Below, one piece after another: positions 1-64,000 of a stretch of 64,000 nt of DNA. Made by a program: the position numbers and the translations under genes. Positions within the stretch are counted from its first letter, which is position 1; each line of letters starts with the position of its first letter. The DNA is from Rhizodiscina lignyota. Taxonomy: Eukaryota. The notes below the pieces were generated by a model. It did no database searches and was not told the origin of the DNA. It saw only the letters and a list, made by a program, of their open reading frames with translations. The DNA lies in NCBI GenBank assembly GCA_010015805.1, contig ML978129.1:1426001-1490000 (forward strand), given 5' to 3'.

Positions 1-1415
1 GACTTGTCATATCATGCTCCTTGAGATCGTCATGCTATTGCAATGGAGCACACTTGTGAGCAGCAGCAATGAACCGAAAGAGTCATTTGAGACTGCATCA
101 CCACAACAGCAGGAAAGCAATCCTCGCCAATCCTTTGTCCACTCCAGGCTCGCACGCAACTGAACCCCTGCTCCCACGTTTTTGCTGGCATGCCTCGATG
201 CTTGACCGCATGCGCAGGTTTCTTGAAGGAGTTGTGATCGTCGGAGGAGGGGTGGACTTGAGGGAAATTCATCGACCTCTTTCTTCATTAATGCACCTCT
301 GACTTGATGCCTTTTCTTTTATTTCCTTCTACTGCTTTGCGTGTTATTGCCACTGCTTTGAGTGGACTCGGCAGATTGTAAACTAAAGCTTTCGAATTGG
401 CAATTAATGTATACGTACAATAACCCTTTCAAGCAGTGCGATGCTTTTCCGATCGTAACTCCGGTACCTATGCTATCGCTTAGCCCAGCCTTCCAACATG
501 CATGCAGATGGACAGCCACCAACACTCTCGACCTTCACCATGCATAACTTGAATCCTCCCTAGTTAGAGATACATGAGGAGCACGTCAAATGGAACTCTC
601 ATTATCGCAATCGCACCGCAGAGCTCCGTCGGCTGAAAGCCATTGGTCAGTATGCTTGTAGTGGTCAGCGTTTCTAACAGATCTACAGCAGAGCGTCCCG
701 GGCTTCGAAACAAGCTCAATGATTACTTTCATACAGAGAGACCCGAAACATTGGATTGGACGGTCATCAATCCAATTCGTTTCGAAGGAGGCTCCTATCG
801 CAGTGCAGCCTCTTGCGCGAATAATTTTCTTCCATAAGCTCGTATTCGCTATACCAGACAACGCCCTCCACCGCAGTCGCACGCTCTCCTCCCGCTCGGA
901 GTGAGGCCCGATGTCCAGGTCGCAAATTGACTCCTTTGAAAAGTCCCGATGTACCCCTCACCACGCGCGATCGTCGTCTTATCCTCGAGATTGGTACAAA
1001 CTACACGCGAAGCCGTTAGTCACGGCGTGTCAGATCAGCGCTTGTCAGCGATTGCATGTGGAGATGGGCGTGGAGCTGGCACGGAGATGGTGCGCCAGAC
1101 GTTCCTTTGAGTAATTGAGTAAGCGTGAGATTTGGTTTAGCGTGCATTTGGTGGAACGTGGGCCTGAGGAGCCCTTTCGCCTTGGCCCTACAAAAGGCCT
1201 GGACCTCCCCCGTTGAATCTCGTCCGGTCGCTCTCGACTCTCCTCGTCTCACCGTACCCGCCTCAGGCTGACTTCTGTGCCGTTCTAACTCGCCGAGCGC
1301 CCTCTGTCCTACCGTACACCCTTTCTGCGGTTATTTTGCGTTCCTGGAGCCTTTCTGGACGCTCCAGAGTCCAATTGCCCAGCTTCCGCATAGTCTGGAG
1401 GTACCGAGGCTCAAG

Positions 1416-2933
1416 ATGCTCCGCCTACTCGACCTCCCTAACGAGGTCTTGGATATCACCTTTGGAAACCTTCGCCAACCCGAACTCTACAGCCTCTGCC
1501 TTGTGTGCCGAAGGACCTACGCGAGCGCAAAACCACACCTATACCGAGATGTCTCCATTACCGATCGCAAAGACTTCGCCGGCACCGGGACCCTGAACAA
1601 ACTTCGGTCCTTCTTGCTCACGATATGGAGGAACCCAAAGCTCGCCGAGTCTGTCACATCGCTGAAGATGCTCGATGCGCCGAATCGAACGAGTCCGAAG
1701 TTGCGCACTGAGGCCGATTGGCAGGCCCTGAAGCCATATACCCCTTTCCCAGCGCCTGGGGATGAACACGATCGGATAGTGTGTGAAGACTTGGTGGCCC
1801 TCAACGACAATGAGCTAGTTAAACACGTCGATTTTGTGAAGGACCCTCGCGGCGCTGAGTTCATGAGGACGCACTTGTCGGCGAACAGCCGATGCGGCTT
1901 GCTCGGACTGATCCTCAATCGTCTCAATTCGCGTGTGACCACATTGCGGATAGACATTGAGAGGAATACTGCTGGCTCGAAGATGGATCCCCCAATCAAC
2001 CCAACCACAGGGTGCACCCAAGACTTCGTCAATGCCAAGGACGTTACCGTGCGTGGCCACCAGGCGTTCACCCGCAACCTCGTTCCTATTGTCCAGGGCG
2101 ACGGCTATGCGTGGATGCCCGCGTTGCAGTCTCTTATCTTCGACAATCTCGTCATAAACGACCTCAGCCTGAAGCGTGGCGAAAAATACGCCGGCTTGGA
2201 GCATTTGACCATCACAAACTGCACGCTCGACTTTGACTTCTCAAACATCCTCACACCAAATCTACGTTCTCTTGCGATCGAGAACTGCACATACTCTCGA
2301 TCTGAGGTCCGCAATGGTCCCCTAGTCCAAGATTGGCCTTGCAAGGAATCGATCGAGTCTCTCACCATCACCGAGTCCGACATCCACGCCTCTGGTACTT
2401 TTGCAGGTTTCACCAATCTGAAGTATCTATCTATTGATACTGTACCATGGCTCGCAACAACCATCAACATGGACCGCGTTAGGAACCTCGAAACACTGCT
2501 GCCAGAAGGCCTGATCGGCTTGCACCTTGGCAACTGCTTCATGGATGAGTTCCCGCCAAGCGTACGAGTGTGCAAAGTCGTCGAGGAGCAGATGCTGGCC
2601 CTGCTCGCCTCCCGCAACGACGGGTCCCACCCGGACCTCGAATTCGTTGAAATCTCCGTGAACGGCCGTCACGACGGCCGCAGACATACGCCGCCGAAGC
2701 GTCAGATGAAGCTGAGGGAGAAGTTGCAGAAGGCCTTCCGCGACGCTGGGCCGATTGAAAACTCGAATGGTCAATTAGTGGAGATCTTCTTCACTATGCT
2801 GTGCTCATGTGTATGGGACTGCAAGCACGTCGAGCTCGTGACGGGCATTTCGGCGGAACAGATGCAAGCTTCGTGCTGGCTCGCACAGGAGCCGACGTTC
2901 AAGAGAGCTGGAGTTGCAGTTCCGGCTGCGTAA
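1416..2933 (+). CDS. F-box domain protein with LRR-like C-terminal region (505 aa, intronless)
   Basis: N-terminus LLDLPNEVLDITFGNL...LYSLCLVCRR fits the F-box consensus; later LxxLxI repeats (LEHLTIT, LRSLAIE, LKYLSID). Confidence 0.8.
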   Translation: MLRLLDLPNEVLDITFGNLRQPELYSLCLVCRRTYASAKPHLYRDVSITDRKDFAGTGTLNKLRSFLLTIWRNPKLAESVTSLKMLDAPNRTSPKLRTEADWQALKPYTPFPAPGDEHDRIVCEDLVALNDNELVKHVDFVKDPRGAEFMRTHLSANSRCGLLGLILNRLNSRVTTLRIDIERNTAGSKMDPPINPTTGCTQDFVNAKDVTVRGHQAFTRNLVPIVQGDGYAWMPALQSLIFDNLVINDLSLKRGEKYAGLEHLTITNCTLDFDFSNILTPNLRSLAIENCTYSRSEVRNGPLVQDWPCKESIESLTITESDIHASGTFAGFTNLKYLSIDTVPWLATTINMDRVRNLETLLPEGLIGLHLGNCFMDEFPPSVRVCKVVEEQMLALLASRNDGSHPDLEFVEISVNGRHDGRRHTPPKRQMKLREKLQKAFRDAGPIENSNGQLVEIFFTMLCSCVWDCKHVELVTGISAEQMQASCWLAQEPTFKRAGVAVPAA

Positions 2934-3403
2934 GTATAAAATGTTGTTTGGATATGTATCTGGGTCTGGGTATTGGTATGGATCTGGATCTGGGTTGGTT
3001 GGATGTAGATATTAGTGTATTGTATCTACGGAAAATACAAAAAGATATCAAATGTCCATGGTACGCTTGCTCCTGAAAATGCTGATGGCAAATCTCTCCA
3101 TTGTCGCTGCCAATAGGGGCATCCATCTCCAATAACGCCGTTTGTCTCCTCGCTATGTGTGCCGCACACTCCTCTGCCGAATCCGTCTCTGTCTGTCTTG
3201 CTTTGAAATGCAGACGCCCCCAACTTCGGTATCGCTTTTGATACCGCCCAAGTATCACGCCACTGGCCAGAGCTTTCATGGCGATATTTGGTCGGGCGCA
3301 ATTAATATCGCATGTCCCTCCAAAGAAGGGCAATGATCCGGCCTTCGCTTACTGCCCTCATCCAGCCAGTGTATTATCCTAACCCATTCCCCATCCTCAT
3401 GCG

Positions 3404-3880
3404 TCAGAAATCCGTGACGCGTCCGTTGTAGCTCCAATCCCCGTCCTTTCCCCACCTCAACGGCTCGTTCTTCGGCCCACCTACTTCCCCGGTCTTTGGA
3501 TTGACGTCGCCTTCGAACTCGGGTGCAGCGCCGCGGCGCACATTCGGGTGCAGTTCCTCGCCGTCGCCTCGCGCTGCTATCTTGGCTTTCAGCTCCTCCA
3601 GCGTCACGCTTGTGCCTCCTCCGCCTTCGGTTTCGTCGATTTTCTCGGGGTCTCGCTCAGCCGATGAGCTTGAATCAGAGGAGGGAGAGCGAGGCACAGC
3701 AAAGGCTCCAGCAGACTGAGAGTCTCGCAGCAGCTGCTCGAAGCGTTCTTGCTCCTCTTTCGGCAACCTCGGTGGTGATGGTTGCTGTGAGAAGGACGAC
3801 GGCTGGCGAAGCGACGTGGTGAAGGCACGGTGGACTGCCGGGTTGCGGATCGGTGCGCGGATGTGTCGCATTGATGCCAT
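3404..3880 (-). CDS. SDH8: Succinate dehydrogenase assembly factor 4 (DUF1674 family), mitochondrial
   Basis: Likely ATG 3880 (MASMRHIRAPIR, Arg/Ser-rich presequence); PPRLPKEEQERFE and C-terminal EFEGDVNPKTGEVGGPKNEPLRWG..GDWSYNGRVTDF are characteristic. Confidence 0.9.
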   Translation of the reverse strand: MASMRHIRAPIRNPAVHRAFTTSLRQPSSFSQQPSPPRLPKEEQERFEQLLRDSQSAGAFAVPRSPSSDSSSSAERDPEKIDETEGGGGTSVTLEELKAKIAARGDGEELHPNVRRGAAPEFEGDVNPKTGEVGGPKNEPLRWGKDGDWSYNGRVTDF

Positions 3881-4269
3881 TGCTGCAATCTTCAATTGAC
3901 TGTTCATGAGCTGAACTGCATGAGCCTTGAAAAGTTTCCGACTCAAAAGCGCGCCAAGAAGAGTATATATGCGCCGAACGCGCGGGTGCAGGTGGCGGAC
4001 CTCGCGCATTCCCGGGCTGGCCCATCGGCATCTCCCGGTGGCATGGGAATTTTTCAATCTGCCATTCAGATCTTCGATCGGGCTCAGATTGCGAGTTCCA
4101 ATGGACTGGATTGTGCATGTATGCCGGAGAAATTTTCCATTTACTTAGTCACAGAGCCTGATAGTGCCTCGCCGCCTCGTCACACGACCAATTTGCGCCC
4201 ATACGGAGTATATTCCGTGACATCACCTGGACTCCCGAGGTACGTCCTATCACCGCACTCAAACAAGCG

Positions 4270-7200
4270 TTAAATGGACACGAAGAAGCTCTTCTCCCCT
4301 TCCCTCGGCAGGACCAGACTCCTCTTAATAATCGGATCCGCACAGCTCACTCTGATCCTTTCCACAGTTGCTGGGCTTTGGAGCTTCAGCACCTCTGTCT
4401 CACCAAACTGCTTCCTCGCCGCCTTCAGTGCATCTCTGATGGCGAAGAAGACAGCACTGCCCATGAACAGCGGCGGCTCCCCAACTCCTCGACTGCGCTG
4501 AATGGTCCGCAGATTCTCCCAGTTCACGTCCTTCAGCAAGCTGACGTTAAACTCCTGTGGGATGTCTCTGAAGCCAGGGATCTTGTAGGCACCAGGGCCA
4601 CGGGTGAAGATTTGTCCAGATGCACGATGCCACAGCATCTCTTCGGTAGTGAAGAGGCCCTGGCCCTGGATGAATGCCCCCTCGATCTGGCCGTAGTCAA
4701 TTGCCGGGTTGATGCTTCGTCCCACATCCATTTTGATGTCCGCGCGGAGGCACGTCCAGTCGCCAGTCAGCGTGTCGATCTCAACTTCTGCGGCGGTAAC
4801 GCCTTGCGTGAAGTAGTAGAACATCTGCCCTGTATTTGGACCCCAGACGTATCCGATGTCGGGGGTCTTGTAGAAGCCATTGGCGCTAAGGTTTACGCGA
4901 TCGAAGTATGCGGCGTGTGCGATCTCTTTCATAGTAGCGTCAGGACCGAGTTTCTCGCGGTATGGTTGAAGACGCTCGTTTAGCTGTGCACAAGCATTCC
5001 AAATGGCGTAGCCGTTCAAGTCACTGGATGCAGATGCAGCAGTGGATGAGGCATTGGCAACAGTATTAGTTGCCGTCTCGCTGATGAAGACGTTCTCGGG
5101 CGGTACCTTGAGCGCCTCGGCCGCGATCATGATCATCTTCGTGTGTAAACCTTGGCCCATCTCTGTGCCACCATGGGCCAGCAACACGGAGCCATCGTGG
5201 TAGATGTGTACCAAAGCGCCAGCTTGATTGAGGAAGAGTGCTGTGAACGAGATACCAAATTTCGTAGGTATCAACGCGAGACCCCTCTTATTCCATTTGT
5301 GCGTCTTGTTGAAGTCCTCAATTTCAGCCCTACGGCGAGCATACTCCGACTCTTCTTGCACTTGCTTGTACATGAGTGGTACATACCAGTCCTTGAGCTC
5401 CTGGTTGAAATGCGTCTGCTCATTCGACTTATACATGTTGATCTGACGTAGCTTCTCCACGGGCATGCCCAGGTGGTCTGCAATCTCTTCCATGAAGGTT
5501 TCACAGATGAACATCCCCTGCGGGCCACCGAACCCCCGGAATGCAGTGTTGGAAACAGTATTCGTCTTTGCCAGGCGGCCACGGACAAATATATTGGGGA
5601 ACTTGTAGCACCCATCCACATGGCTTAGTGCTCGATCTACGACGGCGGCGCTGAGATCTTGACTCCAGCCAGCATTGTTGAACACATCGGCATCAAGTGC
5701 TTGCAGCTTGCCATCCTTGTTCACGCCGACCTTCCAATAGGCAAGGAATGGATGCCGTTGGCCGGAGGTCAAGATATCCTCGTCTCGATTCAGCATGCAC
5801 CGGACTGGTCTTCTGTGCTTGTGTGCGGCAGTCGCACAAATACCTGCGAGCTGGACCGATCTTGTTTCCTTGCCACCAAAGCCGCCCCCTAGACGTTTAA
5901 CTCGGCAGACGACTTTGTTGGCATCTACGCCTGTGAGCTTGGCGAGGTAGGCTTGTCTATCACATTGTTAACATTTATTCGTCTCGCGAGCTCGAACGAC
6001 TTACGTTTCGCTAGCGTTCTGAGTGCTGGAGAATATCTCAAGCTCTCCATCTTCAGGTTTCGGCACAATCACACAGGCCATCGTCTCTAGATAGAAGTGC
6101 TCTTGCCCGCCCATCCTTGCCGTACCGGTGAAGACATGATCGGAGTTCTTGAAACCTGCTTCCACATCACCCTTCTGGATGTATCTGTAATGATCAAAAT
6201 AACTCTCTTTCTCGATAGCTTCCTCGATCGTAAAAATAGCAGGAAGATCTTCGTATTCGATCTTCACTGCTCTGGCACCGGCCTCGGCGTGCTTCGCGGT
6301 GTCTGCGAGAATGATCCCAATCGGCTGGCCAGCTGTGAATACTTCATCGACAGCAAAGAAAACCTCATCACAGTTCGGTGCGCCCCACCAATTCGCCTTT
6401 GGGTCCTGCACGTCTTCATGGGAGACGAAGTCAAAAACGCCAGGTAGTTCCAAAGCCGGGGAAGCATTGACGCTGATAAGCTTGGCATGTGCCTTTGTGG
6501 ATAGCACCAAACAACCGTACAGCTCGTTTTGCTGGTGAGGAATATCGTCGGTGTATTGTGCTTCTCCAGTACACTGCTTCATAGCAGAGACGTGCTCCTT
6601 CTCTTTGCCGAGAATCTTCTGCTCGTACGCAACGCTGGACTTGTGGTCTTTCTTTCCAAAAGATATCACACGCTCGATTTCGCCCACAGCTTCTCGGTCG
6701 ATCTGCTCTTCCTCTACAGCAATCTGCGAAAGCACCTCATGATAGAATTTATAAAAGAACCCCAGAGCTAGGCTCTTCCTGTAGGTTGCCATTCCACCTG
6801 GCACGCCGAATCGTAGGTCGAAGTCTTGCTCCAAGGCATTCATAACGCCTTCCAGAGTCTGTGGATCAGTGAACTTCTTTCCAACGAGATACTCGTTTGC
6901 TTTCTTTGCCGCAATTGTGGTAGGAGCCATGCCACCATAGATCAGATCCGCAGCATCTACAGTGTGCGCTTCGCTAAGCTTTACCCGTAGCGCAGCATTT
7001 ACGATGGCGATATCGTCGTCCTTCCGTTTAGCTTGCTTGTAGGCACGAATGTACTCTCCTCTGTCCTTCGCCACTGGAATACGGATGGATGCGATGATTG
7101 CATCTGGCGGCAATGAGGTCACACGGTAGGCCTTGAAGAAAGAGGACATTGGGAGTTCGGTCGTGCCTTCTAAGCTCTTGGCTATGATCACCGCGTTGGA

Positions 7201-8403
7201 GGCGACAAAGACCGGATTCAGGTCAGATATAGGTGAGGCCGTGGCGAGATTGCCGGCTGGCGTACCGACATTCCGAATCTGCCGTCCAGCGAAGTATCGA
7301 ATTTGCTTCAGGATTGCTGCAAAAGGCTGCCCTCGTGCCTCGCCATAGTGCTCGATCGCTTCCTTGGCAATACACTCAAGGTCAGTCAGGACAACATTGC
7401 CACCGATCTCGAGATACTCATCATCGAGTGAGTACTGTCTCAATTCAGCAATGTCACCGACAAATACAGAAGATGCGTAATTCATTGCTTTGAACTTCGT
7501 CTCGATTTGAGTCTCTGTGCTCCCGCCGATAACTTTGGCAGAAGGGTAGTAGTGCTTGATCTGCAGGAGTTGTTGCAGAGTGGCGGGCCTGAACCATTTC
7601 TTTCTCTTGGTTCCAAAGACAAGTGGCTTAAAGTCATGCTTTCGAAGCGCAGGTGGGAAGATGAGTTCGGTGTCAGGCTTGTATTCAATGAATCCAGGAG
7701 GGGTGAAACGCTTGATCGGTTGGTCATTAGCATCTCCGTCGGTACCACTCTTGCAGCAGGCACCTCCGTTCACGCCATCTGTTCCGTTCTCCATGCAGCA
7801 TCCGCTTCCGCCATTCGAGGTCGCTTTGCCACAAGTCTTCTCAATGCTGAATGTCTGTGCCGCATCGAGAATTGGTCGGTAGCCAGTGCAGCGGCATAGA
7901 TTGCCATCAAAAGCTTCCTCAATTTCGTGTGTAGTAGGGTCAGTGTTGTTGCGAAGAAGTGCATACAAGCTCATGACGATGCCCGGTGTGCAGAATCCGC
8001 ACTGACTGCCATTGCTCTTTGCGATCCTCTCCTGTGTTGGGTGAGGCTTCTTGACATTGCCAATGCCCTCGACAGTGATGACATGCTTCCCATCCACGCT
8101 GACTAGCGGTGCTAGGCAAGCATTCACCGACGCATGGTATATGCTTTTCGTGGTTGGATTGTATTGCGATACCACCACTGTACAGGCACCACAGCCTCCT
8201 TCAGCACATCCAAGCTTTGTCCCCGTCAACCCAATTCCTCTCAAGTATTCGAGTAAAGTGACTTCGGGATCGGCATTGTCAAGTGTAACTTTCGTGCCAT
8301 TGAGGTAGAATCGGAGAGTATCGTCGTAATCGAGGGTGAGGTTTTCCAGGGATTGTCTGAGGTCTTTCGACACGGCTGGTTCATCAACTACACCAGGTGC
8401 CAT
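4270..8403 (-). CDS. hxA: Xanthine dehydrogenase (2 exons; intron 5957-6004)
   Basis: 2Fe-2S motifs GCAEGGCGAC and SQCGFCTPG; FAD domain; Moco motifs GGGFGGKE, AFRGFGGPQG and GVGEPPL; a GTAAGT..TAG intron joins the two ORFs in frame. Confidence 0.97.
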
Positions 8404-9114
8404 CTTGAAATCGTTCGAAGCCTGTGGGTACTTTGAACACGACTCGAGATTAGTAGTACCTCATTGGACAGCGGTCTGGTTCGACGCCACCCTGGCTTAA
8501 ACAGGACTTAACAGAATTGCGAGAATTGGAATTAAGATATATGAAATGGAATGAGACAGTAGAAGGTATACAAACTACTTTCGCTTCGATTTAGAAGAAG
8601 CGCGAGAAGATTACAGGGTCAGCATGGTTCTAATATGTCTGTTATCGCGGGGTGAGAGCCGTCTTCGCGATTCGCCTGACTCCGATGCCAAGAGATCGAG
8701 ATCCACTAGCTCTTTTAGGATAAGATATCAATTTAGGGCAGGCTCTTCAGTATCCTTGTGTCGATCTTTGACATATGAGATCACCCTCATTTGTTCTTCA
8801 CGCTCTCCGTACATACTTACTACAGACAGGCGCTCTATGATGATGAAGCACTACAGAGAGATGCCTACCCGTACAAATTAGCGACTTCGTCGTTCAGAGG
8901 GAAGACAGCTAGTTCATCTTTCTAATTGCTGACTTTCCGGCAGCGGTATGTAAGCAGGATGAACTGTAAAAACTCATGCTATTGTTCTCCAATTTGGTTT
9001 GATGTTATGCATAAGTTGAGGGATCATCCTCTGCCATTGACACTCCACCAGGTCGCATTGTCAAGCCGAAACATACGCTCTCTTCTTCTCTAACCTATCA
9101 ATAACATTTTCCTT

Positions 9115-10308
9115 TTAATTCTGACTCGGTTCTTTCACGGCTTTGTATATCAATCTTGCAGAGACCTCGCGCAACAATGGCGACCCAGCCATCGTTGTAC
9201 CGCTGATTATATTAATGAAGCCTATGACAATCATGTCGTTGACTGGATCAATCCAAAACCAGGTTCCATATAGGCCACCCCAGAAGTAACTTTCAAGCGG
9301 CTGTCCTGTTTTCAACGCTGGATCTTGAACGATAGCATAACCTAATCCGAAGCCGAGCCCATCAAGCTTATGGCGACCGAGCATCATACTTGTGCCTGGT
9401 TCGAGGACATTGGAGTGCATCATCTCGACCGTGCTTGCTTTCAGGTAGTGCTTGCCTTCGAATTCACCGCCGTTGAGAATCATCTGCGAGAACCGCCAGT
9501 AGTCTTTGACTGTGGAGAGCATGAGACCGCCTCCAGCCCCAAGGAATTTAGGCCTCGAGGTATTGTACGTGCCTGGGAGATCGATGGTAACGAGTTTGCC
9601 GTTGTCGTCGGGCTTGTGGTTGTTTACGAGTCGGTCCACCTTTGACGGAGGCAGTACAAATCCGGAATCGACCATGCCCAATGGCGCGAATATACGCTCC
9701 TCGAGAAATACATCCACGAACTGACCGGTAAGCTTCTGCATGATATAGCCCTGGATGTCAACGCTTGGTCCGTACCGCCAGCCTTTGCCGGGCTGAAAGA
9801 ACAAAGGCTGCTGGGCCAGGAAGTCAATCATATCCTGCAGATCACCATCCCGCAGATCGGGGTATTCTTGTCTTCCACCGAAGCCTGCAGAATGGCTCAT
9901 GAGCTGTCTCATCGTCATCGGTGATGCTTGTGGGACAAGTTCGCCGTCGTCCTGCTTGACCTTGAGGCCTTCGAACTCTGGGATGAACTTGGACACTGGA
10001 TCTTCGAGTGCCCACTTGCCCTCTTCCCAGAGCATCATCATTGCCGCGGCAGTAATCGGTTTGGTCATGGATGCGATGCGGAAGATGCTGTCAGTCTTTA
10101 CTGGAACTGGCGGTGTCTTTGAAACGTCGAGCACACCGTAGGCATCGCAATTTACGATCTCGCCATGCCGAGCGATCAGAGTGACGATATTTGCCTGCTT
10201 ACCCTCATCTACCACCGCATGCATTCGGGCATTGAATTCTGCAAGGCCCTCTTTGGTGATGCCCTGGATTGTGTCGGTATTCGTTCCAGTAGGACCATTG
10301 GCCGACAT
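9115..10308 (-). CDS. Beta-lactamase/transpeptidase-like serine hydrolase (class C / family VIII esterase-like), intronless
   Basis: SxxK in FRIASMTK, LMSHSAG, PG..WRYG and WGGLYGTWFWIDP. Confidence 0.9.
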   Translation of the reverse strand: MSANGPTGTNTDTIQGITKEGLAEFNARMHAVVDEGKQANIVTLIARHGEIVNCDAYGVLDVSKTPPVPVKTDSIFRIASMTKPITAAAMMMLWEEGKWALEDPVSKFIPEFEGLKVKQDDGELVPQASPMTMRQLMSHSAGFGGRQEYPDLRDGDLQDMIDFLAQQPLFFQPGKGWRYGPSVDIQGYIMQKLTGQFVDVFLEERIFAPLGMVDSGFVLPPSKVDRLVNNHKPDDNGKLVTIDLPGTYNTSRPKFLGAGGGLMLSTVKDYWRFSQMILNGGEFEGKHYLKASTVEMMHSNVLEPGTSMMLGRHKLDGLGFGLGYAIVQDPALKTGQPLESYFWGGLYGTWFWIDPVNDMIVIGFINIISGTTMAGSPLLREVSARLIYKAVKEPSQN

Positions 10309-10818
10309 ATTGACCCAATTTGTCTTGCTTGTCTTCTAAAAATGTGTACTTGGCTAGAGAAGAATACCGATCAGTTTTTAACTTCGGCTGGTGGAGAGAA
10401 ATGCTGTTGAAGTTGGCAGCCTGGAGAGGTTTCCGTCTAAATTTAGCCAAATAATCGGCGGTCTTCGACTTTGGACACCAGGAGCGCTGGCGCATCCTCA
10501 GAGCCTTAAGAAGTCTAGCGATGAGAGATATTCAGCTAACCGCATATAGAAATTGAATAGGAGAAACTGCTTTTGAGAAAAAATCTACTCGAAGGGTATT
10601 ATGACAAGCAAAAGCGTTTTAATGAAGAGAATGTGGGCGTCAAAACAATCCGGTCAGCAAAGTGTCCAATCATACGAAGGTAAATGAAGAGGCGCATATG
10701 CCCCACCACGACACCGGTCGCAGGCTAATATGAATCGTGCGCTTCATTATAATATGCCGTTTCTTCTGCTTCGAATGGTTCCGCCCCTTCGCCCAACATA
10801 ACCGTTGTAGACTGTGTC

Positions 10819-12705
10819 ATGGAGCAGACTAATTCTTATCTGTATCATCCGGTCCAGCCCGGCCAGCTTCGACTGTGCCGCTTTCTTCAGGATGGAGACT
10901 ACTTATCCGCAGTTCTTAAGACATTCTCAGCCGACAGGCTACTTCCCCATTACAATGCTCTTTCCTATACTTGGGCTTTGCATCGAACGAGTCCAACGAA
11001 AAGTTTGACCATCCAGATCGGAGAACAACATCTCCCAGTCCTTGATTCGTTACAGCCTTTCTTTCAGACTTTGAGGTTGAAGGGCACTTTGCTAGATGGC
11101 ACATGGTGGTGGATCGATTCAATCTGCATCGACCAAACAAATACTCGCGAGAGGGGCGAACACGTTCAGCGTATGAAGCACACCTACCAGAATGCTCACA
11201 AAGTGATCGTTTGGCTGGGCGAGCAGTCAGACGACAGTGACTATGCTATAGACTTCATCCAGTTTCTCCATAGGATGAGTCGAGCCAGTTACACTGATGG
11301 AGACATGCGCACGATTTTACAGAAGGATCAGTATCATCCAAAGTGGATCGCGCTCAGAAACTTCTTCCTTCGGAAATGGTGGACTAGAATGTGGACGATA
11401 CAAGAGTTCGTGATACCGTCAAGTATTTCATTCTGGTGTGGAATGCGAAATATCAGCAGGACCGCTGTATGTGCCGCTCTGTGGATCGCGGACAGATGTA
11501 ACTCTACTGGATTCAAAGACACCATCGCCTTTCACCATGCATGGAATCGAAGAAGGGCATGGCTACTATACAAGATTGTGCACAAGCCGGGAAAAGATCT
11601 GAGCCTATCTCTCCTAGCTTTGGCGGCATATTTTTGTAGTAACGAGGCCACAGATGACCGAGATCGGCTGTATGGTCTTAATGCGCTATCCACAGAGTAT
11701 CGTGCTCTCAACATCAATTACTCTTGGAGTGTCGACGAAGTCTACTTGCAATTTACACAATCTTTCATCACACAGCACAAGTCGCTAGATATCATAAGTT
11801 TTGCTTCCTTATTCAGCGCTTCAGCCGGCTCTTCGCTACCGTCCTGGGTCCCCGATTGGCGACAAAGGATACAGCCTCTGGTCGTTCCTTTAATGGTGAG
11901 TCAAAGTTCAGGTAACCACGTGGGAAGCCTTCGGCCGCCAGGGACCCTTGAATATGGCGACAAATCAATTCGCTACTCGGCATCTAAGACCAGGGCGGCT
12001 GTGTATGAATTCAAGGGCTCGTCACTTGTCGTTCGTGGATCCATCATTGATGTAGTCGATGGACTAGCTGGATCCCGGAATTTCGAATTCGTTCAAAGCT
12101 CGGAACCACACTCTACACAGTGCTCTGGTGCTGCATGCTCACTAACGGATATTCTTACAAGTGTGTGCAGAAGCTTGGTCCTCGATCGAAAGGATCGATA
12201 TCTGCGATATACTATGCCTACGGAACAGTTCTATTACGACTTTATATGCTTGTGTTTGCGTCTCATATCGGAATCACCACATCCCGTTCCCAAGGAGTTC
12301 CAGGAATGGTTTAAGTGGACACGACTGCTTCGCATTCACCGGAACAGCTTCGAGAACATCTTACGCGACGGTTATCAAGCCGATATTGATTTATTCCTCA
12401 ACTCCGCTCCGAATCAAGACGAATATATCCAAGACACCTTCTGTGGTCGATTCTTTGATACTGTTAAAAGAATGTCACTGCGTTTGATGACGAGCCGCAA
12501 CGGTCGTGTCGGGATGGTCCCAGAGAAAGCGGTGAAGGGAGACCTGATTTGCATCCTTTTCGGATGCAGTGTTCCTGTTTTACTGCGGAGAACTGAGCAC
12601 GAAGACCAATTCACTATCGCAGGAGAATGTTTTCTAGATGGGTGTATGGTAGGCGAAGCTTTGGGACAGAGAGACTTCTTGGAGAGGACATTTTGTATCA
12701 TATAA
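10819..12705 (+). CDS. Heterokaryon incompatibility (HET-6-like) domain protein
   Basis: HET blocks YNALSYTW, WWWIDSICIDQ, VIVWLG and WWTRMWTIQE; ATDDRDRLYGL; LPSWVPDW; C-terminal GDLICILFGCSVPVLLR..GECFLDG. Confidence 0.92.
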   Translation: MEQTNSYLYHPVQPGQLRLCRFLQDGDYLSAVLKTFSADRLLPHYNALSYTWALHRTSPTKSLTIQIGEQHLPVLDSLQPFFQTLRLKGTLLDGTWWWIDSICIDQTNTRERGEHVQRMKHTYQNAHKVIVWLGEQSDDSDYAIDFIQFLHRMSRASYTDGDMRTILQKDQYHPKWIALRNFFLRKWWTRMWTIQEFVIPSSISFWCGMRNISRTAVCAALWIADRCNSTGFKDTIAFHHAWNRRRAWLLYKIVHKPGKDLSLSLLALAAYFCSNEATDDRDRLYGLNALSTEYRALNINYSWSVDEVYLQFTQSFITQHKSLDIISFASLFSASAGSSLPSWVPDWRQRIQPLVVPLMVSQSSGNHVGSLRPPGTLEYGDKSIRYSASKTRAAVYEFKGSSLVVRGSIIDVVDGLAGSRNFEFVQSSEPHSTQCSGAACSLTDILTSVCRSLVLDRKDRYLRYTMPTEQFYYDFICLCLRLISESPHPVPKEFQEWFKWTRLLRIHRNSFENILRDGYQADIDLFLNSAPNQDEYIQDTFCGRFFDTVKRMSLRLMTSRNGRVGMVPEKAVKGDLICILFGCSVPVLLRRTEHEDQFTIAGECFLDGCMVGEALGQRDFLERTFCII

Positions 12706-13109
12706 TAGAATTAACTGAGAACTCTCTAGAGGTATGCCCACCGGAGATAATGAATAGGCGTATATCGCTGTGGATTGGCTTTGATTGCCCCAGACATGCA
12801 TTTCTTTACATTCTCTTTACAATTTTAATGTGCTGACTGATGAATTTACAGTCTTACCGTTCTTCTCAGAATCTTGTAACTGCGATGGTTTGAATGTGAA
12901 CGCTTTATGAACGGTGAACTGTTCCAGTACGCATCTGAGAAGCAGCTTGTCTTACTTGAAGCAATTAAATAGTACGCAGATTCCAAAAGTATGTGGAGGG
13001 AACCATATCCCAGACATTCGTTGCACATCTTGATCCCAAACCTCCGAGGCCCGTTTGAACATCCGCTTCACATCTTAGAAATGATTTCCAGACCAGTCAC
13101 ATTCTTTTA

Positions 13110-14343
13110 TCATTGCTTTCCGTTCCAGACTCTCGTGAGAAAATCCTCAACCTTGTCAAAGTTGTATTCAGGAAACAGCTGATTGAGTTCGTCCGACACA
13201 TCCCATGCACCTTTTGCGCTGCTTAACAGGATACCGATGGATACCATCTTCGCGAAATGGTCATGCTGCTCCTCAGAAATAGCTCGGTGTCGCTCTGCTA
13301 AAGCCCAAGGTGTATTCAGAGTTCCGGCCTCGAGATCCTCTAAATTGACCTTCTCAATAGTGAACGGACGACCTGCGGTATTGTCATGTAAAACGGAATT
13401 GATCTTCTACTAAGTTTAGGGGCGCTCGAAGCATACCTCGAATTTTCTCGCCGATCTTAATGACTTCGGAGAAAGTCACCCTGTTCCCCCTGATCCCACC
13501 AGTCTCGGGCCACTCGCCCTTGTAGTCAACAGCTTGAGCGACGATAGCAGCGACATCTGCTGCCGTGGTTAGAGTCATGATGGCGTCCTCATGGCCATTT
13601 ACCACGATCGCGCGACAATTGTGATAGTCGAAAACGCTTTGTAACGGATCGATATGTTTTGCCGTTTTATATGGAAAGGCAAGATAGTCCAAGAATAGCC
13701 CAGGCTGGAAAACAATGTATTCAAGAACCTATGAGTACGTTAGCGAGGGTGATGGCGTTGTCGTGATGTCTTACCTTTTCATTTCCGTTGACCTTCCTCA
13801 AATAATCCCTGGTGCTCTCTTTCCCAGCCCACCAAGGCATATTGGTCGTTCCAGCACTGTAGACTCATCAGTTCCGACCTTGCGAGGAATGCCTTACTAT
13901 TCATAATTTACCTTCCATATTCGCTTGGCGCAAAGCGTTTCACGCCAGCAGCGATTGCAGCATCGATTAAGATCTTCTGAGACATGCCTTCTGGATCCAA
14001 AAGAAGCTGAACAAAAGAGAAAAGAGTATGGATTCCTTGCAAAGCATCTACCAGATCAGGTTGGTCATTATAATTCACAACACGCCAGCGTATTCCAGCT
14101 GGGACGTCTTTTATGGAAGCCTCCTAGGCTCTGTTAAAAAGTAACGAAATGTAATGGTGGGAATGGGATGCTGACATTTCTGCTTAAGATGGTGATTTCG
14201 TGTTTGCCTGTATCGAGCAGAGCATCGATTACTTCCTGGGCAACCTCTGGGAAGATCAATTAGTACAGGAATCGGGGATTGTGACTGTCTCGGAGATGTA
14301 GTGACCCACGCCCTGAGCCGCCTGCTACGGCAATTTTCACCAT
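13110..14343 (-). CDS. NmrA-like NAD(P)-binding oxidoreductase (6 exons)
   Basis: Hand splicing gives MVKIAVAGGSG-QVAQEVIDALL...LIDAAIAAGVKRFAPSEYG...FQPGLFLDYL...DFLTRVWNGKQ* with five GT-AG introns in frame. Confidence 0.88.
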
Positions 14344-14476
14344 TTTTGTTGTGTAAGAGTAATGCTGTTCGCTCGAATCCTCAATGTGGCCATTCAAAAG
14401 TGAATGAGTCCTTGAAGACATGAATCCGGACTAAAAGCATTGGAAGTATTTATGCTCGCATCTTCTCTCAGTGATG

Positions 14477-14814
14477 AGAAAACCGCAGAAAACCGCGGTC
14501 ATTGTCTTCACAGTGATAGTGTCTCGCAAAGCTTCGTCCACCAGGCCCGCGGCTGTGAGTTTCTCTTCTGCTATGTCATGGGAGATATGTAGCCCTTTCT
14601 CTGGCTGAGGTAGTATGTTGGGTGGGGCGTTACCTAGTTTTAGGTGGGAGGTGCCCCTGAACCGATTGATCTCCGGGTACCTTATCCTATGTACCTCTCT
14701 CGCCTCCGGGACACTAGCTCCTTCGTATCATCACTCGTCCGCCGCGGCGGACATCACTCACATATAGGAACGCGGCATTGCTCTTGCTAATCTTCCAACT
14801 CCGCCGCGGCTGTG
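14477..14814. promoter_or_regulatory. Cluster of CCGCGG elements in the NmrA/TF divergent promoter
   Basis: CCGCGG at 14493, 14547, 14742 and 14804; perfect 16-bp palindrome GTCCGCCGCGGCGGAC at 14737-14752; CCGCGGCTGTG occurs twice. Confidence 0.6.
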
Positions 14815-14896
14815 GTAGCGATTCATACCGAAGAGGGGTAATTCCACTCTCTTCACGGTTCATCTTATCGTTCAACTAAGCGGCTTTCGGGTTACA

Positions 14897-16974
14897 ATGA
14901 CAGAAACAGGCGCGGACTGTGAGAGGGAAAGGCCACCCATAGCCAAGAGAAGGAAGATCCGCAAAGGCACCAAAAGCTGCTGGGAATGCAAACGGCGGAA
15001 GATCCGATGTACCTTTATCGCCTCTACTGAGTCAAGATGTGACGGCTGCAGGAGCCGTGGAACCAAATGCATTGGGCAGGAATTTCACAACGAGCCAAAG
15101 GCGGCAAAGAGCAAGGCTGACAGATTAGACCGAATGGAAGCATTGGTCGAGCAACTAGCCAAACGAGCTGATCCTGATCTGCCAGGCTTACTGTCCCATA
15201 ATGCACAAGATGCGAGGACGAATACAGTGGTAAGTATTTCTTGTAAAGGACTGCTTGTATCGATTCTAACAGTAACGGAAAGGAACGTGTCAACGGCGAT
15301 CCCTGTGTTTCCCTTATATCGAATAGTCCAATCGCTGCTACCCAACCTAATTCAGGAGTGAATATTCAGGGTAAACATAGATATGATGGAATACGTGGCG
15401 CCCTTCTTGCTGTCTGGCCTAGCCAGTGTGAGCTCGATCTCATAACGAGCATCACGGTTGGAACCTCTGTGCTCTTTCACGGCACAGTTTGCATGCCATA
15501 CTCTAGGCTCCTGAGCAAGGACATGCCATCGCCACAAGAAATGCTACAGCTACCTCCGCCGGGGTCTCATCCTGTTTTGATAGCCCGCAAGCTCTTAATG
15601 CTAGCCTCGTTTCTGCAAGGCATCCCGCCGGGAGGTATCAAAGAGCTTGGAATACTGGGCATAAAATGCCATGAAGTCATGTCTAGCATAGTCGAGACAG
15701 TGAGCCGACTGATTACTAGCCACGACAACCTCGTCGGCTCTCTCGAGGGCATCGAATGCGTCATGATCGAAAGCATGTATCATAACAACGCAGGAAACCT
15801 CCATGATGCTTGGCTTAAGAACCGTCGAGCGATGGTGAGAGCACAGATGATGGGACTTCACCTGGGTAACTCGCCGCGGCCCAATATGCTTGACGTCGAA
15901 ACACGAGAACGAATTGATCTAGAACACATGTGGTTCCGCTTGGTCATCTCAGATCGGTACCTCTCTCTAATGCTCGGCTTGCCACAAGGCTCTCAAGAGA
16001 GTCCCTTCGGAACTCCAAAAGCTCTGGAAGGCTGTGCGCCTATGGAGCGAATGGAGCGAATTGAGGCAGTCGTGGGAGGACTTATCCTTCAGCGCAATAA
16101 AGGGGACTCACACAACATTGAAGCTACACACGAGATCGACAAGCTCCTACAGGATGCTGCTGCTTCCATGCCAGCTCAATGGTGGCTAACTCCCGATATC
16201 GCGTCTATCACCAACTCTGACACAAATGCATTAAGCGAAACTATCCGCGTCATGAACCAGTTTTCGCACTATCACTTACTCGTACAGTTGTATCTGCCGT
16301 ACATCCCTCAATCCACTGCTGATCGAAAGTACGATTATGGCAAAATCACGGCGGTGAATGCTAGCCGTGAGATACTCTCGCGCTTCATGTATTTCCGTGG
16401 CTCCGATATGATCACCGCATACTGTCGAGGTATTGATTTCCTTGCACTTATTGCAAGCACGACATTATGTCTCGCCCACATCGACGCTCGCAGGCGAGAC
16501 GGAATTGGTATGGGCAACCGCGCGACCGTCTTTCAGTTTCTTGCACACCAGCGACTTGGCGATCGCGGACTGATGGAACGCATGCTCCAGAGTATGGAGA
16601 AGATGATTCAGGTCTATGGTGACACCATTGCTTGTAAGATTGCTGGCATCTTACGGCCTTTGCTAGCTATCGAGGCTGCCGCTGCCAACGGCGGCTCCTA
16701 CAGTGCTAGTGTTTCCTCCGAGCTTGGTGAGCAGGAGTTCTCATGTGGCGGCAATGCGAATGATGGGGGTGATCCGCTGCGTATCAGTATTCCCTACTTT
16801 GGCACTATCAAAATTGAGCACGGCAATGATTTCTTCAACTTCGACGACAATCCTCTCGGTGCAGATCGTCTGCTAGCACCGGAACTGGCAGCAGATGTAG
16901 ATGATTGGGCCTTACAAGGCATGGATATGGCTTCATTCAACAGTCTTATTCGAGGAGCCGGGACTTTCCCGTAA
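14897..16974 (+). CDS. Zn(II)2Cys6 transcription factor (2 exons; intron ~15230-15282)
   Basis: RRKIRKGTKS-CWECKRRKIRC....CDGCRSRGTKC binuclear cluster; the splice joins it in frame to the 538-aa ORF containing a fungal TF middle-homology region. Confidence 0.92.
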
Positions 16975-17130
16975 CAAGGGAGGAATCTCAGACGTGGAAG
17001 TTGGAATTGGGAGCTGAGGCCGATAGAGTAATATACTGTTCGTGTCAAAGACCAAGAAATCTCCTTTGATGGAGCAGTTGCTGTACTCGCTCTGTGGTTT
17101 GGTTGCAGTATAAAGTGTCGTAATAGTTCT

Positions 17131-18035
17131 CTAATGGCCCTCGGAGAACCAGGTCTCCCACCACTTCTGAGGCGGACTTCGAGCAAGTCCCCATCGCTGC
17201 AGTTCCTTTGTTTCGTCTGTAATTGTTTGTTTCGTCTCTTTCCACATTTCGAAGTCTATGATATTGCTGTTGGTGGCATTAGCCATCTACGAGGTTTCGT
17301 GCCGTAGCAGACCGCTCGACATACCACGTTTTCGTCTCTCTGTCCCACATGATGTTTCTCAGTCCTCGATCTTCGGGCTGAATGCCAAGCTCATATATTG
17401 TCCTGTAAGACTGGTCAATATCAAGCCCGGAGCAGATCGGACTGAAGCCCGAAAGGCGTACCGAAGGATTTTGAGGAACTTCTGAACAATGTCTCTTCGT
17501 TCGTCCTCTGGTAAGCCCCAGAAATGCAGGTTAAATAGAGTATCGCCAGGTATCTTGTTCATGAGCGTGTACGTAAGGTAGCCACCGGGGAGGGGGCAAC
17601 TGTCGCTTTGAACAGCTCGTTTAAAGCCGAGCAGCTGCGGCGCATACGCGCTATTAGCACCACGGAATGTCTCAAGCGCTTTGAGCTCTAGAGCAGTCGT
17701 GGTGCTTGGACCCTCTTCTGGCTTTGGTATATCTGTCTTGGAGTTGCCAGGGATTCTAGGTTTGCTGTTGGCATTTGGCGCTGACTCTCCTGCGGGTAAA
17801 TAGAAAGGAAAGAGAAGGAAAGGCAAGAATACTGGACTTTAACCTTCATGACATATTCCTGGTCGCCAGTACTGCCTAGCCATTTGCAGGTATATAAGAT
17901 GCGAGCTTCCAGAGGCGTACCGTCGTGGCAGGCTCTGTAATCTGTGATCGGATGTACGAGTTCGTAAGAGGCGCCATCAGGGAAGTCCACTACTTTGTCA
18001 AGGAATTCTGGAGACGACAGAGTGGAGATTGCCAT
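17131..18035 (-). CDS. Small atypical protein-kinase-like (PKL-fold) protein, about 4 exons
   Basis: Spliced product contains YVMKVK (beta3 Lys), ELKAL (alphaC Glu), LMNKIPG (hinge), GIQPEDRGLRNIMWD (catalytic-loop-like) and IIDFE; stop TAG at 17131. The first acceptor site is uncertain. Confidence 0.65.
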
Positions 18036-18490
18036 TATAAAAGGGGTATAGTTAGAATAGAATAAGCATTGACAGAAGATAGACCGGAACGAGATATATA
18101 TTTTGAAGACAACTGATATTGTATAGCTCGAGGGATGCGTTGTCGTTAAGCGAGCCTTTCCCGTCTAGTCCTGGTATGGTTAGCGCATCCCAAAATGGTA
18201 GCTATCCACCACGAATCAAAATATCCACATTTCGCCATCCGACTTTTCTTCCCACAGACGACACCCAAAACACTGGACCAAACCAACGTGTTGATTCAGC
18301 CTCCTGACACTTTCTTGCTATCTTACATAACGATCAGCTGTGTTTTGTTCTCCGCAGATCACAAGCACCGCATACACACGACTGGCAGAGCGGCTCCACA
18401 CCTGAGAGCGCGTCAACAGACAGCAAACCGAACCCATCTCCCTCAGTCCGCACGTATTATCAAACTCTCTCACTACTCTTTACGAACACT

Positions 18491-19645
18491 ATGGCGCAAT
18501 CTCAGCCATCGATCGGCTCCTCCAGCAAGCAGTATGTATTTATTGCAGGTCCTTCCCTCCCCGAAATCGGCTTTTCGCCTTCGCGAATCCGACAAAAAAC
18601 AAAAAGCTCCTTCGAGCTTCTCGCTCAAAAGAAACCAAATTCCCCTTTCTGTCTCTCTGCGGACATGGTATGCCATTCGCTCTTTTTTGAATATACTAAA
18701 ATCTATTCCAGACAGGTGTCAGAACGCAAGCCAGTAGACCTTGCCGACACGTCTAAACTGGCGAGGAAAATGAAAACGTGGGAGCTCGTCAGCTTCAATT
18801 CCCCACAGCTCAGCATTGACGACGGTGACCTCTTCCTTTCGACGTCGTACGACCCCAAAGTCCTCCGGCTTGTCCGACTCGAGCACCAAATCTCCACCCG
18901 GGAGGACAAAGCGGTCATGCTCGGGAGGATGAAGTACCTGTGGCAAGACGGAGAGAGCACCGTGCGGGTGTCAAACCAGATCAAGGATGGCGAGCACTGG
19001 GCCGAGCTCGTCTTCCCGGCTACATGGAGCATGCACGCCTTTCTCAAGCATTTGCATAAGTCGAAGAAACGCTTCACGTACATGGTCTGGGGGACGACAG
19101 ATAAGGCTAGCGCCGCATCAAAGGCGGCTAGCGCAAGGCCAAGATCGACTAGAGCAAAACCAAAGCCGGCCGCGACCGGGTCCGAAGTGATTAGCGTCAG
19201 CCACCCGCCGGCAGACGCTAGCCGCTTCGGACGAGGGTTGAAGAGGAAGAGAGTGGAAGTGGAAGAGCAACAGGAAGAGGAGGAGAAGGAAGAGGAAGAG
19301 GGAGAGCCTGCACCAAAGGCGGCTAGGGGCAAGACTAGCGCCAAGAGGCGGAGGTTCGAGGCGGACGAGACACCCTGCTTGCAGGGTGTGAAGGGGGTGA
19401 AGCTCGGTGAGAAGATCACGGAGGTGGTGAGGGTGGTCCTCCTCCAAGGAGGCAACAAGCCGATGCCGCTCTTGGGCATCCGCACCGCGATTGTGTCCAA
19501 GTACCCGCAGCTCCCAGAGCAGTGTGGTACTTGGGCCAATCAGGTCAAAAACGTGGTGCGGTTTGCTCCCTTCGAGCGGCAGAAACTTTCCTCCAAGGAG
19601 GGGGCCCGCCTGAATGTGTACGGCTACTTGGTAGCTAAGGATTAG
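18491..19645 (+). CDS. Hypothetical nuclear protein with acidic/basic tract and C-terminal forkhead-like winged helix
   Basis: 384-aa intronless ORF; LKRKR and AKRRR NLS-like motifs; poly-Glu tract; C-terminal ITEVVRVVLLQGGNKPMPLLGIRTAIVSKYPQL...WANQVKNVV resembles forkhead helices. Confidence 0.6.
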   Translation: MAQSQPSIGSSSKQYVFIAGPSLPEIGFSPSRIRQKTKSSFELLAQKKPNSPFCLSADMVCHSLFFEYTKIYSRQVSERKPVDLADTSKLARKMKTWELVSFNSPQLSIDDGDLFLSTSYDPKVLRLVRLEHQISTREDKAVMLGRMKYLWQDGESTVRVSNQIKDGEHWAELVFPATWSMHAFLKHLHKSKKRFTYMVWGTTDKASAASKAASARPRSTRAKPKPAATGSEVISVSHPPADASRFGRGLKRKRVEVEEQQEEEEKEEEEGEPAPKAARGKTSAKRRRFEADETPCLQGVKGVKLGEKITEVVRVVLLQGGNKPMPLLGIRTAIVSKYPQLPEQCGTWANQVKNVVRFAPFERQKLSSKEGARLNVYGYLVAKD

Positions 19646-20120
19646 CTGCCTAGATACTGCAGGGAGACCACTGCTTGGTTACCAGGTAGTCGTACATGTT
19701 CTGCATAGATAGAGCAGGGAGAGAGGGTGAGGGGGGGATGAAAACGGAATGCAACTTTCTTCTATGGCGCCACCAAGTCAGCCCAGGACGTATTCGTTTC
19801 CAAACTGTGACTTAAAACACGTGCACAGAGGCTACAGAGAGAGCACTCTAAAATTTGAACTGTAAACAAGCATCACGTAAGCAAGCCAGAGGAGCGTACT
19901 CAACTGTAGCTCTGTAACTTGGGTGTTTTGCTGTTCCAATGGTGGCGACTATCCATGTACTCTATTCACTCAAGTCTGGTATATCACATACTAAGTGCTC
20001 AGACAGGCGTGATGTCGGATGAGACCATGGCATTGGGGGATACTACGCTGCAGTAACCAATACAAACATTCAATCAGTAAAACCAAAATAGAGCTGTAAA
20101 GGAGAGAAGGAAAGGCCGAA

Positions 20121-20450
20121 ATACGGTATTCCCTCACCCAATATAGAACTAGACAGTAAGGATACCAAGGCAGCGGAGACTTCTTCCTCTACTCGAATTG
20201 GAGCTAAACATTAAGGTGGCAAAAGCAGCAGGATAGTCGTGCCCTGAATAAGGTGAAACTGAACAATAAAGAGGGTAAGGTGGAAGAATGGTGTTGTTCT
20301 GGCCAAGATGAAGCTGAACAATATGACAACCAAAGCAGCAGAATGGCCTTGCTCTGACCAAGGTGAAGCTGGATGATATGGCAATCAAGGCAGAAGAATG
20401 TTCTTACGCTGCTTGACATGGAGTTGAACAGTAAAAAAGTCAAGGCAGAA
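20121..20450. repeat. Degenerate tandem array, 6 x 55 bp (weaker partial units at 20066 and 20451)
   Basis: Units start at 20121, 20176, 20231, 20286, 20341 and 20396 and align without gaps; approximate consensus gaatggtcttgctctgaccaaNatgaagctgaacaataagNNNNccaaggcagaa. Confidence 0.85.
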
Positions 20451-20644
20451 GGAAAGATTTATTCTGTTTGAACTGTGATCGAACTACAGGAAGTCCTGCT
20501 GCAAAGGGAAGCTTTTCCTGAACTTGAACCATTGCCGAGCAATACGCAGAGGAAGAACAGACACCTCCTTAATCACGGCCCTCTGACTTCACCGCATAGG
20601 CATTAAGATCGTTACGGACATCAGCGCCATTACGTACCTCACTC

Positions 20645-22548
20645 TCACTCCAACTTCGCATTGTTCCTCGCACTAGCCTCTGCCACAAGCTTCAAGGTCG
20701 TCGGCGCATCCTCCTTTGGAATGTATAGCTCCACAAACCGCAACACCTTGCTCTCCGGATCCGAGAACTCCTTATCTGCAAACAGGTCCTCGACCTCCTT
20801 CCTCGTCTTCACCACATATGTCTTGGCCTGGCCTTCCTTGGCCCCAAATGCCGCTGGCAGGTCCTTGTACCGCCACGGCTGGATGTCGTTGTAGGAGCTC
20901 TCCATGCCATGGATGTAGCGCTCGATCGTATAGCCGTCGTTGCACAGCACGAACAGGATGGGGTTGAGGTCGTTGCGCAGCATTGTCGATACTTCTTGTC
21001 CGGTGAGCTGGAAGGAGCCGTCGCCGGTGAACAGTATGGTGCGCTTAAGGCCCTTCTCCTTGGCTGCAAGCGCGGCGCCTTGCGTAGCACCTGTCGCATA
21101 GCCGATGCTGCCCCAAAGAACTTGTGAGATGGCGGTCACGCCCTTGGGGAAGCGTGTCTCCCAGATGCCGAAATTCGAGGTACCGGTCTCGGTGATGACG
21201 ACGTCGTCTTCGCGGAGCCATTGACCGAGCTTGGGCCAGAACCAGGACTGTAAGATCGTTTCGGTTGATTGCTCCTCCACCTTCTGGGGCACAGTGTTGC
21301 TTGGTGGTTCCGGGCTTTTCTGGATCTTGAGCTTAGAGGTATCGATGCGCTCGGTCACCTTGCGTAGCACACCATTCATACGCACCCCTGGGTACTCAGA
21401 GTAACGGACTTTGATGCCATAGGAATGGAAGTCGATAGTTGAGAGCTGACTGATGCGGTAGGTGAAGCCAGCGGTGTTGAAGTCAGATTTCACAGCTCCT
21501 ATACTGAGGATCAGGTCGGAGGATTCGACTCGCTCGCGAACACCCGGATTTGATCCATCGCCAGCATAGACGCCGCCGTAGTTAGGAATCGTCTCGTCGA
21601 TGGCGGACTTTCCCATTGGAGTGACAAAGACTGGGAGGCCAGTCTTCTCTACTAGTGCATGCACTTCGTCCAGAGCCTAGCACATTCAGCCATTAGAACT
21701 ACGGACGTAAACCAGGTAAAAGAACACTTACTCTATGTCGAATGGCGCATGCGTCAACCAAGATAACCGGGCTCTTTGCGTCATGCAAATACTTCAGCAC
21801 AACTTCGACAGCATACTCCTCCGCCCCCTCATCATTTTCGGGGAAGGAGAGATCGAGCTTCGTCTCCAATCTCTTGCCTTCAACCTTCTTCTGCACCATG
21901 TCTGTCGGCAGCGTCAGGTACACCGGCCGACTCTTGACGTAACATTCGCGCACTGCGTTGTCGATCAACGTGGGGATTTCCGCGGGGTCGTTCAGTGCGG
22001 CTGTCGCAGTAGAGATCTGCGCGCTCATGTGCGCGAAGACCTTGAAGTCGCCGTTGCCCAGAGTGTGATGCAGAAGCATCCCATTGCGTTGCGAGACAGT
22101 GGATGGCACGCCGACGATGTGCACGATGGGGACATACTCAGAATACGCACCAGCGATAGCGTTCACGGCACTGAGCTCGCCGACACCGAATGTCGTGACA
22201 AGGGCAGAGATGCCGTTGATACGGGCGTAACCATCTGCCGCATAACCTGTAGGCGCATTAGCTTAAATCAGTTCGAATGGTAGATGTTCCGTATCATACC
22301 TGCGTTGAGCTCATTGCAATTGCCAACCCAACGGAGTCCATTCTTTTCGACGTAGTCGAGAGCAACGAGGTTATAGTCGCCCGGAACGCCGTGGATCGAT
22401 TTGATGCCGACTTCTTTCAGTCGTCGGAAGAGGTACTGCTCGAAACGTTAGCATCAGCTATCATTCAAGTTAGCATGTGATAACGAAAACGCACCTCAGC
22501 GACATCGACAGGCTCCTTGAGCTCCGCCGTCCTGATATCCGTAGCCAT
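20645..22548 (-). CDS. pdcA: Pyruvate decarboxylase (4 exons)
   Basis: [47 protein letters not shown]; ThDP motif GDGSFQL...NDGYTIER. Confidence 0.95.
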
Positions 22549-23372
22549 CGTGCCAATTGAGCTTCGAGCCGCTATTCCTGAAGGTCAGGTTGATTGTAGG
22601 AGCAAAGCTGAAGGTTCAATGGCATATATATTCAGCGGCGTGCTCAGGGCTAGAGAAGAGAATATCACGTTGTCGTCAGGGCTACCAATGACTTCATCGG
22701 AAAGCAGCGGGACCAGCCCGCATTAGCATTCCTCCTGCGACGCGGCTGCGAAGCGGCTGCAATCGTCTCAAATCAGCGCTTGATTGGAGCTTAGTAAGTA
22801 CGAAGCTTCAAGAGCCTTCCGCTCAGGCTCCATTCGTACCGCCCATGGAATTTGAGTGAACTTCATGATTTACTTGACGGCGCGGAGTCGATTGAGCGTG
22901 AACTTCTGCCTCGACGACTACTCCGGTCCTCCGGCGCGTCCCGCCACTCGTAAAGGCGTGGAACCGATTCTTGACGCGCTTAATTGCGGTTTAGGCAATA
23001 TCTTGGAATATTATCGGTTTCCGATTTCGGCCATAAATTGGCGCACGACACAGAGCAAGACCAAAGTTGTTGAGAATTATGACGCTCCACGCCCCCAGGG
23101 CAATACGTAGTACAGTACAGGCAGATCGATCGAGGACGAAGGCAGTCAGATTCATCCGGTATCACAAAAACATCCGCACCATGCTCCCATGCAATTGAAG
23201 CCATGCAAATACCCAACCGTGAAAAACAGATTGTGGTGTCTCCCGCTCTGCCAGACACCCATCCGCGCCGCCAAGTTGGAGCTCGAAATCGCTAAATGCT
23301 CACCGTCTTGTTCGCTGCCGTCACACGTAAACCCATTATATCGTACAATCTCGGCCGTATGCTGGTTTGCCG

Positions 23373-24786
23373 TTAAACTTGACCCTGTGCCTGTCTCATC
23401 TTCCACCGCTCCACCCACGCCTCGCGACAAACATCGTACAAGAATGCAAACTGCCCTTCGCCCTGGACCATCATCATGCGCTGCTTCCTCAGTGCGTCGA
23501 CGCACTCGAGAACCGGGTCTCGCGCCTGCCCGTTGTTCGTAAGGATCACACTATCCCTTTGTCCGCCTCTACCACTTGGGGTCTCGTCGCCAGCAGGCAT
23601 TCCGTCAACATCCATGGCCTCGGAAGTAATATCGATTCCGTCTCGTCCTTTGACCTCGAAGGGTGATAGGTCGTCCCATGCGCCCTCGGCGATCTCCTGG
23701 AGCAAGAAGTCCAGAGCAATAAATGTCCCGCTGCGACCGACACCAGCACTGCAGTGGACGATTCGCGGATTTGACGGGTTGCTGTTTAGTTTTGCGGAGA
23801 GGGAGATAAGGTTGAGGAGCGCTGCACGGTCGGGGCCTTCAGGGACGAGGAAGTCGGGCCAACCCCCGAACAAGAGGTGAGTGATAGGCTTATGGATTTT
23901 CGCGGTAGTAGAAGTCGTGCTTTCCGGCTGTTCGGTGTGTGTCATTGAAGTCGCCGACGCAGCTGAGACACATGTCTCGAGGTCGATTTCGCGGACCGTG
24001 CTACGCGTCTCCTGGTCCTCCGCGATGCTCTTGAGCGTCAACGTGCCCGTGAATCCATCTGCAAATTCGTCCTGCTCGTTAACCGCGAAAACAGGATTTA
24101 CCATGTCAGCAGGGAAGTACTGAAAGCACTTCTCTCGTCCTTGCTCATGCGTCTGCGTCAGCATCACAATAACAGCCTTCTCGTCCTCTTTCCCCGTCTC
24201 TGCGTACACCATGCGCCATATGTGACTCTCAGTGCCCTCCTTCGGCCCTTGTGTGGCAATGAAGCGCTTCTCGATACCGCTAACGGTCTGTGTGAGGATG
24301 ATGGGTGAAGCGTTGATGTAGTCGGAGACGCCTTCGGGGACAAGCAGCCGGACGCGGTTGGCAGCCCACGGCTCTACATTCTGATAGCGGTTGCGGCGTA
24401 AGATCTCGGCATTGCTGGTAGGATCAAGACGAGACCAAGGCGAAGGCTGAGAGTCTGGAGAGGCAGGTGAAGGAGGGTTGTGGCCAGCAGCTATACGGAC
24501 CCGCTGCTGCCATTCGAGGTCGCCGAACTTGTTGTGGATGTCTAATAGCCACAGTTTTAGTAATCCCCAGTTTTAAATGCCTCTGGTGTATAAGAAACCT
24601 ACCTGATCGTGTCTGGAGCAGGAAAGGAGGGATAGGCGGCTCGTTCTCGCTGCTCGTGTGACTCTCGGCAGATGTGCGCGCACTGCCTGCTACGACAGCT
24701 GCCAGCGGTGAGGAATCTCCACTTTGTGATGTCGATGGCCTAGACGAGGAGCTGGACGAAGCAGCGGTGCCTAGCACCCCCGACAT
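23373..24786 (-). CDS. PTP1: Classical protein tyrosine phosphatase (2 exons)
   Basis: NRYQNV, DYINAS, FIATQGP, WPD loop, HCSAGVGRSG and Q-loop MVQGEGQ; the start codon is inferred. Confidence 0.9.
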
Positions 24787-25522
24787 AGCTGTAGGTGTTT
24801 TGTCTTCACCGCCAGCGCCTCCACGGCGCCGAAGCGCTCGGAGCTTGTAGAACGCTGGTATATGGAGCTCTTTCTTGGGAGATTGAGGGCGTAGATTGCT
24901 GAGCGAAGGCACTTTGGCAATGAATTTGTATCGCTGACCGCGATTATCAGACAGCGCGACGGTTTTGCTCAATGTATGAGCTCGACAGAGGGTGGTAGGG
25001 TGCAGAAGCGCCGAGAGGGCTTGCGTATGACCAGATACGGAACGATCCAACCGTTGCCGCCCAACGTGGAGGAGACGAAGTGCCAGAGGTACGAAAGAAG
25101 AAAGGATTATAAGCCACAGGCGCGTGTGAAGGAATGGTGGGCGGCTAGCAATCACCGTGAAGGACGTGGGCGCTGACAAGGCTCCGAGACAAAGCGCCTC
25201 TTCTCTTACTGTGGCTTTGCGGTTTTTGAATTATTGTTGCAATAATGAAGGAGAAGTGGATTTATGTAAAGGCGAAGACATGTTTGGTACATACATACAA
25301 GAAGGGAAAACTTCCTTGGTGAGGCTCTGCAATTGACAAATCAAACCGGGGAGATTGGGATGACGATGTCTTCACTTGCCGCGGTCGAGAACGATCGTTC
25401 CACCGCGCCACCGTTCCATTCTCTCATCCACATCCCTTCCATTGCCTGCGCCACTTGAAACTCTTTCCCTTGCTGTTGAAACAATCCAGAGACTGAAGCC
25501 TAGATGGCCGCGCCCTAACATC

Positions 25523-25928
25523 ATGCAGTGGCTAGCGATATTTGAGGTCAGCCGCTACATTCCGCAAACATGTCCATTCATCATGCTAACAGCTTGACCG
25601 TTAGGCCTGGGCCGTCAACAACGTACGTTCATCAACCTGAATGCCTTCCATGCGACCTCGCCCACTGACCTTTCGGCCGGACAGCTCCTGCGCATGCCGC
25701 AGTTTCACAGGGCAGTACACAAGCTCCACGGCACATTCTACAGACTACGGCACGGCAAACCGATGGAGGAGATGGGAGGCACAAACCTTGACAGTACGAC
25801 TGCTGCCTAATGGATGCATCAAGTCTAGGCTGACTGGTCAATCTACAGACCAAGGAGAGACGTTCCTACAGCATTTCAAGCACGAGTTGAAAGCGCAGCT
25901 TCGCGGGGAGACCAAGAAGAAGCCATGA
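25523..25928 (+). CDS. MRX7: Mrx7-like small mitochondrial protein (76 aa, 4 exons)
   Basis: Exons 25523-25546, 25605-25622, 25685-25793 and 25849-25928 give MQWLAIFEAWAVNNLLRMPQFHRAVHKLH...PMEEMGGTNLDNQGETFLQHFKHELKAQL; all introns are GT-AG with CTRAC branch sites. Family call is from recall. Confidence 0.75.
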
Positions 25929-26356
25929 ACCATTACGATTGGATGTGACAATTGCGTATGCATTGGGCGGCGTTTCACCAGGTTAAAGGCTGTTCTGATT
26001 GGTTAGCCTGACTATTTGAAGCGCATTTGATCCTTAAGAGTCTTGGTGCAATTCGCACGGTATAATATTCATGGTGTACACGAGGATGCAGCAAATGCTT
26101 CACGCTACACTTGTATATCAAAAATATCTTGATCCCTCATCTTCATCTCGTAGGCACCTATGAAATTTCCGGGATTTTACAGGGCTTTGCGCGTACCACC
26201 TTGTCTATTACAGACCTTTTACGTCATGCAGGATATCTCGCAGATCGCTCTATATTATGGAGAAATTTCGATACTCCGTTGTCTTTTAGTTGTCTTTTTA
26301 TTTCTATAGTATGTTTACTCTTCTCCTGCCGATCTAGACTCCATACGAACCTAACC

Positions 26357-27562
26357 ATGCCATCAGCAATCGTCACCGGCGCAACAGGCATCCTTGGCCG
26401 CGCCATTGTCCACGAGCTTTCCGCCCACGCACAGCAATGGCCCACCGTACACGCCCTCTCGCGCAGCAAGACAGAATCGTATCCGTCAAATGTAATTCAT
26501 AACCATGTGGACCTCACCTCTCCCTCAAAGGAGATGGCAGAGCAGCTCGCAGCCGTCAAAGGCGAGTATCTCTTCTTCTCCGCATATCTCCAGCAGGACA
26601 GCGAGCAGGCAAACTTCGACGTCAATGGCGACATGCTCGAGGCATTTCTCAACGCTCTGGACATTACCGGCGCATCTAAGACGCTGAAAAGGATCATTCT
26701 CGTCACTGGTGCGAAACAGTACGGTGTGCACTTAGGTGCAGCGAAGTGCCCGATGATGGAGAGCGATCGCTGGGTCGTAGGCGACGACCGGCCGCCGAAT
26801 TTCTACTACCGTCAGCAGGATATCCTACGGCACTACTGCCAAGATAGAGAGTTCGATTGGGTAGTGACGTATCCGAACGACGTGATCGGCCTGGCGAAAG
26901 GGAATTTCATGAACTTGGCCACGAGCGTGGGGTTGTATGCCGCAGTGACGAAAGAACTTGGATCGGGAGAGCTACCGTTTCCCGGAAGCGAGATCTTTTA
27001 CACCAAGTTTGATAGCTTTACCGTCGCGAACCTGCATGCAAAGTTCTGTGCGTGGGCTGCGCTGGAGCCCAGAGCGGGAAATGAGGCATTCAATGTTGTG
27101 AACGGCGATATAGAGAGCTGGCAGAACTTGTGGCCGCGCCTGGCACAGCGGTATGGGCTCAAAGTACCGCCGGATCAATTTGAACGTAGCGCAGATATGA
27201 GCAGCGAAATGCTACTTGCGGAGCGGCCACCACTGGATGACTGGGCAGATGAACTTGGCTTGAGAGGCAAGGTCAGACAGAATAAGGTGCAGCAGCGGAT
27301 TGATCTGGTCAAGTGGAGTCAGAAGGAGGAGGTTAAGGAAGGGTGGGAGAAGCTGGCGGATAGAGAGGGTCTGGAGAAGGATGCCTTTGAGAAGGCGACT
27401 TGGGAGTTTTTGGCATTCGTGCTTGGTAGGGACTACGATATTGTTATTAGCATGAGCAAGGCAAGGAAATTGGGTTGGAGTGGATATGCGGATACATGGG
27501 AGAGCTTGGAGGAGGCTTTGGGAGAATTGGAGGTTGCGAAAGTTCTTCCGAAGGCGAAATGA
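26357..27562 (+). CDS. PRISE-family (progesterone 5-beta-reductase/iridoid synthase-like) SDR
   Basis: ATG 26357 MPSAIVTGATGILG; TGAKQYG; PPNFYY; EAFNVVNGD; MSKARKLGW. Confidence 0.88.
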   Translation: MPSAIVTGATGILGRAIVHELSAHAQQWPTVHALSRSKTESYPSNVIHNHVDLTSPSKEMAEQLAAVKGEYLFFSAYLQQDSEQANFDVNGDMLEAFLNALDITGASKTLKRIILVTGAKQYGVHLGAAKCPMMESDRWVVGDDRPPNFYYRQQDILRHYCQDREFDWVVTYPNDVIGLAKGNFMNLATSVGLYAAVTKELGSGELPFPGSEIFYTKFDSFTVANLHAKFCAWAALEPRAGNEAFNVVNGDIESWQNLWPRLAQRYGLKVPPDQFERSADMSSEMLLAERPPLDDWADELGLRGKVRQNKVQQRIDLVKWSQKEEVKEGWEKLADREGLEKDAFEKATWEFLAFVLGRDYDIVISMSKARKLGWSGYADTWESLEEALGELEVAKVLPKAK

Positions 27563-28485
27563 AAACAGCTATGGTGAGTAACTGTGATAAATGAATTTCG
27601 TGGCAGTGCACATACGCTGAGACTGTCAGACGCTATGTTGCTAAGACGATTCGCGCATTCGGTGATACTTTGATCTACAGTTCCACTGCAGCCATAACTA
27701 CTCGGAAATGAAACAATAAGAGCTACACCTCTATTCTCACTCTATTCTTATGCCCACGAATGGTCAAATTCTTAGTCTTCGCCAGAATTTTACCTCTCGC
27801 ATCTGTCCATGGAGCTGGCCAATATTGTTCCTCTGCAGCTCCGTATCGTATTCTTCGATGCTGCTTTTCTGTCCCGATGAACCTGAATAAGAGAAAGAGA
27901 GTGTAGAATCCCCCGCTAGTGTCTCTGGAACTTGATGGTGGTTTGGTATAGTCGACTGTGGTTCCTGAAGAGAATTGGCTTGGACTACGGCTTCTGACTA
28001 TGAGGCTCCAGTGTCCGTGGCGGGGTCGATGTTACTTGAGGTTGATCCGTTGAAAGCTTGAGTGCCATGATTGGTACATCGTCTTGCTCGAACTTAATCT
28101 CTCTATCGAATAAAAAGTTGCCCGAAGATTCTCCTCTTATTCTACACAGAAATAATCAATGAAAGGTCCGGTGACGCACAAAGAATCAAGTCTATATTCC
28201 CAGTTGACATCACACTGTTCCACTTTCTCACACTCATAATTCTGCGTCACTATATCGTGCGCAACATCTCCATCAAGATTTCCACCATACATTAGCTGCC
28301 GTCCCAAATCCTCAGGAACTCAAGCGATGTGGAACCTCACCATCGTCCTCTTCGCAGACATTTCCAGCTCCTTGAATCGATTCTTATATAGCATATCAGA
28401 AGACCATCGTCCTTCCACACAGGCTCGATTTGACCACCGCGCTCTCGAGCTTCTGGGTTGATTTCCTTACAGTTGCTATGATGAC

Positions 28486-31400
28486 TCAAACTGTTATTAG
28501 CTTGCTTTTATCGGCAATCTTAGCAGCAAAGCTCTCAATAGGCACAGCCGCCAGAATTTCCAAGAGTGCCATGTTCGCCTTCATCTCTCTAGTGATCCAA
28601 TTCCTCACCTCGAGCGCCACGAGGGAATCCACGCCGTAGCGGTACAACGGCCGGCCAGGGTCGACTTCAGAAGGAGGCATCTGGAGGATCTCCGCTGTCT
28701 TATGAACCAAAGCGTCCGTAATTATTTCCGCTGCTTTCTCCTTGCTACTGGCTTTGGAAAGTCTGGATGCTAGTGATTCGGTAGAGCCCTGGCCTTCTGC
28801 TGAGGCAGCAGTGACAACACTAGTGACGGCCAGGGGTCCAAAACGCGGGTTGCTGAAGTATTCCGGCTGGGCAAGACCATGAGTAGCCATAATGTCAGCG
28901 GTACCCAGACCCGTGCAAACCTGCACAGGGTAGTCTTCTCCAGATCCACGCTGTTGCTGATTGATCAGACTCTTCATGAGCGCGTGGAAAGCGGGCTCGC
29001 GGATACCCAAGACCTCTTCCCAGCGTTTGATATTACCAGTGGTACCGGTCTCTGCAAGTACACCAACGTCGCGCATGATGCCTAGGTCTACAGATATGGC
29101 CTTGAGGCCCTGAGAGCGGCGGTAGTGGGCAAGGGTGTCCTGGTATGTGTTTCCGGCCGCGTACTGCGCCTGACTGGGATACCCGTAGATTCCGGAGGTT
29201 GATGAGCAGATGACCATGAAGTCCAGCGGCCGCTCATGACTGAAGTATTTGTGCAGATTCCATGTCCCTTGGACCTTGGGGCCTACAGGAACGCTCCACT
29301 CCTCGTACGACATCTTCTCGAAAACGATGTCTCGAAGGACCATGGCCATCTGGATAACTCCCTTAATGGGCGGGAGCTGCTGTGAACACTGCTCCATGGC
29401 AGCAAAGAAGGAGGTCTCGTCAGCTATGTCGCCGCGGTAAGCCTTAACCAGTATTCCTTGACCCGACAGCTCGTCCAGGACAGCCTTTGCCTGGGGCGTG
29501 GTATCGCCAGATCGTGAGAGGAAAGCAATGTTCCTAGCTCCAGATGCCACAAACTCCTTTGCAAGACTGCGACCTAAGCCACCCAAACCACCGACGAAGA
29601 GGTACGTAGCTTCGGGATCAAGCTTCAAAGAATCTTTTGCCTTGCGTAGAACAGGAGCTTGGGCATCATCTGGGAACGAAAGTACTAGCTTACCACGATG
29701 CTTGCCCTGTTGCATGGTTCGGAACGCATCGCCAGCTTGGTTAATCGGATACACGTTCATAGGGCTTGGAGCCCGGAGGATACCCTTATCCAGGAGCTTG
29801 AAGGCCTCCTTGAGCATGTCACCAAAAGCAGCCGGGTCTTCTTCATAAAGGGTATGATTGTTGATGAATGTAAAGGTGGTGCTTTTACGGAAGGGCCGCA
29901 TGTCGAGGCGCATGTTGTTGGTAATGTCGCGCAGACCGATTTCGATGAAGGTTCCAAAGGTCGCAAGACAGCCCCAGGATGCCCTCAAGAGCTCTCCAGA
30001 CAGCGAGTTGAGGATGCAATCGACGCCACGACCACTTGTGATTCGATTGATGCCCTGTTCAATAATTAGCGGTCGGGATACGCGCAGCTGAAAGCTTTGA
30101 AAGTGTGTAATAATTCTTGAGACCATGTAATCGGAATGTATATGCAACTTTCAGACTATCCTTGAAGAAGTCTACAACTAGAAAAGGTCTCACCTTGACG
30201 AAACTAGCATCACGCGAGTTGAAGATGTGTTCCTCGGGAATATTGTACTGTTCCATGATGAGCCTTCGCTTGTCTTCTGTGCCCACAGTCACATAGATAA
30301 CTAGGCCTAGATGTTTTGCTAGCCTGGGGTACCGTGGAGTTAGCAGTTGCAATAACATGATGTTTGAGGACGTCTCGAGAGTACATAATAAAAGGAGAAG
30401 GGGCTCTGGTTCCTTACTGTATTGCTGCTTGCCCTACTCCTCCCGCCGCAGCGTGGATCAACACAGACTGGCCCCTACGAAGCTTTGCTGTGGCGACAAA
30501 GGCGTAGTATGCAGTGGTGTGTACCACAGGGACTGCTGCTGCCTCTTCAAAGGACATTGAGTCGGGAATTTTAGTCATGACACGACAGTCGGCTCGGATC
30601 CTGGTTCCGTGCGTCCCTAAACTTATGGTGCTCACGCGATCACCTGGCTTGAAGTCTGTTGCCTTGCTTCCTGTCCTGAGGACAACGCCACTGGCTTCCT
30701 GACCCAGCCACTGCACGGGAATCAGAGCCATGCATGCCATGATATCTCGGAAACTATGCGTAAGTTAGGTTAGTATACATCCCGTTGCATCGATGGTGTA
30801 GTAGGAGACACGTACTTCAGACCTGTAGCCTTGACTTGGATTTCAACCTCATGGTCTTGCAGCGGAGCAAGCATACGATCGTCAGAGACAAATTTTAAAG
30901 TGTCCAAAAGACCAGGCTTGCCGATCGTCAGTCGGAGGGGGTCGCTCTGGTCAGCCAGAGTTTCAAGGCGTGTGGAGTCGTGCAGATGGTAGTCAATACT
31001 TTCGTTCTGCTTGTAGCTCTTAAAAATACGGGCAACTTGAAGAATACCTCCCACTTCTCGATACTCATTGTCACTGCTGTCCGATTCGAGGATCCGGGTT
31101 GCAAGGGAAGGCCCATGATGTAGTCCCGTTGCCTCGCTGAGATGCAAGACTTCAAACTTGGTTCCTGCAATCTCTGTCGTGATACACCGTGCAAAGCCAT
31201 CCACCATGCCAAATGATGGGTTGTTGCCGTAGGTAATCCACAGGAGTCGCTCACAATTCAACACTACTGTTCGAAGATTCTCGAAGTCTGACTGAGAGAG
31301 ATTATCCAGTACTGGCTGCTCAAGCTCTAATAGAGATATGTATGTTTTGCCCTTGGCATCATCGGAGCTAATGTCACCGCCCCAAGGCTCCGTGAAAACA

Positions 31401-34400
31401 GAGTAGCCTTGGTGCTCGAGAACTTTCCGCAGAATGGAGGAGAAGCCTTCGGTAGCGGATTTTGCGGCGGATGGGCTGAGAAGAACAACTTCGTGCTTGG
31501 ATACGCCATTTGTAACAGCTTCCGTTTGAGATTCCTTGTTCGAGAACAAAGCGAGTGATTTGCCGTCCTGAATGCTGGAGACTATTTGGAACCCCTTGGC
31601 CACCAATCCAGAGCCCACAACATCATTGCTGGCAACAACGACAATAGTGACATCCGGTTTGGCTAGTTGCTGATTTGCCAGATCAATCAGACGTTCTAAG
31701 CTGTTTGCATCTTTGACTTCATGTGAGATGACCAATAGGTCGGCGGGAGCCACGTCGATGGGCAAGGGAGTACCGGTTTCGCCAAGAGAAAGTAATTGCT
31801 CGAATGTGTCCGCGTCCTTCTTGCCGTCTTTGCTGTTATTTACAACAGCATAACCAATCTGGCTTGGAAGAATGGCGCTTTTCGGTAACTTGGACATCGC
31901 TGCATTGGGAAGTTCACCCGCGTCTGAAATCAGCTCGGTGACGGTTGCCGCTGGGTTATGGTGGAGTATCATGCGAATAAGCTGCATTCCATGTCAGATA
32001 CATCGATCTTGTCTTCCCCACGTGCTGTATGTATTGATTGAGCCCGCAAAAGAGACGGAGAAAAGGTAAAAACAGACGACGCGGAGCTTACCTCGGTGAG
32101 CCTATCCTGGGTTGCAACCGCGCTCACCACCTGACTTATTTCCTGAGGCTGCAGTAGACCCAGCGCGTGGTTCCATTGGACCTCAGCAGTGATGTCGGCA
32201 GGGTCAACTTCGACACCTTCTCCATCCTGCTTTCCCGCGTCCATGTCCAGCTCTGAGGTTCGAAAGTCTTTGATAGACAAGAAGACCTTGGAAATATCTT
32301 TATCGAAGATAGAAATATCTGCAGATAACTCATTGAAGCCATATCTTTCCGAGCGACAGAGACCCGGCATGACATAGTCGGCAGCGCCCGGGATATTGAC
32401 AGATATCTCCAACTCGCCTATCGAAGTCGGCACAAACGGTTTATCAAACTCGAAAGCGCTGTTCTTGTATGTGCTGCCTAGCCAGCACTGGAAAATAGCA
32501 TCAAGAGATGCCGCGTTGATGAGGAACGGTCGATCAAACTGGTCCTTGCTGAACGTTTCTCCAACATCGACAAGCCTTATATCGAAGACGGTCTTCCCGT
32601 AACCGGGATGGCAATTCTCTACGCCCTGAAAGAGTTCCCCATAGCTCCACGAGGCCTTGGTCATGTGCTGGTAAAATCTTTCCTTGGCATAAGTCTCGGG
32701 GCAGTCTTTGAGAATGTTATGGTAGTCAACAATCTGTGCAGCCTCGATCCTGGTATCCTCCACAGCCATTTGGTCGCTCCGATTTTCTTCGTAGTCGATC
32801 GTCACTAAGCCTCTAGCATTGTCTCGCAGCTGGTCTGTTCCAACACACGAGGACACAGTCCACTCCCACCAGCTGGCGGGGGTTGAACCTGAGGTGGCGA
32901 TGACGTGTGGGCGTAGGTGGATGATGACCTCAGTAGCCAGGTCCTCTGGAAGAGCCATAGCAGCAAAGAGATTAACATCGCGCAGTCTGAAGGCACGGGC
33001 TGTCCTTCCCGCATCTACCAGCTGCTGAGCGGCTTCCAAGATTATGCTCACGATTCCGGCTCCTGGAAACAGCACGGTACTGCCCACGGTGTGGCCACGA
33101 AGCCAAGGCTCCTCCGAGAGTCGAATAAAGCCCCGCCATACGTATTCGCTTTCGGCCATCATAGGAACCGGGGCACCAATGAGGCTCCTCGTGGGAAATT
33201 TCTGTCCGACGAACTCCCTATGAATGCGAGAGTCTGCGCGGAATGTTTTGGAGTGGTTCCTGTATTTCAAATAACACTGTCAGCATACTGATAGTAGATT
33301 CTCCTCGGGGGAATTTGTAACGCTGAGGTATTCATACTTACCAGGGATACGAAGGGAGGTTCGTCAGCAGATGGCAGTGCGAGTCACCGTTGGTGCTTTG
33401 CACCTCGAGGGGCACACCTTGGAGGAACAGCTCGTCGGCAAGTTTCAGGCCATTGTCGAGCGAGTTCTCACCACGAGTAAGGACCGACTTGTAGCCGATA
33501 TTGTTAATACCGTGGTGGGACAAAATCTGCTCGATGGGGCCGCCCAGCGCACTGTGAGGGCCAACTTCAACCAGAAGGTCGACAGTGTTCTTGCCGTCGC
33601 CATCAACAGGTGTGACCAATTCTTTGACAGCGTCGGCGAACAACACGGGGGAGATGAGATTGCGGACCCAGTAGTAGGGGCCGAGGAGCTCCGAATCTAC
33701 TTCGCTGCCTGTAACACTGGATACCATAATGGGTTGTCCGTCAGATGGTGGGGCAGGCTTGAGATTGGCAATAGAGGCAGAATATTCCGCGAAGGCAGAG
33801 TTCATATGAGCGGAATGGTATGCCACGTCAACTCTGAGTCGCCGCGCAAACACACTCCGCTCATCCAAGATGGCTCGTAACTCTTCAAGCGCGGCGACAT
33901 CGCCAGAGAGCGTGACACTTGAAGGTGAGTTGACACAAGCGACTGTCACCAGGCCACCGGTGAGCTTGGTCTGGGCGATTATCTCGCCTGCCTCCTCTCG
34001 AGAGCATCCAACAGCCATCATACCACCATTGAGGCCTTTGAGTGGGAGCCTAGCCGAGGCTTCGCCTCTGAAATAGGCCGCTGAGATGGCGTCATAGTGA
34101 GACAAAGCTCCGATGCTGTATGCTGCAGCAATTTCTCCACTTGAATGGCCAACAACTTTCGAAGGCGTTATTCCCCACGAGTTCAACTCGTCGACTAACG
34201 CAACTTGCAAAACAGAGCAAATTGGCTGCGAAATCTCCGGTACGCCAAGTCGAGACTCGTCTTGTGCCTTGGACAGCTCCGTAACTGGGTCCCAATTGCA
34301 GCCCAAGTCTTTCAAAATTGCAGCAGATCTTGCCACAGAGTTCTTGAAAACGGGGCGTTCCAGTAGCTCGAGGCCCATGCGAGGCCACTGAGCGCCTTGC

Positions 34401-36429
34401 CCAGTGAAGACAAAACTAACCAGCAGCTCAGAGTCAGCAAATGTGTTTCAAAGAACTCGAAGAACATGCCCCAGTAAATAAAGAGTGTACATGTGAGGGA
34501 ATTTTCCAGCAAGGTTTGAAGACTCACCCGATACGTGGTTGGCTGTTTGCTGCCCGGGTGGCATTTGCTCCGGGCTCGGTTGATAATTGATGGCGCAGCT
34601 CAGCTGCACTCTCTGCAATATAAGTGGCTCTCCATGATAGGCCAGATCTCGCAACTGCAAGAGTGTGTGCAAGATTGGCAAGATATTCCGGGGTCGATGC
34701 GGTAGGGCCGAGGCTATCCAGGTGTTCGACGAGGGCGTCTCCTACACGCTTGAAGCCAGCTTGGTCTTGGCTGCTAAGGACAAAGAGTCTCTTGGCGTGA
34801 CGAGTTTTGTGGAGAGCAATACCGTTGGTGAGCATTTTCTGGCCTAACTTGAATGTCTCCAAGACGACATGTCCATTCGTCCCTCCCATCCCGAAGCCAC
34901 TGACACTCATGCGCCGCCCAGCTTTGGTGGCGGGCCAGGGCGTCAGTTTTGTGGGTACTGCCATATTCCATTCGTCTAGAGGAATGGCGGGATTTGGCTT
35001 TGAGAAATGGATGTTTGGCGGGATCTGACCATGCTCCATCGCTAGCACACCCTTGATGATGCCAGCAACTCCGGCAGCAGCCTCGAGATGGCCAATCTGA
35101 CCATGGTCAGTGACATGGACTAGAAGCAGTCGAACGAGATTTTGATAATGTTCGTACGGACGATTGGGCGATGTCGCCAAGATGGAGCTTGAGCATTCGC
35201 ATGTTGACATTCAACAGTAGAAGATAGACTTACGTTCGGCTTGACGCTACCAATCCATAGCTTGCGCGATTTCGTCGTGCTCTGGCCAATCGTACGGTGA
35301 ATCGCTCCGACCTCTTGTGGATCGCCGGCTTTGGTGCCAGTGCCCTAATCATGTACACGTCAGGTAACCGAAAAAGGCAAACGCTTTATGATGTTCAACC
35401 TACGTGAGCTTCAACGTACTGAGTTGAGCCATAATCCAGACCGTGTGACGTGTAGACGTATTTTATGAGAGCCGCCTGGGCTTCACTAGAGGGCATCGTC
35501 ACACCCTGCGTCCAACCATCTGAATTTACACCAGAGGCACGAATAACGGCTCGAATGGAATCTCCGTCTTCAAGTGCCTTGTCCAGTCGCTTCAAGATAA
35601 GAATGCCACAGCCCTCACCTCGACCGTACCCACCTGCATTCTCGTCGAATGCCCTGGAGTGACCTTCTGGGTTGAGGAATCCCAAGTTGTTGAGTTGCAT
35701 ATTACCATCTGGACTGATGATCATGCCAACCCCTCCGGCGATGGCCATTTCTGACTCTCCGGATTGTAGACTTTGACAGGCCAGATGAGTAGCCACGAGA
35801 CTTGATGAGCAAGCCGTATGAATGGTGGCGCTGGGACCATGAATATCCAAAAAATGCGAGACGCGGTTCGAGATCATTTCCTCGCAGGTTCCGAGAATAT
35901 GGTACTTAGGACTGTGCCCAAAGTCCCGGACAACAGCGTCTCGATAGTCGCTCATTGAGGAGCCGATATAGCAAGCAGTCTGAGTGCCAGCAACTTTTTG
36001 GAGCGTTTTGCCAGCATTTTCAAGAGCTTCGTAGACCACTTCCATCGCGATGCGCTGTTTTGGATCAAATGAAATGGCTTCCGCTGCCGTAATGTTGAAG
36101 AATGCCGCATCAAACGCGTAAGGGTCCTGCTTGAGGAAGTGTCCCCCCTTGGTGGCTAATACATTTTGGCGATTGCTAGCCTTTGGATGGTAGAATGAAT
36201 CTGCATTGTACCGGTCTGTTGTCGCGGAGTAGGCATCTTTGAGACTGTTAGTGGCCTGTAGATGACAAGGTGCAGCAAAGCTTTACTGCGTAAAGCCTCT
36301 AGCTCACTTACCTTTTCCATTCTTCAAAAGGTCCCAGAACTTTGATGGGGAGGTAGCATCACCCGGGAAACGACAGGCGAGGCCGACAATGGCTACAGGG
36401 ATGTGGGATGGGTTGTTGGTGGAAGGCAT
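28486..36429 (-). CDS. Highly reducing PKS, KS-AT-DH-(psiMT)-ER-KR-ACP, Hpm8/PKS4-like (10 exons)
   Basis: [81 protein letters not shown]. Nine GT-AG introns splice in frame with no internal stops found. Confidence 0.95.
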
Positions 36430-37331
36430 ACTGTCCGAATATTCTATATCGACCAGTATCTGGAAGGGGTCGATGCCGAAGATTTATATTCTCTGGAGAT
36501 GTCGCATTTAGACTTGAAGATGCCTTTGCTGTACCGACTCGTCTTGAGCCAAAGGAGTGATACACCCCCATAGTTACTCGGTGTCGTAATCAGCAATCCA
36601 GTAAGTAATTAACCCCTCCAAGAGTATAGAAGACGGTCACTGAAAGTGACCCATGCCCACAAGATTAGCCATCCATCGTTGTACCTCTCCGGAGATATGT
36701 TTCCCCCACGCAACTAAAAACGCCGCCTCGTGCAGGTGGCACCGTGGCTTCGGCTATCAGTCACGGTTCGGTTCTGTTTCCGCTGTAGGATTCTGCGTCG
36801 ACTTTCAAGCCTCAAGGAGAGCATTAACCAATCCTTATTTACGGCCCCTAAGTCAGCTTGTGGAGAGCTATCCACTTCGTGCTTTAGAAAGTCAGGGGCC
36901 CGCTTTTACTTGTTAGCGAATAAGCGCGCGATTTACGGTGCTCGGTAAACGGCTCCCACCAAATAATTAACTCGTATTACAGCGGAATTCCACCGACAAA
37001 TACAATGATCCTTGCTCGAAGCTTGCGATCTTCGTACTTCTTGAAATGATGTTTTCTGACATTGTTAGTTGGAAGGATACCGATAAGCAGCTGAGAAGAG
37101 CAGCTGTCAGAGGCATGGTAGGCAGTTTCATCCTGCACATCTCTTAGCTTTTTCCTTTCTTCTTCTTCTTCTTTTTTTAGATGTGACAGGATATTTGGCT
37201 TCTCTATGTGAAGATAGATATCATCTTCTTTTAGCTCCGCTCAAGGCTGAATCAAGATCATTGTCATTTTCTTCGAACTAGACCAAAGCTGTGTTGTTCG
37301 ACTGATTTGCTTCTATCTTAGATTTGCAACA

Positions 37332-39018
37332 ATGGCGCCACAACTTACTGAAATCAACTTGGATCGATTCGCCAATCGCTCGACACTGTTGCTTGCTATT
37401 GCTCTAGTATGTTATTCACACCTCGCGCAACAGATTTGGCATTAACAGTCGTGTCAGCCCTTCTTATGGATTCTGATCTTGAGACCCATTTACTTGCTCT
37501 CTTTCCACCCACTCAGCAGGTTTCCTGGACCGAAGCTCTGGGCGGTTACCCGTTGGGGCGTTTCACTTGCGAATATTAGCGGCAGGTCTCGTTATATTCT
37601 TCTCGACCTGCACAAAAAGTATGGTCCTGTCGTGCGAATCGCTCCTGATGAAATCACCTTTCAGTCGATTACCGCCCGTACTGAAATTGCCGGTCACCGG
37701 AAAGTGGGCGAGCCAGAAATGATCAAGGAGCCTGTTTTCAATGAATCCTTCAGAAACAACATCATTGGCGCGAGTCGTGACGACCACGCACGTATGCGCA
37801 AGATCTTGGCACGTGGATTTGCTGCCTCGACTCTCCAGAGACAAGAGCCTTTGATCATTCAATATATTGACAAGCTTATTTCGGAACTCCATAAACGAGC
37901 CGATGGCACGAACTTCGATATCGAAGCTTGGTATGCGTACACTGCATTTGATATCATTGGCGATCTTACCTTTGGAGAGTCTTTTGGGTCTCTCGATAGC
38001 GGAGGGCATTCATCCTGGGCATCTTTACTCTTCGAGACCTCGAGAACCGTTGTGCTTGGGAACTCTTTGAAGAGAATCAGCAAAGCCTTATTGCCAGCCT
38101 TGCTACTCATCAGTAAGCTTAACTGCTCTCATTCCATAGACAGCTCGCACATTGCCATGCTAACGCATTGAATAGCTCCTAAGAATACGAGCAGGAGAAT
38201 GCAGGAAAACCGGGAGCTTACTGACGCCAAGATCGCCAAACGTCGTGCTCTTGGCACTAGCCGGCCTGACTTTATGTCGGGCATGCTCGGCGACGATGGA
38301 AAAGGAGGACTTCTTTCGGAAGATGAGCTCAAATCGAATTGTGATGCTCTTATGATTGCTGGCGCCGAGACCACGTCGACTGTTCTTGGGGGTATAACTT
38401 ATTACATGGCCACGACTCCTAGCGTATTGGAAAACGCCGCCACAGAAGTTCGTTCCACCTTTGTTCGGGATGAGGATATCAATATGATTGGGACTGCGCA
38501 TCTCAAATATCTTCAAGCTGTAATCACGGAAACCTTACGCATGTTGCCTCCGATTGCTGGAATCTCACCACGCCAAGTTCCTGCTGGGGGCGCTGTGATT
38601 GCCGGGGAATTTATTCCTGAATATGTATGTTTCCCCTACCCTTTCTCTGTGACTTTTCAGTCGTTGTAACTAATACTTTTCATTTGCAAAGACAACAGTT
38701 GGTGTGTCGCATTTCAGTATGGGGAGAGCTCCAGAGTACTTTTCGCGTGCAGATGAATTCCACCCTGAGCGCTGGCTTGACGGTCCCCTTTTCAAGAACG
38801 ACCAGAAGGAAGCAGCTCAACCATTCGCCGTTGGCCCGCGAAATTGTGTCGGGATGAACTTGGCTAACGTTGAGTTGCGGATAATTATCGCAAGAATTCT
38901 GTGGAACTTTGATTTGAAGCTTGATGAGAGTAGCATGAATTGGGAGCGTGATATGAATGAATATCTTGCTTGGGAGAAGGCACCACTTATAGTTTCTTTG
39001 ACGCCGAGACAGAAGTAG
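37332..39018 (+). CDS. Cytochrome P450 (Tri11/CYP65-like, 4 exons)
   Basis: N-terminal TM anchor, [27 protein letters not shown] and heme motif [10 protein letters not shown]; three introns in frame. Subfamily call is tentative. Confidence 0.93.
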
Positions 39019-40832
39019 AAGTAATGGAAGCAAGATGAGGCGTTCCAACTCTGTTCCGTTATTCCAATAAAAATGGTATTACGGGACTTTAAGATGCAGC
39101 ATCTCCTCTCTTACTGGCTTGTATCGTTAGTCCAAATGGTCAACAAGTTGAAACTCTATAGCAAAACCGTCTTTAACAGAGCAGGCCATTTTGCACTCGC
39201 TCGAAGTGCACGACTGGCGAGCTAGCCAAAGGTCGCACATAAATCCTTCTTCCAGTAACACACGAGTTTATCGACCCTGCAAGATAATAGATCATGGATT
39301 TTCCTTCCAAAAAGATCGTCGAGCTGGAGCTCGTGACAGCACATGGTCTTGGCCCAAGCGATTGTTTGATACATCGTTTCGTATTGTATCGTAATGTGTG
39401 CTTGACTTTGAGGCTTCTCGTATTGTATTATATCATTCTGTGATTTCCAACGCTAAGAGACGAGAACCTTGTGCAGCATGAGGACGACGATCAAATCATC
39501 AGGCGCAGCGCCACGGCTCATGCCGTAGCTGATGACAACATGAAGCCGAAACATCGTAGTAAAGGGGTCAAGGACATGAGGCTACGTGTATGAGACAATT
39601 GTCTCACAAATGCACGCCATGGCTCTTCAGCTGGAAGCAAATGTACGCGCTATTGGCATACGAGTGTCCCTGGGCAATGGTCGAGACTTCGGCGAATGTA
39701 CTCCTCTTCGACTTCGCGACAATCGGGGCGATCTAGCCAAGGATGGCTGTGTGAACAGTCAGCTTCCACTCTACACGATGATTTGCAGATTCCTTATCCT
39801 CTCTGACGGGATCTACAGGCGGCCCATACTTCCAGCTCGCAAATACAGCTCTTTTGTAGCTCATGGAACAGGTCCAGTTGATATGCTTATAATGTACCCT
39901 CTAAAAAGACATTTTCTCGGACAGGAGGTGGTTGGCGAAGGTGTCAAGGGTGGCTCGATCGACCATGCCCCTCTGCTTTCGAGTTGTAAGTAGGATAAAG
40001 GTTTACGACCTTTGGATTTTCTGAAGGGATGTAGTACTGTGGCCAACGAGCTCATCGGCTAACCAGAAGCAGGGTTTGAAATCGGCATGCTAACCACTCC
40101 GTCAGGGCTGGGAAATATCGATTTTGACACCCCAGGCCTGCCCGAGTACTAAGGCTATGTTTGGCACACGATTCGGATTTGGAACCACCAAATTGAAAAG
40201 GTCTCCGAATTGGCCTATACTTTTTGAAATCAGGGAAGAATTTGTGAACGCTTGCGCTTGGGGAGGTGCTGACTGCAGCTCGTCTAAAGCTTAGCATAAC
40301 GTTTACTGATCTTATGCTTGGCACAGATGTGTTAAGGAGGTTTAGATGGAAGACCCACCTATAATCGCCATTTTACAAAACTCAATTTTACACACCTGGT
40401 TCATTAGATGGACAAGGGGGAGGCAGGGACCAGGGCCACTGTGGAGCAAAGCCTAATCTGACGTTAGGTCGCTTCAGTTGTTATCCACAATTCCATTGCC
40501 TTGAACATGACCACGATAATCTCCGGGACACACTCGTGCTAGGCTTGTACCTATATCAGGTTTTGCAGTACTTCAGATTACTTAGCTAAGAATGAGGGTG
40601 CAGAATGTAGGTTTGAACTGAATGTGGGTGTAGCTGAAAAGTGTTGATTTAGAAGTCAGCGCTTGGTTTCACGTCGAGCATTGTTCTGGACAGAAATATC
40701 TACTATCTTAGATAGTAGAAGAGTTGTATCCAAGTCAAATATACTTTTCAGGTTTCAGCGATATTCGTACCGTGTTAATGTCGGCTTCGCTGTCGACGAT
40801 CTTCGACACTGTGGTTCTCATCTCTTGGCAAA

Positions 40833-43800
40833 ATGGAGTCGGCGTCGCAGACGATTCTCTACTTTGGAGACCAAACAGATTCTGCTGTGGACGGCATTGA
40901 CCAGCTGTACAGACAAGCTGCAACAATACCATGGCTCCAATCGTTCCTCGACGACATAGTTCAGGTCTTCAAGGAAGAGTCAAAGGGAATGGATCGCGTT
41001 TTACAAGACAGCCTCGGAGATTACCATAGCCTCTATGAACTCGCCGACAGATATCGCTACTCGACCGACCAAACGGGCATGGTGAATGCCATCCTGTTAC
41101 ATGCCGTGAGAGCAGCAATGCTACTACAGTGAGTATTGGCTGTACAATCAGAAAGTCGACCCTCACTGACCATAACAAGATGGGTACAGAGAGAGCCGCA
41201 GCTCGTGGACACAACGGGGCCAAAGCCTGAAAGGCTTGGTATCTCTGGAGGGCTCACGAATCTTGCTGCACTAGCCATCTCTACAGATTTTGAATCTCTG
41301 TATGATGCAGTGCTTGAGGTGGCCAGACTGTTTTTCAGACTTTGCAGGTTCACCTCCGTGCGATCGAGGGCCATGGAGGACCGCCCTGGATGCTGGGGCT
41401 GGGCTGTATTAGGAATTGAGCAAGATGAACTTCGCAAAGTTCTTGATCAGTTCCAACAAAGCATGGTGAGTGAGACCGCGCATAGCAGTTCAGCTTGCAG
41501 ACTGATTTACTGTTCAAAAGGGGATCCCAAGTATCAAGAGAGCAAAGGTCGGCGTCACTGGGGACCGATGGAGTACTATTGTTGGAGCACCATCGGTCCT
41601 GGAACTATTCATCAACCAATGCCCCGCTGTGAGGAATCTGCCAAAGACCGAGTTGAACATCCACGCCCTTCAACACGCAGTTACTGTCTCTCAGGCGGAT
41701 ATCGACTACATTGTTGGGAATTCGGCCTTGCTAGCTACTCCAATCCTCCCCGACTTCAATGTTTGGGGCATGGACGACCCCGAAGCCACCTATTCCAATT
41801 GGGGTGCTCTGCTTGGAGCTGTGATCACGCAAGTCCTGTCCCTACCATTGGATATTACGAAGGTCATGGGGCAACTCAATGCGAAGGTTGGCTCTCGCCG
41901 TCTTGATGTCAGGGTCATTGGTCCCAGCAGCCATACACCTTACATAGCCAGCGCTCTGAAGGCTGCAGGGGGCACCGCCACTCTTCACTACGACAAGTCC
42001 TTGGAACAAACGCAGTTGCCTGGACCAGACCGAATCGCCATCGTTGGGATGGCCGGACGTGGCCCAGGCAGTGATAATCCCAAGGAATTCTGGGACATCA
42101 TTATGTCTAAACAGGACCTTTGTGAGGAGGTTCCCAAAGATCGCTTCGACATTGAAGAGTATTTTTGTACGGAGCACGGAGACAAGTGCACGACGACTAG
42201 CCGCTTCGGTTGCTTCATGAACAAGCCCGGCAATTTCGATTCTCGCTTCTTCCATGTATCGCCCAGGGAGGCATTATTGATGGACCCAGGCCATCGGCAA
42301 TTTTTAATGAGTGCATATGAGGCTCTCGAAATGGCCGGATACTCGGATGGCCAAACGAAACCGACAGACCCAAAGAGGATCGCTGCCTTCTATGGGCAGT
42401 CTAATGACGACTGGCACATGTTGAGCCACTCCGCACTCGGTTGCGATGCATATACTCTCCAAGGAGCCCAGCGTGCATTTGGTAAGTACTAATTCCGGAT
42501 CAAAATGCAATGTTGACGTTTGAGTGTAGGGGCCGGTCGCATCGCCTTCCATTTCAAATGGGAGGGTCCGACTTACTCGCTTGATTCTGCCTGTGCTTCC
42601 GCGACTTCCTCCATGCATCTCGCCTGCATGAGCCTTCTCCACAAAGATATCGATATGGCCGTTGTAGGGGCAGCCAACATTTTGGGATATCCTCATTCAT
42701 GGACTAGTCTCAGCAAGTCCGGTGTCTTATCCGATACTGGAAACTGTAAAACCTACCGTGATGATGCGGACGGCTACTGTCGAGCCGATTTTGTCGGCAC
42801 CGTGGTGCTCAAACGTCTAGATGATGCTGTAGCTCAAAACGACAATATCCTTGCAGTAGTAGCTGGCTCAGGAAGAAACCACTCTGGCAACTCTACATCC
42901 ATTACAACGTCCGATGCCGGTGCTCAGGAAAGATTGTTTCGCAAGATCATGCAAAGTGCACGAGTCTCCCCCGATGACATCTCATATGTCGAAATGCACG
43001 GAACTGGTACTCAAATTGGCGATCCAGCAGAGATGAGCGCAATTGCGAACATCTTCCAGCACCGACAGGAACACAACCTCTTGACGGTCGGAGGTGTCAA
43101 GGCGAACGTCGGCCATAGCGAAGCGGTGAGCAACAGCTTCCTTGGACGTGTGTCTTCAAATTCTGACAATTTGAATTACAGGCTGCTGGCATGGCCTCGT
43201 TGCTGAAATGTATCATGATGTTTCAGGTAAGTCCATATTTTGGTACAAACTTCAAAGTCTTGACCTCTTCATAAGAACAGCTAGTTCAGGTCTGCTGATT
43301 TATGTTTTTGGGTACACAGAGGGATATTATGCCACCGCAGGCTGGGATGCCACATGCTCTCAATCCCAAATATACATCCCTCTCTAAGCTCAACATTGAG
43401 ATCCCTTCAGAGCCAAAGGAATTCAAGTCTGCCGACCAGAAGCCGAGACGCATCCTGCTAAATAACTTTGACGCAGCGGTATATCTCCACCGATGACTGT
43501 GTATTGACTTTGCTGACGCAGTTTTGCAGGGGGGCAATGCATGCATGCTGCTTGAAGACTATGCAGATAGCGGCAATAAAAGCGTAGACTCTCGACCTTG
43601 TCATGTTATTGTATCTTCTGCCAAAACACAAGCATCCTATCATGCAAATAAAGGCAATCTGCTTGGGTGGCTGCGGGAAAATCCAGATGTCAAGATCGAA
43701 GACATTGCCTACACAACCACTGCCAGAAGGGTGCATCATCCTTTGAGATTCGCCTGCACTGCGTCGACGACAAAAGATCTTATTAGCAAGCTCGAAGAAG

Positions 43801-46800
43801 ACACAGCAGACACGTCACCATCGCGAGTCTCACCGATCGTCTTCGTCTTCACCGGTCAAGGGTCCCACTATGCCGGAATGGGTAGCGAATTGTATGATAC
43901 ATGTCCTGCATTCCGCGAGACGGTCGACCTGTGTGCGAGCATCTGTGATGAGCACGGCTTTCCCTCATTTCTGGATATCATCACCAACAACAACGTCGAC
44001 ATGTCAAACAAAGACACGATACACACTCAACTGGCTGTGGTTACGCTGGAGATTGGGCTTGCTGCCTTCTGGAGATCATCCGGAATCCAACCATCAATGG
44101 TAATGGGACATTCTCTGGGTGAGTATGCTGCTCTGCATGTTTCTGGCGTTCTTTCGCTAGCCGACATGCTATATCTGGTTGGAAACAGAGCTCGTCTGCT
44201 CCTGGAGCGATGCGAAGCTGATACATGTGCAATGCTCGCCGTTTCGACACCTTTAGCTGTTATCCAGGAGCTCCTCGAAACAAGACCACAGTCATCTTGC
44301 GGGATAGCATGTACCAACAGCCCGAGTGCTACTGTCATCAGTGGGAGCATCGATGATATTGCCGAACTCCGGACAGCTTTGACATCACGCTCAAAGATGC
44401 TAACGGTTCCATACGGCTTTCACTCCTTCCAAATGGACTCGGTGCTGGACGACTACATCTCTCTCGCAGGAGGTGTTACATATTCGGTGCCCAAAATTCC
44501 AGTTGCATCACCCCTACTCGCTTCAATCGTGGAGACATCAGGAGTTTTCAATGGAGGTTATCTGGGTCAACAGACTCGGCAAACGGTCGATTTTGTCGGC
44601 GCCCTCAATGCTGTGAAAGATGAGCTCGCCGATCCAGTTTGGCTTGAGATTGGACCCAGCCAAGTCTGTGGCTCTTTCATTCGGGCGACTCTTTCCCCAC
44701 CTCCAGACAAGATCATGTCGACTTTAGATTCTGGCACAAATGCTTGGGTTTCCATCTCTAAATGTCTATCTGGCGCTTACAAGAGTGGCATCGCCATTGA
44801 CTGGCTTGCTTTTCATGCTCCTTTCGAGGGAAGCTTGAAACTATTGACACTGCCGTCATATGCTTGGGATTTGAAGGACTTCTGGATCGTCCATACCGAA
44901 CCACGGAAGACGGTGGCTATCGCTCCCGTTCATGCATTCGAAGCAAAAATCTCTACTTGCGCGCAATATGTTGTGCAAGAATCGTTATCACCCAATATCC
45001 AGGTGACTCTGCGAGCTTCGATTGCCGATCCGGATTTCATGGCTCTCATTGACGGCCATCGGATGCGAGATGTGTCGATTTGCCCAGGAAGTGTCTTCTG
45101 CGAAGCAGGTTTAGCTGCTGCTAAATATGCACTCCGGCACAGCGCCAGAAAAGACTGGCCGAGCGCCAAATTGGCTTTGCACAACATATCTCTCAAGCGT
45201 CCACTCACGAAAGACCTTGTTGGCTCCAAAGGGGAACTTCTCACGACGGCCGTCATTGACAAATTGTCTAGCGACAGCATTCAAGTTTCATGGAAGGCTA
45301 CTTCGGAACATTCCTCGTACGATTTCGGCAGCTGCGTCGTGACAGTTTGTGATGTGGACAGCCTCCAGGCTGGCTGGGACAGAACCTCTTTCTTCGTCAA
45401 GGCCAGGATGAACGAGCTGATTAAAAATGTCAAAGATGGGAATGGACATAGGATGCTACCTGGTATCCTTTATGCCCTTTTCTCCAACACAGTCGATTAT
45501 GACCCCGCTTTCAAAGGTATCAAAGAGGCGTTCATATCCAGCAATTTCGAGGAAGCTGCCGCGGAAATCGTCCTTCAAAACGACCCCCCGGGTACCAAGT
45601 TCATGTCATCACCTTACTGGGGCGAGAGTCTTGTGCAATTAGCTGGCTTCCTGGTCAATGCAGATCCTTCCCGCCAAATTGCCAAGACAACGTTCATGAT
45701 GGATAGCTTTGAGAGCTTCGAGCAGACTGTTGACTTGGAACCGGGACAAGCGTACTTCACCTACGTCCGTGTCTCAAGGAAGGAGGAAGATACAACAAGC
45801 TGCGACGTATTTGTCTTCGACTCAGAAAAATTGGTCATGCAATGTTCAGGCCTTCGTTTTCACGAGGTCAGCAATGCCATCTTGGACCGACTACTCGGGA
45901 AATCAACATCCAGTTCAGGGAATGTGTCGCAAGTCCAGAAAGAGGCACCCAAGGTGGCAATATACAGCCCCAAGACTTCATCGGAAGCCCACACGCAGGT
46001 CCCCACGTGGTCAGAGCCCAGCCCGGGGAATCTTTTGGAAACTTATGAGGCGCCCGGGCTATCCGAGACTATCGAGTCAGGACGTGAGGAAAAAATCGAT
46101 TCGGACACCGGTGTCTTTCATATCATTCTCGAGAGCATCTCCAAGGAAACAGGTACCAAAGTATCCGATTTCACGGATGATACGGCACTAGTTGAACTGG
46201 GTGAGTGTTCAATTCAATGTTGGTACAAAAATTGTCACCATTGAGACTGTCTTGGAGGTCATGTGCAGATGTTCCTCATAAAGCCCTTGGAACATACATG
46301 CTGACTTTGAGGTGGTACAGGTGTTGACTCTATAATGGGTATTGAGATCGCCGCCACAGTCGCCACTAGGACAGGTTCAGACATACTTCCCTCCTTCCTG
46401 CTGCAGTATCCCACGATCGGCGACCTGCGCGACGCATTTGCAGGATCCTCAAGATCTGAATCACCCGGCAAGCCTGCCTCTAGGTTCTCTCTGCTTGGGA
46501 GTACTCCGGAATCCACGCTCAGTCCGAGTATCACACCCGATGAAAAAAAAATGGAGACTCACGTTTCGGTCCTGGAAGTTGAGAAAATAGAGATGTCTCA
46601 ATCGCGGGTTGAGGACAACTCCCCTGCTCCAAGTGCCAGAATCATGCTGCTACAGGGCCGTCCATCGAGTGGAAAGCCTCCATTTTATCTCATTGCGGAC
46701 GGCACCGGCAGCATCGCCACATACATACACTTGCCTTCATTCAGGTCGAAGATGCCTGTTTACGGTATCGACTCGCCATATCTCCACTGCCCTAGCAGGC

Positions 46801-47492
46801 TGACTGCCAAAGTAGGCATTCCAGGCGCTGCAAGGCTCATTGTCGAGGCCTTAGTAAAGGCTCAGCCAGAGGGTCCATTCTCGATTGGAGGATTTTCCGG
46901 CGGGGCTATGATCGGTTACGAAGTATGCCGCCAACTAGCAGCAGCCGGGCGTATCGTGGATAGTCTTCTGCTTATGGACATGTGCTCTCCCCGTGCTGCT
47001 GGCGTCGAGGACACCATTGAAGTCGGCTGGAGAATCTACGAGAGCATAGCCTCTCACGATGGTCTCTGGAACGCGTCAGACCCTACCCAGCAACACCTTC
47101 GCGCGCTCTTCGCAAGTGTGGCTGCATACCACCCTCCACCCATGACAGCCGAAGAGCGGCCTCAACGAACTGCCATAATCTGGGCCAAAAAGGGCATGAT
47201 CGATCGGTGCTCCCGCGACGCCGAGCTGATGCAGTTGCTAGCTGATCGGGGTATTCCCACCGAGCCCTTTGCTGGCTTTATGGAGGATCCTAAAATGGGT
47301 GCGATCGCATGGGGTCTGCCACACAAGACCACTGCAGAGCTAGGTCCCAATGGATGGGACAGATATGTCGGGGAGGCGATGTGTCTATCCATCGACGCAG
47401 ACCATCTCGAGATGCCGATGCCAGGGCACGTGCACCTGCTCCATAGCGCGATGGAAGAGGCTTTCACGTACTTGAGTGGCGCGGATAACTAG
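40833..47492 (+). CDS. Non-reducing PKS, SAT-KS-AT-PT-ACP-TE, Hpm3/PKS13-like (8 exons)
   Basis: SAT FGDQT/GISGG; KS DSACAS/EMHGTGT/VGHSE; AT GHSLG; PT IDGHRM..CPGS; ACP GVDSI (split by an intron); TE GFSGG...ADH. Seven introns splice in frame. Confidence 0.95.
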
Positions 47493-47520
47493 GCAAGAGG
47501 AGTGACAAGTTTGTTGGAGA

Positions 47521-47538
47521 CTCTCTCTCTCTCTCTCT
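47521..47538 (+). repeat. (CT)9 microsatellite just downstream of the NR-PKS
   Basis: Directly visible ctctctctctctctctct. Confidence 0.9.
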
Positions 47539-48510
47539 TTTATTTCTTTTGGACCTGTTCCGCACCTCTGACTCTGGGCCGATGAGATATATTCAGGCTT
47601 GTCTCGTCATATAGAGTGCTTAATTAGATTGATAGATATAAGTGTTGAACGCTCTCTGAAGTCACCCATCTCCAATTATCCAAATAGGTTTGGGATAACC
47701 GCAACTGAATCTCAATCTCGAAGTGACCAACCTTAGATCAACCACACGTATTAAATATCTTCTCATGATGATACGACTAATCCTAAAGAGGCATAAAATA
47801 CTTTACGTATGTAAAATGTAAATTAGTGTTAAATATGCACACAAAGATACTTTAAATACGTACGTAAAACAGTAATTAACAGTGTTTTAGGCCACATAAA
47901 TAATAGGATTTACATGCCCTTGACTGAGCTAGCCCAAAGTGCGAGCTGTGCGTGCACCAAGTGCTTAGATTAAGGTGGAGGTCAAGGCTCTCAGAATGGT
48001 AGCTAAATGACAGGGTGGTATGAAGGGTGTGTTTCGCACTCTGGAGATCGGCACCACAGGATTATCCGAATTCGGACGTCGTGTCATGCCTGTTGCGCAT
48101 CTTATCACACTCCTTCAGCCTCATAGTGCGGTATATGCGGGCTGACTTCCACGTCCACCTCAACCCATCACTTCCACTTTTGTCAGTCGTCTGCCTCGCC
48201 TCACAGAGATTCGGAAGCAGGTCGCAGGATTCGTTCATAAGCCCTGAGACATTCATCTTTACACCCTAGATCGCTGGACCGGAAGGACGCCATCCGACAG
48301 CCAGTTCACGCAAAACGGCCAGTTTGCGAACCTTGCAATGCATCCCCATGGAGGAAGCCCCACAGGCAGTGGGGATTCGGAAACATGCATACCGTAGCTT
48401 TTGGGCTTCCTCGTTGTATGCTAAGAGCGCCGTGGCTTCGCCTATCAGCGCACGGCTTTGCTACTACTAATAGACCCACGAAGCTACTTTTCTCCCCCTT
48501 TATAAACATC

Positions 48511-48780
48511 GCCTTAGTTAGATGAACCAGATTAACCTTGTGGAGAGGTATCCACTCCTTACTGTAGAGGGTTAGCGGCCGTCTTTAGGGTACCGGGTAT
48601 CGCTTTTACAATATTCGACCGACGCTAAGTACGGGAACTAACTATCTAGCTACGTAGATTGATTGATCGGAGCCCCTGCTAGCGTTGGTCGAATAAAAGC
48701 GATAACCCCGGTACAACGAGGAAGCCTAAAAGCTACGGTATTCCGTACTTAGAGATTGTATGCTTATCTACATATTATCG
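48511..48780. mobile_element. RIP-mutated repeat/transposon relic (element not identifiable)
   Basis: Approximate hand count: TpA about 33 vs ApT about 19; CpA+TpG about 15 vs ApC+GpT about 34. Confidence 0.55.
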
Positions 48781-50357
48781 CGATGATTCCGATCAAGCCC
48801 TTAGCATGCACAGATCAAACCCCAATGTATACTACGAACATGGAATCCAACTGTGCGCAACTGGGTCTAGATTCAGCTGAGACATACCCATATTCGCCGA
48901 GAAGCTGATGAAGCCATCACCGCAAGACCTGCTCCGGTGAAACGCGCATGTGGCCGCACTCAAGAACTAAGCACGGTGACGATCATTCTCCACCACGACA
49001 AGCTTTCTCCTCCGCAGGTTTACAACAACCTCAGCGAAGACTCAGGAGAGGCGCCCGAATCCCCCGCATGCCGTCCAAGACCGCCGTCAGCTGAGCATAT
49101 CGCCGCCCAGCGTTGTGATTTCAAAATCGGGCATGAAACTTCGCGCTATGAATGGATAAAGATGGTTGCATAAACATTTCAGCACCCCTTAACAGACCTG
49201 TTATGGGCAATGGTCAACCAAGCCACAGTCCACGCAAGCTCATGGTGGAGGAAACGGATTCTTACGACGGAGATCCAGTGTGGTTCATAGCTGCACCACA
49301 TCGCACAACGCGTCAACAACGGCCGCGCAAAAGCTGTATACGGTACTGAAACTGCTTTCCATGTGCATGCATGAAGGGGGTAGCAATGCTACCCGCAAAA
49401 ACTTGTGGCCCGTCAGCAGTGAGAACAGATACCCTCAGTGATCAATCGGAACGAACTTGACTCCGATCGCAACAAGCAAGGTCACTGATAGGAAATGTCG
49501 CTCATGTGCGCACTGTAAGACGGACTATTAGGGCTATCAACGTCCGCAGGAGTCCACTACCGAACTGATCCATCTTACGAGCGATGAGGTGTCTAATAGC
49601 CGCTCAGACTCGGGCCAGAAGCCAAACAATGGAGGCAAGAGCGAGCATGAGTCTCGCACTACCAATTCAGCAGCGTCGATGTTGACGGCAGATTCGCAAG
49701 CTCTCACCCCACAGCGGAGTCCAGACTCCGGAATTGCAGTCTCTTTCGAACAATCACAGTCCCTTAAGAATCTTTCTTCTGCAAGATCCAGCTCTCAAGG
49801 CCAAATCATCAAGATGCTAGGCCACTTACGTCTGCACTGTCAGTGGCCGCGACTACACAAATTACAGAAATGACAGCAACCATACCAACAAGAATAACGA
49901 GTTTGCTGATCTAGCCATCACCGAGCTCGACCCGACTACACGAACAACAATGAAATCATCGACGAGAGTAGGAGCTCGATCAAACTCGCCCTCAGTAAAC
50001 TCAAGCATGCCACCCACCTCGAACTCTTCGAGCGGGGCATGTTTCTCGCGAAATCCATTAGTTCTCCCGCCTGCGTCTGCAACCTTGTTAATGACGAGTC
50101 GCGCTCTTTTGCACACAATATCAAAGTAATTGGGAATCGAGAGTTCCGCCGTATCGATAATCGGTCCTCAGGGCCTGGAATTTCTCTCCAAGGCTTTTTC
50201 GTATCTTAAGCGACGGTCTCCTCCAGGACTTTCTCAAGCAAAAGCACCTCAGTCTGATCATGTACCCACTCAGGTCATAATCTTCGAAAACGAACGTTCC
50301 ATTGCCTCTGCAAGTGATAATATATGCTAAACGTGCAGTGCCAAGTTTCAAAACTAC

Positions 50358-51164
50358 TTATCCCGTCATTTCTGCAGCCTTGATCCAACTTTCTCTCTGC
50401 TGTAAGCCGCTGAGCCACCTATCAAAGTTCGGATACTTTTCAAATGTTTCCTTATACCTCAACATCTTCAAAGCCGATGCATTAGGCAGGTGAAATAAGT
50501 CAGCTAAGGCCACTTCGTCTCCAGTAAGATATTTCTGTTTAGCTAGAGTCTTGTCATAAACAGCCAAAACTGTCTTAAGATCGGCTTCAGCCTGGGCGAC
50601 TCGTGCTTCGTCTGGGGGATCAAGGCCCTTCATTCTATTCAACATCTGATTAGTAATTCCGCAAAGAAGACAGGAAGTTCACAAGCACCAAGAAGACACC
50701 TACGCTTTAATTACGAGCTCAGTTCCCAGCGTCTCAGCAGCAGCCGCAAAATAGCATTGTTCGACAGAACAAGCTTGTTCGAAGACACCGTAGCCCATGT
50801 AATCGCCTTCGTCGGGGATCAATTTCGTTCCCGAAGGGTACTTTCTAACACACGATATCAATAAAATTGAATCTCAATCAATCACTCCTTTCAGTTCCGT
50901 CTTTCCTCAACACGCAAACGAAACACGACTGTGAAAGGCTTACCTTGCAATGTACCTGCAAATAGCCCTGCTTTCAAACATGAGAAACCCGTCGTCATCC
51001 AACACAGGGACCTTCCCAAAAGGCTGCATCTTTTTGAAGGCCTCGCTCTTTTGATCCCCCTTCGCAATGTCAATGAAGATGAATTCATATGGCAATTTCT
51101 TCTCTAGAATTGTGGTCAAGACACGGGCACCAGACATGGCAGAGCCATAAAGTTTGAGAACCAT
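50358..51164 (-). CDS. Glutathione S-transferase, Hpm2-like (3 exons)
   Basis: MVLKLYGSAMS..RVL, QPFGKVPVL, FESRAICRY, YLTGDEVALADLFH; two introns in frame. Confidence 0.93.
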
Positions 51165-51896
51165 TTTCGCTGTCGGGTTTCTTCACTCCGTATTGTGTGA
51201 GTGATTTTTTGATAAATGGAAAAGGGCTGATCACAAAACTACGGAGGTGCCAGCCATAAATTTTGTCACCGGCCGTTTGAGACTGTCCAATGAAACGGGG
51301 GCGTTAGGAGGACCGCCCATTGGCCACAGCAAGATAAGCGCGCTGAAGGCCCCCTGCCGAGATCTTCCCCAGGATTATGTTCATGGGTCTGAAATGGTAA
51401 ACAGCACCCTTCGGGAGTAGGCAATAGGCCAAAACTTAACGAATCCCAGGCAAAATATAAGAAGCCCTTCGCTAAGAATGAGGCGGACGCGCCTCGGTCA
51501 GCTTCTAGGTAGAAGCTGAAATCTGTGGAGTAACATGAAGTCGGATCAGGGGGCATTCATCCCCACAGCACTTGCAGCCTCCGTGGGGGACCTGGTATGC
51601 TCTTTTTTGGGATGCATATTTTAATTTCATGACATTGTGTGCTACATAGCCAAAAATAGCGGTGTAGTAGTCAAGTTTCGTGCATGTTGTAAATACTGGG
51701 TTTGAACGATGACATTGGAGCTTACGGTTACTCCCCAAGGATAGAGATGATTTTCACATGTGGTATCCAATTCTTCCACTCTGCGGAATTAGGAATATTA
51801 ATTTCATTTTCGTCCTTCAACAAAGTTGTCAAGAACCTGCTATTGTTGCTGACCTCGAGTACTGGTAGGCAGCTTCTTCCAACTTTTCTTCCCGTC

Positions 51897-53689
51897 ATGG
51901 AAGACACGAAAGAGACTCTCCCAGCCGCCAATATGGAGCATACTCCAGAGCTCAATCCCTCACCCTCTACCAAGGGAGAGGTGCCTACCTCTTCGAGTTC
52001 TGGGGTTATTAGTCGCAATCCCGACAGCAGAGACGCGCCTGTGTTGGAGGAAAACAACTACATCTCCGGAATCAAGCTCGCTATAGTTGTCGCAGCACTT
52101 TGCGTAGCGAATTTCTTCGTTGCGTTGGATATTACGATTCTGGGAACTGCTATCCCGAGGATCTCCACGCAATTCAATTCCCTTCAGGATGTCGGCTGGT
52201 ACGCCTCTGCGTATCTACTTACGGATTGCTCCTTTCAATTATTGTTTGGGAAACTTTACACACACTTCGACATCAAAACGATATTCGTCGGGGCGATGAC
52301 TATTTTTGAGATTGGTTCTCTGCTGAATGGTGTTGCTCCTAACAGTCCAGTATTTATCCTGGGTCGGGCTATTGCTGGAGTTGGGGCGGCGGGTGCCTTT
52401 GCGGGTGGTAGGTTTCCACAAGGCTTACTCTCTTCCTCGTGTCCGCCAATTCCAGGAAGGTATTGACTTATGACATAGCTCTCATCATAATCATTCATTC
52501 AGTTCCAGCGGAGAAAAGAGCGCAATACTCGGGCATGATAGTCGGCATGTACGGACTCGCATCTGTTGCCGCACCCTTGACGGGTGGAGCCTTCACGGAT
52601 CATGTTACCTGGCGTTGGTGTTTTTACATCAACCTTCCCTGCGGTGGCGTCGCTATTGCTGGCATATTGTTCTTTTTCAAATCCCCAAAGCTCAACACTA
52701 CTTTCGACTCTTCCCTCAGCCTACGGGCACGGATTATGAAATTCGACCCTTTCGGGACAACCTTCTTCCTCGGTTCGATAACTTGTCTCCTCCTTGCTCT
52801 TCAACTGGGTGGATCCACATACAACTTCACGAATGCTCGGATCATCGTCCTCTTCATCTTGTTTGGCCTTCTCATGATTGCCTTTCTATTGTTTCAGTTC
52901 TGGGAGGGTAACGCTACCATTCCCCCAAGAGTCTTGAAGCAGCGAACCATGCTTTTCGGGTCTTTTTACATGTTCTGCAGTGGCGCCCAATTCCTCATCT
53001 TCGTCTACTATCTTCCCATTTGGTTTCAAGGCGTCCGTGGAACATCGGCGATTCAGTCAGGCATTCGCACGCTGCCCCACCTCCTCGGGAGTACCTTGAT
53101 GGTAGTTTTCTCCGGTGTCATGGTCTCTATAACAGGCCACTACATCCCTTTCATGTGGGCTTCTGTAGTGTTAGGTTCGATCGGCGCCGGGCTTCTTACT
53201 ACCTTGAAGGTTGACTCCAGTTCAGCAAAATGGATCGGCTATCAGATCATCACCGGTATTGGCAACGGTTTGGGATACCAGCAAGGAATTACTGCTGCGC
53301 AAACAGTCCTTGAAGGAAGTGACATGAACATCGGTACGGCAATGATGGTTTTCGTGCAGTTGCTTGGTGGTACGATTTTCGTTTCAGCATCAAACAATGT
53401 GTTTGATACGAGGTTGGTCAAAGATTTACGAAGAACGGTTCCGGATCTGGATCCGGAAAGTGTACTCAAAGCGGGTGCGACGGGGTTGAGAAAGGTGGCA
53501 AGCGAGGCAGACCTTCCGAAGGTGTTAGTGGCATACAACAATGCGTTGACCAAGACATTCGAAATTGGATTGATTTTCGCTTGTTTGGGAGCTATTGGTG
53601 CTGCAGGGATGGAGTGGAGGACAGCCCAGACGAAAGAGCGGCAGAAGGAAGGGTCTCAGGCTGAAGGGTCTCAGACTCCTGATCCTTGA
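51897..53689 (+). CDS. MFS drug:H+ antiporter (DHA2, 14-TM; 2 exons, intron 52408-52478)
   Basis: [42 protein letters not shown] and YLPIWFQ. Confidence 0.95.
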
Positions 53690-54894
53690 TCTGTTGATTA
53701 GGCGACCTGAATTGGTGTCTCGTTGTGGTCTCTCTGGCTTGCTGGTGGGAGTTTGAATGCCTTCTATTTTGGCGGCGGAGGGAAGTCAGCGTGCAGTGTT
53801 CACTAATAGCATGTCCGGGGGAATACGCGCATGTGCTGCACGAGCAAAGGGTCGGAGAACGAGAAAGGAGGCAGTGAATGAGTGCTTGGCGGTAAGGGGC
53901 AAGAGAAGCTGCCTCTGTCTAACTTCCTCATGTACATTGAGGCTTGATTGAAGAATTCCCCAAGGCTATCATCGATCGAAGGAGAAGCGAATTGGACGCG
54001 CAAACCACGAATTTTTCAAGGAGAACTCGTGAGTCTCTCTTTGCGCTTCGCTTTGGACAAAAATTTAATTATTTAACGCAGAACTGAGATCGAACCATTT
54101 ATATGCTGTTACTGTACATTGACGAGCGTGCGTTGCGCGAGGCTGAGGTTTCGCCGCCGCGATAAGGCGCACTGATCACCTCCTGCGCTGTGGGATATTA
54201 GTGTATAGTATGCAAAAGTCGCTGGAATCCTGGCCCAACAGCGTAACAGAAAATCCCCCAAAGAGGAACCCGAAAATCTTTTGAATTTTTTATATATATA
54301 ATAAAGTATTTTCAGAAACTGAGCTCTCAAGAAAGTGAAGAGTGTTTTCTACCAGGGCGATGCCAAGATCCCAGCAACTCTAGCAATATCCTAAGAGATA
54401 CGCCAAGGATCTCACCTCACCCTAATAATGGAAGCTCAATCACCTCACCTCACCCATCGCAACCCACTCACCCGTCATAACGGTGATACCACCACGCAAG
54501 AACCACGCAAGCCCTGGTCCTAGACAGACAGTGAAGGAACCCTCATTTCAAAGGCTTAAGGATGCTTTCAGTTGCACGGCCCTGTTGCAACAACACAACG
54601 TCAGCCAACCCTTGGCCATGATCAGAACAACCTCTCGACATTTGCATACATTGGAATCTTGCTCCAGGGCTGGCAGTTGCATACCACAGCCAAGCCTTCT
54701 AAGACACTACGGTGAGCTACGATGTCCATTGATTCCTCACTCCTGCTGCTGTCTCTCCTCTGCTGTTGCACGCTGGCTTCACTTGCTTAGTTGCGTTCAG
54801 ATCCGGCTTTCCAGAAGTTTTTACGGGCCGTCTGAATGCAGAAATTCTATTCCTCTCAATACTGGACCGAGATCTATACGGACGTCACATTTTA

Positions 54895-56019
54895 CTACAT
54901 CGACATATCCACGACGAGCTTGCCACCGGGCGTTCGATGATACTCCTCTACGAGCCTGTTCAAATCCGACAAAGGATACCTCCTTTGAACTGCTTTCACG
55001 CCATTATTTGCCGCAAACTCAAGCATCTCCGTTGCGAGCTTGTTACTGCTAAGTAGGCATCCAACAAATGAGATTTTCCGCGCCACGATATCCATGGCCG
55101 AGATGTTGAATCCGTTCACTGGATACGAAACGACTACCACCGTGCCATGATTCTTGACCAGCTGCACACCATAGTCGAATGCCTTCTGCGACTCTGTGAG
55201 AATTACTATGCAGTCTACTCCCATCTCGCCTCTATCTTTCTTTCCTTCTCGTCTCCCAAGCTCCTTAACAACCGCATTGGCAGTCTCTTTTCTCGCGTCT
55301 ACAATCCAAGCTCCTGTGCTTAAAGACTCGGCAAGCTCTACTGGCTGATCTGCAGCATCAACACCCACGACCGCCATGCCCATCTTGGTGGCAAACTGGA
55401 GTCCAAGATGACCGAGACCTCCACCGCAGCCCATAATTCCTACTGTACGTCCGGGTTGGGGATCACACTTCTTAAGTGCTGCATAAATCGTCATGCCGGC
55501 GCACATCATCGGCGCTGTGTCGACTGAGCTGAACCCGTCAGGAATTTTGACGACCTGTCTTGCGTCCGCAAGCGCATATTCGGCAAAGCCACCATGCTGG
55601 TCGACACCGATACTTAGCGCGTGAGCACAGTATACCGAGTAGCCGGGTGCATCGCTGTCGGGCCCGGCCTCCTTAGTGCATTCAAAACAAGTTCCGCAAG
55701 GATGGAACGAGCAGCTGGGGATGCCAACACGCGTACCAACTGGGAAGTTTTTAGCTGCTGGCGATGCGCCTTCCGATAGCTTCACAACAGTGCCGGCAAA
55801 CTCGTGGCAGCCGATATGTGGGAATGAAGGTGGATTCGGAGCGAAATGGCCGGCGACTAGCGTGGCATCTGTATGACAGTACCCGGCAGCGTCGACCTTG
55901 ACGAGCAAATCGTGTGGTGAGGATGTTGCTGGGACTTCCGCATCTCGAAAGCTGTATGGTTGGCGATAGGCATCGAGAAATTGCGCCTTCATAGTGCGGG
56001 GAATCTCCGGCACCGTCAT
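54895..56019 (-). CDS. Zn-dependent alcohol dehydrogenase (MDR family), intronless
   Basis: GYCHTD, GCHEFAG, structural-Zn CGTCFEC..C, MCAG and GCGGGLG. Confidence 0.92.
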   Translation of the reverse strand: MTVPEIPRTMKAQFLDAYRQPYSFRDAEVPATSSPHDLLVKVDAAGYCHTDATLVAGHFAPNPPSFPHIGCHEFAGTVVKLSEGASPAAKNFPVGTRVGIPSCSFHPCGTCFECTKEAGPDSDAPGYSVYCAHALSIGVDQHGGFAEYALADARQVVKIPDGFSSVDTAPMMCAGMTIYAALKKCDPQPGRTVGIMGCGGGLGHLGLQFATKMGMAVVGVDAADQPVELAESLSTGAWIVDARKETANAVVKELGRREGKKDRGEMGVDCIVILTESQKAFDYGVQLVKNHGTVVVVSYPVNGFNISAMDIVARKISFVGCLLSSNKLATEMLEFAANNGVKAVQRRYPLSDLNRLVEEYHRTPGGKLVVDMSM

Positions 56020-56921
56020 TTTTATCGCTTTCGTTGCTAGTCGACGACAGAAATTGACTATTCAGCCACTCATAGACGCTCTCTCGATACGGTGCGAAAG
56101 AAAGGATCGTGCAGGTACTTTGAACGCTGATAAACGAGAAGCATTTATAATTTATCTTGTAAACGATGCGACTAATCTATGGGTTGCTGATCACATATGT
56201 GTCTTAGAACCGGGATGCAATCTGAGTTTAGCATAATGGAACACCTCACATTCAGCTACTCCCGATTTCCTAAACATAGCAATAGTAATTCGACTATCAG
56301 TGTGCAAGGTTCTCAGACTATCCCGGTTGCTTCTTGCAGGCCCCAAATTAAACTACTAGCGCGCTAAGCAAAATTACCCTACTAAGCTGAAAAATACGCC
56401 CATGCGCACGTAGTGAGTCGTACTATCCCCCTTAGGATAGTGGTGACCCTCGCCTCATCTCTGGCATTACATCTCCGTACGGAGTACTTCGAAAGCATGT
56501 CTGAAGCGAGACTGCAATTACACAGAGGTCTTTTAGAACGATCGGCACTACGGAGCCTATTCCAGGATGGCACCCAAGCGCCATATCACTTTCGATCTGA
56601 CGATGTCTCGGTGCGGCTGCAGCGTACTGCGCAGTCTTGGTCTTGTTCTTGGGCAATGTTGGGAACAAGCAATGATTGAGGCTCAATGGTAATGTGTAAC
56701 ATTAAGTAAAATGATCCAGCGCACAAACTTTTGGGTAAAACCAAATAAGATGCAGAGCACATCTCTGCTGAAGTATTCAGTGCAAGAGTATTGAGTGCGA
56801 GTCGCGTTACGAGTTATGAATATTGCCTTAGCCGAGTCGCTGGAATCCAAATCTATTCGCTTCCTCTTCTAAGGAAGCTGCATGCTTTAGGTATTTCATT
56901 GCATGCAATATCATGATCATA

Positions 56922-59900
56922 TCATCCTTTGCTCTCCGTAATTGCCCTCCCTCTATCCTCGACGATCTTCTTCAAGCCCTCCACAGTTCCCTTCCCAAGC
57001 CAAGCTAGCCTCCCTCCCTCACTGCCACTGGCCATTTCCTCCGCCCACGCAAAGATCGCCTTCAAATCTCTCAGTTGATCAGCTCTTGTGCCCCTTCTCG
57101 CCACGCTCAGTAACCTTAGCCTCTCGTCCACAACCGTCGGACCCATATCCAGAACCGGGCCTCCAGCAGTTCCAGCGCCCGCGTCACCGCCACTTGATGC
57201 GCTTGATAGAGAAGGCGAAGGTAGCACAAGGCCCCAAAGCGCCTGCTCGAACCCGTCAAATACTGGGAGCTGGAAGATCCATTCCCACATGACCTTGCCC
57301 ATTCGCGCGTTCTGCGAATCGTTAAGCGCTACGAGCGCAGAAGAGAACACGCTCGAATGCGCAGCCGAAGCCGGCCTGCGCCGCACAAAGACGGTCTGGT
57401 TCGCGCGGAACGCCGCAAGATGTGAAGGATTCGAGGCAAAATCGAACGTAACGGGCCAGTACTCGTTCCCAACTGTCGTTATCTGCGCGATGTGGGAGAG
57501 ATCAGGGAGTAGACAGGGCGCTTGGCGATGCAAGACATGCTCGTCGAAGCTGTCCTTGCCCTCATCGTTGATGTATCCAAGGTCTATGCCAGGCTTCATC
57601 CTGACGGTAAGTGGCATTGTTATTGCGCGCTTCGTGTCCAAGTCACGCACAACGAGAGTTCTCGCTTCGGCGGCTAGCACCCAGAAGTGGCGGAAGGCTT
57701 GGAGGTGGCTTCGGTTGTCCGTGACGTCGGAAGGATAGAGCGGATAGAAAGACAGAATCAAACTGGCAACAGCGAGATTCGAGGTTCCAAAAGTGTAACC
57801 CCCTCCTGCAAGGAAGAGTATTCCAAGTGCCATGTGAGCGGCCATGTGGCTTCCATACGTAATCTCTGGATTTACTCGACCATGCAATCTTCGGAGCCGA
57901 CGGAAAACGACCAGGTCGCCAGTCCCAGCCATGACCGTCGCACAAGAGAGCGCCACCAAATCTTGACAGTTGCGAACAGTGTTCCTAGTCAAACGTGCAT
58001 CGTAGCGATGAGCAGGGAGATGAGCAATGCGTATAAAGATGTCCAAGTAAGTGATGAGGAAGTCCCGGATTTGGATAGATCCGCTACCAGCATACTTTAA
58101 GCTCACTGCCCAAAGCAGGCCAGCGAGGATGTTGTAGAACGGAAGATGCTCGCTCTTAAGGGAGTTGATGGTTGATAGAAGGCTGCGAGAGGAGAATGCA
58201 GGTGGCAAATTTCTTTGTATCCACTTCTCGCTCGGTTTGATATCATCCCACATTATGAGATGCCTGGCGAGCGTGCGTAAGAGGAGAATATCAGGCCGGA
58301 CGTAATCGAACTGAGGTAATGTGTCCGGCACATCTACCCTTCGTGCTACAGTTTTGTCGTGCGTCTTCATAAAAATTAATGCAATTGCAATAACGGCTCC
58401 CGCAGTAGCTTGATCGAGTATGTGGACTAGATCCACTGGCCGCGGGCCAACGGCAACCGCTAGCAACCGCTCCACGACTCTCATATCGTGAAGGCCTCGA
58501 AGGTCGGCCCCTTTGCCTAAGTTGATGAAACCTAGAGCAAAGCCCGCAGCTAGTCTGTAGCTCTCGTCGCGTAGGTTGTCAGGAGACTCGGATGTGCTTT
58601 CGACCTCTGCGTGCTCAATCTCAGATAGCATAATCTCGCTCATGCGGCGATGCTGTGTTGCGTAATACAGCATTCCGATACCCATGAGGCCCGTCGTCTG
58701 GGTGAGCTGTGACAAGTTGAGCTCTGCTGCTCCAGGAGGCAGCATGCGCGTAATGTGTACCGACAAGAGGCGCGTTACCAAGGTGTCCATACTTCCAAGG
58801 AAGGAGACAGAGAGGCCAAGGAGAAGTCCAATGGACGTCATCGTGTGCTTCGGCGTCAAGTACTTGAAGGAGAGCCATTTCGCGATGGATCTGAGATGAC
58901 CGTTCAAACCCAGCCCAAGAAGCAAGCCAGCGTGCCTGTTGCTCAGATCAGCGGGCTTGTTGAAGACAACCCACGACGTGTCAATGCCCTCAGCATGTTT
59001 AGACACGGCGAGACCTGCAGAGACACCAGCATGAAACCAAGCCCATCCGTACTTCTCCTCCGTAAACTGCAATCGCTCGGCCGATACCGTAATGTTCATC
59101 GGCCTCATCAAACAGCTCATGTTGTACCCATGAATATGAAATTTTTCAGTGATTAGGGGCCTCTTGCTATCGAAGTAGAACATCGACTGTCCGGACGCTA
59201 GCGAAAACGTCCGAACCATGACCCACTGTACGATGCCTTTCTGCGCCTCTAGGACTTCGGCATCAGACCATGAAGGATCTGGAATGCACTCGGCCACCGC
59301 TGGTCGAAGTGTGTTTAAGAGCTTCTCGGCTTCCCAGTATCGTCGGTCTTCGTTGAATATGAGTTGTGCGATCCGATGCCGCTCCAGCTCAGGCGTGAAA
59401 TTGGCAGGCTCTGCCTGTTCAGCGGCTTGACAGATTGTATGGATATCCCGTATGGCATGGTTGGGGAAAGTCTGCAAGCTGTCAGTTTGCAGGCCTTGTA
59501 GATGCTTCGTTACTACTTACTGCGGAGGGAAGGTCTCGGAGCGGATCCTTCCCAAACTCAGATAGTCGATTCAGATCATCTCTACCAATAAGCTTCAAGA
59601 GCGCTGCGTTCCAAGTGGTTGGCGGATTTGCTTCGCATCGAACGAGAGCTTCTTTCAACGGCGCAAGAACGGACTCTGGGAGAGTCTCGATCATGCTTCT
59701 ATCAATACCGCAATGAGCCATGAGCTCCACCTGACTGGCTGATTTGGGAGTGCTAGACTTTAACCGTTCAAAATACTGCACAACAGCTATTGTACGAGGC
59801 GTCAAGCCGGAGGCGAGTTTCTTCAGTGGCTTTGGAATGACCACATTTAGTTGATGCGATCTCGACTGGGATAGCGGTATGCCCAGGGAAGGGAAGCGGT

Positions 59901-62900
59901 TGTGGAATTCTGGGTTCATTGAGCGCTCAACCCACTCAAAAATGGAAGGTGGGCTCTCGAACGGCGGCGGGCTTATAGCAGGATATCCAGAGATTGAAGC
60001 TGCAAGAATCAGTTAATTCCAATTCATATTTCATAGATATGCCTCATATCCGCAAAATAGCTTACCATCTTCGAATTGGTACAAGCGCTCCCCCGCATCT
60101 TCCAGGTCGTAATAGCCTCCTTGAGAATATGACCAGCCGTCCCACCTCAACCATCGTCCAAGTTGCCCCAGCACCAACGCGATATCCCGCATGCTACCAC
60201 TCGTCTGTTCATGGCATAGAATGTTGAGTTTCTGTTCCTCTCGAAATAGATGTAGCGCCATTAGAATGCGAGGAAGATCATGGCGTCCCTGCTCGCCACG
60301 TTCGTACAAGGGTGAAAGGAGCGCGGATCCAGTTTCAGACGATAGGAACGCACGTGCACGTGCGATGCACGAGATGATAAGGTCTGACTTGGCCGTTCCA
60401 GGTGTCCAGTCAGGCGCAGTTTTGCTCGCCTTCTTGTCAACGCTCCAACTCCAAGCTGGAGATGTCCAGAACTTGGGACCAGGACGCGATTTCAGGCGAG
60501 CCCACATCGCTTGCAGCGCATCAGCATCTGATGTAGATGCCATAGAAGAAAGAGATGATTCGCGACGATGAGAGCGGGATGTGGCTCTGCTCTTAGTAGA
60601 CCGGCCAGGTGTCGTGGGTGGGCGCACATGGCCGACTCCCAAAGCAAGCAGGGTTGTGACCAAAGCAAACCAGTCTTTGTCTTCCTCCGGGCCCTCTATC
60701 ATTCTGCAGAGCTCCCACCAGCAGGCTCTTAGGACGTCGCAAATACCTTCAGGAAGAACAAAAGTACAAATTTCCAAGATTGTAGTAAGGTAAAATTGGC
60801 GTGGACCCAGTTGGACCTGCAGTCGGTGCCTGCAGTCGTTATTTTCCACAACGTCGAAAGAACCTTCCGACCCAACGTGTGCAAAGCCTTTCAGATTCTT
60901 GGGGGAGTCAAGAGTTCGTCGCCTCCCTATGATCCTGCGGCTGGGTGTACTTGCATCCGAGAGAGCGAAGGGATTGAATACATTGAGATTTGGAACCGGT
61001 AATGTAGTTGCTGGCAAACTCTGGCCCCAACATGTCCGCATCTTGAACACAGGTTTTCCTGCGGGGTCGTTCTGCAAGGACAAGACCCTCGAGACAGCGT
61101 GCTCTGTGATCTTAATGGCGTCAAGATCCAGTTGTATTCGGTGGCTCCGCTCAAGGACGGGAAGATAGCTTCCTCTCGCATCCATTTCATCAGAGGTAGG
61201 CGGTATCTTGTGGACATTGAATATGACTTCAATATGATCGTGGATGGGTGGTTGCACTATATGAAGGCAAAGATGGTGAATGTCGTGTGTCAAAGATTTT
61301 ATTGATGTCGGCGCTGCCACAGCGAAAATTCGAGGACGATGAAGATGCTCAGATTTTGTCCACGATGAAAATGATCCGGGTTCATCCATAGGTATTTCTG
61401 TGATCTTTTGCAATAGAAATTCTTTCTTGAGGCCATCGAAAGGTTCTTGGAAAGGTGAGGTAAGGAGTCCATCTCCAGTGATCGTTTCGAAGCTGTCATC
61501 ATCGTCCCCCGGAACACTCAATCTGCTATTAATCATCGACTGATCAACAGACTCTTCGTCAGAGGAGTTGCCGAGACTTTGTCTTGAAAGAATACTTCCC
61601 GGAGTAGATGGCCGATGATAGGATTTCCTGCCACCCAAACTTGTGCGAGATGTTGCCGCACCGAACGAAGGCCCTCTCCGGCCAAAGCTAGAAGTTTGGT
61701 TTCCATGTCCACTGGCCATATCCTGAAACGTTGATCTGTCCTGATTTGTTGACATGTCCACTCGAGATATCAAGGAGCTCACTCTGCGAGACTCTCGTGC
61801 CGGTTGTCGCGAAGAGTCATAATCGGGATCAAGCTGGGAAACAAAAGTCTCTTCAGCAGTTGGATGTGCGCTTGACTCCCTAGTCTGAGCTGGCTTTGCG
61901 TTTGCTCCAATGCTCTCGCGTGCTTGGTCTCTGGGCCTTACGGCAGGAGTTGTCGCGCCAGTTCCAGGCACGAAAGAACTTCTCCGTCGGTTTTTGGCCC
62001 CGGCCGAGCTAGAGCGTTTACGTGTTGTTGCAGCCAAAGACTTCTGCTCAATGTAATCTGCGCTATAAATTACGTAGACTTTCCGAGCTTGATTGGCAGT
62101 AACCAGGAATATGAGAGGCTTGCGTTTCGAGCTACTGCCGGGCAGCTCATGACCTGAAGAAACGTACAGAATTTCTTCATCATTGTGAAGGGGATCTGAT
62201 TGTCGGACTGATGGCACATTTCGACCCCGCGGCTGTCCCGCTCGAGTACCAGGGGAAGAAACGACCAGGCCCATTTCCGAAAGAGGATCTGTAAGGGAAT
62301 AGTGTCGAGGAAGATCATCGGCAGGGGGAGACTTTGCACTCCGGACGAGGTCGTCTAGAGCAAAAGATGCCCGGCTTCCACCACTACCGCGATCCTTCAG
62401 TCTCCTGGGATGTGATTGGGCCGAGGAAGGTCGCCTTCGTTTTGGTTGGAGGGCCTCTGGTGACAGGAATGAGTTCTGGGGAGCAGATGGGAGGGCCGGA
62501 GTAGACGCTATAGTATCTTGTGTGGGTAAACGGCGCTGTAGAATCAGCCCTCTAGGAGCTGGAAAGGCACGCTCAACCTCGAATGGGAGGTTGACAACAT
62601 GACTCGAGCCACGAACGAAGTAGACGTGCGCTTGGAACTTGAGGAAGACAACTAAGGCGCGAGCCGTGCGCTCACCTCTGGTCTTTGCATGTGTGCGACC
62701 TTTGAGAGCAAGAGGAGCATCTGGCGGTAGCGTCCCATACCCAGGTTTCTGCCGTACCGTCAAGCTGGTAGTGAACGATGTCTTAGCCTTTGCGCTTCCT
62801 TGAGATGTCGGCGCACTTCGAACTCCATCTGTACTGGTCCTAACGGCCTTCTTTGGATCGACAAATTCTCCATCCTCTGAAGGAAACCAAGTCAGGACAG

Positions 62901-63144
62901 CTTGCTGGACCTTCTGCTCCTCTACTTCGAATCTGAAGACCTTGCGCACAACGCCTCCAGTGCTGTAGACCACACAGTAATCCGTTGATACTATCTCTTC
63001 TTCTCCCAGCCCTTGTGCTCCTCCATCGTTGAAGGTCTCCCATGTATAGTCGCGCTCTGAAGGCTCTGCCGGGAGAATACCTTCGGCGATGAGGTAGGGA
63101 AGTGCGGAGGGAGTGTGGACGCCGAGGGAACGAAGTGCGGCCAT
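56922..63144 (-). CDS. APC1: Anaphase-promoting complex subunit 1 (3 exons)
   Basis: About 2000 aa; PC-repeat region FHAGVSAGL, HAGLLLGLGLNGHL, YRLAAGFALG, YGSHMAAHMALG and DNRSHLQAFRH; introns at ~60000-60065 and ~59472-59520. Confidence 0.93.
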
Positions 63145-63240
63145 TGTCGTCCTGTTGACTGCATCTGAATATACATTAATGCGCTTGAGGGGGACATACT
63201 GCTCAGTGAAAGTGATGAGGTTGTGCGCGCCTAATTTTGT

Positions 63241-63273
63241 ACGCGTGTGTCCTCGGGCAGTCGCGACGCGTCG
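63241..63273. promoter_or_regulatory. Two MluI cell-cycle boxes (ACGCGT) in the APC1 divergent promoter
   Basis: ACGCGT at 63241 and 63266, the latter within the palindrome CGACGCGTCG. Confidence 0.5.
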
Positions 63274-63425
63274 TGAACATTTTGTGGAGGTAGTTATAAT
63301 GTCACGCTAGGATCGCCAACCACCAATAAGACTGTACCTGAGCTCTTCACTCTACCTAGGCAGCATTGACATTATAATTCCTTCCCACCTCGCCAAAACA
63401 ACTTCAATCAATGCACCATACCACA

Positions 63426-64000
63426 ATGTCGTCGCAAATCAAGCTCCCTCACCGCGTCCATTGCGCGAAAGTCTACCCTTTGAAAGACAATGGCTTAACT
63501 ATCATAGCCTATGGCCACGACGATGGCATATGTGTAACATGGAGAGCATCGAACACTCAGCAGGCCGAATTCCACATACCGTTGAACGCGGAGGCGTTAC
63601 ACATAGCGTTTCCAGACCTCCTCTCCTCCAGAGGATTACCCCCTGTTCTCCAGAAGCAAATTGTACTAGCAGTTGCATGCTCCGACGCGACTGTGAGAGT
63701 CGTCACACTCCCTCTTAGTGCCCCATCAGAGGAAGAGCAGAAGTCTTTCGCGAGATCAGGTCACAGCGAATACGTGGAACAGGCAACAATTGCTGCTGGT
63801 CCAAAAGGGCATCGTACCGCACCAACCAAGGTCGCGCTCACATGGACATCTCGAGAACCGTACGACCAAGCGGAAGACGAAGAAGATGAAGCCGTGCCAC
63901 AGCATCGACAGACTGAGAGCTCTCTGGAATGGGATCTTCTCCTCGCCTCTGTATCTCCAGATGTCTCTGGTCTCCTATTGGTTACGAGGGTTCCATTGGC
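63426..64000 (+). CDS. 5' part of a conserved beta-propeller protein, probably nucleoporin Nup37-like (runs off the window)
   Basis: Open frame to the window end: LPHRVHCAKVYP..IIAYGHDDG..LHIAFP..IVLAVACSDATVRVVTLPL..WDLLLAS..SGLL. Family call is from recall. Confidence 0.6.
   Translation, partial: MSSQIKLPHRVHCAKVYPLKDNGLTIIAYGHDDGICVTWRASNTQQAEFHIPLNAEALHIAFPDLLSSRGLPPVLQKQIVLAVACSDATVRVVTLPLSAPSEEEQKSFARSGHSEYVEQATIAAGPKGHRTAPTKVALTWTSREPYDQAEDEEDEAVPQHRQTESSLEWDLLLASVSPDVSGLLLVTRVPL

What the first reader, a model, noticed from the sequence alone, without database searches (positions are those of the whole stretch)
28486..56019. Intact hypothemycin-type dual-PKS RAL cluster with a non-canonical tailoring set
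Seen: complete HR-PKS and SAT-KS-AT-PT-ACP-TE NR-PKS in divergent orientation, plus P450, GST, MFS and an adjacent Zn-ADH, all with intact frames. Known: HR/NR-PKS pairs make benzenediol lactones. The hypothemycin cluster has P450, GST, OMT, MFS, FMO and FAD oxidoreductase; zearalenone has an FAD oxidase and a bZIP; radicicol has a halogenase and a P450. The PKS and GST sequences closely resemble Hpm8, Hpm3 and Hpm2 as I recall them. No OMT, FMO, FAD oxidase or halogenase was found in this window. Inference: the gene set matches none of those clusters and predicts a non-methylated, non-chlorinated 14-membered RAL built on a dehydrozearalenol-like scaffold, possibly a new congener.
Basis: partly seen in the sequence, partly recalled or inferred. 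Interest (0 to 1): 0.85.

Follow-up and report, generated by a model that had tools for sequence, protein, structure and literature searches.

The report
Trimmed hypothemycin-family fungal lactone cluster
A wood-dwelling fungus carries an intact but pared-down relative of the gene cluster for the kinase inhibitor hypothemycin, lacking three finishing enzymes and with an altered oxidase, so it probably makes a simpler, unmethylated lactone that may already be a known compound.

Summary
Six genes splice to intact frames: HR-PKS, P450, NR-PKS, GST, MFS and a Zn-ADH. The NR-PKS is 72% identical to Hpm3 and has the resorcylate-type PT residues; the P450 is 63% identical to Hpm1. No O-methyltransferase, flavin monooxygenase or FAD oxidase lies in the cluster; the nearest OMT is about 105 kb away. 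Hpm5/7/9 orthologues elsewhere could not be tested. This is a reduced, rearranged hypothemycin-family cluster in Rhizodiscina lignyota, whose HR-PKS is already in a published macrolactone survey. Likely products (dehydrozearalenol and hydroxylated or oxidised unmethylated forms) mostly match known compounds, and a 14-membered ring is not proven because LasS2 lies in the same clade. New here: the P450 departs from its orthologues at 21.7% of otherwise invariant columns (others 1-8%) while the NR-PKS is the most conservative of its clade. The ADH is a pocket-remodelled duplicate of a widespread family, not seen on the contigs of other Hpm-type clusters. A variant of a known kind, of moderate interest.

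The parts
28486..36429 (-). Highly reducing PKS, KS-AT-DH-(no methyltransferase domain detected)-ER-KR-ACP, 2357 aa, 9 introns; Hpm8-like
   Evidence: Intact spliced model; Pfam; motifs [59 protein letters not shown]; two segments listed in the PMC12721105 supplement with best hit Hpm8 at 92.5% and 75%; other PKSs in the genome at most 45%
37332..39018 (+). Cytochrome P450, 501 aa, 3 introns; diverged member of the Hpm1 clade
   Evidence: Identical to KAF2096875; 63% to Swiss-Prot hmp1, 55-66% to the other orthologues, at most 44% to anything else retrieved; clade support 100/100; differs at 56 of 258 columns invariant in 7 orthologues
40833..47492 (+). Non-reducing PKS SAT-KS-AT-PT-ACP-TE, 2061 aa, 7 introns; Hpm3/LasS2 clade, resorcylate-type PT
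   Evidence: 72% Hpm3, 68% LasS2, 76% Xanthocarpia, 62% Fusarium PKS13-like, 60% RadS2; trees; PT Y1438/F1558/L1566 as in Hpm3, LasS2 and RadS2, against F/Y/W in CurS2
48389..48741 (.). Small non-autonomous inverted-repeat (MITE-like) element between NR-PKS and GST
   Evidence: 30-nt arms, 97% complementary; about 205 nt of it matches three other places in the genome at 86-90%
50358..51164 (-). Glutathione S-transferase, 212 aa, 2 introns; Hpm2-like
   Evidence: Intact model; second-best of 150 listed representatives (59%) is auto-named 'glutathione s-transferase hmp2'; it is the best of 2 matches to that protein in the genome, 55% against 29%; Hpm2 itself was not retrieved
51897..53689 (+). 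MFS efflux pump (MFS_1/TRI12-like), 573 aa, 1 intron
   Evidence: Intact model; Pfam; Atlas clusters generic; orthology to Hpm6 not tested
54895..56019 (-). Zn-dependent alcohol dehydrogenase, 374 aa, no intron; diverged duplicate of a widespread fungal family; membership of the cluster uncertain
   Evidence: Zinc ligands and NAD-type Asp kept; own paralogue 63% on another contig, family 55-63%; differs at 38 of 203 family-conserved columns against 0-12 for 40 other members
26357..27562 (+). PRISE-like Rossmann-fold reductase flanking the HR-PKS 3' end; probably outside the cluster, not tested against other clusters
   Evidence: Pfam PF22917; GC3 0.64 like the housekeeping flank against 0.50-0.56 for the six cluster genes; paralogues only 26-39%

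Best explanation
A reduced and rearranged hypothemycin-family resorcylic acid lactone cluster. Shown: six intact genes, Hpm3 and Hpm1 clade membership, resorcylate-type PT residues, and no OMT, FMO or FAD oxidase at the locus. Inferred: the HR-PKS builds a reduced hexaketide; the NR-PKS takes it over with its SAT, adds three malonates, closes the C2-C7 aromatic ring and releases the 14-membered lactone 7',8'-dehydrozearalenol (DHZ), as Hpm8 plus Hpm3 do in yeast. The P450 then hydroxylates the macrocycle, at the Hpm1 positions (C-5', perhaps C-4'; recalled) or, given its altered pocket, at one or another position. The result is an unmethylated, unepoxidised, unchlorinated RAL of the DHZ / aigialomycin D type, exported by the MFS, with the GST kept for self-protection. 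In this reading the ADH is a bystander.
For: NR-PKS 72% to Hpm3, and closer to Hpm3 than to LasS2 in SAT (79 vs 72), PT (68 vs 65), ACP (68 vs 61) and TE (73 vs 65; the LasS2 model used has a gap in its TE), equal in KS and AT. HR-PKS best hit Hpm8 in a published set and similar length, 2357 against 2349 aa. Hpm8+Hpm3 give DHZ at 20 mg/l in yeast (PMC8374128 table). Hpm1 orthologues lie 3-5 accession numbers from Hpm3-clade NR-PKSs in Westerdykella, Thozetella, Hymenoscyphus and Xanthomendoza. No missing-family gene in 224 kb except one distant OMT. The ADH family is widespread and none of 120 listed relatives is on an Hpm-cluster contig; no shared upstream motif above chance.
Against: No product, expression or activity data. 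LasS2 sits in the same clade and the order inside it is weakly resolved, so ring size is not fixed; a review table labelled LasS2 'hypothemycin' from similarity alone. The GST is kept intact, which suggests an enone is made, and DHZ-type allylic alcohols have none. The P450 lacks several Hpm1 pocket residues. The ADH is directly adjacent and has changed pocket residues. Hpm5/7/9 orthologues elsewhere are not excluded.
Confidence: 0.45

Rival explanations
1. The ADH duplicate was recruited in place of the lost FAD oxidase (Hpm9/ZEB1 role) and oxidises the 6'-hydroxyl to the enone. The GST then isomerises or detoxifies the enone, giving 7'-dehydrozearalenone or 4-O-desmethyl-oxozeaenol-type Michael acceptors, possibly with a new hydroxylation pattern.
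For: The ADH is an extra copy (paralogue 63% on another contig) at the cluster edge, between the MFS and the housekeeping gene APC1. It keeps all zinc ligands but differs at 38 of 203 family-conserved columns, including positions that align with the pocket of solved ADHs (S102, L323; pocket assignment recalled). Its GC3 (0.54) matches the cluster genes (0.50-0.56). The GST is retained. ZEB1 performs this oxidation in the zearalenone pathway (PMC12115441).
Against: Not found beside other Hpm-type clusters (0 of 120 listed relatives). Much of the divergence is shared with P0255 (30 of 203) and the paralogue (21 of 203), so it began before or apart from this locus. No shared promoter motif. GC3 of nearby non-cluster genes spans 0.47-0.71, so the match is weak.
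Confidence: 0.25
2. The pathway is split: an OMT, FMO and FAD oxidase elsewhere in the genome act in trans, and the fungus makes hypothemycin, LL-Z1640-2 or zeaenol-type compounds.
For: The genome holds many members of each family: 21 OMT matches, 20 FMO matches (17 of 162 candidates scored) and 45 FAD-oxidase matches. The GST and MFS are retained.
Against: None lies within about 105 kb of the cluster. No relic of these genes at the locus. The P450 no longer carries the Hpm1 signature shared by 8-10 orthologues, which fits a changed substrate.
Confidence: 0.12
3. The scaffold is not DHZ: the HR-PKS makes a pentaketide or a differently reduced chain, giving a 12-membered (lasiodiplodin/resorcylide-type) or otherwise new lactone, and the P450 pocket changed to fit it.
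For: LasS2 is in the same 100%-supported clade at 68%. The HR-PKS was compared with Hpm8 only over two short KS/AT segments. P450 changes are enriched in hand-drawn substrate-recognition windows (28 of 84 against 55 of 259, p=0.028).
Against: The NR-PKS is the least changed member of its clade (17 of 732 invariant columns) and groups with lichen enzymes (85/90) rather than LasS2. An Hpm1-clade P450 and an Hpm2-like GST belong to the hypothemycin set.
Confidence: 0.11
4. A decaying, silent remnant: after losing three genes the cluster is no longer under selection and the P450 and ADH are drifting.
For: Gene loss, a transposon-like insert inside the cluster, no regulator gene in the cluster, and P450 changes at residues conserved in both orthologues and outgroups (42 of 83 changed columns).
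Against: All six frames and 22 introns are intact. The NR-PKS is unusually conserved. About 150 neutral amino-acid changes without a stop have a probability near 5e-4 under a rough 5% nonsense rate (crude estimate).
Confidence: 0.07

Closest known systems
Hypothemycin (hpm) cluster, Hypomyces subiculosus
   Same: Hpm3-clade NR-PKS (72%), Hpm1-clade P450 (63%), HR-PKS with best hit Hpm8, Hpm2-like GST, an MFS pump.
   Different: Order differs: here the P450 directly precedes the NR-PKS, between the two PKSs, while hpm1 and hpm3 are two accessions apart. The P450 lacks the Hpm1 pocket signature. An ADH duplicate is adjacent.
Lasiodiplodin (las) cluster, Lasiodiplodia theobromae
   Same: NR-PKS in the same clade (LasS2 68%), same PT signature.
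   Different: The las pathway uses an O-methyltransferase (LtOMT) and makes a 12-membered ring (recalled). No Lasiodiplodia Hpm1-clade P450 appeared among the 120 listed P450 hits. LasS1 was not compared.
Zearalenone cluster, Fusarium graminearum (PKS4, PKS13, ZEB1, ZEB2)
   Same: Same two-PKS logic and unmethylated 14-membered RAL.
   Different: NR-PKS only about 62% and in a separate clade. No FAD oxidase at the locus and no bZIP domain among the scanned window ORFs; P450 and GST present instead.
Radicicol clusters (rdc/rad)
   Same: HR/NR-PKS pair with resorcylate-type PT, a P450 and an MFS.
   Different: RadS2 60%, separate clade. No halogenase at the locus; the 2 genome matches to PF04820 are on other contigs.
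Uncharacterised Hpm3/Hpm1 clusters of Teloschistaceae lichens, Westerdykella, Thozetella, Hymenoscyphus, Neocucurbitaria
   Same: Nearest NR-PKS relatives (76% Xanthocarpia); NR-PKS and Hpm1 orthologue lie 3-5 accession numbers apart in four of them. A Neocucurbitaria cluster is already called hypothemycin-related.
   Different: They carry the canonical Hpm1 signature. Their full gene content could not be read.

Membership tests
Benzenediol lactone (collaborating HR/NR-PKS) clusters | HR-PKS of the macrolactone clade, KS-AT-DH-ER-KR-ACP | tested here: met
   Domains and motifs; placed in the macrolactone clade with weight 100 in the PMC12721105 supplement
Benzenediol lactone (collaborating HR/NR-PKS) clusters | Adjacent SAT-KS-AT-PT-ACP-TE NR-PKS of the BDL clade | tested here: met
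Resorcylic acid lactone subtype | PT residues for C2-C7 closure | tested here: met
   Y1438/F1558/L1566 match Hpm3, LasS2, RadS2 and differ from CurS2 F1455/Y1576/W1584; that these three positions decide the mode is recalled, PT control of the mode is stated in PMC9114375
Resorcylic acid lactone subtype | Macrolactone product of defined ring size | not testable with these tools
   Needs expression and chemistry
Hypothemycin cluster | Hpm3 orthologue | tested here: met
   72% over the full length; 100/100 clade that also holds LasS2
Hypothemycin cluster | Hpm8 orthologue | tested here: inconclusive
   Only indirect: best hit Hpm8 at 92.5% and 75% over two short segments in a published table; Hpm8 and LasS1 sequences were not retrieved
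Hypothemycin cluster | Hpm1 orthologue | tested here: met
   63%, clade 100/100, best match to Hpm1 in the genome; but sister to all other members (95/98) and without their pocket signature
Hypothemycin cluster | Hpm2 orthologue | tested here: inconclusive
   Close to a protein auto-named hmp2; Hpm2 itself not retrieved
Hypothemycin cluster | Hpm6 orthologue (MFS) | tested here: inconclusive
   Only family-level hits
Hypothemycin cluster | Clustered O-methyltransferase (Hpm5) | tested here: not met
   Nearest OMT about 105 kb away among housekeeping genes
Hypothemycin cluster | Clustered flavin monooxygenase (Hpm7) | tested here: not met
   No hit in 224 kb with 178 own-genome segments (no separate positive control for this family) or by Pfam
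Hypothemycin cluster | Clustered FAD oxidase (Hpm9) | tested here: not met
   No hit in 224 kb with 156 segments; control found 30 of 30 family loci; none of 45 PF01565 matches is on contig C9
Hypothemycin cluster | Hpm5/7/9 orthologues elsewhere in the genome | not testable with these tools
   The reference sequences were not returned by any search; only family-level scans were possible
Zearalenone cluster | PKS13-clade NR-PKS, ZEB1 oxidase, ZEB2 bZIP | tested here: not met
Radicicol cluster | RadS2-clade NR-PKS and flavin halogenase | tested here: not met
Lasiodiplodin cluster | LasS1-type pentaketide HR-PKS and OMT | tested here: inconclusive
   OMT absent; LasS1 not compared; NR-PKS nearer lichen enzymes and Hpm3 than LasS2

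The most novel reading that the evidence does not exclude
The cluster has been rebuilt rather than merely trimmed: a neofunctionalised Zn-dehydrogenase replaces the FAD oxidase as the maker of the enone warhead, and a P450 with a remodelled pocket hydroxylates a new position, so that the fungus makes an undescribed unmethylated enone RAL by a convergent route. A variant of this reading is that the set is an early-branching, pre-hypothemycin state of the pathway: the P450 is sister to all Hpm1 orthologues and keeps outgroup-like residues at 30 of 83 changed columns, and a basal NR-PKS is not rejected (p-AU 0.083).
Probability: 0.15. Interest if true: 0.62.

Novelty: new variant of a known kind. 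Interest (0 to 1): 0.38.

Why it matters
The order and chemistry of hypothemycin tailoring were proposed largely from gene content (recalled). A natural cluster holding only the PKS pair, P450 and GST, with a P450 that differs in its pocket from about ten near-uniform orthologues, is a ready comparison for finding what Hpm1 hydroxylates and what the GST does. cis-Enone RALs are covalent kinase inhibitors whose supply and late-stage enone installation are limiting (PMC8313427, PMC7865919), so a new P450 regiochemistry or an NAD-dependent 6'-oxidase would be useful tailoring tools. If the product is DHZ or aigialomycin D, the finding only links a known compound to a compact cluster.

Tried and rejected
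No RNA holder was listed for 46311-56100; this says nothing about expression. The metagenome scan with the P450 alignment gave 5 loci; the only close one (69%) is a 2.7 kb contig holding the P450 alone. Relic genes between the cluster genes: none by tblastn, Pfam on 84 short ORFs, own-genome search or Atlas; the ORFs at 49532-50206 stay unexplained. Shared promoter motif: 7-9-mers in the three core promoters did not exceed shuffles, and no CGG-type pair was common. PDB searches gave only distant PKSs, ADHs and CYP3A. Direction of change: the P450 as sister to all Hpm1 (95/98) and the NR-PKS as sister to lichen enzymes (85/90) disagree, and neither alternative is rejected (p-AU 0.081 and 0.083), so loss against ancestral absence is open. 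One tree did not finish and one ended without support values. Reeves et al. 2008 is not held, so roles of the hpm tailoring genes are recalled. The search for Hpm gene names in papers returned unrelated work. The supplementary note on the Neocucurbitaria cluster was not seen and may describe a comparable gene set. No structure prediction was run, because coordinates are not returned for pocket analysis.
Full report
Observation. The window is fungal DNA, G000:C9:1426001-1490000 of a 33.4 Mb assembly. My P450 model is letter for letter the public protein KAF2096875 of Rhizodiscina lignyota. The locus is flanked by a PRISE-like reductase, a tyrosine phosphatase and pyruvate decarboxylase on the left and by APC1 on the right. 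Contigs of run X1 tile 36300-56299 without differences and break only at a small repeat; this may be the source sample, so it checks assembly, not biology.

Identity of the core. The NR-PKS is 76% identical to a Xanthocarpia protein, 72% to Hpm3, 68% to LasS2, 62% to a Fusarium PKS13-like protein and 60% to RadS2. It falls in a fully supported clade with Hpm3, LasS2 and uncharacterised enzymes; inside it, it groups with lichen enzymes at 85/90, and a basal position is not rejected (p-AU 0.083). The PT has Y1438, F1558 and L1566, as Hpm3, LasS2 and RadS2, where the DAL synthase CurS2 has F, Y and W; that these positions decide the ring closure is recalled. No second close NR-PKS or HR-PKS exists in the genome. 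The HR-PKS is already in a published macrolactone set: the supplement of PMC12721105 lists two segments, at positions that equal window 34958-35564 and 33656-34149, in the macrolactone clade with best hit Hpm8 at 92.5% and 75%. I could not align it with Hpm8 or LasS1 directly. Hpm8 plus Hpm3 give 7',8'-dehydrozearalenol in yeast (PMC8374128 table).

The missing genes. Pfam found no OMT, FMO, FAD-oxidase or halogenase domain in 41 window ORFs or 84 short intergenic ORFs. Among 90 selected ORFs of the 160 kb of flank it found one OMT. tblastn with the genome's own OMT, FMO and FAD-oxidase segments (109, 178, 156) over 224 kb found only that OMT, about 105 kb from the ADH among housekeeping genes; the oxidase control recovered 30 of 30 loci. 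The genome has 21 OMT, 20 FMO (17 of 162 candidates scored) and 45 oxidase matches elsewhere. Whether any is an Hpm5, Hpm7 or Hpm9 orthologue was not testable, as those sequences were never returned.

The P450. Ten proteins at 60-69% over the searched exon, Hpm1 among them, stand apart from the rest at 50% or less. In four genomes such a P450 lies 3-5 accession numbers from an Hpm3-clade NR-PKS. The window's P450 belongs to this clade (100/100) but is sister to all nine others in the tree (95/98); nesting is not rejected (p-AU 0.081). It differs at 56 of 258 columns invariant in seven orthologues (21.7%), where each of the others differs at 1.0-8.2%; by the same measure the NR-PKS differs at 17 of 732 (2.3%), the lowest of eight. 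Of 83 changed columns, 30 carry the residue commoner in outgroup P450s, 42 depart from both groups and 11 are ties. The I-helix reads IAGAETTST against LGGAETISS, the B'-C loop IIGA against LLGV, and the C-terminal turn EYLAW against EYFGW. Changes are modestly enriched in hand-drawn substrate-recognition windows (28 of 84 against 55 of 259, p=0.028). The heme and ExxR motifs are intact. I infer an active enzyme whose selectivity may differ from Hpm1's.

GST, MFS, ADH. The GST's second-best representative is auto-named hmp2 and the window gene is its best match in the genome; this is indirect. The MFS could only be placed at family level. It keeps its zinc ligands but differs at 38 of 203 family-conserved columns, against 30 for its nearest relative P0255, 21 for its paralogue and 0-12 for 40 others. 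No shared promoter motif links it to the cluster. Recruitment is possible but unshown.

Mechanism. Most likely (0.45): HR-PKS and NR-PKS make DHZ; the P450 hydroxylates it; the product is unmethylated, unepoxidised and unchlorinated, and is exported by the MFS. Steps shown are gene content, intact frames, clade membership and PT type; chain length, P450 site, GST role and expression are inferred. Rivals: the ADH replaces the FAD oxidase and makes an enone (0.25), which would explain why the GST is kept; unlinked genes complete the pathway (0.12); a different ring size (0.11); a decaying remnant (0.07).

Comparison and novelty. It works like the first half of the hypothemycin pathway but fails membership on three clustered genes, and fails the zearalenone and radicicol sets. 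Similarity alone does not fix the product in this clade: a review table labels LasS2 'hypothemycin' although the las pair is listed for lasiodiplodin. Unmethylated congeners are known: trans-7',8'-dehydrozearalenol, 7'-dehydrozearalenone and aigialomycin D (PMC7663581; PMC6356354) and 4-O-demethylhypothemycin (PMC8313427); that aigialomycin D is 5'-hydroxy-DHZ, and that a desmethyl-oxozeaenol is known, are recalled. A search for the species name listed 10 of 11 papers, none by title on this cluster or its chemistry (listing only). I rate it a new variant of a known kind, interest 0.38.

What I saw of each paper: PMC12721105 passages, Discussion part 1, supplement searches and part 1 of file 1, with file 2 cut when stored; PMC12115441 passages, section 9.2 and a supplement search; passages only of PMC8313427, PMC13680316, PMC7663581, PMC11026467, PMC9114375, PMC13514119, PMC6356354, PMC7865919, PMC8374128 and bioRxiv 10.1101/2025.10.09.681339; nothing of Reeves et al. 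2008 or Xu et al. 2013 (recalled).

Noticed in passing
window 26357-27562 (+): PRISE-like (progesterone 5-beta-reductase/iridoid synthase family) reductase directly beside the HR-PKS 3' end; an enone reductase by family, so a possible tailoring gene, but its GC3 resembles the housekeeping flank.
   Followed up: partly
window 48389-48741: MITE-like element with 30-nt terminal inverted repeats and inner inverted repeats; partial copies on C2, C5 and C20.
   Followed up: partly
window 49532-50206: Overlapping ORFs of about 100 aa on both strands with no Pfam hit; those tested had no Atlas or own-genome hit; may be a decayed gene.
   Followed up: partly
window about 12850-16974: NmrA-like gene (-) and a divergent Zn2Cys6 transcription factor (+), 11.5 kb left of the HR-PKS and separated from it by PDC and a phosphatase; its zinc-cluster motif recalls regulators annotated after the curvularin regulator (recalled, untested).
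   Followed up: no
window NR-PKS residue 1484: Gln four residues after the PT glutamate, shared with Xanthocarpia, where Hpm3, LasS2, RadS2, CurS2 and the Fusarium enzyme have His.
   Followed up: no
G000:C2:2595714-2606366: A halogenase-like match, a thioesterase-bearing PKS-like match and an O-methyltransferase match within about 11 kb: a separate cluster.
   Followed up: no
L027:365-2334: Metagenome Hpm1 orthologue that appears to have two introns around the DLTFGESFG motif which the window's P450 lacks.
   Followed up: no
P0003 (LasS2 model) TE region; P0246: The P0003 model lacks the GxSxG stretch of the thioesterase, probably a gene-model error; P0246 is an NR-PKS model fused to an upstream MFS, suggesting an adjacent transporter in Xanthocarpia lactea.
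   Followed up: no
window 1272-25230 and 56922-63306: Ordinary neighbours: F-box protein, DUF1674 protein, xanthine dehydrogenase, beta-lactamase-family esterase, HET-domain protein, pyruvate decarboxylase, tyrosine phosphatase, APC1.
   Followed up: no
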